A stretch of 64,000 bases of DNA from an uncultured Gemmatimonadales bacterium (GTDB taxonomy: Bacteria; Gemmatimonadota; Gemmatimonadetes; Gemmatimonadales; Gemmatimonadaceae), in the NCBI GenBank assembly GCA_963851265.1, contig CAWKNZ010000006.1, forward strand, positions 111,053 through 175,052, given 5' to 3'. The position numbers and the translations under genes are program-made. The notes beneath the pieces were generated by a model. It had not been told where the DNA came from, did no database searches, and saw only the letters and a list, made by a program, of their open reading frames with translations. Below are positions 1 through 64,000 of this stretch, one piece after another; the stretch's first letter is position 1, and each line of letters starts with the position of its first letter.

Positions 1-1300
1 CAACATCCACACGGGCGAGCTGCGGCAGCTGACGACCGGCTCGGGCTCCAACGCCAACCCGCTCTTCTCGCCCGACGGCCGCTACATCGCGTACTCGGGC
101 GCCGACTCGTCCGACCACTCCGCCTCGCCCGACACCAAGCTGCGGGTGATGAACGCGGACGGCAGCAACCCGCACGTCGTCTCGGGCGCGCTCGACCGGC
201 CGATCACCAACGCGTTCTGGGCGCTCGACGGCGACCGCCTGTACTTCGACGTCGAGAGCGAAGGCTCGCGCAACCTGTACGTGACCACGCCCGCCGGGCA
301 GCCGCGCGCGCTCACGGGCGGCGCGCACGTGCTCACCGTGGGCGGCGTCTCGCGCAACGGGACCGCCGTCGGCGTCCGCTCCACGCCCTCCAAGCCCAAC
401 GACCTGGTCGCCTTCGAGCTCCCCCGCGCGGGGACCGCGACCGCGTTCACGCAGCTCACCCATGTGAACGACGACGTGCTCGCGGGCAAGCAGCTCGCGA
501 CCACCGAGGAGGTGTGGTACACCTCCAAGGACGGGCTCCGCATCCAGGGCTGGATCGTCAAGCCGCCGGATTTCGATCCGTCGCGCAAATATCCGCTGAT
601 CCTCGACATCCACGGCGGGCCGCAGGCGATGTACAACGTCGGCTTCAGCTTCGCGCGGCAGGACCACGCGGCCAACGGCTACGTCGTGCTCTACACCAAC
701 CCGCGCGGCAGCACCGGTTACGGTATGGCCTTCACCAACGCCATCAAGAACGCCTACCCTGGCAGCGACTTCGACGACCTCATGGCCGGAGTCGACACGG
801 TGCTCGGCCGCGGCTACGTCGACCCCAAGTCGCTCTACGTGTACGGCTGTTCGGGCGGCGGCGTCCTCACGGCGTGGATCGTCGGACACACGCAGCGGTT
901 CGCGGCGGCGGCATCGCTCTGCCCGGTCATCAACTGGATCAGCTTCGTCGGCCAGACCGACGGCGCGGTCTGGTACGACAACTTCGAGAAGCCGTTCTGG
1001 GAAGACCCGAGCGAGTACCTCCGCCGCTCGCCGATCATGTACGTCGGCCACGTCACGACGCCCACGATGCTGATGACCGGCGTGCTCGACCTCCGCACGC
1101 CGATTCCGCAGAGCGAGGAGTTCTACCGCGCGCTCAAGATGCGTGGCGTGCCCACGGCGATGATCCGGATGAACAACGAGTACCACGGCACGTCGAGCAC
1201 GCCGTCCAACTTCCTCCGCACGCAGCTGTACGTGCGGAGCTGGTTCGCGCGCTGGGGCGACCGGGCGCGCGCGACGACGACCACCGCCGCCGCGCCATGA
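1..1300 (+). CDS. S9 family (prolyl oligopeptidase/acylaminoacyl peptidase-like) serine peptidase, 5'-truncated
   Basis: The frame is open from base 2 (NIHTGELRQLTTG...FSPDGRYIAY, beta-propeller repeats). Catalytic motifs: nucleophile GCSGGG, Asp in DLRTP, His in EYHG, plus DIHGGP and NPRGSTGYG. Confidence 0.93.
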   Translation, partial: NIHTGELRQLTTGSGSNANPLFSPDGRYIAYSGADSSDHSASPDTKLRVMNADGSNPHVVSGALDRPITNAFWALDGDRLYFDVESEGSRNLYVTTPAGQPRALTGGAHVLTVGGVSRNGTAVGVRSTPSKPNDLVAFELPRAGTATAFTQLTHVNDDVLAGKQLATTEEVWYTSKDGLRIQGWIVKPPDFDPSRKYPLILDIHGGPQAMYNVGFSFARQDHAANGYVVLYTNPRGSTGYGMAFTNAIKNAYPGSDFDDLMAGVDTVLGRGYVDPKSLYVYGCSGGGVLTAWIVGHTQRFAAAASLCPVINWISFVGQTDGAVWYDNFEKPFWEDPSEYLRRSPIMYVGHVTTPTMLMTGVLDLRTPIPQSEEFYRALKMRGVPTAMIRMNNEYHGTSSTPSNFLRTQLYVRSWFARWGDRARATTTTAAAP

Positions 1301-1313
1301 TCATCCTCCCGCC

Positions 1314-1340
1314 GGCACCCTCGCGAAAGCGGGGGTCCAC
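1314..1340 (+). repeat. REP-like palindromic element (GGCACCCTCGCGAAAGCGGGGGTCCAC)
   Basis: Near-identical to the elements at 47688-47750; lies between convergent genes. Confidence 0.65.
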
Positions 1341-1356
1341 CCGTCACGGGTGACGG
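1341..1356. terminator. GC-rich hairpin between convergent genes
   Basis: Perfect inverted repeat CCGTCAC-GG-GTGACGG with no U-tract. Confidence 0.35.
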
Positions 1357-1381
1357 ACGCCGGCCGACCCGCGCCAGCCCT

Positions 1382-2251
1382 TCACCGCTCGAAGCGCCAC
1401 ACCACCCCCCCCGCCTCCGCGTCCGGCACCGCACGCGCCCGGACGCGGAACACCCGCTCGAGCAGCGCGGGCGGCACCGCCGTCGCGTCCGCGCCGCGGT
1501 ACGCGACGCGCCCCGCGTCCATCACGAGCACGTCGTCCGCGTAACGCATCGCCACGTTGAGGTCGTGCAGCACCGCGACCACCGCGCCGCCGCGCGCCGC
1601 AAACTCGCGCGCGAGGTCGAGCACCGCGAGCTGGTAGTGCACGTCCAGACTGGCGGTCGGCTCGTCGAGGAACAGCACGCGGGGCGTGCCAGCCGCGCCG
1701 CCAGCCGCGCCGCCAGCCGCCACGCCCGACGCTCCGCTCGCCGCGGTACCGGGCGTCTCGTGCGGCGCGTCGGCCCACAGCTGGGCCAGCACCCGCGCGA
1801 GATGCACCTTCTGCCGCTCCCCGCCCGAGAGCGTCGGGTACGGCTGACCGCGCTGCCCCGACATCCCCACGAGCGCGAGGGCGGCGTCCACCACCGCCCG
1901 GTCGCGTGCCGACGGCACCCGTGCGTAGTGCGGCGCGCGCCCCATGAGCACGACCTCGGCCGCGGTGAGCGCGAACGCGAGCTCCACGTGCTGCGACAGC
2001 ACGGCGCGCGTGCGCGCGAGCTCGAGCGGCGCATAGGCCGCGAGCGGGCGCCCGCCGTAGGCGACCGCGCCCGCGCTCGGGCGCGCGAGCCCGGTCGCCA
2101 CGCGCAGCAGCGTCGACTTGCCGGCCCCGTTCGGGCCGACGATCACGGAGAAGCGGCCGGCCGCGAACTCCGCGCTCACGCCGTCGAGCAGACGCCGGGC
2201 GCGCACGTCGTACACGACGTCGCGCAGGGAGACGGCGCCCGCGGCCGTCAC
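1382..2251 (-). CDS. hmuV: Heme ABC transporter ATP-binding subunit
   Basis: Walker A GPNGAGKST, signature LSGGERQKV, HmuV-typical LARVLAQLW, Walker B LFLDEPT and VLHDLN. GTG start overlaps the upstream stop (GTGA at 2248-2251). Confidence 0.88.
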   Translation of the reverse strand: MTAAGAVSLRDVVYDVRARRLLDGVSAEFAAGRFSVIVGPNGAGKSTLLRVATGLARPSAGAVAYGGRPLAAYAPLELARTRAVLSQHVELAFALTAAEVVLMGRAPHYARVPSARDRAVVDAALALVGMSGQRGQPYPTLSGGERQKVHLARVLAQLWADAPHETPGTAASGASGVAAGGAAGGAAGTPRVLFLDEPTASLDVHYQLAVLDLAREFAARGGAVVAVLHDLNVAMRYADDVLVMDAGRVAYRGADATAVPPALLERVFRVRARAVPDAEAGGVVWRFER

Positions 2252-3327
2252 GCGTCCGCCCCCGCCCGCCGCTGCCGCACGAGCAACGTCAGGAAGAGCG
2301 GCGCCCCCACGACCGCCGTGACGATCCCCACCGGCAGCTCCGCCGGCGCGACGATCACGCGCGCCGCCACGTCGACCACCTCCATGAGCGCCGCGCCTAA
2401 CAGCGCGGCCGCCGGCAGCAGGAACGCGTGGTCCGCCGACCGCAACAGCCGAACCAGATGGGGCACCACGAGTCCCACGAACGCGATCACCCCGACCACC
2501 GACGTCGCCGCCGCGACGAGGCACGTGTTCACGACGAGCAGCCGCACGGTGAGTCTCGCCGGGTCGAGCCCCAGGAGCGCGGCCTCGTCCTCGCCGAGCA
2601 TGAGCGCGTTGAGCGCCTTCGCGTCGCCGATCGCGAGCGGCAGCCCCACCGCCGCCACCGCCGCGACCAGCAGCACCCCCGGCCAGCTCGCCGCGGTGAA
2701 CGTGCCCAGGCTCCAGAAGGTGATGCTCCGCGCCTGCGGGTCGCGCGCCACGTACGCCAGCAGCCCGGTGAGCGCCGAGCACACCGCGTTCACCGCCACG
2801 CCGCCCAGCAGCAGCGTGAACACGTCCACCCGGCCGTACATCGACGCCAGCCGGTACACCACCCACGTCGCGGCGAACGCGCCGGCCGCGGCGACCAGCG
2901 GCGTCGCGGCCAGCCCGAGCAGCCCGCCCGCGGCGCCGGCCGCGCGGCCGGCGCCTAACACGAGCACCGCCGCGGCGCCGAGCGCCGCGCCGGCGGACGT
3001 CCCCGTCAGCCCGGGCTCGACGATCGGGTTCCGGAAGAGCCCCTGCATGAGCGTCCCCGACACGCCGAGCACCGCGCCCGTGAGGCCGGCGAGCAGCACG
3101 CGGGGCAGCCGGAGCGTGACCAGTACGCCCCGCCGCAGCGCGTCCGGATCGCCCGCCCCGGCGGCCCCGGCGCCCGCCCCGCCGCGCCCCACGATCGCGC
3201 CCGCCGCGAAGCGCACCACCTCGCCCGGCGTGAACGCGAACGCCCCCGCGCACGCCGACAGTAGCAGCGCCCCCGCGAGGAGCAGCGCGAGCGCGGCGTA
3301 CGCCTCGCCCGCCGTGAGCCGCCGCAT
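2248..3327 (-). CDS. hmuU: Heme ABC transporter permease (FecCD family)
   Basis: LRLPRVLLA, QGLFRNPIVEP, EDEAALLG and IAFVGLVVPH motifs with multiple hydrophobic helices. Confidence 0.88.
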   Translation of the reverse strand: MRRLTAGEAYAALALLLAGALLLSACAGAFAFTPGEVVRFAAGAIVGRGGAGAGAAGAGDPDALRRGVLVTLRLPRVLLAGLTGAVLGVSGTLMQGLFRNPIVEPGLTGTSAGAALGAAAVLVLGAGRAAGAAGGLLGLAATPLVAAAGAFAATWVVYRLASMYGRVDVFTLLLGGVAVNAVCSALTGLLAYVARDPQARSITFWSLGTFTAASWPGVLLVAAVAAVGLPLAIGDAKALNALMLGEDEAALLGLDPARLTVRLLVVNTCLVAAATSVVGVIAFVGLVVPHLVRLLRSADHAFLLPAAALLGAALMEVVDVAARVIVAPAELPVGIVTAVVGAPLFLTLLVRQRRAGADA

Positions 3328-3347
3328 CCGCCGCGCGCCGGCCGCGC

Positions 3348-4355
3348 CTAACGCGCGCCGGGGTGCAGCAGCGCCGCGAGGCGCCCCACCGCGGCCGGCG
3401 TGCGCGGCCCGAAGTACATCACCTCGCTCTCGTCCGCGCGCACCACCCGCCCCGAGCGCCCGGCCGGCGTGAGTCGCACCCCAGGCAGCCCCGCGAACGC
3501 CGCCGCGTTCCCCACGCGGTCGAACCCGACGTCGGTCGCGACGATCACGTCGGGCGCGGCCCGCGCGATCAGCTCCGGCGTGAGCCGCGTCATCCCACCC
3601 GTCGAGTCGGCCGCGTTCACCCCGCCGGCGAGCGCGACCACGTGGTCGGTCGGTCCGCCCCGGTTGACCGCGAGGTAGTCGTTCACGAGCTGCCCGAAGT
3701 GCATCACCAGCACCCGCGGCCGCGGGCCCACCGCCCACCGCGCGCTGTCGCGCGCGGCCGCCGCCATCCCGGCCGCCCACGAGCCGCGCACGCTGTCGGC
3801 CGCGCGCTCCCGGTGAAAGCGGCGCCCCAGCACGACCAGCGCCGATTCGGCCCCGGCGACCGTCGCCCCCGGCCGCACGTCCACCACCGGCACGCCCACC
3901 GCCTTCACCTGCGCGAGCACCGCCTCGGGCCCGACGTTGCCGTCCGTCAGCACCAACGTCGGCCGCATCGAGAGAATGCCCTCCGCGCTCAGCGCGCGGT
4001 GGTATCCCACGCTCGGCAGCGCGCGGATGGCCGGCGGGTACACCGACGTGAGGTCGCGCGCGACGAGCACCCCCTCGGCACCGATCGCGTACAGAAACTC
4101 GTTGAGCTGCTTCGACACTCCCACCACCCGCTCGCGCCGCGCGTCGTCCGCGCGCCCGCCGCACCCGGCCAGGACTCCGAGCACCGCGAGCGTGGCGGCC
4201 GCCGGAACCGTGCGTCGCAGCGAGTCACGCCGTCGGGCGCCATGACCACGCGCGCGATCGGCTCGCGCGCCGTCGGGCGGCGTGCGTGTCGCGCCCAGCA
4301 CGGCCGCAGCTGTCGGACACGATGAGAAACGGCGGGCGGCAGGACGACGACGCAT
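3348..4355 (-). CDS. hmuT: Heme ABC transporter substrate-binding lipoprotein (start uncertain)
   Basis: Lipobox LAGC and VGYHRALSAEG, matching the HmuT/ShuT heme-ligand Tyr motif GYxRxLxxEG. The nearest in-frame ATG (4355) gives an unusually long leader. Confidence 0.8.
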   Translation of the reverse strand: MRRRPAARRFSSCPTAAAVLGATRTPPDGARADRARGHGARRRDSLRRTVPAAATLAVLGVLAGCGGRADDARRERVVGVSKQLNEFLYAIGAEGVLVARDLTSVYPPAIRALPSVGYHRALSAEGILSMRPTLVLTDGNVGPEAVLAQVKAVGVPVVDVRPGATVAGAESALVVLGRRFHRERAADSVRGSWAAGMAAAARDSARWAVGPRPRVLVMHFGQLVNDYLAVNRGGPTDHVVALAGGVNAADSTGGMTRLTPELIARAAPDVIVATDVGFDRVGNAAAFAGLPGVRLTPAGRSGRVVRADESEVMYFGPRTPAAVGRLAALLHPGAR

Positions 4356-4661
4356 CGGCGCGGGCTGGCGGTGGTCGAGGCGGACGCGGCGCACCCGCCG
4401 CGGGCGAGCACGCCCCGCGGCGGGTGCGACGGCAGCGGAGGACGCACGCGTCCTTCCGCGCAGTCTACGCAGCACGGAACGCCGACGCTGCCGGCACGAA
4501 CGCGCGGGCGGACCTGAACGACGCCGCACGTAGCGACGCCGCTCTTTCGGAATGTGTGCCCCCCCACATATTTGCGCATGTTCCGCCGCATCGACGCGCG
4601 CGCCCGTGCGCATACCCGCGCGTCCCCTCCTTCGTCCGGCGCGTCGCCGCCCCCGCCTGCC

Positions 4662-5975
4662 ATGTCGAGCGACGCCGAGCGCGCCTCCGGCGAGCCGCCG
4701 GGCGACGAGTTGCCGCGCGAGGAGTTGCCGCGCGACGAGCGGGCCGTCACGGGCACGTACCCGACCGTGCCCGACCCGGATCTCGTCCCCGATCCGACGC
4801 GCCGCGACCGCCGCGCGAGCGACGGCGCGCTCCGGCGTGCGGCCGAACGCCGCCTCGCGGCCGTCGTCGAGGGCATGTCCGAAGCGTTCCTCTCGCTCGA
4901 CACCAACTGGCGGGTCACGTATGCCAACCGCGCGGCGTGCCTTCTGAACGGGACCACGCGCGCCGCCCTCCTCGGCCGCGACCACTGGGAGCTGTGGCCC
5001 GAAACCCTCGGCAGCCAGGTCGAGCGCGAGTACCGCCGCGTCGCCGTCGAACACGTGCCCGCACGCTTCGACCACTTCTACCCGCGCGCCGCGGTGTGGC
5101 ACGCCATCCAGGTCTACCCCGCCGAAGGCGGCGGCCTGGCCGTGTTCTACCGCGACATCACCGCCGAGCGCGCCTCGATCATCGAACGAGAGCGCCTGCT
5201 CGCCGAGAGCGAGCGCGCACGCGCCGACGCGGAGGCGGCGCGCGCCGAGGCCGAAGCCGCGAACCGGGCCAAGGCGCAGTTCCTGGCGACCATGAGTCAC
5301 GAACTTCGCACCCCGCTCAACGCGATCGGCGGTTACGCGGAGTTGATGGAGATAGGCATCCGCGGACCCGTGAGCGACGAGCAGCGCCACGACCTCGCCC
5401 GCATCCAGGCGAGCCAGCGGCACCTCCTCGGCCTCATCCGCGAGGTGCTCGACTACGCGAAGATCGAGACGGGATCGGTGCGCTACGAGATCGCCGAAGT
5501 CGGCGTGCGCGATGCGCTCACGGCCGCCGAAGCGCTCGTCGTCCCGCAGGTCCGGGCGAAGGCGCTCGCGCTCGCCGTCCGCGCGTGCACGCCCGACGTC
5601 GCGGTGCGCGCCGACGCCGAGAAGCTGCGCCAGATCCTCGTCAACCTGCTCTCCAACGCCGTGAAATTCACGGACGCCGGCGGGCGCATCGAGCTGACCT
5701 GTGCGCGCGACGCCGGCCGCGTGCGCCTCACCGTGCGTGACACTGGCATCGGCATCCCGGCCGACAAGCTCGAAGCCGTGTTCGAGCCGTTCGTACAGGT
5801 GCGCACCGACCTCACCCGCGCCGCGGACGGCACCGGACTCGGCCTCGCCATCAGCCGCGACCTCGCGCGCGGCATGGGCGGCGACCTCGCCGTCGAGAGC
5901 ACGCTCGGCGTCGGGTCGGCGTTCACCCTCTCGCTTCGAGCCGTCGCGGGACCGGCGTGCGACGCGCCGGAGTGA
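4662..5975 (+). CDS. PAS-domain sensor histidine kinase (PAS-HisKA-HATPase)
   Basis: PAS (MSEAFLSLD..W..TYAN...FYRDIT), H-box MSHELRTPLNA, N-box NLLSNAVKFT, G-boxes DTGIGI and GTGLGL. The start could also be 4554 or 4578. Confidence 0.92.
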   Translation: MSSDAERASGEPPGDELPREELPRDERAVTGTYPTVPDPDLVPDPTRRDRRASDGALRRAAERRLAAVVEGMSEAFLSLDTNWRVTYANRAACLLNGTTRAALLGRDHWELWPETLGSQVEREYRRVAVEHVPARFDHFYPRAAVWHAIQVYPAEGGGLAVFYRDITAERASIIERERLLAESERARADAEAARAEAEAANRAKAQFLATMSHELRTPLNAIGGYAELMEIGIRGPVSDEQRHDLARIQASQRHLLGLIREVLDYAKIETGSVRYEIAEVGVRDALTAAEALVVPQVRAKALALAVRACTPDVAVRADAEKLRQILVNLLSNAVKFTDAGGRIELTCARDAGRVRLTVRDTGIGIPADKLEAVFEPFVQVRTDLTRAADGTGLGLAISRDLARGMGGDLAVESTLGVGSAFTLSLRAVAGPACDAPE

Positions 5976-6004
5976 CCGCCCGGCGTTCGCCGGTCCTCCT
6001 AACG

Positions 6005-7155
6005 ATGCCCCCCAACTCGCGTCGCGACTTCCTGCAGCATCTCGCCATCGGCGTCGGGTGTACCGCAGCCGGCCTCATCGCCCCCGGACGTCGCGCGGCG
6101 TCCGAGCCGCGCCAGCCGCGCGAACCGGGGGGATCGGCGAGCCGCGCGATCCGCGCGGCGCGACCATCGCGGGCCGGACGTACACCAACCCCGTCTACGC
6201 CGGCTCGATGCCCGACCCCGGCGTGCTGCGGCACGACGGCGTCTACTACGCGTTCGGCACCACCGGCGCCGAACGCACGCCCGACGGCCGCGTCTTCACC
6301 GTGCTCCGCTCGCCCGACCTCGTGACGTGGGAGCCCCTGGGTGGTGCGCTGCTCCCGCCCAGCGCGGACGCGCGATACGAGTATTGGGCGCCGGAGGCGG
6401 CCGCACACGACGGGCGCTTTTACCTCTACTACGCGATGGGCGGCGTCGAAGAATTGCACTTCGAGCTGCGCGTCGCGACGAGCGAACGCCCCGAGGGCCC
6501 GTACACCGACACGGGCACGCCGCTGCTCGACTGCGACCGCAATCGCTTCACCATCGACCCGCACCCGTTTCGCGACGTCGACGGGCAGTGGTACCTGTTC
6601 TACGCCCGCGACTACCCCAACACCGACGGCGGCGCGCTGCCCGGCACCGGGCTGGCCGTCGACCGACTCGTCGGCATGACGCGCCTCGCGGGCGAGTGCC
6701 GCACCGTGTTGCGCGCGCACTATCCGTGGACGCTGTACGAGGCCAACCGCCGCATGAACGTGTACGGCCGGACGTTCGACTGGCACACCATCGAGGGTCC
6801 GTGGGTGCAGCGGCACCGCGGCCGGTACTACTGCTTCTACAGCGGCTCCAACTATCAGACGGCGCGCTACGGGGTCGACTACGCCGTCGCCGAACACGTG
6901 ACGGGGCCGTACACGGGGCAGGGGCGTGGAGCGCGAGTGCTCCACGCGGTGCCCGGCCACGTGCGCGGGCCCGGCCACCACTCGATCGTCGAGGGTCCCG
7001 ACGGGCGCGACTACATCGTGTACCACGCGTGGAATGAGGCGATGACGGTGCGCCAGCTCTGCGTCGACCCGCTGGACTGGACCCCGGACGGACCGCGTTG
7101 CGCGGGACCGACCTACACGCCGCAGCCCGCGCCGGCCGCACGACGACGCGCGTGA
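6005..7155 (+). CDS. GH43 glycoside hydrolase with Tat signal, split by an apparent 1-nt frameshift near 6127-6132
   Basis: Tat-like SRRDFLQ leader from ATG 6005 in one frame. The catalytic domain (YTNPV..MPDP, WAPE, IDPHPF, IEGP, GPGHHS) is in another frame ending at 7155. Confidence 0.8.
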
Positions 7156-7238
7156 CGGTGGGCCTGGGTCGGGGTCGCTAGACTACGGGGGTGCCGCCGG
7201 CGGGTGCCGGCCGGCCGATCGCCTCCTCGCCCATCCCG

Positions 7239-7865
7239 GTGTCCTCCGACGCGTCCGCGCTCCGCTCCGTGCTCCGAACCGGCACGCGCGAACTCCACGA
7301 GCGCACCGAGACCGCCTTCGTCCTCGGCGCTGCGGATCTGACGCGCGCCGAGTACGAGGCGGTCATCGGACACCTCGCCATCCGGTACGCGGCGGCCGAA
7401 GCCGCGCTCGCGCCGTGGACCGACGCGCTCGCCGCGTACGGCCTCGATCTCGGTGTGCGGCGGAAGGCGCCGCTCCTCCGACGCGACGTGGCGGCGCTCG
7501 GCGCCGACCTGCCGCCTGCGGAAATCGCGGCGCAGAGCGTCCCAACCCTCGCGCACGCGTTCGGCACACTCTACGTGCTCGAAGGCGCGACGCTCGGCGG
7601 CCAGCTTCTGCGCCGCCGCGTCGAGTCGACGCTCGGGCTCACGCCCGCGACGGGGCTCGCGTTCCTCACCGCGTACGGTCCGAAGGTGGGCGCCATGTGG
7701 CGTGCGTTCGTCGACTCGCTCGACCGGTTCGACGCCGCGCTCGGGGCGGGCAGCCGCGTAGCGGCGCACGCCGACGCGCTCGCGGGAGCGCAGGCGGCCT
7801 TTCTGGCGTTCGAGCAGGAGGTGGTCACGCCGACTGCCCGCCGCCCCGCCGGCGCCCTCGCCTGA
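7239..7865 (+). CDS. bphO: Biliverdin-producing heme oxygenase
   Basis: Proximal His in LRTGTRELHERTE and distal motif GTLYVLEGATLGG; directly upstream of the phytochrome. Start is 7191 or 7239. Confidence 0.9.
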   Translation: MSSDASALRSVLRTGTRELHERTETAFVLGAADLTRAEYEAVIGHLAIRYAAAEAALAPWTDALAAYGLDLGVRRKAPLLRRDVAALGADLPPAEIAAQSVPTLAHAFGTLYVLEGATLGGQLLRRRVESTLGLTPATGLAFLTAYGPKVGAMWRAFVDSLDRFDAALGAGSRVAAHADALAGAQAAFLAFEQEVVTPTARRPAGALA

Positions 7866-7878
7866 CCACCGCACGCGC

Positions 7879-10206
7879 ATGACGTTGACCGTCCCGCCCG
7901 CCACGACGCCCGAGCACCTTCCGCACCACACCCCGGTTGATCTCGCGGCATGCGACCGCGAGCCGCTCCACATCATCGGTGGGGTGCAGCCACACGGCGC
8001 GTTGCTCGTCGTGGACGAGGGCGACGGGTGCCGCGTCGTGCAGGCCAGCGCCAACGCCGCGGCCACGCTCGGCCGCGCGGGCGAGACCGCGGACGTCGTG
8101 CTCGGCGCGCCACTGGCCGAACTCGTCGGCCGCGAGCACGCCGCGGCGCTCGCCGCCGCGGGCGCGGACGCCGCGCGTGACGACGCCGGGCGGGTGTACC
8201 ACCCGGTCGCCCTCGATGTCGCGGGGCGCGCGTTCGAGGTCGTCGTGCACCAGGGCCCGGCCGGCCTCCTGCTCGAGCTGGAGCCGGCACCCGCCGCGGA
8301 TGCCGTCCTCGGCGCGACCGCGTTCCACGCCACCATCCGCCGCACCATGGCCGCGGTCTCGCGCGGGACGAGCGTGCGCGCCGCCGCCGCCGCCGTGGCC
8401 GACGAGATCCGCCGCGTCACCGGCTTCAACCGCGTCTGGGTCTATCGCTTCCACGACGACTGGCACGGCGAGATCATCGCCGAGTCGCGCGACGCGCACG
8501 TCGAGGAGTCGTGGCTCGACCTGCACTATCCGGCGAGCGACATCCCCGCGCAGGCCCGTGACCTCTTCGCCCGACACTGGCTGCGCCTCATCGTCGACGT
8601 GCACGCCGACCCCGCACCGCTGCTCCCGGCGCGCACGCCGGGTACCGGCGCGCCGCTCGACCTCAGCGACTGCGTGCTGCGCGCCGTGAGTCCCGTGCAC
8701 CTGGAGTACCTGCGCAACATGGGCGTGCGCGCGTCGATGAGCGTGTCGCTCGTGCGCGACGGGCGCCTCTGGGGATTGGTGTCGTGCCATCACTACGACG
8801 GCCCGCGCCAGGTGCCCTACGACGTGCGCGCCGCCTGCGAGCTCCTGGGGCAGGCATTCTCGACGCAACTCGGTCTGCTCGAAGAGGCGGAGGACCGCGA
8901 CCTCGCGCTCCGCCTCGCCGCGGTGCGCACGACGCTCCTCGAGCGCATCGCCGCCGAGCGCGACGTCGTCGACGGGCTGCTCGCCAACCCCGCGCTCCTC
9001 CTCGAGCTCGCCGGGGCGGAAGGCGCGGCCGTGTGTTTCGCCGATGCGGAGTGCGCGACCGTCGGACGCACGCCGCCTGCAGCCTTCGTGGGCGCGCTCG
9101 CCGCCTGGCTCACCGCGCACGGCCACGACACGTTCGCCACCGACGCGCTGGGCGTCGCGTACCCGCCCGCCGTGGAGCACGCCGACGTGGCGAGCGGCGT
9201 GCTGGCGGTGGCGCTGAGCCGGGTGCGGCCGTATCACGTGCTCTGGTTCCGGCCGCAGACCGCGCAGACCGTGCGCTGGGGCGGCGACCCGGGCGAGAAG
9301 CCCGTCCGGGTCGGCGCGGACGGCGTCGCTCGCCTGACGCCGCGCGGCTCGTTCGCGGCGTGGGAGGAGGAGGTGCGCGGGCGGTCGCGTCCGTGGCGCC
9401 GTGCGGAGGTCGACGCGGCGCGCGCCCTGCGCGGCACCGTCGTCGACGCTCTCATCACGCGCGCCGACGAGCTGGCCGCGCTCAACCGCGCGCTCGAACA
9501 GAGCAACCGCGAACTCGACGATTTCGCCTACGTCGCGTCGCACGACCTCAAGGAGCCCCTCCGCGGCATCCACAACTACGCCGCGATGGTCAGCGAGGAC
9601 TACGTCGGCGCGCCGCTCGACGCGAGCGGCGTGGCGCGGCTCGACACCATCCGGCGCCTCACGAAGCGGCTCGACGGCCTCATCGACTCGCTCCTCGACC
9701 ACTCGCGTGTCAACCGGCTCGCGCTCGAGGTCGTCGAGGTCGACGCCCAGGAAGCGCTCGAGGATGCGCTCGACCGGCTCTCGGCGTCCATCGCCGAGCG
9801 CAACGCCGTCGTGCGCGTGCCGCGCCGCCTCCCGACGGTGCGCGCCGACCGCGAGCGGGTCGTCGAGGTGCTCGCCAACCTCGTCTCGAACGCCGTGAAG
9901 TACGGCGGCGAAACGCCCGAGGTCGAGGTCGGGTATCTCGACGCGCCGCCGGGCAGCGCGGTCGCGCCGCCGACGTTCTACGTGCGCGACCGCGGCATCG
10001 GTATCGAGCCGCGCCACCACGCGGCCGTGTTCCGCCTCTTCAAGCGACTGCACCCGCGCGACGCGTACGGCGGCGGCTCGGGCGCAGGGCTCACGATCGT
10101 CCAGAAAGTGATCGAGCGGCATGGGGGCCGCATCTGGCTCGAGAGTACGCCGGGGCAGGGGACCACGTTCTTCTTCACCCTCGGCGAGTCCGACTTGAGC
10201 GCCTGA
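7879..10206 (+). CDS. bphP: Bacteriophytochrome histidine kinase (PAS-GAF-PHY-HisKA-HATPase)
   Basis: N-terminal biliverdin-binding Cys in ACDREPLH..VQPHG, HYPASDIP, PVHLEYLRNMGV, tongue RLTPRGSF, H-box ASHDLKEPLRGI. Confidence 0.97.
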   Translation: MTLTVPPATTPEHLPHHTPVDLAACDREPLHIIGGVQPHGALLVVDEGDGCRVVQASANAAATLGRAGETADVVLGAPLAELVGREHAAALAAAGADAARDDAGRVYHPVALDVAGRAFEVVVHQGPAGLLLELEPAPAADAVLGATAFHATIRRTMAAVSRGTSVRAAAAAVADEIRRVTGFNRVWVYRFHDDWHGEIIAESRDAHVEESWLDLHYPASDIPAQARDLFARHWLRLIVDVHADPAPLLPARTPGTGAPLDLSDCVLRAVSPVHLEYLRNMGVRASMSVSLVRDGRLWGLVSCHHYDGPRQVPYDVRAACELLGQAFSTQLGLLEEAEDRDLALRLAAVRTTLLERIAAERDVVDGLLANPALLLELAGAEGAAVCFADAECATVGRTPPAAFVGALAAWLTAHGHDTFATDALGVAYPPAVEHADVASGVLAVALSRVRPYHVLWFRPQTAQTVRWGGDPGEKPVRVGADGVARLTPRGSFAAWEEEVRGRSRPWRRAEVDAARALRGTVVDALITRADELAALNRALEQSNRELDDFAYVASHDLKEPLRGIHNYAAMVSEDYVGAPLDASGVARLDTIRRLTKRLDGLIDSLLDHSRVNRLALEVVEVDAQEALEDALDRLSASIAERNAVVRVPRRLPTVRADRERVVEVLANLVSNAVKYGGETPEVEVGYLDAPPGSAVAPPTFYVRDRGIGIEPRHHAAVFRLFKRLHPRDAYGGGSGAGLTIVQKVIERHGGRIWLESTPGQGTTFFFTLGESDLSA

Positions 10207-10208
10207 CC

Positions 10209-10679
10209 GTGTCCCCAACAATCGCCAACGACGCCCCGCCGCTCCTCGTCGTCGAGGACAGCGAGGAGGACTACACCGCGCTCCGCTGGGCGCTACGCAA
10301 GGTCGGGATCGACCGCCGGGTGCTGCGCTGCGCGAGTGGCGTCGAGGTGCTCGATTACCTGCGCCATACTGGCGCATACGCCGGCGAACGTGCGGCGTAC
10401 GCGCCTGTCCCCGCCCTCATCCTCCTCGACCTGAACCTCGGCGCCGACAACGGGCGTGACGTGCTCGCCGCCCTCAAGGCCGACGCGGCGCTGCGCCGCA
10501 TCCCGGTGGTCGTGTGGACCACGTCCGCGCACCCCGACGACGTCGCCCAGTGCTACGAACGCGGCGCGAGCGGCTACGCGACCAAGCCGGTCGACGTCGA
10601 CCAGCTCGTCGAATCGCTGCGGAACGTCACGCGCTACTGGTTCGGGTGCGTGATCCTGCCCTCGCACGCGCACCCGTGA
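10209..10679 (+). CDS. Single-domain response regulator of the bacteriophytochrome (BphR/Rcp1-like) type
   Basis: LVVEDSEED, phosphoacceptor ILLDLNL, WTTS, KP and C-terminal YWFGCVILP; GTG start 3 nt after the bphP stop. Confidence 0.92.
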   Translation: MSPTIANDAPPLLVVEDSEEDYTALRWALRKVGIDRRVLRCASGVEVLDYLRHTGAYAGERAAYAPVPALILLDLNLGADNGRDVLAALKADAALRRIPVVVWTTSAHPDDVAQCYERGASGYATKPVDVDQLVESLRNVTRYWFGCVILPSHAHP

Positions 10680-12463
10680 CCAGGTCCGACGCGTCACGCA
10701 CCGTGCTCGTCGTCGACGACTCGCCGGAGGACGCCGAGATCGTCCGCCGCCATCTCCGTCGGGCCACCGATCGCGCGTACGTCGTCCGGCACGTGCAACT
10801 CGCCGCGGACGCGCTCGCCGCCATCCGTGACACCGCCACCCGGCCGGACGTCGTCCTGCTCGACCACAGCCTGCCCGACATGACGGGGCTCGAGCTGCTC
10901 GACCTGCTCGCGGGCGAACCGGGGGGTACGCCGGTACCGGTCGTCATGCTCACGGGCACCCACGCCCAGGTCGACACCGCCGTGTCGGCCATGCAGCGTG
11001 GGGCGCTCGACTACCTGGCGAAGGACGCGCTCAACGCCGACGCGCTGCGGCGCGCGATCGACGGCGCGCTCGACCGCTTTGCGAGTTCCCGCCTCGTGGC
11101 GTCGCAGCGCGACGAACTCGAGCGCCGCCACCGCGCGCTCGACGCGGCCACGGCGCGCACCTCGCGCCTGCTCGCCATCGTCACCGCCCTCGGCGGTGCC
11201 CTCACGCCCGACGACGTCGCACAGACGATCCTCGACGAGGTGATGCCGGCCGTGGGTGCCATGATGGGGATGATGGTCCTCGTCCGCGCCCCTGCCGACC
11301 CCGCAGGGGACGGCGAACGCGCGTCGTCGCCGACGCTGGAACTCGTGCGGAGCGTGGGCCTGCCCGCTGACGCGCGGGACCTCTGGCGCCGCATCGCGCG
11401 CGACGCCGACCTGCCGCTGACACACGCCGTCCGGACCGGCGAGCCCGTCTGGGTGGCTTCGGTCGCCGACGCCGTCCCGGGCTCCGACGCGGTCGCCGGC
11501 CTCCGCGCGGCGGTCGGCTACCGTGCCGCGGCCGTGCTGCCGCTCCTCGTCGAGGACCGGGCCGTGGGCGCGGTCGCGCTCGGCTTCCCCGAGGTGCGCG
11601 CGTTCGGCGCACAGGAGCAGGCGTTCCTGCTCACCGTCGCGCGGCAGTGCGCGCAGGCGCTGGAGCGCGCGCGCCTCTACGCGGCCGAACACGCCGCGCG
11701 CGCGGAAGCAGAGGCCGCACGCGCCGACGCCGAGCGCGCCAACCGCGCCAAGGCGCAGTTCCTCGCCGCGATGAGCCACGAGCTGCGCACACCGCTCAAC
11801 GCGATCGCCGGCTACGCGGAGCTCATGGAGATGGGCATCCGCGGCCCGGTCACGGCCGAGCAGCGCGAGGACCTCGCGCGGGTGCGGCGCGCGGGGCAAC
11901 ACCTCCAGTCGCTCATCAACGACATCCTCAACCACGCCCGACTCGAAGCCGGCACCGTGCGCTACGACCTGCAGACCGTGCTGCTCGACGAGGTCGTCGC
12001 AGACGTCGAGGCGCTCGTGTCACCGCAGCTCCGCGCGCGAGCCCTCACCTTCTCGCACGACGGCTGCGCCACCGACACGCCCGAACGCCCGCACGCCGTG
12101 CGCGCCGACGGCGAGAAGGTCCGGCAGGTGCTGCTCAACCTGATGACCAACGCGATCAAGTTCACCGCGCCCGGCGGCCGCATCGAACTCGCGTGCGCGA
12201 TCGATCGCGGGGCGGACGGGCGCCCGACGGTCGTCCGCCTGCGGGTGAGCGACACCGGGCGCGGCATCGCGTCGGGCGCGCTCACCCAGATCTTCGAGCC
12301 CTTCGTGCAGGTGGACCGACACCGCACGCACGAGAGTCAGCAGGGCGTGGGGCTCGGCCTCGCCATCAGCCGCGACCTGGCGCGCGGCATGGGCGGCGAC
12401 CTCACGGCCGAGAGCACGCCCGGCGTGGGGTCCGCGTTCACGCTCACCCTGCCCTCCGCCTAA
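10676..12463 (+). CDS. Hybrid histidine kinase REC-GAF-HisKA-HATPase
   Basis: REC (VVDDSPED, LLDHSLPD), GAF-like region (VLPLLVEDRAVGAVALGF), MSHELRTPLNA and NAIKFT. GTGA overlap with the response regulator. Confidence 0.92.
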   Translation: MTRSDASRTVLVVDDSPEDAEIVRRHLRRATDRAYVVRHVQLAADALAAIRDTATRPDVVLLDHSLPDMTGLELLDLLAGEPGGTPVPVVMLTGTHAQVDTAVSAMQRGALDYLAKDALNADALRRAIDGALDRFASSRLVASQRDELERRHRALDAATARTSRLLAIVTALGGALTPDDVAQTILDEVMPAVGAMMGMMVLVRAPADPAGDGERASSPTLELVRSVGLPADARDLWRRIARDADLPLTHAVRTGEPVWVASVADAVPGSDAVAGLRAAVGYRAAAVLPLLVEDRAVGAVALGFPEVRAFGAQEQAFLLTVARQCAQALERARLYAAEHAARAEAEAARADAERANRAKAQFLAAMSHELRTPLNAIAGYAELMEMGIRGPVTAEQREDLARVRRAGQHLQSLINDILNHARLEAGTVRYDLQTVLLDEVVADVEALVSPQLRARALTFSHDGCATDTPERPHAVRADGEKVRQVLLNLMTNAIKFTAPGGRIELACAIDRGADGRPTVVRLRVSDTGRGIASGALTQIFEPFVQVDRHRTHESQQGVGLGLAISRDLARGMGGDLTAESTPGVGSAFTLTLPSA

Positions 12464-12483
12464 CGATCGGCGGCGTCGGGCCG

Positions 12484-12509
12484 GGCCGCGTCACGCCGGC
12501 GACGCGGCC
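12484..12509. terminator. Hairpin between convergent genes
   Basis: GGCCGCGTC-N8-GACGCGGCC perfect 9-bp stem. Confidence 0.35.
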
Positions 12510-12745
12510 GCCCCCGGGGCGCGCTTGCCGCGGCTGAACAGGTCCGCCAGGATGAAGAACGTCGGCGCCCACAGCCCGATGAAGATCCCGAACCGCTCGG
12601 CGTGCGCGCGTTCGACTTCGGTGTCGCCGCGCGCGGCCGCCCACGTCGCGACGGAGCCGACGATCGACGCCGCGCCGAACACGACGCACGCGGTGCTGAG
12701 CTGTTCGAGGGGGGTGCGGGCCGGGACCAGGGACGACGAGGTCAT
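12491..12745 (-). CDS. Small conserved hypothetical membrane protein (84 aa, 2 TM, ERFGIFIGLWAPTF motif)
   Basis: Two hydrophobic segments. I recall the G-I-F-x-G-x-W-A-P-T motif from other bacterial hypothetical proteins. Confidence 0.7.
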   Translation of the reverse strand: MTSSSLVPARTPLEQLSTACVVFGAASIVGSVATWAAARGDTEVERAHAERFGIFIGLWAPTFFILADLFSRGKRAPGAAASPA

Positions 12746-12875
12746 GCGGACTTCCGGGTTCGAGGATGGCGGCGCGCCGGACGTCCGCGCGCACGCCGGC
12801 AAAGCGTGCCCGGACCGCGTTCGTTCCCGACCGCCGCCCGCCCCGGGCGTGCGCGCCGCCGCCCCGCGCCGGACG

Positions 12876-15140
12876 TTAGGCGGTCGGGCGCGGGGCGGCG
12901 AGGAGCTCCGCGAACGCGGCGGCCGGGAGCGGACGCGCGAAGTGGTATCCCTGTCCGTACCCGCAGCCGAGCGCGCGGAGCACGTCGGCCTGCGCGGCGC
13001 GCTCGACCCCCTCGGCCACCACGCGGAGCCCGAGCGCCGCGCCGAGCGCGACGATCGCGCGCGTGAGCACCGGGTCGTGCCCGTCGGTCGCGACCCCGTC
13101 CACGAAGCTCTTGTCGATCTTGAGCACGTCCACCGGGAAACGCTGCAGGTAGCTGAGCGAACTGTACCCCGTCCCGAAGTCGTCGACCGCGAGCGTGACG
13201 CCCAGCGTCTTCAGCTCGGTGAGGCGCGCGACCGCCGCGTCCGTGTCGGCGAGCATCGCGGTCTCGGTGATCTCGAGCGTGAGCGCGCCGGCCGGGAGCC
13301 CCGCCGCCGCGAGCGCGTCGCGCACCTCGGCGACGATGGACGCGTGGTGAATCTGCAGCGCGGCGAGGTTGACGCTCACCGACGGCCGCCGCCCGCCGGC
13401 CGCCGACTGCCACCGTGCCGCCTCGCGACACGCTTCCTCCAGCACCCAGCGCCCGATCGAGACGACGAGCCCCGTCTGTTCGGCCACCGGAATGAACTCG
13501 ATGGGCGGGATCATCCCGCGCACGGGGTGCTGCCAGCGGACGAGTGCTTCCGCCCCGACGACGTGCCCCGTGTCGAGGTCGACGAGCGGCTGATAGTGCA
13601 GCACCAGCTCGCCGCGTTCGGCCGCGCCGCGCAGATCGTTCTCGAGCGCGCGGCGTTCCTGCGCGCGGTGGTGCATCGCCGGCACGAACAGCTCGTGGCG
13701 CCCCTTGCCACCGTGTTTGGCGGCGTACATCGCCACGTCGGCGAAGCGCAGCAGGTCCTCCGCTGCGAGGTTCGCGTTGGCGTCCTCGGGCGAGGCACCG
13801 CCGGCCGCGGCGGCGTCGGAGCCGAGTGCGATCCCGATGCTCGCGACCGGGCGCAGCTCGGCGCCCTGCACGCACACCGGGGCCGCGAGCGTCGAGGCGA
13901 CGCGCTCGGCGGCGACCACGGCCTCGCCCGCGTCGTGCACGCCGCGCAGCAGGATCGCGAACTCGTCGCCGCCGAGGCGCGCGACGGTGTCGGAGCCGCG
14001 CGTGGCCCGGAGCAGGCGACTCGCGACTTCGATCAGGAGGACGTCGCCGGCCGCGTGCCCCAGCGCATCGTTCACCCCCTTGAAGTCGTCGAGGTCGACG
14101 TAGAGCACCGCCAGCGACGCCCGGCCGCCCGGGTCGGCCGCGGCGCGCGCGAGTCGCTCGCGGAAGCGCGTCCGGTTCGGCAGCCCCGTGAGGGCGTCGT
14201 GCCGCGCGTCGTGGACGAGTTGCTCCTCCGCCCGCTTGCGGTCCGAGATGTCGGTCTGCGACCCCGCCATGCGGACGACCGCGCCCAACGCATCGACGAC
14301 GCGGACACCGCGCAGGTGCACCCAGCGGTACGCGCCGTCGCGGTGCGCGATCCGGTACTCGAGTTCGAAGAGGCTGTCCGGCGCCGCTTGCGGCAGCAGC
14401 AGCTCGGCGCGTACGCCGGCGGCGTCTTCCGGGTGGATGCGCGCGAGCCACTCCGACGGCGTCGCGCCGACCTCGTGCTCGGCGTAGCCGATGATGTCCT
14501 TCCAGCGCGGCGAGAAGTAGACCGTGTTGGCCGACACGTTCCAGTCCCACAGCCCGTCGTGCGCGCCGCGCGCGGTGAGCGCATACCGCGCCTCGCTCGC
14601 GGCGAGGTTCCCGGCGACCGTCCGTTCGCGTCGCGCCGTCATGTAGAACACGAGCAGGACGGTGCTCAGGTTGCTGATGAAGAGCGCGGGGCTCAGTCGC
14701 GGGGCCGGAATCACGGCCGCGACCGCGACGACGCCCGCGACGGTGGCGATCCCGTACGCCGCCAGCACGCGCGGGTCCTGGATCACCGCGCCGATCAGCG
14801 CGGCGATCATCATCAGCCCGATGTCGTACTCGCCGGCGAACGCGTTGAGCCGCAGCAGGTTGATCACCCAGACCGTGATCAGGATCAGGACCGCGTACAG
14901 CGCGCGACGGAAGCGGCGCCGGTTGGGAAGCTGCCCGAGCGCGACGAGCATCAGGCAGGCGCCGACGATGCACCACCGGTGCAGCCACGGGTCCACGGCG
15001 TTCGGCATGACGCGCGCGTAGACGAACCGGAACGCCACCACCGCGAGGGCGGCGAGCGCCGCGTAGCGCTGGAGCACCCGCACGTCGTCGGCGGCGGCGT
15101 CCGGCGTCGAGGCGCGTTTCGAGACCACGGCCGTCCTCAT
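12876..15140 (-). CDS. Membrane-bound PAS-GGDEF-EAL diguanylate cyclase/phosphodiesterase
   Basis: About 5 N-terminal TM helices, PAS (DGLWDWN..YFSPRW..RIHPED), RLGGDEF, GAEALVRW and DDFGTGYSSLSYL. True start is MRTAVV at 15140, not the ORF-track start at 17012. Confidence 0.93.
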   Translation of the reverse strand: MRTAVVSKRASTPDAAADDVRVLQRYAALAALAVVAFRFVYARVMPNAVDPWLHRWCIVGACLMLVALGQLPNRRRFRRALYAVLILITVWVINLLRLNAFAGEYDIGLMMIAALIGAVIQDPRVLAAYGIATVAGVVAVAAVIPAPRLSPALFISNLSTVLLVFYMTARRERTVAGNLAASEARYALTARGAHDGLWDWNVSANTVYFSPRWKDIIGYAEHEVGATPSEWLARIHPEDAAGVRAELLLPQAAPDSLFELEYRIAHRDGAYRWVHLRGVRVVDALGAVVRMAGSQTDISDRKRAEEQLVHDARHDALTGLPNRTRFRERLARAAADPGGRASLAVLYVDLDDFKGVNDALGHAAGDVLLIEVASRLLRATRGSDTVARLGGDEFAILLRGVHDAGEAVVAAERVASTLAAPVCVQGAELRPVASIGIALGSDAAAAGGASPEDANANLAAEDLLRFADVAMYAAKHGGKGRHELFVPAMHHRAQERRALENDLRGAAERGELVLHYQPLVDLDTGHVVGAEALVRWQHPVRGMIPPIEFIPVAEQTGLVVSIGRWVLEEACREAARWQSAAGGRRPSVSVNLAALQIHHASIVAEVRDALAAAGLPAGALTLEITETAMLADTDAAVARLTELKTLGVTLAVDDFGTGYSSLSYLQRFPVDVLKIDKSFVDGVATDGHDPVLTRAIVALGAALGLRVVAEGVERAAQADVLRALGCGYGQGYHFARPLPAAAFAELLAAPRPTA

Positions 15141-15382
15141 GTGCGCGCCGTCCGGCTGCGCGCGGCCGCTCGCAGGCGAACGCACGTCGCGGCGGACCGC
15201 TCGGCGCGGCGCACCTCGCGGAACGACGTCACGGACAGCATGGCGAGGAGACGAGTGGACGGGAGGGGCGCGGGGATCGCGCGGGGGTAGTGCCGTGTGG
15301 ACGATCGAATGACGTGAATGCCACACGCCCGCGCGCCTGGGCGCCCCCGCCGCGCGCCCAGCCGGCGCGCCGCTTGGGTGCG

Positions 15383-17890
15383 TTACGCCGGCGCGCCCGC
15401 CGTGGGGGCCTCCTCCGAACCCTCGCCCGCGGCCCGGCCGGCAGCAGCGTGCGACCCGGGCCCGGGCGTCCCCGTCGTCACCCCCCACCGCCAGTCGCGG
15501 ATCTCGGGCATGTCCTCGCCGCGCTCGGTCACGTACGCGCGGTGTGCGGCGAGCCGGTCGTGGCAGTATGCGGCGAGCGCCTCGCCCTCGGGCGACGTCG
15601 CCAGGTCCGGCACCCGCGCGATTACGTCGAGCGTGAGGTGAAAGCGGTCGATGTCGTTCAGCACGGTCATGTCGAACGGCGTGGTCGTCGTGCCCTCCTC
15701 CTTGTAGCCGCGGACGTGCAGGTTGGCGTGGTTGGTGCGCCGGTACGCGAGCCGGTGGATGAGGTACGGGTAGCCGTGGAACGCGAAGACGACGGGCCGG
15801 TCGGTCGTGAACAGCGCGTCGAACACCTCGTCCGTGACTCCGTGCGGGTGCTCCGTGTGTGGCTGCAGCGTCATCAGGTCGACGACGTTGACGACGCGCG
15901 TGCGGAGCCGCGGCAACCGCTCGCGGAGGAGCTGCGCGCAGGCGAGCATCTCGAGCGTCGGCACGTCGCCGGCGCACGCGAGCACGACGTCGGGGTCGAG
16001 GTCTCCCGTCGTCCCGGCCCACTCCCACGACCCCAGCCCGGCGCGGCAGTGCTCGACCGCGGCGTCCATCGCGAGCCACTGCGGCGCGGGCTGCTTGCCC
16101 GCGACCACCACGTTGACGTAGCTGCGGCTCCGCAGGCAGTGGTCGGCCACCGAGAGGAGCGTGTTCGCGTCGGGCGGCAGGTAGATGCGCACCACGTCGG
16201 CCTTCTTGTTCGCGATGTGGTCCAGAAAGCCCGGGTCCTGGTGGCTGAACCCGTTGTGGTCCTGCCGCCAGACGTGCGACGTGAGCAGGTAGGTGAGCGA
16301 CGGGACGGGCGCGCGCCACGGAATCCCGCGCGTCGTCTTGAGCCACTTGGCGTGCTGGTTGACCATCGAGTCGACGATGTGCACGAACGCCTCGTAGCAC
16401 GAGAACAGGCCGTGGCGCCCGGTGAGCAGGTAGCCTTCGAGCCAGCCCTGGCACAGGTGCTCGCTCAGCACCTCCAGCACGCGACCGCCGTGGCCGACGT
16501 GCTCGTCGGTCGGCAGCGACGCGGCCTCGAGCTCGCGCCCGGTCACCTCGAACACCGCGTCCAAACGGTTGGAACTCGTCTCGTCGGGGCCGAAGAGGCG
16601 GAACGTTTCGGGGTTGGCGCGCATCACGTCGCGCAGCCAGGTGCCTAACACGCGCGTCGCCTCGCCGTCTCGCGCGCCCGGGGCCGGCACGTCCACTCCG
16701 TAGTCGCGGAAGTTCGGGAGCGCGAGGTCGCGCGTGAGCAGCCCGCCGTTGGCGTGCGGGTTCGCGCCCATCCGGCGCGTCCCCTCCGGCGCGAGCGCGG
16801 CCAGCTCGGGGACGAGCGCGCCGTTCGCGTCGAACAGCGTCTCGGGCCGGTAGCTCCGCATCCAAGCCTCGAGCTGCCGCAGGTGCTCGGGTTCGTGCGC
16901 GAGGTTCGCGAGCGGTACCTGGTGCGCCCGCCACGTGCCCTCGACCGGGAGGCCGTCCACCACCTTGGGGCCCGTCCACCCCTTGGGTGTGACCAGCACG
17001 ATCATCGGCCACCGCGGGCGCTCGGTCACGCCGTCCTCGCGGGCGCGCCGCTGGATGTCGCGCACCTCGCCGACCACCGCGTCTAACGCCGCCGCCAGCT
17101 GCTGATGCACGAGCACGGGGTCATCCCCCTCGACCACGCGCGGCGCGTAGCCGTAGCCGTGCAGCAGCTCGAGCAATTCGGCGCGTGGGATCCGCGCGAG
17201 CACGGTGGGGCCCGCGATCTTGTAGCCGTTGAGGTGCAGGATGGGCAGCACCGCGCCGTCGCGCGCGGGGTCGAGGAACTTGTTCGAGTGCCAGCTCGCG
17301 GCGAGCGGCCCGGTCTCGGCCTCGCCGTCGCCGATCACGCAGCAGACGAACAGGTCGGGGTTGTCGAACGCGGCTCCGGTCGCGTGCACGAGCGCGTAGC
17401 CGAGCTCCCCCCCCTCGTGGATCGACCCGGGCGTCTCGGGCGCGACGTGGCTCGGGATGCCGCCGGGGAAGGAGAACTGCTTGAACAGCCGCTGCATGCC
17501 CGCGGCGTCGCGCGAGACGTGGGGGTACACCTCGCTGTACGTGCCCTCGAGGTAGACGTTGGCGACCACGCCCGGGCCGCCGTGCCCCGGTCCGGCGATG
17601 TAGATCGCGTCGAGCCCGTGCCGCCGGATCGCGCGGTTCATGTGCGCGTAGACGAGGTTGAGCCCGGGCGTCGTGCCCCAGTGACCGAGCAGCCGCGGCT
17701 TGACGTGCGCGAGCGTGAGCGGCTCCCGCAGGAGCGGGTTGTCGAGCAGGTAGATCTGCCCGACGGACAGGTAGTTGGCCGCGCGCCAGTAGGCGTCGAT
17801 CAGATGCAGCTCGTCCTCCCCGAGCGGAGCCGGCTGGGGCGGGGCAGCGGGCGTGCCGTCGGGCTCGGTGGGGTGGAGAACGGACGTCAT
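15383..17890 (-). CDS. xfp: Xylulose-5-P/fructose-6-P phosphoketolase
   Basis: [24 protein letters not shown] motif GDGE...HLNGYKI and [10 protein letters not shown]; SD-like GGAG before ATG 17890. Confidence 0.96.
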
Positions 17891-18008
17891 GACACTCCGG
17901 GTAGGGGGAACGCCGCAGGCCCGCCGCAGCGTGCGTGCCACCTGCACCCGTCGTGTACCTTCTGCCGCGGCCGATCGCGCGTCGTCTCCTCCTTCCGCTC
18001 TCTCGCCG

Positions 18009-19322
18009 ATGCTCGGATTTCGTCGCTTGCGTGTGTTTGTAACGATCGTGCTCGCGGCACCGTCGCCGCTCCTGGCCCAGCCCGCGACCACGGGCGGCTT
18101 CAGCGCGGCGCGGCTGGCGCGGATCGACAGCGTCTTCCAGGGCGCGGTCGATCGCGGCGAGATGGCCGGTGCGGTCGCGCTCGTTCTCCGCGACGGGCAA
18201 CCGGTGTACGAGCGGGCAATCGGATGGGCCGACCGCGACGCGGGGCGGCGCATGACACCGTCGACGCTCTTCCGCATCGCGTCGCAGACGAAGGCGCTGA
18301 CGAGCGTCGCGGTCATGATGCTCGTCGAGGAAGGCAGGCTCGGGCTCTCGGACCCCGTGGCGCGCTACATCCCGGCGTTCGCGCACACGACGGTCGCGGA
18401 AGGTACGGACGCCGGCCGCGCCGCGGTGCCGGCCCGCCGCGCGATCACCATCCGTGACCTGCTGACGCACACGTCGGGGATCTCGTACGGCACCGACAGC
18501 GTCGTCGCCCCGCTCTACGCGGCGCGCGGGCTGGGGCCCGCCGCCGGCTTCGGCTGGTATCTCGCCGACAAGCCCGCACCCATCTGCGCGACCGTCGACC
18601 AGATCGCGTCGCTCCCGTTCGTCGCCCAGCCCGGCGAGCGCTTCGTCTACGGCTACAGCACGGACGTGCTCGGCTGCGTGGTCGAGCGCGTGTCGGGCAC
18701 GCCGCTGGACGCGTTCTTCCGCGAGCGCATCACGGGCCCGCTCGGCATGCGCGACACGCGCTTCTTCGTCCCGCCGGCCGAGCGGGCGCGGCTCGCGACC
18801 GTGTACGCGAGCGCCGGGCCGGCGCCCGGCGGGACGCGCGCGGCGCCGGTGCGGCCCGCGCCGGCCGGCGCGCGCGGGCAGGGCGACTACGTGGACGGCC
18901 CGCGCGTCAGCTTCTCCGGAGGCGCCGGGCTCACCTCGACCGCGCGCGACTACGCGCGCTTCCTCGAGATGCTGCGCAACGGCGGGGCGCTCGGGGGCGT
19001 GCGCCTGCTCGGGCCCAAGACCGTCGCGCTGATGACGACGAACCAGACCGGGACGCTGTTCTCCGCGGGCGGCGAGGGATTCGGGCTCGGGTTCCAGGTA
19101 TTGGAGCGCGCCGGTGCGAACGGGCGAGCGGAGTCGGTGGGTACCTTCGGTTGGGGCGGCGCCTACGGCAGCACGTACGAGGTCGATCCGAAGGAAGGGA
19201 TCGTGCTCGTCGTCCTCACCCAGCAGCTGCCGAACGCGAGCGACGCGCTCGGCCGGTTCCCGATGCTCGTCTACCAGGCGCTCGTCGAACCGCGGGGGGG
19301 CGCTGACGCGGGCCGGCGCTGA
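18009..19322 (+). CDS. Secreted serine hydrolase, beta-lactamase/class C-like family
   Basis: Signal peptide, SxxK in [20 protein letters not shown] and FGWGG. Confidence 0.9.
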
Positions 19323-19421
19323 CGCCGGCGGGCCCGCGCCCTTGCGTGCGGGCTACGTCGGGGCGCACTGTGCGATGGTCGTTCCGTGCCTGTTCGCGCT
19401 CACCCGCCCGAGGTTGCTCGC

Positions 19422-22400
19422 GTGACCGCTCTCCCGCCTTCCCGTGCCCCCCGGCGCGCCCTGTGGCGCGTCGCACCCGCCGCCGTGCCCGCCGCGGTCG
19501 CCGCCCTCCTCACCGTGCTCCCCCCCGCGCGATCGACGGCGCAGGCCGCGGCCGCGCCCGGGGCGCCGACCGCCGGCTCCGACACCAGCGCCTTCGGCGC
19601 GCTCACGTGGCGCGAGATCGGCCCCTACCGCGGCGGCCGCTCGGTGACCGTGGCGGGGAGCGCCGCCCGGCCGCTCGAGTACTGGATGGGCACGACCGGT
19701 GGCGGCGTGTTCAAGACCGCCGACGGCGGAATGACGTGGGCGCCCACGAGCGACAAGGCGTTCGGCGGCACGGTCGGCTACATCGGCGTGAGCGCGAGCA
19801 ACCCCGACGTGGTCTACGTCGGCACCGGCGAGTACGCCATCCGCGGCAACGTCTCGCACGGCGAGGGGGTGTACAAGACCACCGACGGCGGCAAGACGTG
19901 GAGCTTCGTCGGGCTGAAGGCGACGCGCCAGATCAGCCGCGTGCGCGTGCACCCCACCAACCCGAACGTGGTGTGGGTGGCCGCCCAGGGGGCGTTCTGG
20001 GGGCCGAATAAGGAGCGCGGGGTCTACAAGACCACCGACGGCGGGGCGTCGTGGCGGCAGGTGCTGTTCCGCAACGATTCGACGGGCGCCTGTGACCTCG
20101 TCGTGGACCCGAGCAACCCGAACGTGCTCTACGCCGCGTTCTGGCAGTCGTACCGCAACGCGTACGCGCTGTCGTCGGGCGGGGCGGGCGGTGCGCTCTA
20201 CAAGAGCACCGACGGCGGCGAGCACTGGGCCGAGCTCACGCACAACGCCGGGCTCCCCGGCGGCGTGTTAGGCAACATCGGGCTCGCCGTCTCGCCGGCC
20301 AACCCGCGGCGGCTCTGGGCGAGCATCGAGGCCGACTCGGGCGGCATCTACCGCAGCGACGACGCGGGCGCGACCTGGCGGCGCGTGAACGAGGACCGCA
20401 AGCTGCGGCAGCGCGCGTGGTACTACTCGCGCATCTTCGCCGACCCCAAGGACACCAACACCGTCTACGCGCTCAACGTCGGCTTCTACCGCTCCGTCGA
20501 CGGCGGCCGGACCTTCAAGCAGCCGATCGCGGTGCCGCACGGCGACAACCACGACCTGTGGATCGCGCCCAACGACCCGCAGCGGATGATCGAGGGCAAC
20601 GACGGCGGCGCCACGGTGTCGATGAACGCCGGGAAGACGTGGACCGAGGAGAACTTCGCCACGGCGCAGTTCTACCACGTGACGGCGACCAACGAGTTCC
20701 CGTACCGGGTCTGCGGCGCGCAGCAGGACAACAGCACGCTCTGCGGGCCGAGCCGGTGGCCGGGCGGCATCGGGCGCGAGCTGTGGGTGGACGCGGGCGG
20801 GGGCGAGAGCGGCTACATCGCCGTCGACCCGCTGCACCCCGAGATCGCCTACGCGGGGAGCTACGGCGGGCTGCTCACGCGCAAGAACATGCGCACCGAG
20901 CAGGAGACGCAGGTGAACCCGTGGCCCGACAACCCGATGGGGCACTCGTCGGGCGACCTCGCGTACCGCTTCCAGTGGACGTACCCGATCGTGTTCTCGC
21001 CGCACGACCCGACGGTGCTCTACGCCGGCGGTAACCACGTCTTCCGCACGGCCAACGGCGGGCAGAGTTGGGAGGTGATCTCGCCCGACCTCACGCGCCA
21101 CGACCCGCGCACGATGGGCGCCTCGGGCGGGCCGATCACGAAGGACCAGACGGGCGTCGAGACGTACGCGACGATCTTCTCCATCGCCGAGTCGCCGCGC
21201 ACGCGCGGCGTGATCTGGACGGGGAGCGACGACGGGCTGGTCTACCTCACGCGCGACGGCGGCCGCGCGTGGCGGAACGTGACCCCGCCGGGGATGGGCG
21301 AGCTGCCGCGCATCTCGCTCGTCGAGGCGTCGCCGCACGACCCGGCGGTGGCCTACGTCGCCGCGAACCGGTACCAGTTCGGCGACCTGCGCCCGATGTT
21401 CTACAAGACGGCCGACTACGGCCGCACCTGGACGCCGATCGTCAACGGCCTCCCCGCCGAGGAGTTCGCGCGCGCGATCCGCGAGGACCCCGTGCGGCGC
21501 GGGCTGCTCTACGCGGCGACGGAGCGCGGCGTGTGGGTGTCGTTCGACGACGGCGGCCGCTGGCAGAACCTGCGCCGCAACCTGCCGCCCGTGCCGGTGC
21601 ACGACCTGCTCGTGAAGGAGGGCGACCTCGTCGCGGCGACGCACGGGCGCTCGTTCTACGTGATGGACGACCTCTCCGCGCTGCGGCAGATGACGCCGCA
21701 GACCGCGGCGTCCCCCGCGCACCTCTACGCGCCGCGCGACGCCTACCGCGTGAGCTGGGGCGGCGGGTTCGGCGAGGGGCGCCGCCAGGCCGGCAAGAAC
21801 CCGCCGAGCGGCGCGTCCGTGTACTACTCGCTCGCCCGCCCCAACCAGGACGTGACGCTCGAGTTCCTCGACGCGCGCGGCCGGGTCATCCGCCAGTTCA
21901 CGTCGCGGCTCGATTCGTTAGGCGTGGCCGACTCGGTGCGCGCCGACAGCGTGCGCCGCGCGCGCGCCGACTCGGTCGCGCGCGCCGGCGGGCTCCCGCG
22001 CACCCCCAACCCGCAGCTCGGCACCGCGGCCCTCCGCGCGGAGAGCGGCGTGGGAAGCCCGGGCGGCGAGCCCGAGGTCGACTTCGAGGAGCTCGCGCGT
22101 CGCGGGCCGCGCGCGCCGCGGGTGCCCAACAAGGCCGGGCTCAACACCTTCGCCTGGGACCTGCGCGAGCCGGACGCCGTGCGCTTCGACAACATGATCC
22201 TCTGGGCGGGATCGACCAGCGGCCCGATGGTGCCCCCGGGCACGTACGCGGTGCGGATGACCGTCGCGGGGCAGCCCGCGCAGACGCAGCGCCTCGTCGT
22301 GCGCGCCGACCCGCGCTCGAAGGCGACGCCCGCCGACGTGGAGGCCACGGTCGCGCTGCAGCGCCACGTGCTCGACCGCCTGAGCGAGGCGAACCGCGCC

Positions 22401-22871
22401 GTGCGCACCGTGCGCAACGTGCGCGCCCAACTCGCCGCGCGCGCGGCGCAGGTGCCCGCGGGCGAGCGCGCCGCGTTCGACGCGCAGGCGCGCCCGCTGC
22501 TCGCCGCGCTCGCGGCCGCCGAGGAGGAGATCTACCAGGTGCGGAACCAGAGCTCGCAGGACCCGCTCAACTTTCCGATCCGCATCAACAACAAGCTCGC
22601 CGCGCTCGCCGGCGTCGTCGCCACCGCCGACCCGCGGCCGACGCGCCAGTCGTACGTCGTGTTCGACTCGCTCTCCAAGCAGCTGCAGACCCAGCTCGAC
22701 GCCCTGCACCGCGCGACAGGTTCGCAGCTGACGGCGGTAAACGCGGCGCTCCAGCGCCTCGGCCTCAAGCCCGTCGTGCCCAGCGACGCGGAGATCCGCG
22801 CCGGCGGCACGCCGCAGATCACGGCGGAGGAGGACGAGGCGGCCGGCGAGGGCGAGCGCCGCCGGTGGTAG
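19422..22871 (+). CDS. Large secreted BNR/Asp-box beta-propeller (VPS10/sortilin-like) protein, putative glycosyl hydrolase
   Basis: WREIGPYRGGRS, repeated Asp-boxes (KTxDGGxTW, RSDDAGATW), GLQDN-like GAQQDN, C-terminal coiled-coil region. Confidence 0.88.
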   Translation: MTALPPSRAPRRALWRVAPAAVPAAVAALLTVLPPARSTAQAAAAPGAPTAGSDTSAFGALTWREIGPYRGGRSVTVAGSAARPLEYWMGTTGGGVFKTADGGMTWAPTSDKAFGGTVGYIGVSASNPDVVYVGTGEYAIRGNVSHGEGVYKTTDGGKTWSFVGLKATRQISRVRVHPTNPNVVWVAAQGAFWGPNKERGVYKTTDGGASWRQVLFRNDSTGACDLVVDPSNPNVLYAAFWQSYRNAYALSSGGAGGALYKSTDGGEHWAELTHNAGLPGGVLGNIGLAVSPANPRRLWASIEADSGGIYRSDDAGATWRRVNEDRKLRQRAWYYSRIFADPKDTNTVYALNVGFYRSVDGGRTFKQPIAVPHGDNHDLWIAPNDPQRMIEGNDGGATVSMNAGKTWTEENFATAQFYHVTATNEFPYRVCGAQQDNSTLCGPSRWPGGIGRELWVDAGGGESGYIAVDPLHPEIAYAGSYGGLLTRKNMRTEQETQVNPWPDNPMGHSSGDLAYRFQWTYPIVFSPHDPTVLYAGGNHVFRTANGGQSWEVISPDLTRHDPRTMGASGGPITKDQTGVETYATIFSIAESPRTRGVIWTGSDDGLVYLTRDGGRAWRNVTPPGMGELPRISLVEASPHDPAVAYVAANRYQFGDLRPMFYKTADYGRTWTPIVNGLPAEEFARAIREDPVRRGLLYAATERGVWVSFDDGGRWQNLRRNLPPVPVHDLLVKEGDLVAATHGRSFYVMDDLSALRQMTPQTAASPAHLYAPRDAYRVSWGGGFGEGRRQAGKNPPSGASVYYSLARPNQDVTLEFLDARGRVIRQFTSRLDSLGVADSVRADSVRRARADSVARAGGLPRTPNPQLGTAALRAESGVGSPGGEPEVDFEELARRGPRAPRVPNKAGLNTFAWDLREPDAVRFDNMILWAGSTSGPMVPPGTYAVRMTVAGQPAQTQRLVVRADPRSKATPADVEATVALQRHVLDRLSEANRAVRTVRNVRAQLAARAAQVPAGERAAFDAQARPLLAALAAAEEEIYQVRNQSSQDPLNFPIRINNKLAALAGVVATADPRPTRQSYVVFDSLSKQLQTQLDALHRATGSQLTAVNAALQRLGLKPVVPSDAEIRAGGTPQITAEEDEAAGEGERRRW

Positions 22872-23305
22872 CCCCGTTCGTCCCGCCGGACCGCTTCCAC
22901 GCGACCACGTCGACCGTCCTCGACGGCTACGACGTGGTCGAGGTCCTCGGCCTCGTCCGCGGCATCACCGTGCGGTCGCGTTCGGTGTTCGGGCGCATCG
23001 GCGCGGGCTTTCAGCAGCTCGTGGGCGGTGAGGTCACCATCCTCACCGAACTCTGCGAGCAGACCCGCGCCCGCGCGTTCGAGATCGCCGTCGAGCACGC
23101 GCGCACGCTCGGCGGCAACGCGCTCATCGCGCTTCGCTACGACGCCACCGAGATCATGTCGGGCGTGTCGGAGGTGTTGTGCTACGGCACCGCCGTGCGC
23201 GTGGTCGCGCGCGGCGCGGCGCGCGACCACGCGCGCGATGCGGCGACCGTCGAGATGGGCAGCGTCGCGATCGGGTCCGCCGCGGCGGTGTCGCGCCGAG
23301 TCTGA
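22865..23305 (+). CDS. YbjQ/UPF0145 family protein
   Basis: TTSTVLDGYDVVEVLGLVRG, GGE, GGNALIALRYD and CYGTAV; overlaps the upstream stop by 7 nt. Confidence 0.88.
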   Translation: MVAPFVPPDRFHATTSTVLDGYDVVEVLGLVRGITVRSRSVFGRIGAGFQQLVGGEVTILTELCEQTRARAFEIAVEHARTLGGNALIALRYDATEIMSGVSEVLCYGTAVRVVARGAARDHARDAATVEMGSVAIGSAAAVSRRV

Positions 23306-23439
23306 CGGCGTCGCCGGTCGCGACACGGCGGCCGGCACTCTTGACAGAATGTGGCGCCGGCCGCCTTTTGGCGGCGGGGCGCGCGGTAGGTGCCGCGCCC
23401 TGTCCTCCCAGCCGTCTCCCCCCCGTCGTCCGCCGCGCC

Positions 23440-26247
23440 GTGCCCCGCCATCCCCTCCACGCGCGCCACGTGCGCCGCGCCGCCGCCCTCGCCGCGCTCT
23501 GCGCGGTCCCGCTCACCGCTCCCGCGCGCGCGCGGGCCCAGGCCGGGCGCGCCGTCCCCGCCTCCGCGCCCCCAGCGGCCGGCGCCCCGACCCGCGTGAC
23601 CTCGGTCGAGGGCATCACGGAGTACCGCCTCGCCAACGGGCTGCGCGTGCTCCTCTTCCCCGACGCGTCCAAGCCCACCGCCACCGTCAACATCACCTAC
23701 TTCGTCGGATCCGCGAAGGAGGGCTACGGCGAGACGGGGATGGCGCACCTGCTCGAGCACATGGTGTTCAAGGGCTCGACGCACCACACGAACATCCCGC
23801 AGGAGCTGACGGCCCACGGCGCGCGGCCCAACGGTACCACCTGGCTCGAGCGGACCAACTACTTCGAGACGGTGCCCGCCGGCGACACGACGCTCGCCTG
23901 GGCGCTCGACCTCGAGGCCGACCGGATGGTGAACTCGTTCATCGCCGACAAGGACCTGCGGAGCGAGTTCTCGGTGGTGCGCAACGAGTTCGAGATGGGC
24001 GAGAACAGCCCCTTCAACGTGACGATGGAGCGCGCGATGTCGGCCGCGTTCCTCTGGCACGGGTACGGGCGGTCGACGATCGGCAACCGGTCCGATATCG
24101 AGAACGTGCCGATTCCGCGGCTGCAGGCGTTCTACCGCAAGTACTACCAGCCCGACAACGCGATGCTCGTCGTCGCGGGCAAGTTCGATCCCGACCGCAC
24201 GCTCGCCGTCGTGCAGGAGAAGTTCGGCCGGATCCCGCGCCCCGCGCGCACGCTCGACCCCTCGTACACCGTCGAGCCGGTGCAGGACGGCGAGCGCGGC
24301 GTCACGGTCCGCCGCGTCGGCGACGTGCAGCTCGCCTTCGCGCTCTACCACATTCCCTCCGGCGCGCACGCGGACTTCCCCGCGGTCGACGTGCTCACCG
24401 AGGTGCTCGGCAGCGAGCCGTCGGGGCGCCTGTACCAGGCGCTCGTCGTGCCGAAGCGCGCGGCGTCCGCCGGCGCGTTCAGCTTCGAGACGCACGATCC
24501 GGGCGTGCTCATCACCTTCGCCCAGGTGCGGAAGGAGGACTCGCTCGCGGTGACGCAGCGGGTCCTGATGGCGACCCTCGACTCGGCTTCGCGCGCGGCG
24601 CCGACGGCGGCTGAGGTCGACCGCGCCAAGACGGCGCTGCTCACGCAGTGGGACCTCACGTTCAACGATTCGGAGCGCGCCGCGCTCGTGCTCTCCGAAT
24701 CGGCGGCCGCGGGTGACTGGCGCCTGTTCTTCCTGCAGCGCGACCGCATCAAGCAGGTGACGCCCGCCGACGTGCAGCGCGTCGCGGCCGCGTACCTCAA
24801 GCCGTCCAACCGGACGACCGCGCTGTTCGTCCCGACGGCCGCGCCCGACCGCGCCGAGATGCCGCCGACGCCTAACGTCGACGCGCTGGTGGCGGGCTAC
24901 AAGGGGAACGCCGCGCTCGCCGCCGGCGAGGTGTTCGACCCGTCGCCGACCACGGTCGACGCGCGCACCGCGCGCACGCGCCTCGCGAGCGGCCTGCAGC
25001 TCGCCCTGCTGCCCAAGAAGACGCGGGGCGGCACCGTCACCGCCGCGTTCACGCTGCGCACGGGCGACGAGGCCTCGTTGCAGGGGCGCGCGACCGCGGC
25101 GGCGATGACGGCGCAGATGATCCTCCGCGGCACGAAGGCGCTCACGCGCCAGCAGGTCAAGGACTCGCTCGACAAGCTCAAGGCGAACGTGTCGGTGTAC
25201 GGCGGCCCGACGCAGGTGAGCGGGCAGATCGAGACGACGCGCGCGAACCTGCCGGCCGCGCTCCGGCTCGTCGGCCAGTCGCTCCGCGAGCCGGCGCTCG
25301 ACGCGAAGGAGTTCGAGCTGCTCCGCTCCGACCAGCTCGCGCAGCTCGACGACCAGCGCAGCGAGCCGACCGCACTCGGGTCGATCGCCTACCAGCGACT
25401 GCTCAACCCGCACGCGAAGGGACACCCGCTCTACATCCAGACCATCGACGAGCAGGGGGCGGAGCTGCGCGCGCTCACGGCGGACGACGTGCGCCGCTTC
25501 CACCGCGACTTCTACGGCGCCAGCGCCGGCGAGCTGGCCGTGGTCGGCGACTTCGACCGCGCCGCGATCGCCGCCCTCGCCGACTCGCTGTTCGGCGGCT
25601 GGAAGAGCGCGACCGCATACCACCGCGTGCCCGTGCCCTACACGGCCCTCGCCGCCGGCACGCAGTCGATCCTCACCCCGGACAAGGCGAACGCGTTCTT
25701 CCTGGGCGGCACCAACGTCCGCCTCCGCGACGACGACCCGGACTACCCGGCCCTGCTCCTCGCGAACTACATGTTGGGCGGGGGATTCCTCAACTCGCGC
25801 CTCGCGACGCGCATCCGCCAGAAGGAAGGAATCAGCTACGGCGTGGGCTCGCAGTTCCAGGCGAGCGCGCTCGATTCGGTGGGCAGCTTCACGACGTACG
25901 CCATCTACGCCCCGCAGAACGTCGACCGGCTGGAGCGGGCCTTCCGCGAGGAGCTCGCCCGTGCGGGCAAGGACGGCTTCACGGCCGACGAGGTCGCGCA
26001 GGCCAAGGCCGGGTGGCTGCAGAACCGGCAGACGAACCGCGCCGAGGACGCGGGGCTCGCCCGCGCGTTGGGCACCCAGCTCTACCTCGGCCGCACGACG
26101 GCGTGGGACGCCGGCGTCGAGGCGCGCGTGGCGGCGCTCACGCCCGACCAGGTGCGCGCTGCATTCGCCCGCGCGGTGGACCCGTCGCACGTGGTGATCG
26201 TGAAGGCCGGCGACTGGAGCAAGAAGGCGCAGGGCGCGGTGCCCTGA
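23440..26247 (+). CDS. Secreted M16B (insulinase/PqqL-like) zinc protease, two fused units
   Basis: Inverted zincin HLLEHMVFKG, NGTTWLERTNY, and C-terminal R/Y pair RIRQKEGISY; signal peptide. Start approximate. Confidence 0.92.
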   Translation: MPRHPLHARHVRRAAALAALCAVPLTAPARARAQAGRAVPASAPPAAGAPTRVTSVEGITEYRLANGLRVLLFPDASKPTATVNITYFVGSAKEGYGETGMAHLLEHMVFKGSTHHTNIPQELTAHGARPNGTTWLERTNYFETVPAGDTTLAWALDLEADRMVNSFIADKDLRSEFSVVRNEFEMGENSPFNVTMERAMSAAFLWHGYGRSTIGNRSDIENVPIPRLQAFYRKYYQPDNAMLVVAGKFDPDRTLAVVQEKFGRIPRPARTLDPSYTVEPVQDGERGVTVRRVGDVQLAFALYHIPSGAHADFPAVDVLTEVLGSEPSGRLYQALVVPKRAASAGAFSFETHDPGVLITFAQVRKEDSLAVTQRVLMATLDSASRAAPTAAEVDRAKTALLTQWDLTFNDSERAALVLSESAAAGDWRLFFLQRDRIKQVTPADVQRVAAAYLKPSNRTTALFVPTAAPDRAEMPPTPNVDALVAGYKGNAALAAGEVFDPSPTTVDARTARTRLASGLQLALLPKKTRGGTVTAAFTLRTGDEASLQGRATAAAMTAQMILRGTKALTRQQVKDSLDKLKANVSVYGGPTQVSGQIETTRANLPAALRLVGQSLREPALDAKEFELLRSDQLAQLDDQRSEPTALGSIAYQRLLNPHAKGHPLYIQTIDEQGAELRALTADDVRRFHRDFYGASAGELAVVGDFDRAAIAALADSLFGGWKSATAYHRVPVPYTALAAGTQSILTPDKANAFFLGGTNVRLRDDDPDYPALLLANYMLGGGFLNSRLATRIRQKEGISYGVGSQFQASALDSVGSFTTYAIYAPQNVDRLERAFREELARAGKDGFTADEVAQAKAGWLQNRQTNRAEDAGLARALGTQLYLGRTTAWDAGVEARVAALTPDQVRAAFARAVDPSHVVIVKAGDWSKKAQGAVP

Positions 26248-26299
26248 GTCCGACGCCGCGCGAGGCGTGCCCGTTAGGCAGCTGCGCGGTCGTCGGCGC

Positions 26300-26765
26300 G
26301 CGCGTGCGCCAGACGGAGCGCCTAGCTGGGCGGCGCAGGTCGGCGGCGGGAACGCCGGTGGTCTGCTCGACGCGATCGGGCGTGTTGGGGCCACGGCGCC
26401 GGTCGAGCACGCGCATGCGGATGATCGTGTTCTGCGACGCGATGTTGTGCCCGCAGTGCAGGACCGCGTCGGTGGTGTCGAGGTCGCGTAGCCGGCCAGC
26501 TGTCCGTCGGAGCCGAACGACTTCTTTATCGCTTCGGCGGAGGTCGCCGTGCAGAGCCGCGTGTTGCCGTCCGTGTGCGGTGTGCCGAGCCCGGCGTTTT
26601 CCATCACGGCGAGCGTGTGGTAATCCTCGATGATCAACTGCCCGGCGTTGTAGAGGCCGACTCCATCGCCTCGTCCCAGCGCGCCTCTTCGAGTCTCGCG
26701 CGCCTGCCGCCGCGGTGCGGCGTGCGGGCTCCCCAGATGTCGGCGATCGAATCACGGGTCTGCAT
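26300..26765 (-). pseudogene. Eroded relic of a nitrate reductase-like (NasA/NarB-type) molybdopterin oxidoreductase
   Basis: Collinear fragments in three frames: MQTRDSIADIWGARTP..EEARWDEAME | GLYNAGQL..GLGTPHTDGNTRLCTAT..SFGSDGQ | DLDTTDAVLHCGHNIA..RVLDR..TPDRVEQTTGVPAADL. Confidence 0.78.
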
Positions 26766-27008
26766 CGGCGTGCGGCGGCCTGGGCCGCCGAGCCGGGTGG
26801 TGTGAAGCGGACATCACGGATCCGGTCGCGCCGCGGGCGAGGACCGTGACACGGAGACCAGACGATCGAATTGCAGTCGACCGGCGTTGCGACGCGCCGC
26901 CCGGGCGAGTCTGTTTCATACGTCGCACGCGTCGCTTGATCGGTTCGCGCCCGCGACGCGCGTCCGGCGCCGTCGTGCAGGGCCGCATTCCCCTCCAGGC
27001 CGCCCCGC

Positions 27009-29324
<2,316 letters not shown>

Positions 29325-29325
29325 T

Positions 29326-31038
29326 TCAGGCCACGACGGCGGCGTCGCGGAGCAGCGCCTCGACGAGCACCGCGCGCGCCGCGTGGTCGCCGTCGCCGAT
29401 CGCCGGCGGGTCGATCAGCTCGGCGTAGCAGCGCGCCGCCGCCGCGGGCGCGGGATCACCCGCCGCGGCACCGCGCGCCGCATCCTCGGCGAGCAGCACG
29501 AGCGCGAGGCTCTGCGCCAGCCGGTGCAGCAGGCGGCGCGCGTACACCGGACCGGCGTCGGGCGACGCGGTGGTCGCGGCGTAGGCGCGCCGGTCCCCGT
29601 CGAGGCGGCCCGCGAGCGCCGCGCGCAGCCCGCCGGGTTCGTCAGGCAGCACGGCGAGCGCCCCGCCCGCGCGGCGCTCGTACGCGGCGAACCCGCCGTA
29701 GCGCGGGTGGAGCAGGCGCATGAGTTCGAGCGCCTGGATGTTGGCGGGCCCTTCCCACACGGTGAGCACCTGCGCGTCGCGCAGGAGACGCTCGACCGGG
29801 TAATCGCGCGTGTAGCCGTTCCCGCCGAGCAGTTCGAGCGCGGCGCGGCTCGCGGCCACCGCGTCGTCGGCGGTCAGGTACTTCGCGAGGGCGGTGGTCA
29901 GGCGCAGCCACGCCCGGCGCGCGGGGTCGCGAAGCGCGTCGTCGACCGCGCCCGCGGCCTCGAAGGCGAGGAGGGTGCCCGCGCGCCACCGCACCGCCAG
30001 CTCGGCGAGCGTCTCCTGCACCATCGGGTAGTCGGCGATCGCGCGGCCGAACGCGCGCCGCCGCGTCGCCCACGCGAGCGCTTCCGCGAGCGCCCGGCGC
30101 TGCACGCCGGCCGCGCCGACGGCGTTGTGCACGCGGCTGTAAGTGAGCGCCTCGAGCATCAGGCGCAACCCGTCCGGCGGCGCCGCGACCTCCACGGCTT
30201 CGGCGCCTAACAGCTCGATCTCGCCGGTCGGCAGGCCGCGCGTGCCGAGCTTCTCCTTGAGGCGGCGGATGAGGTAGTGGTTGACGCGCCCGTCGTCGAG
30301 GTGGCTCGGGACCAGGTAGAGGCCGAGCCCGGCGGAGCCCGGCGGGGCGCCCGCCGGGCGGGCGGTGGCGAGCGCGAGGCCGCCGTTGGCGTTGCTGGCG
30401 AACCACTTGAGGCCGTGGAGCGCGTGCGTCGCGGTCCAGCGACCCGCGACATCCGGCTGAGCCGCGACCGGACGCGCCTCGGTGGTCGTCGCGCCCACGT
30501 CGCTGCCGCCGTGCATCTCGGTCGCCCAGGTGCCGCCGGTCTTGGCGCGCCCGTCCGTCCGGGTGAGGTCGGGCAGGAACCGTTCGCGCAGCGCGGGCGA
30601 GGCGAAGTGGCCGAGCACGTACGCGACCGCGCCGGTGAGGGTGACCGGGCAGTGCAGGCTGATGTCGGCCTGCGACAGCAGGTACCCCATCGTGAAGCTC
30701 AGCAGATGCGGCGCGCCGTCGTGGTACGGACGGCCGACGATGCCGCGCGCGTAGACCTCGTCGTGCTGGGCGGCGTAGGCGGCGTTGAGCACGATCCGGT
30801 TGACCACGCGCCCGTCGCGGTCGTACGTCTCGAGCCGCGGCGGCGCGTCGCGGTCCGTCGTTGCCGCCTGCGCGTCGACCTCGGTCCGCACCCAGCGGTG
30901 GAAGTCGCCGAGCTCCGCGCGGTACCGGTCGAAGCCGGGCACGCGCGCTTCGAGTCGCGGGGCGAGGTACGCGTCGTACGCGTCGTCGGCGTGACGCGCG
31001 GGCGCGGCACGCGGCGGGGCGTTGCGGTCGGTCGTCAC
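29326..31038 (-). CDS. Acyl-CoA dehydrogenase, AidB-like
   Basis: TEMHGGSDVG, GLKWFASN, KLGTRGLPTGE, LGGNGY and VWEGPANIQALE. Confidence 0.88.
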   Translation of the reverse strand: MTTDRNAPPRAAPARHADDAYDAYLAPRLEARVPGFDRYRAELGDFHRWVRTEVDAQAATTDRDAPPRLETYDRDGRVVNRIVLNAAYAAQHDEVYARGIVGRPYHDGAPHLLSFTMGYLLSQADISLHCPVTLTGAVAYVLGHFASPALRERFLPDLTRTDGRAKTGGTWATEMHGGSDVGATTTEARPVAAQPDVAGRWTATHALHGLKWFASNANGGLALATARPAGAPPGSAGLGLYLVPSHLDDGRVNHYLIRRLKEKLGTRGLPTGEIELLGAEAVEVAAPPDGLRLMLEALTYSRVHNAVGAAGVQRRALAEALAWATRRRAFGRAIADYPMVQETLAELAVRWRAGTLLAFEAAGAVDDALRDPARRAWLRLTTALAKYLTADDAVAASRAALELLGGNGYTRDYPVERLLRDAQVLTVWEGPANIQALELMRLLHPRYGGFAAYERRAGGALAVLPDEPGGLRAALAGRLDGDRRAYAATTASPDAGPVYARRLLHRLAQSLALVLLAEDAARGAAAGDPAPAAAARCYAELIDPPAIGDGDHAARAVLVEALLRDAAVVA

Positions 31039-31153
31039 GACGCGAATCCTACGGCGCGGTCCGCTGCGGCGTTATGGTTGCCGTGACGCGCGGCGTATGC
31101 CGCGCGGGGAAGCGCACCTGCGCGCGCGACCGAACGGTCAACGGAGGATGGGC

Positions 31154-33187
31154 ATGGCGGGCCTACGGGGTCGAACCACGGCGGCAATCGGGCACGCGGC
31201 GCCCACGGCGCGGTTCGGCGGGCCCGCGGCGCTGGCCGCGCGGGTCGGCGCCGTACTCATGGCGGTCACGGCGCTCGCCCCGGCGCTCGCCCCGGCGCGC
31301 GCGCCGGCGCAGCCTGCGGCCGCGCGAGCCGCGGCCGCGCCGGGTGCCCCGACGGAGGGTCTCTACCTTCCGCGCGCGGTCAAGCGCGCATTCTCCCGGG
31401 GCACGCGCTCGCTCGACGGGCGACCTGGCCCGCGCTACTGGCAAAACCGCGCGCGCTACACGATCACGCTCACCACGCTGCCTCCCGACCGCGCGGTGCG
31501 CGGGACGGAGCAGATCGTCTACGCGAACAACAGCCCCGACACGCTGCGGACGCTCGTGTTCAAGCTGTTCGCCAACATCCACAAGCCGGGTGCACCGCGC
31601 GAGGCGCCGGCGAGCCCCGATTATCTCACGTCGGGCGTGCAGGTCGACGCGTTCACGGTCGACGGCCGCGAGGCGCGCTGGGGCGACGACGCGCGCACCT
31701 TCACGGTGCACGAGGTGCCGCTCGCCACGCCGCTCCTGCCGCACGACTCGGTCCGCCTCGCGATCAGCTGGCACTACGACCTGTCGCGCGAGGCCGGCCG
31801 CGAGGGGATGCTCGACTCGACGACGTCGTACCTCGCGTACTTCTACCCGCGCGTGGCCGTCTACGACGACTACAACGGGTGGGACCGGATGACGTTCACC
31901 GACGCGCAGGAGTTCTACAGCGACTTCAACGACTACGACGTCACGCTGCGCGTGCCGGCCAACGACGTCGTCTGGGGCACGGGCACGCTGACCAACGCCG
32001 CGGCCGTGTTGCGCCCCGAGCCGCTCCGGCGCTTTCGGGCGTCGCTGACGTCGGACACCACGATCCACGTCGCCACGCGCGCGGAGTTGGCCGCGCACAG
32101 CGTCACCGTCCCCGCGGCGGCCGCCGGCGCGCCGGTCGCGTGGCACTTCGCCGCGACCAACGTGCCCGACGTGACCTTCGCCGTGAGCGACCACTACGTG
32201 TGGGATGCCGCGAGCGTCGTGGTCGACACGGCAACGGGCCGGCGCGCGGGCGTGCAGGCCGCGTACAACGACACGGCCGTCGACTTCCGCTCCATGGTGC
32301 AGTTCGGCCGCCACTCGCTCGACTGGCTGTCGCGCCACTGGCCGGGCGTGCCCTACCCGTACGAGAAGACGACGGTGGTGCAGGGCAGCGCCGACATGGA
32401 GTACCCGATGATGGTCAACGACGGCAGCACGCGCGACACCACGTTCTCGCGCTTCGTCGTCGAGCACGAGATCGCGCACACGTGGTTCCCGTTCTACATG
32501 GGGATCAACGAGACGCGCTACGGCTTCATGGACGAGGGCTGGGCGACGACGTTCGAGTACCTCATCGGGCTCGCCGACCTCGGCGCCGCGCGCGAGACGG
32601 CCTTCTACCAGCAGTTCCGCGTCGCGCGCTGGATCCGCGATCCGTCGCCGGTCGAGGACCTCCCGATCGTCACCCCGGGCGACGTACTCTCCGGCGCGGG
32701 ACTCGGCAACAACGAGTACGGCAAGGCGTCGCTCGGCTACCTGGCCGTGAAGGATCTGTTAGGCGACGCCGTGTTCCGCCGGTCGCTGCACGCGTTCATG
32801 GACCGGTGGCACGGGAGGCACCCGATCCCGTGGGACTTCTTCGACACCTTCGACGACGTGTCCGGGCAGAACCTCGACTGGTTCTGGCGCGCCTGGTTCT
32901 TCTCCAACGCGTACATCGACCTCGCGGTCGACGGCGTGCGGGGGACGCCCGGCGGCTACGCCGTCTCGCTCCGCAACGTCGGCGGCATGCCGGCGCCCGT
33001 GAACCTCGTGCTGACCTACGCCGACGGCAGCACCGAGACCGTGCACGAGACGCCGGCGATCTGGGCGTCCGACCAGCAGCGCGCGACGGTCACCCTCCGC
33101 ACGGGCAAGGCGCTCCGCTCGCTCGCGCTGGAGGGCGGCATCTTCATGGACGCGGACCGCTCGAACGACCGCTGGCAGGCGCCGTAG
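31154..33187 (+). CDS. Secreted M1 family metallo-aminopeptidase
   Basis: GGAGG RBS at 31143-31147; ADMEYPM, HEIAH...MDEG zincin motif and YGK. Confidence 0.9.
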   Translation: MAGLRGRTTAAIGHAAPTARFGGPAALAARVGAVLMAVTALAPALAPARAPAQPAAARAAAAPGAPTEGLYLPRAVKRAFSRGTRSLDGRPGPRYWQNRARYTITLTTLPPDRAVRGTEQIVYANNSPDTLRTLVFKLFANIHKPGAPREAPASPDYLTSGVQVDAFTVDGREARWGDDARTFTVHEVPLATPLLPHDSVRLAISWHYDLSREAGREGMLDSTTSYLAYFYPRVAVYDDYNGWDRMTFTDAQEFYSDFNDYDVTLRVPANDVVWGTGTLTNAAAVLRPEPLRRFRASLTSDTTIHVATRAELAAHSVTVPAAAAGAPVAWHFAATNVPDVTFAVSDHYVWDAASVVVDTATGRRAGVQAAYNDTAVDFRSMVQFGRHSLDWLSRHWPGVPYPYEKTTVVQGSADMEYPMMVNDGSTRDTTFSRFVVEHEIAHTWFPFYMGINETRYGFMDEGWATTFEYLIGLADLGAARETAFYQQFRVARWIRDPSPVEDLPIVTPGDVLSGAGLGNNEYGKASLGYLAVKDLLGDAVFRRSLHAFMDRWHGRHPIPWDFFDTFDDVSGQNLDWFWRAWFFSNAYIDLAVDGVRGTPGGYAVSLRNVGGMPAPVNLVLTYADGSTETVHETPAIWASDQQRATVTLRTGKALRSLALEGGIFMDADRSNDRWQAP

Positions 33188-34985
33188 CGACGCCGCCCGC
33201 CTTCACCCGCGTGGTCCACTCGCGCACGCGCTGCTCGAGCACGTCCATGGGCAGCGCGCCGGCGCCGAGCACCTCGTCGTGGAAGGCGCGCACGTCGAAG
33301 CGTGGGCCTAACGTCTGGCGGGCCTCGTCGCGGAGGCGCAGGATCGTCAGCTGCCCGACCTTGTACGCGAGCGCCTGACCCGGCCACGCGATGTAGCGGT
33401 CGGTCTCCGATTGCACCTCCGCGTCGGCCGCGCTCGAGTGCGCCCGAAAGAACGCCACGGCCTGCTCGCGCGTCCACCGCCGGTCGTGGATGCCGGTGTC
33501 GAGCACGAGGCGGATCGCGCGGAGCATCTCGTCGTCCAGGCGCCCGTAGTCGCTGTACGGGTTCTGGTAAAACCCGACCTCCTTGCCGAGCCGCTCGGCG
33601 TACAGCGCCCACCCCTCGACGTACGCGGTGTAGCCCGCCTGCTGGCGGAACGGCGGGAGCGACGGCAGCTCCTGCGCGATCGAGACCTGCATGTGGTGCC
33701 CCGGCACCCCCTCGTGGTACGCCGTCGACTCGTTGTTGATGGTGAGCTGGTGCGCGAAGTCGTAGGTGTTGACGAACACGTGCCCGGGGCGCGACCCGTC
33801 GGGCGTGCCCTGGTTGTACGCGGTCGACGCCTCCTTCTCGCGGAACGGCTCGACCGGCAGGATCTCCAGCTTCGCCTTCGGCAGCCGGCCGAAGAGCGTG
33901 GGGAGCTTCGCCCACATCTGCGCCGTGTAGCGGCGGTACTCGTCGAGGATCTGCTCGCGCGAGGTCGGGTGCAGGGCCGGGATCTTCACGATCGAGTCGC
34001 GGAACGTGCGGACGTCGGCGAAGCCGAGCCGGCGCGCGATGGCGAGCTGCTCGCCCTCGATGCGCGCGACCTCCCGCAGCCCGAGCGCGTGGATCTCGTC
34101 GGGCGTCATGCGCGTGGTCGTCGTGCGGCGCACGGCGAGCGCGTACCGCGCCGCGCCGTTAGGCAACGCCCGCGTGCCGATGTCGGCGCGCCCGCGCGGC
34201 GCGTACTCGTCGCGGACGAAGGCGGTGAAGCGCAGGTACGCGGGCAGCACGCTGTCGCGCACGGCGGCGAGCACGGCGGCGCGCAGCCGCGCCCGGTCGG
34301 CGTCGGAGAACTCCTTCGGCATCTGCGCGAGCGGCACCGCGAACGGCGTCGAGTCGGGCGCCTGGCCCGCGATGCCGCCCGCCTGCGTCGCCACCTGGGT
34401 GAGCAGGATCTTCGGCGGCATGAGCCCCTCCGCCATCCCCTCCCGCATCACGGCGGTCACCTGCGCGAAGGCCCGCGGCACCGCGCGGAGTCGTGCGACG
34501 TAGTCGTCGTAGTCCTTGACGGTCGCGAACGAGAGCGAGGTGACGAGCTGTGGCAGGTCGATGTGCAGCCCCGACATCTGCGTGACCGGCATCTCCCACT
34601 CGCGGAAGGGCGCGGCCTCCAGCGCGGTGCGCAGGTTGAGCAGCATCAGGTCGCGGTTGAGCCGCTCCTGCTCGGGGAAGCCCGCCGTGTCGATAGCCGC
34701 GAAGCGCGCTTCGAACCGCCGTGCCGCGGCGACGTCGCGCTCGGCGGCGGCCGCCGACATGTCGCTGAGCTGGTCGTTGTAGCGCTTGTCGCCGAGCACC
34801 GACGCGAATTCGGGCGTCGTCCGCAGCGTGTACTCCCACTGCTCGTCGAGCAGGGCGTGGAGCGCGCGGACGCGGTCCTGAACGGCGGGGGAGAGCGTCA
34901 CGGGCGGCGGAGCCACCTGTGCGCCCGCGCGGGCGCTGGCACAGGCGAGAACGAGCGCGGCGAGCAGCCGGGGAGTGCGCGGCAT
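33144..34985 (-). CDS. DUF885 family secreted protein (putative metallopeptidase)
   Basis: Signal peptide, YHEGVPGHHMQ, AYVEGWALYAE, RAIRLVLDTGIH and PGQALAYKVG. Confidence 0.9.
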   Translation of the reverse strand: MPRTPRLLAALVLACASARAGAQVAPPPVTLSPAVQDRVRALHALLDEQWEYTLRTTPEFASVLGDKRYNDQLSDMSAAAAERDVAAARRFEARFAAIDTAGFPEQERLNRDLMLLNLRTALEAAPFREWEMPVTQMSGLHIDLPQLVTSLSFATVKDYDDYVARLRAVPRAFAQVTAVMREGMAEGLMPPKILLTQVATQAGGIAGQAPDSTPFAVPLAQMPKEFSDADRARLRAAVLAAVRDSVLPAYLRFTAFVRDEYAPRGRADIGTRALPNGAARYALAVRRTTTTRMTPDEIHALGLREVARIEGEQLAIARRLGFADVRTFRDSIVKIPALHPTSREQILDEYRRYTAQMWAKLPTLFGRLPKAKLEILPVEPFREKEASTAYNQGTPDGSRPGHVFVNTYDFAHQLTINNESTAYHEGVPGHHMQVSIAQELPSLPPFRQQAGYTAYVEGWALYAERLGKEVGFYQNPYSDYGRLDDEMLRAIRLVLDTGIHDRRWTREQAVAFFRAHSSAADAEVQSETDRYIAWPGQALAYKVGQLTILRLRDEARQTLGPRFDVRAFHDEVLGAGALPMDVLEQRVREWTTRVKAGGVATAPASGRSSGPRP

Positions 34986-35144
34986 GACGGGAACGCAAGA
35001 GTGGGGCGTGAGGCGGCTCGCCGGGGCGGCCCGCCGTGCGGCGGAGGTGCGAAGGACGTGCTGAGCGGAATATGCGTCACGTCGCCAGCTTTCCACCGCG
35101 CCGCGCGTGTTCGACGTGCGGCACGCCTCCCCGCACGGCTTCTC

Positions 35145-36488
35145 GTGACCACGCTCAACGCGCTCCGCGTCCTCGCCCGCGGCGCCTGTCTGGCCGCCCT
35201 CTGCGCGACGCACCTCGCCGCGCAGGCGCCGGTGGATTCCGCGCTCGCGGCGTACATCGCCGGCGTGCGCGCGATCGACGCGCACGCCCATCCCATGCGC
35301 CCCGTCGCGCCGGGCGCGCCCGCGGACTCGGAGTACGACGCGCTGCCGCTCGACGGCATCCCGCCCGCCCCCCTGCCCGCGCGCTTCCGGCCCGGGCACC
35401 CGTCGTGGCGCGCGGCGCAGCGCGCGCTCTACGGCGTCACGCCGGCCGACACGACGGCCGCCGCCGCCGCGCCGCTCGCGGCCGCCGTCGCGCGCGTGCA
35501 GGCGGCACGCGGCGCGGCGTTCCCGGCCTGGGCGCTGGACCAGGCGGGCGTGGAGGTGATGCTCGCCAACCGCGTGGCGATGGGCCCGGGACTCGACGCG
35601 CCCCGCTTTCGTTGGATCTCGTTCGTCGACGCGCTGATGCTGCCGTTGGACGTCCGCGGCGAGGCGGCGCGCACGCCAGACGTGCGGTCGCTCTATCCGC
35701 GGGAGGCGACGCTCCTGCAGCGCTACCTCCGCGACCTGGGGCTGCGGGCGGTCCCGCCGACCCTCGACGCCTACGTGCGCCAGGTGGTCGCGCCGACGCT
35801 CGACCGGCAGCAACGCGCCGGCGCGGTCGGCGTGAAGTTCGAGGCGGCGTACCTGCGCCCGCTCGACTTCGACGACCCGGATCCGGCGCTCGCGCGCCGA
35901 GTCTACGCGCGGTACGTGGCGGGCGGCACGCCGACGCACGCCGAGTACAAGGCCCTGCAGGACTACCTGTTTCGCGAGATCGCGCGGGCGGCGGGGCGGC
36001 GCGGGCTCGCCGTGCAGATCCACGTGCTCGAGCAGTTCGGCGGCTTCTACTCCGCGCGCGGCAGCGCGCCGCACCTGCTCGAGCCGGCGTTCAACGATTC
36101 GACGCTTCGGGGCACGAACTTCGTCCTCGTGCACGGCGGCTGGCCGCTCGTCGGCGAGACGCAGGCGCTGCTCGCGAAGCCGAACGTCTACGCCGACGTC
36201 TCGATGATGGACCTGCTCGTGGAGCCGCCCGTCCTCGCAGGCGTGCTGCGGCCGTGGCTCGACGAGTGGCCGGAGAAGGTGCTCTACGGCAGCGACGCGT
36301 TCGACAACGGGCCCGCGCAGGGGTGGGAGCAGGCCGCCTGGGTCGCGTCCGCCAACGCGCGGCGTGCGTTAGGCATCACGCTCTCCGCGATGCTCGGCGA
36401 CGGCGAGGTCGACCGGGCGGGCGCCGAGCGGCTCGCGCGGATGGTGTTGCGCGAGAACGCGCGCGCGGCCTACCCGCGGCTGCGCTGA
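35145..36488 (+). CDS. Secreted amidohydrolase family 2 (TIM-barrel metallohydrolase)
   Basis: Signal peptide, IDAHAHP (HxH), QIHV, LVHGGWP and YGSD. Confidence 0.85.
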   Translation: MTTLNALRVLARGACLAALCATHLAAQAPVDSALAAYIAGVRAIDAHAHPMRPVAPGAPADSEYDALPLDGIPPAPLPARFRPGHPSWRAAQRALYGVTPADTTAAAAAPLAAAVARVQAARGAAFPAWALDQAGVEVMLANRVAMGPGLDAPRFRWISFVDALMLPLDVRGEAARTPDVRSLYPREATLLQRYLRDLGLRAVPPTLDAYVRQVVAPTLDRQQRAGAVGVKFEAAYLRPLDFDDPDPALARRVYARYVAGGTPTHAEYKALQDYLFREIARAAGRRGLAVQIHVLEQFGGFYSARGSAPHLLEPAFNDSTLRGTNFVLVHGGWPLVGETQALLAKPNVYADVSMMDLLVEPPVLAGVLRPWLDEWPEKVLYGSDAFDNGPAQGWEQAAWVASANARRALGITLSAMLGDGEVDRAGAERLARMVLRENARAAYPRLR

Positions 36489-36492
36489 GCGC

Positions 36493-36516
36493 GTCGCCCG
36501 CGACGGCGGGGTCCAC
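36493..36516 (+). repeat. Degenerate REP-like element (GTCGCCCGCGACGGCGGGGTCCAC)
   Basis: Shares the GTCG..CGCG..GCGGGGTCCAC skeleton with the 1314 and 47725 copies; lies between convergent genes. Confidence 0.5.
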
Positions 36517-36534
36517 CCGGCGGCGGCGCGTCAC

Positions 36535-38148
36535 TCAGCGGAGCGGCGGCGTGCTCGCCGGCGGCCGGCGGTGCCCGGTGGCCTGCTCGTACGCGTACGC
36601 GAGGCGGAAGAGGGTCGCCTCGCTCCACGCGCGTCCGAAGAGGGTGAGCCCCGCCGGCAGATTGCCCCGCGTGTAGCCCATCGGCACCTGCACGGCGGGC
36701 CAGCCGGTGGTCGGCGAGAAGATCTGGCTGTTGTCGCCCGCCGGCGTGTTCAGGTCGCCGATCAGCCGCGGCGGGTTGCTCCACGTCGGGTACACGAGCG
36801 CGTCGACCTTGAGTCGGTCCATCGCGGCGAGCACGGCCGCGCGCACGCCCGTGCGGAGCCGCTCCGTGGCGGCGCAGCCGGGGCTCGCCTCGGGCGCGAC
36901 CGTCGCGCGCTGGGCGTACGTGAGGCGCGGCTCGATGGACGGGTGAAACCGCCGCGAGCGGACGATCTCGTCGAGGGTGTGCACCGGCGTCCGCCCGCCC
37001 GTGCTCGCGAGCCACCGCTCGAGGTCGTACTTGAAGCGGTTACACTCGCCGGTCTCCGTGCGGAGCAGGGAATCGAGCCCCGCGATCGGCACGCTGTCGA
37101 GCACCGTCGCGCCGGCGCGCCGCAGGTCGGCCACCGCGCGGTCGAACACGGCGAGCACCTCCGGGTCGGCCGACGGCCGCACGTACGCCTGGCGGAGAAT
37201 CGCGAGCCGCGCCCCGTGGAGCCCGTCCCGCACGAGCGCGTCGGCGTAGTGCGGCATCGGGTGGGCGCGCGCTGCGTTCGTCGTCGAGTCGGCCGGGTCG
37301 TAGCCCGCGACGACCTGGAACACCGCGACCGCGTCGGCCACGGTGCGCGCCATCGGGCCGGCGATGTCGTAGCCGAGGTTGAGGGGGACGACGCCGGCGC
37401 GACTCGTGAGGCCCATCGTCGAGCGGATGCCCACGAGGGCGAGGTGCGACGACGGGCCGCGGATCGAGTTCCCCGTGTCGGTGCCGAGTCCCACCTCGCC
37501 GAGGTTGGCGGCCACCGCGGCGGCCGTGCCCCCACTCGAGCCCGCGGTCACGCGGTCGAGGGCGTAGGGGTTCTTCGTGTAGCCGGGCAGAATGGAGCTG
37601 ACGGTCTCGTACGGCGTGAACGCGAACTCCGCCATGTTCGACTTGGCGAGGACGATCGCGCCCGCGGCGCGCACGCGTTCCACCATCGTCGCGTCGCGCA
37701 CGGGCACGTAGCCCGCAAGCGAGAGCGAGCCCGCCGTGGTGGCGAGGCCGGCCGTCTCGAAATTGTCCTTCACGATCACCGGTACGCAGTGGAGCGGCCC
37801 CACCGGCCCGGCCGCGCGGAAGCGCGCGTCGAGCGAGTCGGCCGTGCGCAGCGCGTCGGGATTCTGCACGATAAGCGCATTGACGGCCGGCCCGTTCTTG
37901 TCGTACGCGGCGGTCCGCTGCAGGTAGCGCGCGACGAGGTCGTGGCAGGTGAGCGTGCCCGCGCGCATCGCGGCGTGCACGTCGGCAATCGTCGTCTCCT
38001 CGAGGCGAAAGGGCGACGGGGCGACGGCCTGCGGCGCCTGCGCGGTCGCGACGCGCGCGCTCACGAGGGCGGGTCCACTCGCGAGCGCGGCGTGGAGGAG
38101 GGCGCGCCCCGATCGGGCACGTCGCACGGCAACACGGGATGTCGACAT
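36535..38148 (-). CDS. Amidase signature family protein (probably exported)
   Basis: GPLHCVPVIVKDN (Lys), GSSGGTAAAVA (cis-Ser) and GTDTGNSIRGPS (Ser nucleophile). Confidence 0.92.
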   Translation of the reverse strand: MSTSRVAVRRARSGRALLHAALASGPALVSARVATAQAPQAVAPSPFRLEETTIADVHAAMRAGTLTCHDLVARYLQRTAAYDKNGPAVNALIVQNPDALRTADSLDARFRAAGPVGPLHCVPVIVKDNFETAGLATTAGSLSLAGYVPVRDATMVERVRAAGAIVLAKSNMAEFAFTPYETVSSILPGYTKNPYALDRVTAGSSGGTAAAVAANLGEVGLGTDTGNSIRGPSSHLALVGIRSTMGLTSRAGVVPLNLGYDIAGPMARTVADAVAVFQVVAGYDPADSTTNAARAHPMPHYADALVRDGLHGARLAILRQAYVRPSADPEVLAVFDRAVADLRRAGATVLDSVPIAGLDSLLRTETGECNRFKYDLERWLASTGGRTPVHTLDEIVRSRRFHPSIEPRLTYAQRATVAPEASPGCAATERLRTGVRAAVLAAMDRLKVDALVYPTWSNPPRLIGDLNTPAGDNSQIFSPTTGWPAVQVPMGYTRGNLPAGLTLFGRAWSEATLFRLAYAYEQATGHRRPPASTPPLR

Positions 38149-38250
38149 TCGGGCGAGCGTACGCAGTCGGCCCCGCTCGCGCAACGGAGGCGCGGGCGGG
38201 GCCGAAGCGAACACGTGAGTGGAACCGCGGCGGGAACCCCGCCCGCGCGA

Positions 38251-39033
38251 TTACGCCGCGCGCGACCCGCGACGGCGTGCCACGAGGGCGATCCCCGCGA
38301 GGCTCGCGCCGAGCATCACGACCGCGGTCGGCTCGGGGGTCGCGGTCACCGGGGTCTCGGTGATCAGCTCCTGGTACCCGTGGTAGTCGTCGAGTCCGAG
38401 GCCGACGCTATTCACGTCGGTGAGCACCGTGAACCGGCTCCAGTCATAGGCGGCGAACGCCGCCGTCCCGGCGAACGCGTCGGCCGCGGCCTCCCACGAC
38501 GCGACCGCCCTGGCCTCGCTCGGCATCGCGTAATCGTATGGCGCGAGTGTCGGCGCGAACTGTAGCCACATCGCGCCCTGAATCCCGGCGGTGTCGGTGA
38601 GCGTGTTGACCGTCGAATACTGGTCGACCAGCCACGCCGCCTTGCGGTAGCGCGTGAGCGCGTCCGAGACCACGCCGCCCTCGCGGGTGTGCGCGACCGA
38701 CGTGTCGGCGAGATTGTTCAGGTAGACGTTCCAGCCCGACGGGTTGAAGGTGACGTCGTGAAGCAGGTCGACGCAGAACGCGTCGATGGCTTGGTTGGTC
38801 GAGGGGGCGCCGGGTAGCGAGAGGAAGGTCGCCTTGAGGCGGCCGACGTCGGGCGGCCCGTACTGCGACGTGAAGGCGAGCATGCCCGCCTCGTCGAACC
38901 GGATCGTCGCCGTGCCGGGCGCCGTCTGGGCGTGAGCCGACGGTGCGGCGGTGAGAACGGCCACGCAGGCGGTCGCGGCGATCGTGGCGAAGCGGCGGAC
39001 GCGGGAGGCGATGGGGAGAGAGAGCAGGCGCAT
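38251..39033 (-). CDS. PEP-CTERM surface protein with thioester-domain-like motifs
   Basis: Signal peptide ending AHA-Q; C-terminal TPEP-TM-RRR; FCVD, IQGAMW and YQELI motifs. Confidence 0.85.
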   Translation of the reverse strand: MRLLSLPIASRVRRFATIAATACVAVLTAAPSAHAQTAPGTATIRFDEAGMLAFTSQYGPPDVGRLKATFLSLPGAPSTNQAIDAFCVDLLHDVTFNPSGWNVYLNNLADTSVAHTREGGVVSDALTRYRKAAWLVDQYSTVNTLTDTAGIQGAMWLQFAPTLAPYDYAMPSEARAVASWEAAADAFAGTAAFAAYDWSRFTVLTDVNSVGLGLDDYHGYQELITETPVTATPEPTAVVMLGASLAGIALVARRRGSRAA

Positions 39034-39407
39034 GACGAGTGGTTGGGCGGCGCGGACGTGGGAAACGTGTTTCGCCGACGACGTCGGCTCCGCGTCCTTT
39101 CCGAGGCAGACCGCATTCCGGCCACGTGCATCGGTCGCCCTCGAGTATCGGCCTCCAGGCGCTGGCGCGTCCCGGCGTTGTAGCACGTTGCTGGACAACG
39201 CGTTACGTCAACGACGTCCAACCGGCGCCGCCGCGCGTGCCCCGCGGCGTGCGGCATCCGCGCCCGCGGCGCTGTGGCGGGACTGCTACGACTGCGTGGC
39301 GGCGCGGCCTCACTCGAGCGCGGCACGCCGCGGGGCGACGCGCCGCGGCGGGTCGTGCGGACCCGATGCGGCGGGTCCGCGCGGGGCGGCCGAGTGCCGG
39401 CGCCGCC

Positions 39408-40646
39408 TTACGCCGTGACGATCGCGCGCGGGGCGTTGAGCCCGGTCGGCTGACCGCGCCTGCCCTGCTTCAGGAGCACGCGCGGCGCGGGCGCGAAGAA
39501 CTCGTTGATCGGGAGCGTGGCGACGCCGAGTGCGGCGGCGTCGGCGCCCGCCGTCGAGGGAAGGAGCGACGGGCCGGTGACCTTCCCGCCCATGCGCCGC
39601 GCGGGCAACTCCGTCGCGACGCGTTCGAAGAGTCCGGCGAGCATACGTTCGGGCAGCCGGCCGCCGATGACGATCGCCTCCGGGTCGAACAGGTACTCGA
39701 CCGCGAGGAGGAGATACGTGAGGTGCGCCGCGCCGGTGTCCATCCACGCGAGCAGCTCGGAATCGCCGGCGTCGAACAACGCCGCGAGATCGGCGGAGGT
39801 GCGCGCGTCGGTCCCGCGTGCGCGCAATCGCTCGTACAGGCGGGGGATGTTGAAGTGCACGCCCACGTGCTCGTCGGCGTGCGGGCCCGTGCCGACGCCC
39901 GAGAGCAGGTACCCCAGTTCGCCGGCGTTCCCGGTGGCGCCCGTGTAGGGCCGGCCGTCGATGATGAGCCCGCCGCCGAGGCCGCTGCCCACGAATACGT
40001 AGAAGAACGTGTCGATGTCGCGCCCCGCGCCGTACCAGCGTTCGCCGACCGCGGCGGCGGTGGCATTGTTCTCCAACAGCACGGGCAGGTCGAGCGTTCG
40101 GCCGAGCCGCGACGCGAGCGGCACGTCGTGCCAGTCGGGGAACGCGGTCGGCGTGACGACGTAGCCCGTGCCGCGTGGCGACGGGTGCATGAGGCCCGGC
40201 ACGCCCACCCCCACGCCGCACACGCGCTCGCGCGCGGCGCCCTGTCGCGCGATGAGCGACTCGGCCATCGTGGCCATCATCTCGAGGGCCTCGTCGGGCG
40301 TGGGCAGGTTGATCTCGATGTGGGCGCGCTGGCGCACCGTGCCTGCGAGGTCGACGAGGACGCCGGTGAGGTGGTCGCGGTTGAAGTCGAGTCCGATCGA
40401 GAACGCGCCGTCCGGATTGATGGTCAGGTCGGTCGACGGCGCGCCGCGCGCTTCGGAGCGGCGGGGGGTCTCGATCACGAGGCCCAGGTCGATGAGTTCG
40501 CGGACGAGGTTGGAGACCGTCTGCCCGGTGAGGGCGGTGTGCCGCGAGACGTCGGCGCGTGAGAGCGGGCCACGCAGCCGGACCGTCTCGTGGACGATCC
40601 GGAGGTTGAACTGCTTGGTGTGGAGCAGGTTCGAACCGGTGAGCAT
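39408..40646 (-). CDS. ROK family transcriptional regulator (XylR/NagC-like)
   Basis: N-terminal HTH (GPLSRADVSRHTALTGQTVSNLV), IGLDF, GVGVGVPG, LENNATAAAVGE, GSGLGGG and GNAGELG. Confidence 0.92.
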   Translation of the reverse strand: MLTGSNLLHTKQFNLRIVHETVRLRGPLSRADVSRHTALTGQTVSNLVRELIDLGLVIETPRRSEARGAPSTDLTINPDGAFSIGLDFNRDHLTGVLVDLAGTVRQRAHIEINLPTPDEALEMMATMAESLIARQGAARERVCGVGVGVPGLMHPSPRGTGYVVTPTAFPDWHDVPLASRLGRTLDLPVLLENNATAAAVGERWYGAGRDIDTFFYVFVGSGLGGGLIIDGRPYTGATGNAGELGYLLSGVGTGPHADEHVGVHFNIPRLYERLRARGTDARTSADLAALFDAGDSELLAWMDTGAAHLTYLLLAVEYLFDPEAIVIGGRLPERMLAGLFERVATELPARRMGGKVTGPSLLPSTAGADAAALGVATLPINEFFAPAPRVLLKQGRRGQPTGLNAPRAIVTA

Positions 40647-40738
40647 GGCGCGGTCGACGAGGGGGCCGCGGGAGCGATTTAGGCGGTCCCGTGCGGAAGT
40701 GGCTGCTTCCAACGCGGGGGTATGCTGCACACAAGGGA

Positions 40739-40759
40739 TTACAAAATCAACTTGACTAA
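40739..40759. promoter_or_regulatory. Candidate ROK operator (imperfect palindrome TTACAAAA-N5-TTGACTAA)
   Basis: AT-rich 21-bp dyad in the divergent ROK/PUL intergenic region, in an otherwise very GC-rich sequence. Confidence 0.45.
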
Positions 40760-40800
40760 TGGAGCGTGTCGTTCCAGCATTGTGACATCCCGAGCACGAT

Positions 40801-40833
40801 TGAACCGGTTCACGCCGTGTGAGACCGGTTCAT
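40801..40833. promoter_or_regulatory. Two LacI-type operator-like sites (TGAACCGGTTCA and TGAGACCGGTTCA)
   Basis: Perfect 12-bp palindrome at 40801-40812 and a near copy at 40820-40832, upstream of the mannan locus. Confidence 0.55.
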
Positions 40834-40939
40834 CGCGGGCCGCACTGCCCGTCACACCTCCCGCCTGCCACACCCGCGCGTCGGCGCGCGAGCCGTCCCC
40901 TGTCGTCCCCGCCAGCCGTGCTCTTCCCCCCCGCGCGCC

Positions 40940-42520
40940 GTGCCCCGCAGCGCGCAGCCGTATCGCGCGTGCCGCTCGCTGCCGGCGCGCCGCCGGTCGC
41001 GCGTTCGCGCTGACGCCGTGCGACGGCTCGTTCTCGCCCTGGCGTCCGCCCTGCCGCTCGCGTCGGCCGCGACCGGCGCGCAGCCGCACGCGTCGTTACA
41101 ACTGTCGCGGATCATCGGCGACGGCATGGTGATGCAGCGCGACGCGCACGTGCCGGTGTGGGGCTCGGCGGCGCCGCACGCGCGCGTCGTGGTGGCGTTC
41201 GACGGGCGCGACTACGCGGCGACCGCCGACGCGGCCGGCCGCTGGGTGGCGACGCTGCCCGCCATGCCGGCGGGCGGCCCGCACGCGATGACCGTGGCCG
41301 CGGACGGCGAGCGCGTCGAGGTGCGCGACATCCTCGTCGGCGACGTGTGGGTCTGCTCGGGGCAGTCGAACATGGAGTTCGTGGTGCGCGACGCGGTGAA
41401 CGGCGCGGCCGAGGCAGCCGCGGCGCACGACCCGCAGCTCCGGCACTTCAAAGTGCCGACCTCGTACGCGTGGTCGCCGAGCGACTCGCTGGTCGGCGGG
41501 GCGTGGGCGCCGGCCGACCCGCAGCACGCCGGGCAGTTCACCGCGGTCGGGTACTTCTTCGCGCGCGAGTTGCGCAAGTCGGTCGGCGTTCCGATCGGCC
41601 TGCTGCACACCTCGTGGGGCGGCAGCCGGATCGAGGCGTGGACGAGCGCCGAGGGGCTCGGGCTCGACGAGCGCGCCATCGCGCGCCTCGAGGCCGACGA
41701 GCGCGCGTACGAGGCGCGCACGCTCGACTCGTTGCGCGGCCGGGGGGGCGCGGTCACGGCCGGCGTGCCCGACGGGCAGCACATCAACAAGATTCCGACG
41801 CTGCTCTACAACCAGATGGTCCACCCCCTGCTGCCGTTCCCGGTCAAGGGCGTGCTCTGGTACCAGGGCGAGTCGAACGCCGACCGGTACGAGGATGCGG
41901 TCGCGTACCGCGCCCTGTTCGCCGGGATGATCCGCGACTGGCGCCGGCGCTGGGCGCTCGGCGACGTGCCGTTCCTCTGGGCGCAGCTGCCCAACTACAT
42001 GCCGCCCGATACCGCGCCGGCGCTGCACAGCAACTGGGCGACGCTGCGCGAGTCGCAGGCGGCCGCGCTCGCCCTGCCCAACACCGGACAGGCCGTGACC
42101 GTCGACGTCGGCGAGACCGACAACATCCACCCGCGCGACAAGCAGGACGTCGGCGCGCGGCTCGCGCTCGTGGCCCGCCGGCTGGTCTACGGCCAGGCGG
42201 TCGAGGCGTCGGGGCCGGTGCTGCGGTCGAGCCGGTTCGACGGCGGGCAGGTGGTGCTCGGCTTCGATCACGCCGAGGGGCTCACGGTGCGGCCGCGCGA
42301 CCACGCGCCCGCGGTGCTCGGCGGGTTCGCCGTCGCGGGCGAGGACCGGAAGTTCGTGTGGGCGGGCGCGCGCGTCGAGGGCGGTCGCGTGGTCGTGTCG
42401 AGCGACCGCGTGCCGCACCCGGTCGCCGTCCGCTACGCGTGGGGCGACAACCCCGACCGCGCCAACCTCTCCAACGCGGCGGGGCTGCCCGCGGCGCCCT
42501 TCCGCACGGACCGGTGGTAG
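40940..42520 (+). CDS. Sialate O-acetylesterase (SASA)-family carbohydrate acetylesterase (start uncertain)
   Basis: GDVWVCSGQSNM, WGGSRIEAW, WYQGESN and NIHPRDK; signal peptide. Confidence 0.88.
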   Translation: MPRSAQPYRACRSLPARRRSRVRADAVRRLVLALASALPLASAATGAQPHASLQLSRIIGDGMVMQRDAHVPVWGSAAPHARVVVAFDGRDYAATADAAGRWVATLPAMPAGGPHAMTVAADGERVEVRDILVGDVWVCSGQSNMEFVVRDAVNGAAEAAAAHDPQLRHFKVPTSYAWSPSDSLVGGAWAPADPQHAGQFTAVGYFFARELRKSVGVPIGLLHTSWGGSRIEAWTSAEGLGLDERAIARLEADERAYEARTLDSLRGRGGAVTAGVPDGQHINKIPTLLYNQMVHPLLPFPVKGVLWYQGESNADRYEDAVAYRALFAGMIRDWRRRWALGDVPFLWAQLPNYMPPDTAPALHSNWATLRESQAAALALPNTGQAVTVDVGETDNIHPRDKQDVGARLALVARRLVYGQAVEASGPVLRSSRFDGGQVVLGFDHAEGLTVRPRDHAPAVLGGFAVAGEDRKFVWAGARVEGGRVVVSSDRVPHPVAVRYAWGDNPDRANLSNAAGLPAAPFRTDRW

Positions 42521-42682
42521 GCCGCCGGGCACCATGTTAGGCACGACCCGCACGACCCGTAATCTCCCCGCGCGCGTCCTCGCACGCGCGCACGCACGCC
42601 CCGAGTTCCTCCCCACCGCCGTGCCGCTCCGCGCCACGACACGAGTGGTTGCCGCTCACTTCACCTGTTGGAGACGTACGTC

Positions 42683-45600
42683 ATGAAGTTCCGTAGGGAA
42701 GCAATCGTCTCGTCGGCGGTGGTCGCCGCGTGCATGGGTGCGACCGGGCTGCACGCCCAGGCGCCGACCGGCGTCGTGTCGGGGCGCGTCGTCGCGAGTT
42801 CGTCGCCGGCGGCCTCGCAGGCCGCGGCGGCCGCGTCGTCGAAGATCGCGTCGCAGGGTGCCCCTGTCTCGCAGGGCAACGCCAGCCAGTCGCCGCTCGC
42901 CGGCGCGCGCGTGTCGGTGGTCGGCACCTCGATCCAGACGATCGTGCGCGAGGACGGACGCTACGTGCTGCCGCGGGTGCCCGCGGGCCCGCAGCGAATC
43001 CGCGTCAACCTCGTCGGCTTCGCGCCGCAGGAGCAGGCCGTGACGGTCGTCGCCGGGCAGCCGGCGACGGTCAACTTCGGGCTGCAGGCGACCGCCGTCG
43101 CGCTCAGCAACGTCGTCGTCATCGGCTACGGCACGCAGCGCCGCGAGGACCTCACGGGGTCCATCGCGTCGGTCAACTCGCAGGACATCCAGAAGACCGC
43201 GGTCAACACGCTCGAGCAGGGCCTGCAGGGGCGCGTGCCGGGCGTGCAGGTCACGCAGGGCGACGCGGCCCCGGGCGGCGGGATCCGCGTGCAGATCCGC
43301 GGTACGAACTCGATGAACCCGGGCAGCGCGCAGCCGCTCTACGTCATCGACGGCGTGCCGGTGGGCAGCAGCGGCACGAAGGACGCCGGCAGCACGAGCG
43401 ACCCGAGCCTCGTCTCGCTCACCCAGACCAACCCGCTCGCCGAGATCGCGCCCGAGGACATCGAGTCGATCGACATTCTCAAGGACGCGTCGGCGACGGC
43501 GATCTACGGCAGCCGCGGCGCCAACGGCGTCGTGATGATCACGACGAAGCGCGGGCGCCGGAACAGCGGCGGGCAGTACACGCTCAACGTCTCGCAGGGC
43601 GTCGCGAGCACCGTGCGCGAGGTCCCGGTGCTCAGCGCGCCGCAGTACGCGACGTACGTCAACCAGGCCTTCATCAACGCGTACGGCCCGGCGACGCAGT
43701 ACCCGTACGGCGGCCGCCCGGGCTCGCTGACCCCGGACAGCATCCAGAAGGTGATGGGCTCCGGCACCGACTGGCAGAGCCTGATCTACCGCAACGCGCC
43801 GCTGAGCGACGCGAACATCGGCGCCTCGGGCGGCGACGACCGCGGCAGCTACGCGGTCAGCGGCAACCTGCTGCAGCAGCAGGGCGTGATCAACGGCTCG
43901 GAGTTCAAGCGCGGCGGCCTGCGCTTCAACCTCGACCGCAACGTCACCGAGCGGTTCCGCCTCTCGACGAACGTCACGCTCACGCGCTCCGTGAACAACA
44001 TGGTGCGCACCTCGACGATCAACGGCTACAACGCGATCGGCGTCGTGCGCGACGCGATCACCTACACGCCGATCTGGCGCACCGACAGCACCAAGACCGA
44101 CCCGCGCGCGGAGGACCCGACGACGCTGGCGAACTTCGGGTCGAACCCGCTGCGCTACACCGACGAGGTGAGCGAGAACGACCAGGTCACGCGCGGCCTC
44201 GGCGGCGTCCGCGGCACGGTGACGCTCGGCAAGGGCTTCTCGTTCGACCAGAACATCGGCGCGAACTACGAGTCGCGGAACTACGGCGTCTACTACCCGA
44301 GCACGGTCAACGAGGGGCGCACGTCGGGGGGCGACGCGATCCAGGCGCCCTCGCTGTACAACAACATCCTGAGCGAGAGCTGGCTGCGCTACGCGGGCGG
44401 GCTCGGCGCGAACCAGCGCGTCGACGCGATCGCCGGCTACACGTTCCAGAACGACCGCAGCACCTGGAACCAGCAGGAGGTCCAGGGCTTCCCGAACGAC
44501 ATCCTCGGCGGGAACGTCCTCCAGAACGGCACCGTGCCGCTGACGCCGCAGAGCGGGATCTCGACGTCGCAGCTCGCGTCGTGGCTCGCGCGCGTGAACT
44601 ACCAGCTCCTCGACCGCTACCTGCTCACCGGGACCGTGCGCGCCGACGGTTCGTCGCGGTTCGCGGCGAACAACAAGTGGGCGACGTTCCCCGCGGTGGC
44701 GTTCGCGTGGCGCGCGTCGGAGGAGCCGTTCCTCCGCGGCCAGCGGCTGTTCAGCGACCTCAAGGTGCGCCTCAGCTACGGCAAGTCGGGCAACCAGGCG
44801 ATCAACCCGTATCAGTCGCTGCCGGCGATCGGCGGCATCACGGGCGTGACGCAGAACGAGACGACGGTGCCGGCGTACGCGATCACGCAGCTCGGCAACC
44901 CGAACCTCAAGTGGGAGACCACCAACCAGTTCGACGGCGGCCTCGACCTCGGCGCGTTCAACAACCGCCTGACCGGCACGTTCGACTACTACCACAAGAA
45001 CACCTACGACCTGCTGCAGCAGATCACGCTCGCGCAGAACACGGGCTTCGGGAACACGTGGATCAACTCGGGCAACGTGACCAACCGCGGCATCGAGTTC
45101 CTGGTGGGCTACGACGTGCTGCGCAGCGCGCGCAAGGGCGGCCTCACGTGGAACACGAGCATCAACGCGTCGCACAACGTGAACCGCATCGTGAGCCTCG
45201 GGAACGGCATCCAGCAGCAGTTCGCCACCCGGCTCGGCGCGGGCGGTAACCTCGAGGCCACGCCGTTCATCCAGAAGGTCGGGCTGCCGATCGGCGCGAT
45301 GTGGGGCTACACGACGGCCGGCATCGTACAGAACGCCGCCGACTCGGCCGCGTACGCGAAGGTCCTCGGCGCGGCGGCGCACATCGGCGACCTGAAGTAC
45401 GCCGACATCAACGGCGACGGGAAGGTCGACGCCAATGACCAGCACGTGATCGGCGACGCCAACCCGAAGTGGACGTGGGGGTGGAACAACACGTTCCGGA
45501 TCGGGAAGTTCGACGCGAGCGCGCTCGTCATCGCGGTGAAGGGCAACAGCATCATCAACGCCGAGCGCATGCGGTACATCACGATGAACGGCAGCATCAA

Positions 45601-45949
45601 CATCCCGACGTACTACCTGCAGAACGCGTTCGACCCGAAGACCAACCCGAACGGCACGTTCCCGATGATCCTCCAGAGCCGGCAGGCGGACACGCGGTTC
45701 TCGGACATCTACATCGAGGACGGCTCGTTCGTCCGCCTGAAGAACGTCCAGCTCGGCTACAACGTCAGCCTGCCGCGCGTGCACAGCGCGCGCGTGTACG
45801 TGAACGGCATCAACCTGCTCACGCACACGCGCTACACGGGCTACGACCCCGAGGTCAGCGCCTTCGGCGACCCGGCCCACCCCGGGGTGGACCTCGGCAG
45901 CTACCCGCAGCAGCGCACGTTCACGTTCGGCGTCAACACCTCCTTCTGA
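42683..45949 (+). CDS. susC: SusC/RagA family TonB-dependent transporter
   Basis: GGAG RBS; VVVIGYGTQ, PLYVIDG, DIESIDILKDASATAIYGSRGANGVVMITTKRG, and a terminal Phe. Confidence 0.96.
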   Translation: MKFRREAIVSSAVVAACMGATGLHAQAPTGVVSGRVVASSSPAASQAAAAASSKIASQGAPVSQGNASQSPLAGARVSVVGTSIQTIVREDGRYVLPRVPAGPQRIRVNLVGFAPQEQAVTVVAGQPATVNFGLQATAVALSNVVVIGYGTQRREDLTGSIASVNSQDIQKTAVNTLEQGLQGRVPGVQVTQGDAAPGGGIRVQIRGTNSMNPGSAQPLYVIDGVPVGSSGTKDAGSTSDPSLVSLTQTNPLAEIAPEDIESIDILKDASATAIYGSRGANGVVMITTKRGRRNSGGQYTLNVSQGVASTVREVPVLSAPQYATYVNQAFINAYGPATQYPYGGRPGSLTPDSIQKVMGSGTDWQSLIYRNAPLSDANIGASGGDDRGSYAVSGNLLQQQGVINGSEFKRGGLRFNLDRNVTERFRLSTNVTLTRSVNNMVRTSTINGYNAIGVVRDAITYTPIWRTDSTKTDPRAEDPTTLANFGSNPLRYTDEVSENDQVTRGLGGVRGTVTLGKGFSFDQNIGANYESRNYGVYYPSTVNEGRTSGGDAIQAPSLYNNILSESWLRYAGGLGANQRVDAIAGYTFQNDRSTWNQQEVQGFPNDILGGNVLQNGTVPLTPQSGISTSQLASWLARVNYQLLDRYLLTGTVRADGSSRFAANNKWATFPAVAFAWRASEEPFLRGQRLFSDLKVRLSYGKSGNQAINPYQSLPAIGGITGVTQNETTVPAYAITQLGNPNLKWETTNQFDGGLDLGAFNNRLTGTFDYYHKNTYDLLQQITLAQNTGFGNTWINSGNVTNRGIEFLVGYDVLRSARKGGLTWNTSINASHNVNRIVSLGNGIQQQFATRLGAGGNLEATPFIQKVGLPIGAMWGYTTAGIVQNAADSAAYAKVLGAAAHIGDLKYADINGDGKVDANDQHVIGDANPKWTWGWNNTFRIGKFDASALVIAVKGNSIINAERMRYITMNGSINIPTYYLQNAFDPKTNPNGTFPMILQSRQADTRFSDIYIEDGSFVRLKNVQLGYNVSLPRVHSARVYVNGINLLTHTRYTGYDPEVSAFGDPAHPGVDLGSYPQQRTFTFGVNTSF

Positions 45950-45963
45950 GCAGCACCCGACCC

Positions 45964-47667
45964 ATGACTTTCTATCGGACAGTGACGCGGACCGCGGCGG
46001 TCCTCGCGGCCGCCGCCCTCGGGCTCGCGGGCTGCAAGGACGCCACGAGCCTTCCGGAAACGGCGCAGACCTTCGTCTCGCCCGACCGGTACTACCAGAA
46101 CGACGCGCAGGCGGCGGCGGCCGTGAACGGCGCGTACGCGCCGATCATGGGCTGGAACGGGTGGAAGTCGCCCGCCCAGTACTCCGTGATGTGCGACGAC
46201 AACGAGATGACCTGCTGGAACTGGATGGCGGGCGGCTGGGCCGGGCAGCAGGGCGGCCAGTGGTACATGCAGGACAACAGCCTCTACATCGGCGACTACC
46301 AGATCATCGAGCGGGCGAACGAGATCCTGGCGAACGTGCCGAAGAGCACGGGGATCACGGACGCGATGAAGAAGACGGCCACCGGCCAGGCGTACTTCGC
46401 CCGGGGGTACGCCTACTTCGACCTCGTCCGGCGCTACGGCGGCGTCCCGATCCGCACGGCGCAGTACACGCCCGACCCCCAGAACGGGGCGATGGCGCGG
46501 GCCGAGCCCGGGGCGGTGTGGAAGCAGGCCGCGAGCGACCTGCGCCAGTCGACGGCGCTGCTGCCGGCCACGTACACCACGCCTAACGGCCAGGGACTGC
46601 CGCGCCTCGCGACGGCGTGGGGGCTCCTCGCCAAGGTCTACCTGCACATGGCCGGCGCCGAGGCGGTCGGCACGTCGCTCGCGTCGGCGAAATCGGCGTA
46701 CATCGACTCGGCGCGCGCGGCGGCGCAGCTCGAAATGGCCGACGCGTCGGTCACGCTCGAGCCGGACTACATGGCGCTGTACGACATCAACAAGCAGAAC
46801 ACGAGCCCCGAGATCCTCTTCGCGGCGCAGGGCGCCGCGGTGAACAACGGCGGCTCGCAGATCCCGGCGTTCCTCACCCCGCAGGGCGACTGCACGCTGA
46901 TCGGCGGCTGCGGGATGGGGTTCCTCAGCATCCGCGAGGACTTCTACCGCGGCTTCGAGGCGGGCGACGCGCGCGTCGCGCCGAACAAGGCGGTCGCGAT
47001 GTCGTGGGAGTACACGCGGAGCGCCGCCGGGAAGATCCGCGTCCTGCAGACCGACTCGCTCGCGAAGCTCAAGGCCTCGGGGCTGGTCGTCAGCGACAAG
47101 ACGTTCAACTACGGCGCGTGGACGGAGGCGTGCGCGGCGTTCGGGACCAACCTCGACTCGCTCACCGTGCAGAACCCGTCCACCGGCGCGACGACCACCT
47201 CGGTGATCGGCGTGTCGCGGCCGCTCTACAGCCTCAAGTACATCGACCCGCAGCACCTCACGTCCGACCAGGCGGCGGCGAACAACTTCATCCTGCTGCG
47301 CCACGCCGACGTGCTGCTCGTGTTCGCCGAAGCGGAGAACGAGAAGAACGGCCCGACGGCTGCCGCCTACAGCGCGATCAACAAGGTGCGCGCCCGCGCG
47401 GCCCTGAAGCCGCTCGCCGGGCTGAGCCAGGACCAGTTCCGCCAGGCGGTGTGGACGGAGCGCGAGCACGAGCTCTACGCGGAGTTCCAGGCGCGCTTCG
47501 ACCTCGTCCGCGAGGGGCGCTGGCTCGCCCTGATGAACGCGCCGTCGACCGTGTCGGACCTCGCGACCGGCCCGTGCCGCCCGCGGCAGTCGTTCCAGGT
47601 GCTGCAGAACATCCCGGGCCGCGAGCTGTCGGCCAACCCGCTGATGACGCAGAACCCGGGCTACTGA
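45964..47667 (+). CDS. susD: SusD/RagB family glycan-binding lipoprotein
   Basis: Lipobox LAGC, ARGYAYFDLVRRYGGVP, AWGLLAKVYL, LRHADVLLVFAEA and ER..EL..E..R..DL.R; follows susC. Confidence 0.94.
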   Translation: MTFYRTVTRTAAVLAAAALGLAGCKDATSLPETAQTFVSPDRYYQNDAQAAAAVNGAYAPIMGWNGWKSPAQYSVMCDDNEMTCWNWMAGGWAGQQGGQWYMQDNSLYIGDYQIIERANEILANVPKSTGITDAMKKTATGQAYFARGYAYFDLVRRYGGVPIRTAQYTPDPQNGAMARAEPGAVWKQAASDLRQSTALLPATYTTPNGQGLPRLATAWGLLAKVYLHMAGAEAVGTSLASAKSAYIDSARAAAQLEMADASVTLEPDYMALYDINKQNTSPEILFAAQGAAVNNGGSQIPAFLTPQGDCTLIGGCGMGFLSIREDFYRGFEAGDARVAPNKAVAMSWEYTRSAAGKIRVLQTDSLAKLKASGLVVSDKTFNYGAWTEACAAFGTNLDSLTVQNPSTGATTTSVIGVSRPLYSLKYIDPQHLTSDQAAANNFILLRHADVLLVFAEAENEKNGPTAAAYSAINKVRARAALKPLAGLSQDQFRQAVWTEREHELYAEFQARFDLVREGRWLALMNAPSTVSDLATGPCRPRQSFQVLQNIPGRELSANPLMTQNPGY

Positions 47668-47687
47668 GCGGGCCGCCGCTGGACGAC

Positions 47688-47750
47688 GGACCCCCGCTTC
47701 CGCGGGGGTGACACCCCTCGTGCAGTCGCCCCCGCGCAGGCGGGGGTCCA
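47688..47750. repeat. Inverted pair of REP-like elements (REPIN/BIME-like)
   Basis: 47688-47712 reverse complement = GTCACCCCCGCGGAAGCGGGGGTCC; 47725-47750 = GTCGCCCCCGCGCAGGCGGGGGTCCA. Confidence 0.75.
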
Positions 47751-47785
47751 CCTCTCCCTCGCGACCGCGGTAGCCACAACGCCCC

Positions 47786-49723
47786 GTGAACCTTCATCCG
47801 GTCGACCTGCTCATCATCGGCGCGTACCTCGCGTCGACCGTCGCCGTCGGCTTCTGGATCTCGAAGCGCGCGTCGCGCAACCTGAAGAGCTACTTCCTCG
47901 GCGGCAACGAGATCTCGTGGTGGATGCTGGGCGTGTCGAACGCCTCCGGGATGTTCGACATCAGCGGGACGATGTGGCTGGTGTACCTGCTGTTCGTGTA
48001 CGGGTTGAAGAGCGTCTGGATCCCGTGGCTCTGGCCGATCTTCAACCAGATCTTCCTGATGATCTTCCTCTCGGTCTGGCTCCGGCGGTCCGGAGTCATG
48101 ACCGGGGCGGAGTGGATCACGTTCCGCTTCGGGCGCGGGCGCGGGGCGAACCTCGCGCACCTCAGCGTGGTGGCGTTCGCGCTCATCAACGTGATCGGCT
48201 TTCTGGCCTACGCGTTCATCGGCGTGGGCAAGTTCGCGGCGACGTTCCTCCCGTACCACCTCTCGGCCGACCCGGCGACTAACGTCAACCTGTGGGGGCT
48301 GCTGATCACCGCGCTCACGACGGTCTACGTGGTGAAGGGCGGGATGTTCTCGGTGGTGTTCACCGAGGTGTTGCAGGCGGTGCTCAAGACGATCGCTTGC
48401 GTCTGGATCGGGGTCATCGCCATGCAGCGCGTGAGTCCGGCGATGCTGCGCGCGGCGGTGCCGGCCGGGTGGTACTCGCCGGCGTTCGGGTGGAAGCTCG
48501 ACCTCGACTGGTCGCGCCTGATGCCGGCCGCGAACGCACGGATCGCGCAGGACGGGTGGACGCTGTTCGGCGCGTTCTTCATGATGGTGGTGTTCAAGGG
48601 CGTGCTGCTGAGCCTCGCCGGCCCCGCGCCCAACTACGACATGCAGCGCGTGCTCTCGACGCGCACGCCGCGCGACGCGGCGAAGATGAGCGGGCTCGTG
48701 AGCCTCGTGCTCATGCCGTTCCGCTACATGCTCATCACCGCGCTCGCGGTGCTCGCGCTCGCGTTCTACAGCCCGCAGCTGCGCGCGATGGGCGACAAGG
48801 TGGACTTCGAGCTCATCCTCCCGTTCACGATGCGCAACTTCGTGCCGACGGGGCTCCTCGGGCTGCTGATCGCCGCGCTGCTCGCCGCGTTCATGGCGAC
48901 CTACTCCGCGACCGTGAACGCCGCGCCGGCGTACATCGTCAACGACATCTACCGACGGTACGTCCGGCCGGACGCCGACCAGCGGACGCTCGTGCGGATG
49001 AGCTACGTGACGTCGGTGCTCGTCGTGGTGATCGGGACCGGGATCGGGTTCTTCGTCACGTCGCTCAACGACATCGTGCAGTGGATCGTCTCGGCGCTCT
49101 ACGGCGGGTACGTCGCGGCCAACGTGCTGAAGTGGTACTGGTGGCGCTTCAACAGCTACGGGTACTTCTGGGGCATGGGCGGCGGGATCCTCGCGTCGCT
49201 CGTCGTGCCCAAGCTCATGCCCGACGTCTCCGCGATCTACGCGTTCCCGGTGATCCTCGCCGCGTCGGTGATCGGCTGCATCGCCGGCACGCTCGCGACG
49301 CCGCCGGACGACGAGGAGGTGTTGAAGCAGTTCTACCTCAAGACGCGGCCGTGGGGCTTCTGGGGCCCGATCCACGCGAAGCTCGCCCAAGAGCACCCGG
49401 GCCTCGAGCGTAACACGGGGTTCATGCGCGACGCGACCAACGTGCTCGTGGGCGTCCTCTGGCAGACCGCGCTCGTCGCGACGGGGATCTTCCTCGTGCT
49501 GCAGGAGTTCACCGCGTTCGCGGCGGCGATGACGACGGTGCTCGTGACGTCCGCGGTGCTCAAATTCAACTGGTTCGACAAGCTGGAGGACTACCCCGCC
49601 GACCTCGCCGTGACCACGGCCGGGCGGCCGGCGGACGATCCGCCCGGGCGACTCGCCGCGGCCCGCGACGCGACGCGCCCGGCCGCCGGCGCACCGGCCG
49701 CGGCGCCGGTGGCCGGCGACTAA
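47786..49723 (+). CDS. Sodium:solute symporter (putative mannobiose importer)
   Basis: About 14 TM helices, SYFLGGN and [11 protein letters not shown]; adjacent to GH130 and epimerase genes. Confidence 0.9.
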
Positions 49724-49793
49724 CGACCGCCGTACGCGTTCCGCCGCACCGCGCTACCGCACACACCACCCGACGCACTCCCGCAGCCGCCGC

Positions 49794-51050
49794 ATGCAGA
49801 CCACCGATCTCGCGTCCGACGCGATCTTCGCGGCACGTCGCCGCGCCCTCGAGACCGCCCACGAAGCGCTCGTCTCGCGCGTCAACGAGCGGATCACGGA
49901 CGACCGCGGCGTGGTCGACCGCTACCGCCGGCCGGCGCTGACGGCCGCGCACACGCCGCCGGCCTGGCGCTACGACTTCGACCCCGCGACGAACCCGCGG
50001 CTGCTCGAGCGCATGGGGATCAACGCGGTGTTCAACCCCGGGGCCATCAAGCACGACGGGCGCTACCTGATGGTCGCGCGCGTGGAGGGGGTCGACCGCA
50101 AGTCGTTCTTCGCGGTGGCCGAGAGCCCGAACGGCGTGGACGGCTGGCGCTTCTGGGACTACCCGGTGCGGATGCCCGAAACGGACGAGCCGGACGTGAA
50201 CGTGTACGACATGCGCCTGACCGCGCACGAGGACGGCTGGGTGTACGGCGTGTTCTGCACCGAGCGCAAGGACCCGCGCGCGCCGCACGACCCGTCGGCG
50301 GCGGTCGCGCAGGCAGGCATCGCGCGCACGCGCGACCTGGTCACGTGGGAGCGGCTGCCCGACCTCGTGACGCGCTCGGAGCAGCAGCGGAACGTGGTGC
50401 TGCACCCCGAGTTCGTGGCCGGCACGTACGCGTTCTATACACGCCCGCAGGACAGCTTCATCGAGGCGGGTTCGGGCGGCGGGATCGGGTGGGGGCTGTG
50501 TGACGACATCACCCGGCCCGTGGTGCGCGACGCAGGGATCGTGGACGGGCGCGTGTACCACACGATCAAGGAGGCCAAGAACGGGCAGGGGCCGCCGCCG
50601 ATCCGCACGCCCGCGGGGTGGCTGCACCTCGCGCACGGGGTGCGCAACACGGCCGCGGGGCTGCGCTACGTCCTGTACCTGTTCGTGACCGACCTCGCCG
50701 AGCCGTGGCGCGTGACGCACGCGCCCGCGGGGTACCTCATCGCGCCCGAGCACGACGAGCGCGTGGGCGACGTGTCCAACGTCGTGTTCGCGAACGGGTG
50801 GATCGCCGACGACGACGGGACGGTGTTCATCTACTACGCGTCGAGCGACACGCGCGTGCACGTCGCGACGAGCGACGTCGAACGGCTCGTCGACTACGCG
50901 CTGCACACGCCACCCGACCCGCTGCGCTCCGCCGCGTGCGTGGAGCAGCGGTACGCGCTCATCGCGCGCAACCTCGGCCACGCGTCGGGCGGCGGTGCCG
51001 GCATGGCGGTCGCAGGCGCGGTGGCGAACGGCACCGGGTCGGACGCATGA
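49794..51050 (+). CDS. 4-O-beta-D-mannosyl-D-glucose phosphorylase-like enzyme (GH130)
   Basis: [36 protein letters not shown] and GDVSNVVF match the MGP subfamily. Confidence 0.9.
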
Positions 51051-52375
51051 GCGCGGGCACGGCGCCCGTGGCGCCCGCGGTGCGCCGCGACGACGCGCCG
51101 GGAAGCGCCGCCGCCCTAGGCGCGTTGCGCGCGGCGATGGCGCGCGAGCTGCGCGACGGGATCCTCCCCTACTGGACGGCGCACGCGATGGACGAGCGCC
51201 ACGGCGGGTTCGTCGGGTACGTCGACGGCGACGACGTGCCGGACCCGAACGCGCCCAAGGGCGCGATCCTCAACGCACGGATTCTCTGGACCTTCTCGGC
51301 CGCCCACCGGGCGTCAGGCGGCGACGCGGAGCGCGCCGTCGCGGGTCGCGCCGCGCGCTTCGTGCGCGAGCGGCTGACCGACCCCGTCCACGGCGGCGTG
51401 TACTGGATGGTGGAAGCGGACGGGTCGCCGCGCGACGCGCGCAAGCACGTGTACGCGCAGGCGTTCGCGATCTACGCGCTGAGCGAGCACCACCGCGCAA
51501 CGGGTGACGAGGAGAGCCTGCGCGAGGCCATCACGCTGTTCCGGCTCGTCGAGCGGCACGCACACGACCCGGTGTACGGCGGGTACGAGGAGGCATTCAC
51601 GCGCGAGTGGGCGCGGCTGGACGACGTGCGGCTGAGCGACGAGGACGCGGACGAGCGCAAGAGCATGAACACGCACCTGCACGTGCTCGAGGCGTACGCG
51701 GGGCTGTACCGCGTCTGGCCCGACGCGCTGCTGCGCGAGCGGCTGGGCGAGGTGGTCGACCTGTTCGCCACGCGCATCGTCGACCCGCGCGCGCCGCACC
51801 TGCGGCTGTTCTTCGACGCGGACTGGACGCCGAAGTCGGACGTGGTGTCGTACGGGCACGACGTCGAGGCGAGCTGGCTCCTCCGCGAGGCGGCGGAGGT
51901 GCACGGCGACGCGGCGCTCCGCGCGCGCGTGCAGCCGGCCTGCATGGCGCTCGCGACCGCCGTGCGCGACGAGGCGTTCGACGCCGAGTTCGGCGGGATC
52001 TTCTACGAGGCGCGGCCGGGACGGCCGCCCGAGACCTACAAGGAGTGGTGGGTGCAAGCTGAGGCGATCGTCGGGTTCGTCGACGCGTGGCGCGAGACGG
52101 GCGATGCGGCGTTTCTGCGCGCCGCGCACGAAACGTGGGGGTTCACGGACCGGCACCTCGTCGACCACGCACACGGGGAGTGGTACCGCCGCACCGCGCG
52201 CGACGGTGCGCGTCTGCGCGGCTTCGAGAAGATCGGGCCGTGGAAGTGCTGCTACCACAACGCGCGCGCGTGCCTCGAGGTGATCGCGCGCGCCGACGCC
52301 ACGCTGCCGGGCGTGGTGCCGGGCGTGGTGCCGGGCGCGACGTCGGCGGCCGGGCGCGAGGCGGTGCCGGCATGA
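51047..52375 (+). CDS. Mannobiose/cellobiose 2-epimerase (AGE family)
   Basis: [43 protein letters not shown] and WKCCYHNAR; ATGA overlap with the upstream gene. Confidence 0.92.
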
Positions 52376-53580
52376 GGCGGCGGGCATCGGGCTTGTTGCT
52401 CGCGGGCGCGCTGGCCGCGGGCGGGTTCGCGGCGGGCGCGTGTGCCGGCCGGGGACGGCCGGCGGCCGCGGCTCCGACTAACGACGTCGTCGCGGGCGCG
52501 ACGGCGCGCGCGGCCCGCACGGTCGACCCGCGCGCGACGGCCGAGACGCGCGCGCTGTTCGCCAACCTGCGCGGACTCGCCGGCCGGCGCATCCTGTTCG
52601 GACACCACGACGACCTCGCGTACGGCCACACGTGGGTCGACCAACCGGGGCGGTCGGACGTCAAGGAGGCCGGCGGCGCGTACCCGGCCCTGTACGAGTG
52701 GGACCTCTCGAACGTCGAGCGCGACCTGGCGGTCAACATCGACCACATCCCGTTCGCGCGCGTGCGCGGGTGGATCGTCGAGCGGTACGGGCGCGGGGAC
52801 GTGAACGTGCTGAGCTGGCACGTGAACAATCCCGTGTCGGGCGGGAACGCGTGGGACACGACCGCCGCGGTGGCCGACGTGCTTCCCGGCGGCGCGCGGC
52901 ACGCGCAGTACGCGCGGTGGCTGGACGGCGTCGCGACGTTCGTGACGAGCTTGCGCGCGCCCGGCGCCGGCGGGACGTTAGTCCCGGTCGTGTTCCGCCC
53001 GTTTCACGAGATGAGCGGGGGCTGGTTCTGGTGGGGCGCCCGCCACGCGACGCCCGAGCAGTACAAGCAGCTCTGGGCGTTCACGGTCACGTACCTGCGC
53101 GACGTGAAGGGCGTGCACAACGTGCTCTACGCGTACTCGCCGGACGTCTTCGACTCGCCCGACGCCTACCTCGCGCGCTACCCGGGCGACGCGTACGTCG
53201 ACGTGCTGGGGTACGACGACTACCAGAGCGTGCGCTCGCCCGCGACGCGCGCGACCATGACCGAGCGCATGCGGACGGTCGTGCGGCTCGCGGCCGAGCG
53301 CGGCAAGGTCGCCGCGCTCACCGAAACCGGCGTCGAGGGCGTGCCCGACTCGCTGTGGTGGACCGGCACGCTCCTCCCCGCGCTCGCGCAGGACTCGCTC
53401 ACGCGACGCCTCGCGTGGGTGTCGGTGTGGCGCAACGCGCCGACCTCGCCCGAGCACCCGCACCACTTTTACGCGCCGTACGCCGGGCAGGCGAGCGCGC
53501 CCGATTTCGCGCGCTTCCGGCGGGACCCCCTGATGGCGTTCGAGGGAGACGTGCCCGACCTCTACCGCGCGCCGCGATGA
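52372..53580 (+). CDS. GH26 beta-mannanase (putative lipoprotein)
   Basis: FGHHDD, SWH..NP, acid/base RPFHEMSGGWFWWG and nucleophile ALTETG; lipobox-like AGAC. Confidence 0.92.
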   Translation: MRRRASGLLLAGALAAGGFAAGACAGRGRPAAAAPTNDVVAGATARAARTVDPRATAETRALFANLRGLAGRRILFGHHDDLAYGHTWVDQPGRSDVKEAGGAYPALYEWDLSNVERDLAVNIDHIPFARVRGWIVERYGRGDVNVLSWHVNNPVSGGNAWDTTAAVADVLPGGARHAQYARWLDGVATFVTSLRAPGAGGTLVPVVFRPFHEMSGGWFWWGARHATPEQYKQLWAFTVTYLRDVKGVHNVLYAYSPDVFDSPDAYLARYPGDAYVDVLGYDDYQSVRSPATRATMTERMRTVVRLAAERGKVAALTETGVEGVPDSLWWTGTLLPALAQDSLTRRLAWVSVWRNAPTSPEHPHHFYAPYAGQASAPDFARFRRDPLMAFEGDVPDLYRAPR

Positions 53581-53690
53581 TCGGTCGCGGGTCGTTACTG
53601 GCCCCGTCCTCCGGACTGGCCGGCGGCGTGATCGACGGCGTGACCCGGTAGAGCCCGACTCGCGCACCCCTCTTCAACCCGCCCCCGATC

Positions 53691-55973
53691 GTGTCCGCCA
53701 CTGCAGTCGCCCCCACCCCGGAACGCCCCGTCCCACTCCGCGATGATGGGCGCGAGGCCGGCGCGTCGCGCGCGCGGGTCGACGCCCTCCTCGCACGCAT
53801 GACGCTCGAGGAGAAGGTGGGGCAGATGACGCAGATCAACCTCGGCGTGATTGCCGCCCCCGCCGCCGACCAGCGCCCCGGGCGCGTGACGCTCGACCGG
53901 CGCAAGCTCCGCGAGGCGCTCGTCACGCGGAACGTCGGCTCGATCATCAACGTGCTCGACGCGGCCCTGCCCGCCGAGGGGTGGCACGCCCTCGTCCGCG
54001 AGGTGCAGGACGTGGCGCTGCACGAGACGCGCCTCGGGGTGCCGGTGCTCTACGGCATCGATTTCGTGCACGGCGCGAATTACACGCAGGGCGGGACCAT
54101 ATTTCCGCACAACGTCGCGATGGGTGCGACGTTCGACGTGGCCCTCGCGCGCCGCGCGGGTGAAGTCACCGGGGCGGAGGCGCGGGCGTCGGGGCTGCCG
54201 TGGAACTTCGCGCCCGTGCTGGACGTGGGGCGCCAGCCGCTGTGGCCGCGCTTCTACGAAACGTTCGGCGAGGACCCGCTCGTGGCCGCGCGGCTCGGCT
54301 CGGCGTTCCTCGCCGGATCGCAGGCGGCGGGCGTCGCCGGCACCATGAAGCACTACCTCGGCTACGGCGCGCCGCGCTCGGGGCGCGACCGCACGCCGCC
54401 CGCGCTCACCGAGCGCGAGGTGCGCGAGGTGATCCTGCCTCCGTTCCGCGCGGCGGTGGCCGCGGGGGCGCGGACCGTGATGGTCAACTCGGGCGAGATC
54501 GATGGCGAGCCCGTGCACGCGAGCCGCCACTGGCTGATCGACGTCCTGCGCGGCGAACTCGGGTTCGACGGCGTCGTCGTCACCGATTGGGAAGACATCA
54601 TCTTCCTCCACACCCGGCACCGCGTCGCGGCCACGACGAAGGACGCCGTGCGCATGGCGATCGAGGCGGGGATCGACATGAGCATGACACCCCACGAGTT
54701 CGGCTTCGTGGACGACCTGATCGCCCTCGTACACGAGGGCGCGGTCCCCGAGCGGCGCGTGGACGAGAGCGTGAGGCGAATCCTCCTGCTGAAGGCCGAC
54801 GTCGGGCTGCTCGACCGGCCGTACCCGGACGCATCACTCGCCGCGCAGATCGGGACGCCCGAGGCCCGCGCGGTCGCGCGCCACGCCGCGCGCGACGCGA
54901 TCACCCTGCTCAAGAACGACGGCGTCGCAGCCGGTGCGGCTCCGGTGCTGCCGCTCGCGCCCGGCGCGCGCGTGCTCGTCACCGGGCCGGCGGCGCACTC
55001 GCTCGCCGCGCTCAACGGCGGGTGGACGTACACGTGGCAGGGCACCGAGCCGTGGCGGTTCCCGGCGGGGGTGCCGTCGCTGCTCGACGCCATCCGCTAC
55101 CACACCGACGCCGTGCGCTTCGTCGGCAACGCCGACGCGCGCGCCGCGTTCGCCGACCCGACCGACGTCGAGATTGCCGCCGCGGTGGCCGCCGCCCGCG
55201 ACGTCGACGTCGCGATCGTCGCGCTCGGCGAGTCCGGGTACGCCGAGTGGGTCGGCGACATCAGCGACCTCACCCTGTCGCCCGCGCAGCTCCGTCTCGC
55301 CCAGGCGGTCCAGGCGACCGGCGTCCCTACGGTGCTCGTGCTGCTCGAAGGACGCCCTCGCCTGGTGCGCGACGTCGTGCCGGGGGCGGCGGCGGTCGTG
55401 ATCGGCTACTGGCCCGGCATGGACGGCGCCGAAGCCGTCGCCGACGTGCTGTTCGGCGCCGTGAACCCGAGTGGGCGGCTGCCCTTCACGTACCCGAAGT
55501 GGCCCAACGCCCTCGCCACCTACGACCACAAGTTCACCGAGACGCTGGACATTGGCCTGACGCGTGCGTCGGGCGGGTTCGACCCGCAGTTCGAATTCGG
55601 GCACGGGCTGAGCTACACCACGTTCGGCTACGAGCAGCTGACGCTCGACCGCGACGCGATCGGCCGTGAGGAGCTGGTGCGGGGGGCGCGGGTGGCGGTC
55701 TCGGTGACCGTGACCAATACTGGGGGGCGCGCGGGCAAGGAGAGCGTCTTGCTCTTCATGCGCCAGCGCTACGCCACGATCACGCCGCCGGTGCGTCGGC
55801 TGCGCGGGTTCGAGAAGGTCGAGCTCGCGCCCGGCGCTTCACGCACCGTCCACGTCGCGCTCGCGGTTGACGACTTCTCGTACGTCGGCCGCGACGGCCG
55901 CGACGTGCTCGAAGCCGGCGCGTTCGACGTGATGGTCGGCGGCCTCACGCACAGCATCGAGGTGACACGATGA
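53691..55973 (+). CDS. GH3 beta-glucosidase (BglX-like)
   Basis: MTLEEKVGQM, ETFGED, KHY, nucleophile VTDWED, PQFEFGHGLSYT and a C-terminal Fn3-like domain. Confidence 0.93.
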   Translation: MSATAVAPTPERPVPLRDDGREAGASRARVDALLARMTLEEKVGQMTQINLGVIAAPAADQRPGRVTLDRRKLREALVTRNVGSIINVLDAALPAEGWHALVREVQDVALHETRLGVPVLYGIDFVHGANYTQGGTIFPHNVAMGATFDVALARRAGEVTGAEARASGLPWNFAPVLDVGRQPLWPRFYETFGEDPLVAARLGSAFLAGSQAAGVAGTMKHYLGYGAPRSGRDRTPPALTEREVREVILPPFRAAVAAGARTVMVNSGEIDGEPVHASRHWLIDVLRGELGFDGVVVTDWEDIIFLHTRHRVAATTKDAVRMAIEAGIDMSMTPHEFGFVDDLIALVHEGAVPERRVDESVRRILLLKADVGLLDRPYPDASLAAQIGTPEARAVARHAARDAITLLKNDGVAAGAAPVLPLAPGARVLVTGPAAHSLAALNGGWTYTWQGTEPWRFPAGVPSLLDAIRYHTDAVRFVGNADARAAFADPTDVEIAAAVAAARDVDVAIVALGESGYAEWVGDISDLTLSPAQLRLAQAVQATGVPTVLVLLEGRPRLVRDVVPGAAAVVIGYWPGMDGAEAVADVLFGAVNPSGRLPFTYPKWPNALATYDHKFTETLDIGLTRASGGFDPQFEFGHGLSYTTFGYEQLTLDRDAIGREELVRGARVAVSVTVTNTGGRAGKESVLLFMRQRYATITPPVRRLRGFEKVELAPGASRTVHVALAVDDFSYVGRDGRDVLEAGAFDVMVGGLTHSIEVTR

Positions 55974-57253
55974 ACCGCATGGTTGTCCAACGCTCGCGGG
56001 TGGGGCGCGTCGTACGCCTGACCGCCGCCTTCCTCGCGGTCGTCCTCGTGGCGCTCGCCGGACCGCTCGCGGGCGCGGCCGGGGCGCAGAAGTTCGAGCA
56101 CCTCGCGCAGACCCCGCCCATGGGGTGGAACAGCTGGAACAAGTTCGCCTGCAACGTGAGCGAGCAGCTGATCCGCGAGACGGCGGACGCGATGGTCACG
56201 TCGGGGATGCGCGACGCCGGCTACCAGTACGTCAACATCGACGACTGCTGGCACGGCGCGCGCGACAGCGCGGGCTTCATCCAGGTCGACGCCGCTCGGT
56301 TCCCGTCGGGAATGAAGGCGCTCGCCGACTACGTCCACGCGAAGGGCCTCAAGCTCGGCATCTATTCGGACGCGGGGTGGAAGACGTGCGGGGGACGGCC
56401 GGGAAGCCGCGGGCACGAGTACCAGGACGCGCTCACGTACGCACGCTGGGGCGTGGACTACCTCAAGTACGACTGGTGCAATACCGACTCGCTCAAGGCG
56501 CAGGGCGCGTACATCACGATGCGCGAGGCGCTCCGCGCGGCCGGGCGGCCGATCGTCTTCAGCCTGTGCGAGTGGGGCACCGCGCAGCCGTGGACGTGGG
56601 CCGCGTCGGTGGGCCACCTCTGGCGCACGACCACCGACATCACCAACTGCTTCGACTGCGTTCGCAACTACGGGGCGTGGGCGCCGGCGAGCGTGCTCAC
56701 GATCCTCGACAAGCAGAAGGAGCTGCGGCAGTACGCGGGCCCGGACCACTGGAACGACCCCGACATGCTGGAAGTCGGGAACGGGATGACGGCTGGCGAG
56801 GACCGCGCGCACTTCGCGATGTGGGCCATGCTCGCGGCGCCGCTCATCACCGGAACCGACCTGCGCAGCATGCCGGCCGAGACGCGCGCGCTGCTCACCA
56901 ACCGCGGGCTGATCGCGGTGGACCAGGACTCGTTAGGCGTTCAGGGCTTCGCGTCGCGCTCCACGCCGGACGGCGTCGAGGTGTGGCTCAAGCCGCTCGC
57001 GGGTGGGGACTGGGCGGTCGCGGTGCTCAACCGCTCGCTCGAGCCGCGCCGCGTGACGTACGACTGGCGCCGCGACGGCGTGGCCGATGGCCTCACGCAC
57101 CACTCGGCGGACTTCGCGGCCCACACGTACCGCGTGCGCGACCTGATCGCGGGGCGCGACCGGGGGACGACGGCCACCGCGCTCGTCGCGGACGTCCCCG
57201 CCCACGACGTGCTGGTGCTGCGCCTCAGCGCGCGGGAGACCGCGTCGCGCTGA
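55970..57253 (+). CDS. GH27 alpha-galactosidase, secreted
   Basis: PPMGWNSWN, NIDDCW, nucleophile YLKYDWC, WRTTTD and WNDPDMLEVG; signal peptide. Confidence 0.95.
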   Translation: MNRMVVQRSRVGRVVRLTAAFLAVVLVALAGPLAGAAGAQKFEHLAQTPPMGWNSWNKFACNVSEQLIRETADAMVTSGMRDAGYQYVNIDDCWHGARDSAGFIQVDAARFPSGMKALADYVHAKGLKLGIYSDAGWKTCGGRPGSRGHEYQDALTYARWGVDYLKYDWCNTDSLKAQGAYITMREALRAAGRPIVFSLCEWGTAQPWTWAASVGHLWRTTTDITNCFDCVRNYGAWAPASVLTILDKQKELRQYAGPDHWNDPDMLEVGNGMTAGEDRAHFAMWAMLAAPLITGTDLRSMPAETRALLTNRGLIAVDQDSLGVQGFASRSTPDGVEVWLKPLAGGDWAVAVLNRSLEPRRVTYDWRRDGVADGLTHHSADFAAHTYRVRDLIAGRDRGTTATALVADVPAHDVLVLRLSARETASR

Positions 57254-58574
57254 CGTGGTCGAAGATGTACCGGTCGAGAAACGCGTTGCGGAACTTGCCC
57301 TCGGGGTCGTGCGCCGCGAGCAGCGCGCGGAAGTCGGGGAGCCGGTCGTAGAGCGCGGCGATCCGGGACGGCGGTACGGTGAACAGCTTGCCCCAGTGCG
57401 GACGTGCGTCGAACGGTTCGAGGGCCGCCTCGATCGCGGGCAGCAGCGCACGCACCGCGGGCCAGTCGGGCGCCCACGTGAAGTGGATGCTGATGCAGTC
57501 GCGCCCGCGGCAGGGGCTCATCCACAGGTCGTCCGCCGCCACGGTGCGCAACTCGGAGACGAGCACGAGCGGCGCGATGCGCGCGCGCAGCGCGTCGACG
57601 GCCCGCAGCGCGTCGCGCGCGTGTTCGCGCGGCACCAGATAGTCGGTCTGCAGCTCGGCGCCGTTGCTCGGCGCGTAGTCCATGCGGAAGTGCGGCAGCC
57701 GGTCGTGCCACGGGCCGGGAAGGCCGAGCTGCTCGGTGCAGTTGGCGGGCGAGACGCCGAAGATGGGGTGGCGGTGGCCGGTGGCGGGCGTCGCCGCGCG
57801 CAGGGCCCGGGGGAGCGGGTGCGCGCCGTGCTCAGGGCGCCGCTTGAGCCACACCTGGTCAACGCGCGGACCTCGCCAGCGGGTGAACACGCTCACGCTG
57901 TAGGCGCTGCCCAGCACGTCGTCGAGCCCGGCCTCGAGTTCGGCGAGCGGAACGTCCTCGTACACGTGTTGCACGAGGTCGTACGCGGGGCGCACGTCCA
58001 GCGTGAGGCGTGTGACGACGCCGAGCCCGCCGAGTCCGACCACCGCGCCGCGGAACGCGTCGCCGTCGTGCTCGCGCGAGAGCGTGACCACGTCGCCCGT
58101 CGCGGTGACGAACTCCATTGCGGCCACGGCGGTGGCGAGGTTTGCGTTCTCGTCACCCGACCCATGCGTCGCGGTCGCGCACGCCCCCGCGACGGAGATG
58201 TGGGGCAGCGACGCGAGGTTGTGCAGCGCGTACCCCGCCTCGCTCAGCGCGCGCGCGAGCGTCCCGTAGCGGATGCCGCCCTCGACGGTCACGGTGCGCT
58301 GCGCCGGGTCGAGCGCCAGCACGCGATTCATGCGTTCGAGCGAGATCAAATCGCCGGTGGTGTCGGCGACGGCGTTGAAGGAGTGGCGTGAGCCGAGCAC
58401 CTTGACGCGGGTCGCGCCGGCGACGATCGCCTGCACCTCGTCGACCGTTCGGGGGTGGTGCAGGCGGGCCGCCTGGTACGTATAGTTGCCGGCCCAATTC
58501 GTCAGTGTCCCGTCAACCGCCTCCGCCGTCGCGCCTGTCACGATCGCCTGCTCCCCGGGGTTCGCGTCGTTCAT
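57225..58574 (-). CDS. FAD-linked alditol/xylitol oxidase (AldO/XyoA-like, VAO family)
   Basis: TNWAGN, GSRHSFN (His for covalent FAD), LASLPHISVAG..TATHG, ELQTDY and RPHWGK. Confidence 0.88.
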   Translation of the reverse strand: MNDANPGEQAIVTGATAEAVDGTLTNWAGNYTYQAARLHHPRTVDEVQAIVAGATRVKVLGSRHSFNAVADTTGDLISLERMNRVLALDPAQRTVTVEGGIRYGTLARALSEAGYALHNLASLPHISVAGACATATHGSGDENANLATAVAAMEFVTATGDVVTLSREHDGDAFRGAVVGLGGLGVVTRLTLDVRPAYDLVQHVYEDVPLAELEAGLDDVLGSAYSVSVFTRWRGPRVDQVWLKRRPEHGAHPLPRALRAATPATGHRHPIFGVSPANCTEQLGLPGPWHDRLPHFRMDYAPSNGAELQTDYLVPREHARDALRAVDALRARIAPLVLVSELRTVAADDLWMSPCRGRDCISIHFTWAPDWPAVRALLPAIEAALEPFDARPHWGKLFTVPPSRIAALYDRLPDFRALLAAHDPEGKFRNAFLDRYIFDHVSATRSPAR

Positions 58575-58673
58575 GTCCGACCGTGCACCCGCCGACGCGC
58601 GGCACACCGCGGTACATCCATGAAGATTAGCCGAGCCGTTCGCGCGGTGGTGACGCCGGCACCGTGTTCCCTG

Positions 58674-59918
58674 ATGCCGAGGCGGACCGTGGTGTTCGCG
58701 ATCGGTCTCGCCGTCGCGGCCGCGTTCGGCGCGGCGAGCCGTGCGCGCGCCCAACTCACGATCCGGCTCGCGGCGCTCCCGGCGCGAACGCCGGCGGGCG
58801 CCGTCGTGCACGTCGCCGGGACGTTCAACGGCTGGAACCCGGTGGCGAGCGACGCCGTACTCGCGCCGCAGGCGGATGGCGCGTACGCGATCACGCTGCC
58901 GGCCGCGGTGCGCGGCCCGGTCGCATTCAAGTTCACGCTCGGCTCGTGGCGGAGCGTCGAGACGACCGTCGACGGGCGCGACGTGCCCAACCGGACGGTG
59001 GTGGTCCCCGCGTCCGGCGCCGCCACGTACGACGCGACGGTCGCCGGCTGGCGCGACAGCACCTCGACCGCTCCGCCGCCTGCGTCCACCGCATCGCCGT
59101 CGGTCTCGATCCTGAGCGACAGCTTTCCGATGCCGCAACTCGGGCGCCGGCGTCGCGTGTGGCTTTACCTGCCGCCGGACTACGCAACGTCGCGGGCGCG
59201 CTACCCGGTGCTCTACATGCAGGATGGGCAGAACGTGTTCGATGCGGCGACGAGTTTCGCGGGCGAGTGGGGCGTCGACGAGACGCTCGATTCGCTGCAG
59301 GCGACCGGCGGGCGCGGCGCGATCGTCGTCGCGGTGGACAACGACGGCGCGCACCGGCTCGACGAGTACGACCCGTGGCGGAACGCGGACCCCGCGCTCG
59401 GTGGAGGCGAGGGCGACGCGTACGTCGACTTCCTCGCGCGCTCGCTCAAGCCCTACGTCGACGCGCACTACCGCACCCGCGCCGACCGGCTGCACACGGG
59501 CGTGGTCGGGTCGAGCCTCGGCGGGCTGATCGCGTTGTATGCGGCGCTCAAGTATCCGGGCGTGTTCGGGCGCGCGGGCGTGCTGTCGTGCGCGTGCTGG
59601 ATCGCGAAGCCGCAGTTGCTCGCCTATGCGCGCAAGGCACGGCCGGCGCGACCGTACGCGCGGCTCTATTTCGTCGTCGGCGCTCGCGAGACCGCGGACG
59701 GGCAGCCCGCGCGCGACCAGCAGGCGGTCGTCGACACGCTCGTGGCCGCGGGATTCCCGGTCGGCGTGGCCGACACCTCGGTCGTGCGCGCGGACGGGCA
59801 GCACGCGGAGTGGTTCTGGCGGCGCGAATTCCCCGCGGCGTACGCGTGGCTGTTCGGCGCGGCGCCCGCGGCTACCATACGTGCGCGGCGCCTCGTCCCG
59901 ACTCCTCCACGTCACTGA
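58674..59918 (+). CDS. Secreted alpha/beta-hydrolase esterase with an N-terminal CBM20/CBM48-like Ig domain
   Basis: VHVAGTFNGWNP..FKFTLGSW..VE followed by VWLYLPPDY, VLYMQDGQN and GSSLGG. Start is 58620 or 58674. Confidence 0.85.
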   Translation: MPRRTVVFAIGLAVAAAFGAASRARAQLTIRLAALPARTPAGAVVHVAGTFNGWNPVASDAVLAPQADGAYAITLPAAVRGPVAFKFTLGSWRSVETTVDGRDVPNRTVVVPASGAATYDATVAGWRDSTSTAPPPASTASPSVSILSDSFPMPQLGRRRRVWLYLPPDYATSRARYPVLYMQDGQNVFDAATSFAGEWGVDETLDSLQATGGRGAIVVAVDNDGAHRLDEYDPWRNADPALGGGEGDAYVDFLARSLKPYVDAHYRTRADRLHTGVVGSSLGGLIALYAALKYPGVFGRAGVLSCACWIAKPQLLAYARKARPARPYARLYFVVGARETADGQPARDQQAVVDTLVAAGFPVGVADTSVVRADGQHAEWFWRREFPAAYAWLFGAAPAATIRARRLVPTPPRH

Positions 59919-59921
59919 CCG

Positions 59922-60704
59922 ATGCATCGTCGTCACGCCATCCTCACTCCGCTCGCGGCGTCGCTCGCCGCGGCGGCCCTGCTCGCCGCCGCCGCGGCCG
60001 GCGCGCAGACGCCAGCGGCCGCGCCCGCAGCCGCGCCCGCTGCCACCTCCGCCGAACAGCGCTTGCACGACGACTGGGCCTATCTCGGGCGCTACCGCGG
60101 CGCGAACGCCGCGCTCTCCGCCCCCACATCGGGGGAGAACCGCGTGGTCTTCCTCGGCAACTCGATCACCGAGGCGTGGGCGCCGCTCTTCGCGCGGCAG
60201 TTCGCGGGCAAGCCGTACATCGGCCGTGGGATCAGCGGGCAGACCACGCCGCAGCTGCTCGTGCGGTTCCGACAGGACGTGCTCGACCTGCACCCGCGCG
60301 CGGTCGTGATCCTCGCGGGGACCAACGACATCGCGGGCAACACCGGGTCCAGCACGCTCGAGATGATCGAGGCGAACATCGCGTCGATGGTCGACCTCGC
60401 GCGGGCGAACGACGTGCGCGTGGTGCTGTGTTCGGTGCTGCCCGTGTACGACTACCCCTGGCGGCCGGGGCTCACGCCGGCGCCGAAGATCATCGCGCTG
60501 AACGCGTGGCTGCGCGACTACGCGCACCGGCGCGGGCTGGTGTACGCCGACTTCCACACGCCGATGGCCGATGCGCGCGGCGGGCTACCGGACAGCCTCG
60601 CCGCGGACGGCGTGCACCCCACCGCGGCGGGGTACGCGGTGATGGCGCCGATCGTCGAGCGGGCGATCGCCGAGGCACTCGGGCCGGCGGGCGCGGCACG
60701 CTGA
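59922..60704 (+). CDS. SGNH/GDSL hydrolase, secreted
   Basis: Blocks GNSITE, GISGQTT, GTND and DGVHP. Confidence 0.92.
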   Translation: MHRRHAILTPLAASLAAAALLAAAAAGAQTPAAAPAAAPAATSAEQRLHDDWAYLGRYRGANAALSAPTSGENRVVFLGNSITEAWAPLFARQFAGKPYIGRGISGQTTPQLLVRFRQDVLDLHPRAVVILAGTNDIAGNTGSSTLEMIEANIASMVDLARANDVRVVLCSVLPVYDYPWRPGLTPAPKIIALNAWLRDYAHRRGLVYADFHTPMADARGGLPDSLAADGVHPTAAGYAVMAPIVERAIAEALGPAGAAR

Positions 60705-60715
60705 CGCGCCGCGCT

Positions 60716-60740
60716 GACGCGCCGCGCGGGGCGGCGCGTC
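60716..60740. terminator. Hairpin between convergent genes
   Basis: GACGCGCCGC-GCGGG-GCGGCGCGTC perfect 10-bp stem. Confidence 0.4.
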
Positions 60741-60743
60741 GCG

Positions 60744-62609
60744 TCAGAACACGCACCCCGCGCGCGCCGGGATCGAGACCACGACCGCGCCGGCGTCGCG
60801 CCGCGGGGCCGGGCAGATGCCTAACGCGTCGGCGGCGGAGGCGCCGAGCGCCGCGGCGGGGAGCCGCACCTGCGTCGCGGCGGTGTCGTTGTTGAGCGCC
60901 ACGACCGTGCGCCCGCGGCGGTAGACGTACGCCTGGTCGCCGACGTACAGGTTCTCGGTGGCGGCGCGCGCGAGATCGGGACGCGCGGCGCGCAGTCGGA
61001 GGAGGGCCTGCACGTGCGCCCACACGGCCTGTTCGGCGGCCGACCGCCCGGACGCTTGGAAGGCGTCGTGGGCGTCGCCGGGCCACCCGCCCGGGAAGTC
61101 GCGCCGGTTGTCGGGGTCGTTGCCCCCCGCCATCCCGATCTCGTCGCCGTAGTAGAGCATCGGCGTGCCGCGCGCGGTGAAGAGGAAGGTGAACGCCAGG
61201 CGGAGTCCGTCGGTCGTGGCGCCGCGCTCGCTCATGAAGCGCCCCATGTCGTGCAGCCCCGCGAAGGTGACTAACGCATCGGGGTTGGGGTACAGCCGGT
61301 CGTGGGCGAGCACCTGCGCCACCTCGCGCACGGAGCGGCCGCGGGCGAACGCGTCGCGCACGGCGTAGTGCAGCGGAAAGTCGAACAGCGCGTCGACGCG
61401 GTCGTCGATGCGGTCGCCGGCGCCGTCGGGCTCGGCGCGGCCGCCCTGGAAGAAGGACACGAGCACCGGGTCGCCCTCGGAGACCTCGCCGACGACGCGC
61501 AGCGCGGGGTACTGCGCCTTGATCGCGCCCATCCAATCGCGCCAGAATCGACGCGGCACGTACGGCCAGGTGTCCTGCCGGATGCCGTCCATCCCGCTCA
61601 TGCCCACCCACCAGAGCGTGTTCTGGATGAGGTAGCGCGCGACGTCCGGGTCGTCCTGGTTGAGGTCCGGGAGGAGGTTGACGAACCACCCGTCGAGCGT
61701 CGCGGCGCGCACCGCCGGCGGGGAGTGCGGGTCCGTCACGGTCCACACCTGGAAGGTGTTGACGAGGTGGTTGGCCTCGGTGCCGTGGAACCACGTGGGG
61801 GTCGGCGGGTTGGTCACCCACGGGTGGTACGCGCTCGTGTGGTTCTCCACCATGTCGAGGATGATCTTGATCCCCTGCCGGTGCGCGTCGTCGACGAGCG
61901 CGCGGAAGTCGGCGAGCGTGCCGAAGTGCTCTTCCAGCCCGTAGTAGTCGACCGCGTGGTAGCCGTGGTAGGGCGTGGTCGGGTGGCCCGCGACGAGCTC
62001 CTTGCGGTCGATCTCGTTCGTGTTGTCGTACAGCGGGTTGATCCAGAGCGCCGTGACGCCTAACGACTTGAGGTAGGGCAGGCGCGCGCGGATGCCCGCG
62101 AGGTCGCCGCCGTGGTAGAAGTGCGAGTCGTTCCGGTCGAACATGCCCTTCGACGCCGCCGGGTCGTCGTTGGCCGGGTCGCCGTTCGCGAAGCGGTCGG
62201 GCATTATCAGGTAGATCACGTCGGACGGGCCGAAGCCCTGGAACCGCCCCGCCGCGGCGAGCGGCGCCGCGAGCACGAACGGCACCGGCGCCACCCCACC
62301 CGCCGTGCGGATCGCGAGCGGATACGATCCCGGGCGCGCCCCGCCCGGGATCGTCACGTCGGCGAACACGTAGGTGCCGGCCGCGTTGACCCGCACGCCG
62401 CCGCAACTCAGGCGTGGGCAGTCGAGGCGCGCGCCGGCGAGGTTCCGCCCGCGGATCAGCACGCGGACGGGGTTGATGGTGTGGCCGGTCCACCAGTTCG
62501 GCGGGTCGACCTTCTCGACCACGGGCGCGGCGGCCTGCGCGGCTGCAGCCGCGAACGGCGTGCCGAGCGACGCGAGCAGGATGACGACTCGGCGGATCAG
62601 ACGGAGCAT
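60744..62609 (-). CDS. GH13 cyclomaltodextrinase/neopullulanase (SusA-like), secreted
   Basis: N-terminal VDPPNWW domain, YLIMPDRFANGD, YHGY, DMVENH, GIRQDT (Asp), VGE (Glu) and LHD (Asp). Confidence 0.92.
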   Translation of the reverse strand: MLRLIRRVVILLASLGTPFAAAAAQAAAPVVEKVDPPNWWTGHTINPVRVLIRGRNLAGARLDCPRLSCGGVRVNAAGTYVFADVTIPGGARPGSYPLAIRTAGGVAPVPFVLAAPLAAAGRFQGFGPSDVIYLIMPDRFANGDPANDDPAASKGMFDRNDSHFYHGGDLAGIRARLPYLKSLGVTALWINPLYDNTNEIDRKELVAGHPTTPYHGYHAVDYYGLEEHFGTLADFRALVDDAHRQGIKIILDMVENHTSAYHPWVTNPPTPTWFHGTEANHLVNTFQVWTVTDPHSPPAVRAATLDGWFVNLLPDLNQDDPDVARYLIQNTLWWVGMSGMDGIRQDTWPYVPRRFWRDWMGAIKAQYPALRVVGEVSEGDPVLVSFFQGGRAEPDGAGDRIDDRVDALFDFPLHYAVRDAFARGRSVREVAQVLAHDRLYPNPDALVTFAGLHDMGRFMSERGATTDGLRLAFTFLFTARGTPMLYYGDEIGMAGGNDPDNRRDFPGGWPGDAHDAFQASGRSAAEQAVWAHVQALLRLRAARPDLARAATENLYVGDQAYVYRRGRTVVALNNDTAATQVRLPAAALGASAADALGICPAPRRDAGAVVVSIPARAGCVF

Positions 62610-62668
62610 GCGAGAGGGGCGCGAACGGTGAATGGCGCGAAGCTGATGCGAGACAAGATGGCGGCCGC

Positions 62669-64000
62669 TCACGGCTGCACCCCCGCCTGCAGCACGACGG
62701 CGGTCGACGCGGACACCGCGAGATCCACCGCGCCCCCCGCAGCGACGGTCACCCGCGTCCCGGCGCACCCGCCGGCCGCGGCGCGGCCGCCGGCGAGCAC
62801 GTCGCAGTAGTCGCCGGGGGCGAGCGCCGAGGTGGCAACCACGTGCGCGGCCGCCGCGCCGCGGTTGATGGCGACGAATCCCTTCGCGCCTCGCGAGAAG
62901 GCGACCGCGTTCTGCCCGTCGTCCCAGTTCCACGTGAGGTCGGTGCCGGCGACCGCGCGCCGGAAGCCCACCATCGCGCGCAGCGTCGGGTCGCGGTGTT
63001 CGCACACCCACTGGCCGACCGCGGCGGTCTCGAGCGACCCGGCGCAGGCGACGGCGTTCGTGTTGCCGGCGCCGTCCGACGGCGGCCCGGCGTCGCGCCC
63101 GGCCTGCGAGCCGCGGTCGAACGCGTAGCTCGACATCACGGACGGGTAGCCGTAGGACTGGCCTAACAGGTACACCATGCCGAGGCGGTACGTCTGCCCG
63201 TTGCGGTAGCCGAGGCCCGGGTTCGTCGCGTCGCGCTGCGTGTCGTGATTCTCGAGGAACACCACGGCCTTGTCGCTCGGGAGGATGCCCCAGTTGGCGA
63301 CGGAGAAGGTCTTGAGGTCGGCCACGCGCTGCGCGCCGGTGTTGAGGAACTTGTCGCTCACGCCGCGCACCTTGAACTCGGTGATGTCCGACGCGCCGCC
63401 GCTCGCGTAGCCGAGGCCGAGGTAGTCGGTCGCGTGCACGGCCTCGCCGCCGTAGTCGATCACCTCGGAGAAGTAGTACGGCAGCGGGCGCCCTTCGGCC
63501 GCGAGCGTGCGGTTCGCGAGGCTGACGACGCTGTCGAGTTCCACGGGCTGCATGTGCTTGGCCGCGTCGAGGCGGAATCCCGCCACGCCGAGCCGCGCGA
63601 GCCCGACGAGGTAGTTGGCGAGCGTCTGCCGAACGCTCGACGCGCCGGTGTTCAGGTCGGCGAGCCCGGTCAGCTCGCAGTCCTGCACGTTCGCCGCGTC
63701 CTGGTAGTTGCTCACCGCGCACGGCGCGTGGAAGTCACCCTGCTGCCACGTCCCCGGGTAGCCGTACTTCGTGTAGACCGTGCCGTTGCTCCCCGTGCCG
63801 GCGCCGGCGGTCATGTGGTTGAGCACCGCGTCGACGTAGATGTCGACCCCCGCCGCCTTGCAGCGGCCCACCATGCTCGCGAACTCGGCCCCGGTCCCCG
63901 AGCGGCTGCGTGCGATGCTGTAGCTGACCGGCTGGTACCGCTGCCACCACGGGAAGCCCGCGATCACGGCAGCCTCCTGCGGCGGCGAGACCTGCACGGC
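62669..64000 (-). CDS. GH13 alpha-amylase (Streptomyces/Pseudoalteromonas-like), 5' end outside the window
   Basis: VQVSPPQE, WWQRYQPVSY, DAVLNHM, GFRLDAAKHM, FSEVID and FLENHDTQR. Confidence 0.93.
   Translation of the reverse strand, partial: AVQVSPPQEAAVIAGFPWWQRYQPVSYSIARSRSGTGAEFASMVGRCKAAGVDIYVDAVLNHMTAGAGTGSNGTVYTKYGYPGTWQQGDFHAPCAVSNYQDAANVQDCELTGLADLNTGASSVRQTLANYLVGLARLGVAGFRLDAAKHMQPVELDSVVSLANRTLAAEGRPLPYYFSEVIDYGGEAVHATDYLGLGYASGGASDITEFKVRGVSDKFLNTGAQRVADLKTFSVANWGILPSDKAVVFLENHDTQRDATNPGLGYRNGQTYRLGMVYLLGQSYGYPSVMSSYAFDRGSQAGRDAGPPSDGAGNTNAVACAGSLETAAVGQWVCEHRDPTLRAMVGFRRAVAGTDLTWNWDDGQNAVAFSRGAKGFVAINRGAAAAHVVATSALAPGDYCDVLAGGRAAAGGCAGTRVTVAAGGAVDLAVSASTAVVLQAGVQP

What the first reader, a model, noticed from the sequence alone, without database searches (positions are those of the whole stretch)
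2395..63167. Dispersed YGTTAGGC(R) motif written into genes via the rare TTA codon: candidate uncharacterised genome-wide DNA signal
Seen, by hand count: 22 exact GTTAGGC copies. Ten read GTTAGGC on + (12875, 20267, 21917, 26273, 29306, 32758, 34158, 36368, 42536, 56932). Twelve read GCCTAAC on + (2395, 2953, 3346, 12458, 16643, 24870, 30205, 33306, 46581, 60819, 62058, 63161). All 22 have a 5' pyrimidine and 20 of 22 have a 3' purine. Fourteen are in-frame xxG-TTA-GGC (Leu-Gly), three are CCT-AAC (Pro-Asn), three form stop codons and two are outside intact genes. Near variants keep the GTTAG core (GTTAGTC/GACTAAC near 48277, 49718, 52476, 52977, 61269; GTCTAAC at 17081). A rough mononucleotide estimate at about 73% GC gives only 1-2 expected YGTTAGGCR copies versus 20 seen, and TTA/TAA are otherwise scarce here. 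Established: DNA uptake sequences (Neisseria DUS, Pasteurellaceae USS), cyanobacterial HIP1, Chi and KOPS all accumulate inside CDS by synonymous accommodation. Inference: this is a lineage-specific protein-recognised motif. The balanced 10:12 strand split argues against a replichore-polarised Chi/KOPS site and fits a DUS-like, nucleoid-protein or methylation/repair motif better. I know of no description of it.
Basis: partly seen in the sequence, partly recalled or inferred. Interest (0 to 1): 0.85.

Follow-up and report, generated by a model that had tools for sequence, protein, structure and literature searches.

The report
Hyper-abundant CGTTAGGCR tag in Gemmatirosa clade
A short DNA word, C-GTTAGGC-R, is written into the genes and spacers of this soil bacterium and its relatives, including the cultured Gemmatirosa kalamazoonensis, up to about 100 times more often than expected; it behaves like the DNA "self-tags" that naturally transformable bacteria use to recognise their own DNA, and I found no description of it.

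Summary
There are 22 GTTAGGC copies (10 on +, 12 on -) against 0.8-3.9 expected under four null models, including a shuffle that preserves proteins and codon usage.

The window comes from a Gemmatimonadaceae genome related to Gemmatirosa kalamazoonensis. The same word dominates every relative down to about 71% protein identity (0.3-0.8 copies per kb). G. kalamazoonensis plasmid 2 carries 806 copies in 1.04 Mb, and 600 kb of its plasmid DNA holds about 100 times the expected number. More distant Gemmatimonadota and other phyla lack it.

The motif is a sharp 9-mer with no wider conserved flanks. It acts at the DNA level:
- It is strand-symmetric once coding capacity is allowed for, and has almost no replication polarity.
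- It is densest in 3' intergenic DNA.
- It accounts for 96% of TTA codons and more than half of TAA stop codons in the sampled G. kalamazoonensis DNA.
- It raises the Pro-Asn dipeptide frequency, and sites turn over quickly between relatives, sometimes through amino-acid changes.

The published G. kalamazoonensis methylome reports no m6A or m4C at it. The best reading (confidence about 0.4) is an analogue of DNA uptake sequences (DUS/USS), spread by recombination-linked molecular drive. Rivals are a non-polar Chi-like or defence self-tag, a binding site for an abundant protein, and a repair-driven motif. The function is untested.

The parts
2395..2401 (-). Motif copy. Sense CTG-TTA-GGC-G (Leu-Gly) in the FecCD-type permease gene (2248-3327, -).
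2953..2959 (-). Motif copy. Sense GTG-TTA-GGC (Leu-Gly) in the same permease gene.
3346..3352 (-). Motif copy overlapping the TAG stop (CGT-TAG-GC) of the periplasmic binding-protein gene (3348-4184, -).
12458..12464 (-). Motif copy read as GCC-TAA-C. It forms the natural TAA stop of the hybrid histidine-kinase gene (10703-12463, +).
   Evidence: (the HATPase_c domain ends at residue 648 of 649)
12875..12881 (+). Motif copy whose complement GCC-TAA-C forms the natural TAA stop of the convergent PAS-GGDEF-EAL gene (from 12876, -).
   Evidence: (the EAL domain ends at residue 1361 of 1378)
16643..16649 (-). Motif copy. Sense GTG-TTA-GGC (Leu-Gly) in the phosphoketolase (XFP) gene (15383-17890, -).
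20267..20273 (+). Motif copy. Sense GTG-TTA-GGC (Leu-Gly) in the Sortilin/BNR gene (19485-22871, +). The site is shared with L081, L082 and L083; G. kalamazoonensis has TGG-GGC there.
21917..21923 (+). Motif copy. Sense TCG-TTA-GGC (Leu-Gly) in the Sortilin/BNR gene. The site is shared with L082; L081 has CTA-GGC, L083 has ATC-GGC and G. kalamazoonensis has GCG-GGG.
24870..24876 (-). Motif copy on the antisense strand. The gene reads ACG-CCT-AAC (Pro-Asn) in the M16 peptidase (23596-26247, +). Homologues mostly have Pro-Asp here.
26273..26279 (+). Intergenic motif copy, 26 nt downstream of the M16 peptidase stop codon.
29306..29312 (+). Motif copy. Sense GCG-TTA-GGC (Leu-Gly), 5 codons before the stop of the ETR1_N/PAS histidine-kinase gene (27009-29324, +).
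30205..30211 (-). Motif copy. Sense CTG-TTA-GGC (Leu-Gly) in the acyl-CoA dehydrogenase / AidB-like gene (29326-31038, -).
32758..32764 (+). Motif copy. Sense CTG-TTA-GGC (Leu-Gly) in the M1-peptidase-like gene (31259-33187, +).
33306..33312 (-). Motif copy. Sense ACG-TTA-GGC (Leu-Gly) in the DUF885 gene (33144-34901, -). The 3' neighbour is C.
34158..34164 (+). Motif copy on the antisense strand. The gene reads TTG-CCT-AAC (Pro-Asn) in the DUF885 gene (-).
36368..36374 (+). Motif copy. Sense GCG-TTA-GGC (Leu-Gly) in gene 35145-36488 (+), which has no Pfam match.
42536..42542 (+). Intergenic motif copy, 16 nt after the stop of the SASA esterase gene (41018-42520) and upstream of SusC.
46581..46587 (-). 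Motif copy on the antisense strand. The gene reads ACG-CCT-AAC (Pro-Asn) in SusD (45982-47667, +). The 87%-identical relative L102 has GCCTAAT at this position.
56932..56938 (+). Motif copy. Sense TCG-TTA-GGC (Leu-Gly) in the alpha-galactosidase gene (56000-57253, +).
60819..60825 (-). Motif copy. Sense GCG-TTA-GGC (Leu-Gly) near the 3' end of the GH13 gene (60744-62609, -).
62058..62064 (-). Motif copy. Sense TCG-TTA-GGC in the GH13 peptide PYLKSLGVTAL; Leu-Gly-Val here resembles a conserved GH13 motif as I recall it, which was not checked with a tool.
63161..63167 (-). Motif copy. Sense CTG-TTA-GGC (Leu-Gly) in the second alpha-amylase-family gene (62669-63997, -). The 3' neighbour is C.
48277..48283 (-). 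Variant C-GTTAGTC-G, in the same codon phase, antisense in the SSF transporter gene. It is shared with relative L102.
49718..49724 (-). Variant C-GTTAGTC-G. Its complement GAC-TAA-C forms the TAA stop of the SSF transporter gene (47786-49723, +).
52476..52482 (-). Variant C-GTTAGTC-G, antisense in the GH26 gene (52396-53580, +).
52977..52983 (+). Variant C-GTTAGTC-C, sense (TTA-GTC) in the GH26 gene.
61269..61275 (-). Variant C-GTTAGTC-A, sense in the GH13 gene (60744-62609, -).
17081..17087 (-). Variant C-GTTAGAC-G, sense (TTA-GAC) in the phosphoketolase gene. This is the single copy of the variant.

Best explanation
C-GTTAGGC-R is a DNA-level self-identification tag of the Gemmatirosa clade of Gemmatimonadaceae. 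It is strand-symmetric and is most probably a DNA uptake signal of the DUS/USS kind. The proposed mechanism is as follows. A DNA-binding component of a competence or DNA-import apparatus recognises this exact 7-9 bp word in double-stranded DNA. Fragments that carry the word are imported and recombined preferentially. Any substitution that completes the word is therefore over-transmitted within the population (molecular drive) and can fix against the strong GC pressure of a 73% GC genome. The word accumulates wherever it costs least. These places are 3' intergenic DNA, TAA and TAG stop codons, Leu-Gly dipeptides spelled xxG-TTA-GGC, and, on the other strand, Pro-Asn spelled CCT-AAC. The drive is strong enough to fix conservative amino-acid changes. 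SHOWN: extreme enrichment that is specific to the clade; a sharply defined word; strand symmetry; the absence of replication polarity; a preference for non-coding 3' regions; effects on codon usage, stop codons and dipeptides; and fast site turnover. INFERRED: that the reader of the motif is a DNA-uptake receptor and that the spreading force is biased transformation.
For: (1) Size of the enrichment. The window has 22 copies against 0.8-3.9 expected. Six hundred kb of G. kalamazoonensis plasmid DNA has 455 copies against 4.6 expected, about 100-fold, and the word is by far the most over-represented 7-mer. Plasmid 2 has 806 copies in 1.04 Mb, or 0.78 per kb. From my own knowledge, this density matches DUS and USS (about 0.8-1 per kb) and is far above the few-fold excess of Chi.
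(2) The motif acts on DNA, not on codons. Synonymous slots are filled in both orientations: Leu-Gly 12/69 and Pro-Asn 3/13 in the window, and 161/786 and 81/162 in G. kalamazoonensis. The sense fraction is 63% in + genes and 65% in - genes over all of plasmid 2, and intergenic copies split 89:98. Fully intergenic sites keep C at -1 (0.81) and a purine at +7 (0.80), with no further flank signal.
(3) No polarity. Plasmid 2 has 382 copies on + and 424 on -. After correcting for gene orientation, the residual polarity is about 4-5%. A chromosomal sample splits 10:9.
(4) Density rises where constraint is weakest. Convergent 3'-3' spacers hold 2.60 copies per kb, tandem spacers 1.73, divergent promoter spacers 0.65 and coding DNA 0.64. 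In G. kalamazoonensis, 15 of 26 TAA stops and 22 of 81 TAG stops are spelled by the motif.
(5) The proteome and the code are bent to fit it. In G. kalamazoonensis 191 of 198 TTA codons lie in the motif. The Pro-Asn dipeptide has an observed/expected ratio of 1.67, against 1.18 in outgroup Gemmatimonadota. Positions orthologous to motif sites include ATG-GGC, ATC-GGC and TTC-GGC, and CCx-GAC at the M16 Pro-Asn site.
(6) The motif is a clade trait whose sites turn over. It is present in every relative sampled with at least 71% identity in the marker protein, nearly gone at 65% and absent at 62%; it is also absent in 80 loci from other Gemmatimonadota and other phyla. Only 14 of 97 orthologous comparisons share a site, and sharing rises with relatedness.
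(7) The differences from orthologous sequences include all kinds of transversion, so this is selection or drive towards a specific word, not a mutational signature.
(8) Assemblies from PacBio (PMC3974934) and from several independent metagenome assemblies all show it, so it is not a platform artefact.
(9) Background from the literature: abundant soil bacteria, Gemmatimonadetes among them, show frequent homologous recombination, and ComEC loci are associated with it (PMC7305173).
Against: There is no direct evidence for competence or uptake bias in any Gemmatimonadota. No competence genes lie in the window, and I could not survey whole genomes for them. Variants with one mismatch are not enriched at all, except GTTGGGC at 2.5-fold. 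From memory, USS and DUS have a clear halo of imperfect copies. This difference may be explained by GC pressure that quickly erases any unprotected T or A. Close inverted pairs that could form terminators, typical of Neisseria DUS, are rare: 4 of 22 close pairs. An integrated prophage carries the motif at a density like its host's, including in structural genes. This fits a force acting on any resident DNA at least as well as it fits an uptake bias.
Confidence: 0.4

Rival explanations
1. The motif is a self-tag read after DNA entry. It would work like Chi, or like an orientation-independent signal to a defence nuclease. A helicase-nuclease of the RecBCD, AddAB or AdnAB type, or a defence system, stops degrading DNA or spares it when it meets the word. 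DNA rich in the word, whether chromosome, megaplasmid or resident prophage, then survives and recombines better.
For: The word is short, asymmetric and strictly defined, as Chi is. It occurs on the chromosome, on both megaplasmids and in a prophage at similar density. In that prophage, two copies in each orientation flank a 155-bp stretch directly upstream of terS, where a cos or pac end is expected. Nine of the 11 phage copies point the same way relative to that point. If GCCTAAC were the active form, this is the arrangement that would protect the ends of the phage DNA.
Against: Classical Chi is oriented with replication, at about 75% in E. coli (from memory). Here the residual polarity over a 1.04 Mb replicon is about 4-5%. 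From memory, known Chi sites are enriched only a few-fold and do not distort codon or dipeptide usage. The phage pattern comes from one contig that was found by a scan requiring two close copies, and 9 of 11 gives p of about 0.03.
Confidence: 0.2
2. The motif is the binding site of an abundant sequence-specific DNA-binding protein, for example one involved in nucleoid organisation, chromosome or plasmid maintenance, or a terminase-like packaging factor. Selection would maintain a high density of sites, not individual sites.
For: The word is sharply defined and has semi-specified flanks, as expected of a protein contact surface. It is present on all replicons sampled. Spacing is roughly regular to random, with a coefficient of variation of 0.88-0.91. 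The motif clusters next to a phage terS gene.
Against: From my own knowledge, known nucleoid and segregation sites are degenerate, palindromic, or few and conserved in position. Here positions turn over quickly. The density in promoter spacers is no higher than in coding DNA. Homologues of the phage TerS are rare, with 8 hits, and are not a conserved element of the clade. That argues against a packaging system of the GTA (gene transfer agent) type.
Confidence: 0.15
3. The word accumulates through modification or repair, as proposed for the cyanobacterial HIP1 motif. A sequence-specific modification enzyme (for example an m5C methyltransferase or a phosphorothioation system), together with a cognate short-patch repair or nicking activity, would convert near-matches to the exact word. 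In this reading the word has no function as a signal.
For: The motif is all-or-none. The perfect word is about 100-fold enriched, while low-background one-mismatch variants sum to 21 observed against 21.9 expected. This is what an efficient correcting activity would produce. The published SMRT methylome could not have detected m5C or phosphorothioate.
Against: The G. kalamazoonensis methylome reports no m6A or m4C at this word (PMC3974934). Known short-patch repair of the Vsr type only restores C at T:G mismatches, so it cannot build an AT core. Sequences orthologous to motif sites differ at 2-5 of the 7 positions, through transversions of all types and through non-synonymous changes. The word is not palindromic.
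Confidence: 0.1
4. The signal acts at the level of codons or RNA. The rare TTA codon, in a particular context, would be used for translational pausing or regulation in the manner of bldA, or the word would be the target of an mRNA interferase.
For: Fourteen of the 22 window copies are in-frame TTA-GGC on the sense strand. TTA is almost never used elsewhere.
Against: Antisense Pro-Asn slots are filled as often or more often: 3/13 in the window and 81/162 in G. kalamazoonensis. Density is highest in non-coding DNA. Intergenic copies occur in both orientations and keep the same flanks. Stop codons are spelled with the word on either strand.
Confidence: 0.02

Closest known systems
Neisseriaceae DNA uptake sequence (DUS; GCCGTCTGAA and its dialects, bound by the minor pilin ComP)
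   Same: Both are short, non-palindromic words that occur in both orientations at about one copy per 1-3 kb. Both are vastly over-represented and specific to a family-level clade. Both are more frequent in intergenic and 3' regions, and inside genes both are accommodated in permissive reading frames.
   Different: The phylum is different, and no competence or receptor is known here. The core is only 7 bp plus 2 semi-specified flanking positions. Close pairs of copies are rarely inverted, so there are few terminator-like pairs. No halo of one-mismatch variants is detectable. No clear dialects were found; the GTTAGTC variant in the window remains unresolved.
Pasteurellaceae uptake signal sequence (USS; core AAGTGCGGT)
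   Same: The density and strand symmetry are comparable. Both show a preference for particular reading frames, co-evolution with the proteome (over-represented peptides and amino-acid changes that create sites), and turnover of sites between species. The USS properties are from my own knowledge (Findlay & Redfield; Maughan, Redfield and co-workers).
   Different: USS has AT-rich flanking segments and many imperfect copies. This motif has neither. Here an AT-containing core is kept in place against 73% GC, so that almost all of the genome's TTA codons are used to spell it.
Chi (crossover hotspot instigator) of RecBCD/AddAB
   Same: Both are short, asymmetric, exact words that differ between taxa and can mark DNA as self. 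Both can occur in phages.
   Different: Chi is co-oriented with replication and only moderately enriched (from memory). This motif has almost no polarity and is about 100-fold enriched.
HIP1 (GCGATCGC) of cyanobacteria
   Same: Both are hyper-abundant, clade-specific words that are written into genes through codon choice, and the function of both is uncertain.
   Different: HIP1 is a palindrome linked to cognate methyltransferases. This word is asymmetric, and the published SMRT methylome reports no methylation at it.
KOPS / architecture-imparting sequences (FtsK- and SpoIIIE-orienting motifs)
   Same: Both are dispersed 8-mer-scale genomic words recognised by a DNA-handling protein.
   Different: Those motifs are strongly skewed towards one strand on each replichore. 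This one is not.

Membership tests
DNA uptake sequences (DUS/USS) | One specific short word is present at hundreds to thousands of copies, far above expectation | tested here: met
   The window has 22 copies against 0.8-3.9 expected. G. kalamazoonensis plasmid DNA has 455 copies against 4.6 expected in 600 kb, and plasmid 2 has 806 in 1.04 Mb.
DNA uptake sequences (DUS/USS) | Both orientations are about equally frequent, with no replichore polarity | tested here: met
   The split is 10:12 in the window and 382:424 on plasmid 2. Residual polarity after correcting for gene orientation is about 4-5%.
DNA uptake sequences (DUS/USS) | Shared by a group of related species and absent outside that group | tested here: met
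   The motif is present in all 7 relatives with at least 71% identity in the marker protein. It is absent at 62% identity and in 80 other loci.
DNA uptake sequences (DUS/USS) | Enriched in intergenic and 3' regions; inside genes, held in permissive frames, with effects on the proteome | tested here: met
   Density is 2.60 per kb in convergent spacers against 0.64 per kb in coding DNA. The Pro-Asn observed/expected ratio is 1.67 against 1.18 in the outgroup.
DNA uptake sequences (DUS/USS) | Competent cells preferentially take up DNA that carries the word | not testable with these tools
   This needs uptake or transformation competition assays in G. kalamazoonensis KBS708 or a relative.
DNA uptake sequences (DUS/USS) | The same genomes carry competence machinery and a sequence-specific receptor | not tested
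   The window encodes none. I could not scan whole genomes of the clade. A literature search found nothing specific.
DNA uptake sequences (DUS/USS) | A halo of imperfect copies, and inverted pairs forming terminators in Neisseria (typical features, not strictly defining) | tested here: not met
   One-mismatch variants sit at background level, except GTTGGGC at 2.5-fold. Only 4 of 22 close pairs are inverted.
Chi sites | Orientation bias with the direction of replication | tested here: not met
   The cumulative residual over the 1.04 Mb plasmid 2 shifts by only about 4-5% and parallels a weak GC skew. The chromosomal sample splits 10:9.
Chi sites | Attenuates a RecBCD/AddAB-type nuclease and stimulates recombination | not testable with these tools
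   This needs biochemical or genetic assays.
KOPS / AIMS | Strong strand skew that switches at ori and dif | tested here: not met
HIP1-type iterated palindromes | A palindromic word linked to a cognate methyltransferase | tested here: not met
   The word is asymmetric. The G. kalamazoonensis methylome lists only RGATCY, ATGCAC and CCAGN7TCA (PMC3974934). m5C was not assessed.
Restriction-modification or orphan methylation motif | The word is methylated genome-wide | tested here: not met
   The published SMRT methylome of the closest cultured relative reports no m6A or m4C at this word. m5C and phosphorothioate modification are not excluded.
bldA-type TTA-codon regulation | The signal acts through sense-strand TTA codons in specific genes | tested here: not met
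   Antisense, stop-codon and intergenic copies are equally or more favoured.
REP / MITE-type dispersed repeats | A conserved extended sequence or hairpin around the core | tested here: not met
   No information lies beyond positions -1 to +7 in 415 sites overall or in 67 fully intergenic sites.

The most novel reading that the evidence does not exclude
The word is not an uptake signal. It is instead read inside the cell by a self/non-self system of a kind not yet described. This would be an orientation-independent counterpart of Chi, or a defence or maintenance system that senses motif density and spares or stabilises any replicon rich in C-GTTAGGC-R. Chromosome, megaplasmids and resident phages would all be forced to acquire the word, even at the cost of rare codons and amino-acid changes. 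Phages would place protective copies at their packaging ends.
Probability: 0.2. Interest if true: 0.9.

Novelty: new member of a known kind. Interest (0 to 1): 0.78.

Why it matters
Sequence-specific DNA uptake tags are established in only two proteobacterial families, Neisseriaceae and Pasteurellaceae (my own knowledge). A third, independent example in Gemmatimonadota would matter for several reasons.

- Gemmatimonadota is an abundant soil phylum that is barely cultivated and, as far as I know, has no genetic tools. An uptake tag would predict natural transformation there and suggest a simple route to genetics: put the tag on donor DNA.
- It would give a marker for following gene flow in soil metagenomes.
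- It shows how strongly a DNA-level drive can reshape a genome. In G. kalamazoonensis 96% of TTA codons and most TAA stops exist only to spell the word, against 73% GC pressure.

In either case the work can start at once, because the type strain G. kalamazoonensis KBS708 is cultured and has a complete genome.

Tried and rejected
(1) Sequencing or base-calling artefact, for example a real GCTGGGC miscalled at a methylated site. Rejected. GCTGGGC is not depleted (21 observed against 20.6 expected). The TAA stops at 12458 and 12875 sit at the natural ends of their domains. Homologues of the M16 Pro-Asn site have Pro-Asp or Pro-Asn, not Pro-Ser. The motif also appears in PacBio and independent metagenome assemblies.

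(2) Deaminase or other mutational hotspot. Rejected, because sequences orthologous to motif sites differ by all kinds of transversion.

(3) A GTTAGTC "dialect" brought in with the 46.6-56.9 kb polysaccharide-utilisation segment. Not supported. The closest relatives of that segment share only one such site or have none.

(4) A packaging signal of the GTA (gene transfer agent) or terminase type. The phage TerS has only 8 homologues and sits in a prophage on a 489 kb host contig, so it is not a conserved element of the clade. No close phage relatives exist in IMG/VR.

(5) Terminator hairpins. No terminator-like structures lie at the convergent stop-codon pair, and few close pairs are inverted.

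(6) Motif deserts as signs of foreign islands. The number of long gaps matches the exponential expectation (7 against 7.7 gaps longer than 6 kb).

(7) Finding the window's own genome. The window's own protein is on a 204 kb contig but could not be looked up. The sequencing runs hold only short identical contigs in one soil metagenome.

(8) The 21 kb high-copy phage-like element of G. kalamazoonensis could not be retrieved.

(9) Literature searches for the motif string with Gemmatimonadota, and for uptake sequences with Gemmatimonadota, found nothing relevant. The ComEC review does not mention the phylum.

(10) L044, a proteobacterial MAG with 4 copies against 0.77 expected, was rejected as chance because it lacks the C(-1) flank.

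Full report
OBSERVATION

GTTAGGC occurs 22 times in the window, 10 times on + and 12 times on -, at the listed coordinates. Four null models give far fewer copies:
- 2.85 (largest 7) from dinucleotide-preserving shuffles;
- 1.25 from a 2nd-order Markov model;
- 0.80 from the same model with the motif masked out of the background;
- 3.9 (largest 9 of 300) from a shuffle that keeps every protein sequence and the window's codon usage, including its 18 TTA codons, and moves only synonymous codons.

All 22 copies have a 5' pyrimidine (14 C, 8 T) and 20 of 22 have a 3' purine. Nothing further out is conserved. Twenty-two of the 66 TTA trinucleotides, counted on both strands, lie in the word.

I wrote a codon-usage gene finder for this GC-rich sequence. 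It reproduced the stop codons of the called genes on a control locus.
- 14 copies are sense xxG-TTA-GGC (Leu-Gly);
- 3 are CCT-AAC (Pro-Asn) on the opposite strand;
- 2 are GCC-TAA-C stop codons, which end two convergent genes exactly where their Pfam domains end;
- 1 is a CGT-TAG stop;
- 2 are intergenic, each just downstream of a stop codon.

Fourteen of the window's 18 in-frame TTA codons belong to the word.

ORIGIN AND RELATIVES

The window encodes SusC/SusD pairs, a Sortilin/BNR protein, an M16 peptidase, a DUF885 protein, a phosphoketolase, many sensor kinases and a set of glycoside hydrolases. The Sortilin/BNR protein identifies a Gemmatimonadaceae genome. The best matches are uncultured relatives at 86-89% identity. 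Gemmatirosa kalamazoonensis KBS708 matches at 73%.

I fetched about 20 kb around the orthologue from relatives at graded distance. The word is the top over-represented 7-mer in nearly every relative with at least 71% identity, at 0.30-0.83 copies per kb. It drops to 2 copies at 65% identity and to 0 at 62%. Eighty loci from other Gemmatimonadota, Acidobacteriota, Bacteroidota and further phyla show nothing. The one apparent exception, L044, lacks the flanking signature.

The motif is therefore a trait of one clade. It appears in PacBio assemblies and in several independent metagenome assemblies, so it is not an assembly or platform artefact. The window's own organism is present as short identical contigs in one soil metagenome.

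ANATOMY AT LARGE SAMPLE SIZE

I assembled the whole 1.04 Mb plasmid 2 of G. kalamazoonensis from 21 fetched pieces, plus 50 kb of plasmid 1.

- **Abundance.** In 600 kb the word occurs 455 times against 4.6 expected, about 100-fold. It is by far the most over-represented 6- to 9-mer. Plasmid 2 holds 806 copies.
- **Shape.** A logo from 415 sites shows C at -1 (0.85; T 0.12) and A or G at +7 (0.85), and nothing else apart from a 3-nt periodicity caused by codon phase. The 67 copies that lie fully in intergenic DNA keep the same flanks, so the flanks belong to the signal itself. The motif is C-GTTAGGC-R.
- **Sharpness.** Variants with one mismatch sit at background level. The low-background variants sum to 21 observed against 21.9 expected. 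The only exception is GTTGGGC at 2.5-fold.
- **Spacing.** Spacing is close to exponential, with a coefficient of variation of 0.88-0.91. Close inverted pairs are rare, and long gaps occur at the expected rate.

DNA LEVEL, NOT CODON LEVEL

I defined a "slot" as a place where the protein sequence would allow the 9-mer through synonymous changes alone. In the window, 12 of 69 Leu-Gly slots and 3 of 13 Pro-Asn slots are filled. In G. kalamazoonensis the figures are 161 of 786 and 81 of 162. The costlier frames are filled less often: Val-Arg (GTT-AGG-C) at 6 of 205, and Arg/Cys-Leu-Thr (YGC-CTA-ACR) at 9 of 116.

The excess of sense-strand copies therefore reflects only that Leu-Gly is a commoner dipeptide than Pro-Asn. 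Over all of plasmid 2, the sense fraction is the same in + genes and - genes (63% and 65%), and intergenic copies split 89:98.

Density is highest where constraint is lowest:
- convergent 3'-3' spacers: 2.60 per kb;
- tandem spacers: 1.73 per kb;
- divergent promoter spacers: 0.65 per kb;
- coding DNA: 0.64 per kb.

In G. kalamazoonensis 191 of 198 TTA codons, 15 of 26 TAA stops and 22 of 81 TAG stops are spelled by the word. Ninety-three of 203 CCT codons precede AAC. The Pro-Asn dipeptide is over-represented, with an observed/expected ratio of 1.67 against 1.18 in outgroup Gemmatimonadota. Leu-Gly stands at 1.12 against 0.93. These results rule out a translational reading of the bldA type and an RNA-level reading.

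POLARITY

Plasmid 2 has 382 copies on + and 424 on -. After correcting for gene orientation, the cumulative residual moves by about 20 copies out of roughly 500 along the stretch with negative GC skew and then partly recovers. This is a 4-5% effect, in the direction expected from composition alone for a word with more G than C. A chromosomal sample splits 10:9. The pattern is unlike KOPS or AIMS and unlike classical Chi.

EVOLUTIONARY DYNAMICS

In the Sortilin/BNR gene the copies sit at different codons in different relatives. The orthologous sequences are ordinary GC-rich codon pairs. Examples are ATG-GGC, CTC-GAC and TGG-GGC at sites that read TTA-GGC in another genome, and GGG-CTC-GCC where G. 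kalamazoonensis reads GGC-CTA-ACG.

Over all alignable DNA, only 14 of 97 pairwise comparisons share a site. Most of the rest differ at 2-4 of the 7 positions. The differences include transversions of every type and non-synonymous changes. Sharing rises with relatedness: about half of the sites are shared at 83% nucleotide identity and none below 80%. At the M16 Pro-Asn site most homologues have Pro-Asp.

Individual sites are therefore not conserved for their position. The word itself is being created repeatedly against the genome's GC pressure. That same GC pressure probably removes any T or A left unprotected once a copy is damaged. This would explain both the missing halo of imperfect copies and the modest excess of GTTGGGC.

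WHAT IS KNOWN

The genome paper for G. kalamazoonensis reports a SMRT methylome with three m6A motifs, RGATCY, ATGCAC and CCAGN7TCA, each more than 99% methylated. It does not list this word (PMC3974934). With thousands of copies, the word would have been detected if it carried m6A or m4C. m5C and phosphorothioate modification remain open.

Full-text searches for the word in either orientation together with Gemmatimonadota, and for uptake sequences together with Gemmatimonadota, found nothing relevant. A population study of soil bacteria that included Gemmatimonadetes found widespread homologous recombination associated with ComEC loci (PMC7305173). That is background only.

INTERPRETATION

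The known phenomena that combine all of the following are the DNA uptake sequences of Neisseriaceae and Pasteurellaceae:
- a non-palindromic exact word;
- roughly 100-fold excess at about one copy per 1-3 kb;
- strand symmetry;
- clade specificity;
- a preference for 3' intergenic DNA;
- in-frame accommodation with distortion of the proteome;
- rapid site turnover.

Those sequences spread by biased uptake plus recombination, a process called molecular drive. The comparison is from my own knowledge of that literature.

I therefore take a DUS/USS analogue as the best explanation, with confidence of about 0.4. The uptake step itself is inferred, not shown. No competence genes lie in the window, and I could not survey whole genomes for them.

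Three features differ from DUS and USS: there is no halo of imperfect copies, there are few inverted terminator pairs, and there is no extended flank.

A PHAGE LEAD THAT KEEPS A RIVAL ALIVE

A scan of viral contigs for two close copies returned mostly chance hits. One hit was a real phage: IMGVR_UViG_3300015615_001045 (49 kb, 69% GC). PHROGs searches identified its large and small terminase subunits and a tail protein. It carries 11 canonical copies in about 18 kb, including copies in its structural genes. Two copies in each orientation flank a 155-bp stretch directly upstream of terS.

A TerS protein 99% identical to this one is encoded on a 489 kb contig, so the phage is probably an integrated prophage. 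Long residence in the host could then explain the copies, which is compatible with an uptake drive. The pattern is, however, equally what one would expect if the word protects DNA inside the cell, as a non-polar Chi-like or defence self-tag.

I give that rival 0.2, an abundant DNA-binding protein 0.15, a repair- or modification-driven origin 0.1, and codon-level explanations 0.02.

VERDICT

The feature is real and very strong. As far as the library searches show, it is undescribed. I class it as a new member of the family of hyper-abundant genomic self-words. It is the first I know of in Gemmatimonadota, and it can be tested directly in a cultured type strain.

Noticed in passing
window 48277, 49718, 52476, 52977, 61269: A second word, C-GTTAGTC-R, occurs 5 times against 0.3 expected, in the same codon phase and with the same 5' C. 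Four copies fall inside the 10.3 kb stretch (46581-56932) that has no canonical copy. The variant is not enriched in G. kalamazoonensis or in L081-L083. Relative L102 shares only the copy at 48277. It remains unexplained: it could be a relaxed position 6 or an imported segment.
   Followed up: partly
L122:1978-2171 (same region as L224:5270-5460), viral contig IMGVR_UViG_3300015615_001045: A prophage with TerL, TerS and a tail protein carries the host motif at host-like density: 11 copies in about 18 kb. It has an arrangement of two minus-strand copies, 155 bp, then two plus-strand copies immediately upstream of terS, where a cos or pac site would be expected. Nine of the 11 copies point the same way relative to that point.
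   Followed up: partly
L086:8100-8175 (G. kalamazoonensis plasmid 2, about 108.1 kb): A coding repeat, ...TPNATPNATPNA..., spells several of its Pro-Asn pairs as CCT-AAC. This puts four motif copies within about 50 nt (three of them 12 nt apart) inside one gene.
   Followed up: no
G. kalamazoonensis plasmid 2, 697540-697700 (inside L310): A 15-bp minisatellite has four units of GGCGGGATGCCTAAC followed by six units of GGCGGGATGCCTAGC. The array therefore switches from the exact word to a one-mismatch variant.
   Followed up: no
window 41018-57253: This stretch looks like a mannan or galactomannan utilisation locus. In order it encodes a SASA esterase, SusC, SusD, an SSF transporter, GH130, an N-acylglucosamine 2-epimerase-like protein, GH26, GH3 and an alpha-galactosidase. 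The core from SusC to GH130 is syntenic in L102-L104, and the epimerase is also present in L103 and L104. GC content is lower here (0.685-0.713) and the canonical motif is sparse.
   Followed up: partly
window 7239-10679: An apparent bacteriophytochrome operon: heme oxygenase, then a PAS2-GAF-PHY histidine kinase, then a response regulator. The surrounding 9 kb (3346-12458) carries no motif copy.
   Followed up: no
window 27009-29324: This histidine kinase has an N-terminal domain like that of ethylene receptor ETR1 (PF25487, E = 2.5e-32) ahead of its PAS domains. The match is in a Gemmatimonadaceae genome.
   Followed up: no
G. kalamazoonensis plasmid sample (L085-L095): There is a strong codon-pair context effect. 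CTC is preferred over CTG before codons that start with G (for example 935 against 101 before GGC), while CTG is preferred before CGC. TTG is about ten times commoner before GGC than in other contexts (72 of 313 TTG codons). This fits GTTGGGC being a precursor or a decay product of the motif.
   Followed up: partly
window 19000-38999 against run X1: One soil metagenome run holds short contigs (270-440 bp, depth 3-5) that are identical to the window. The organism is therefore a low-abundance soil bacterium in that sample. Lichen-metagenome runs hold only diverged relatives.
   Followed up: no
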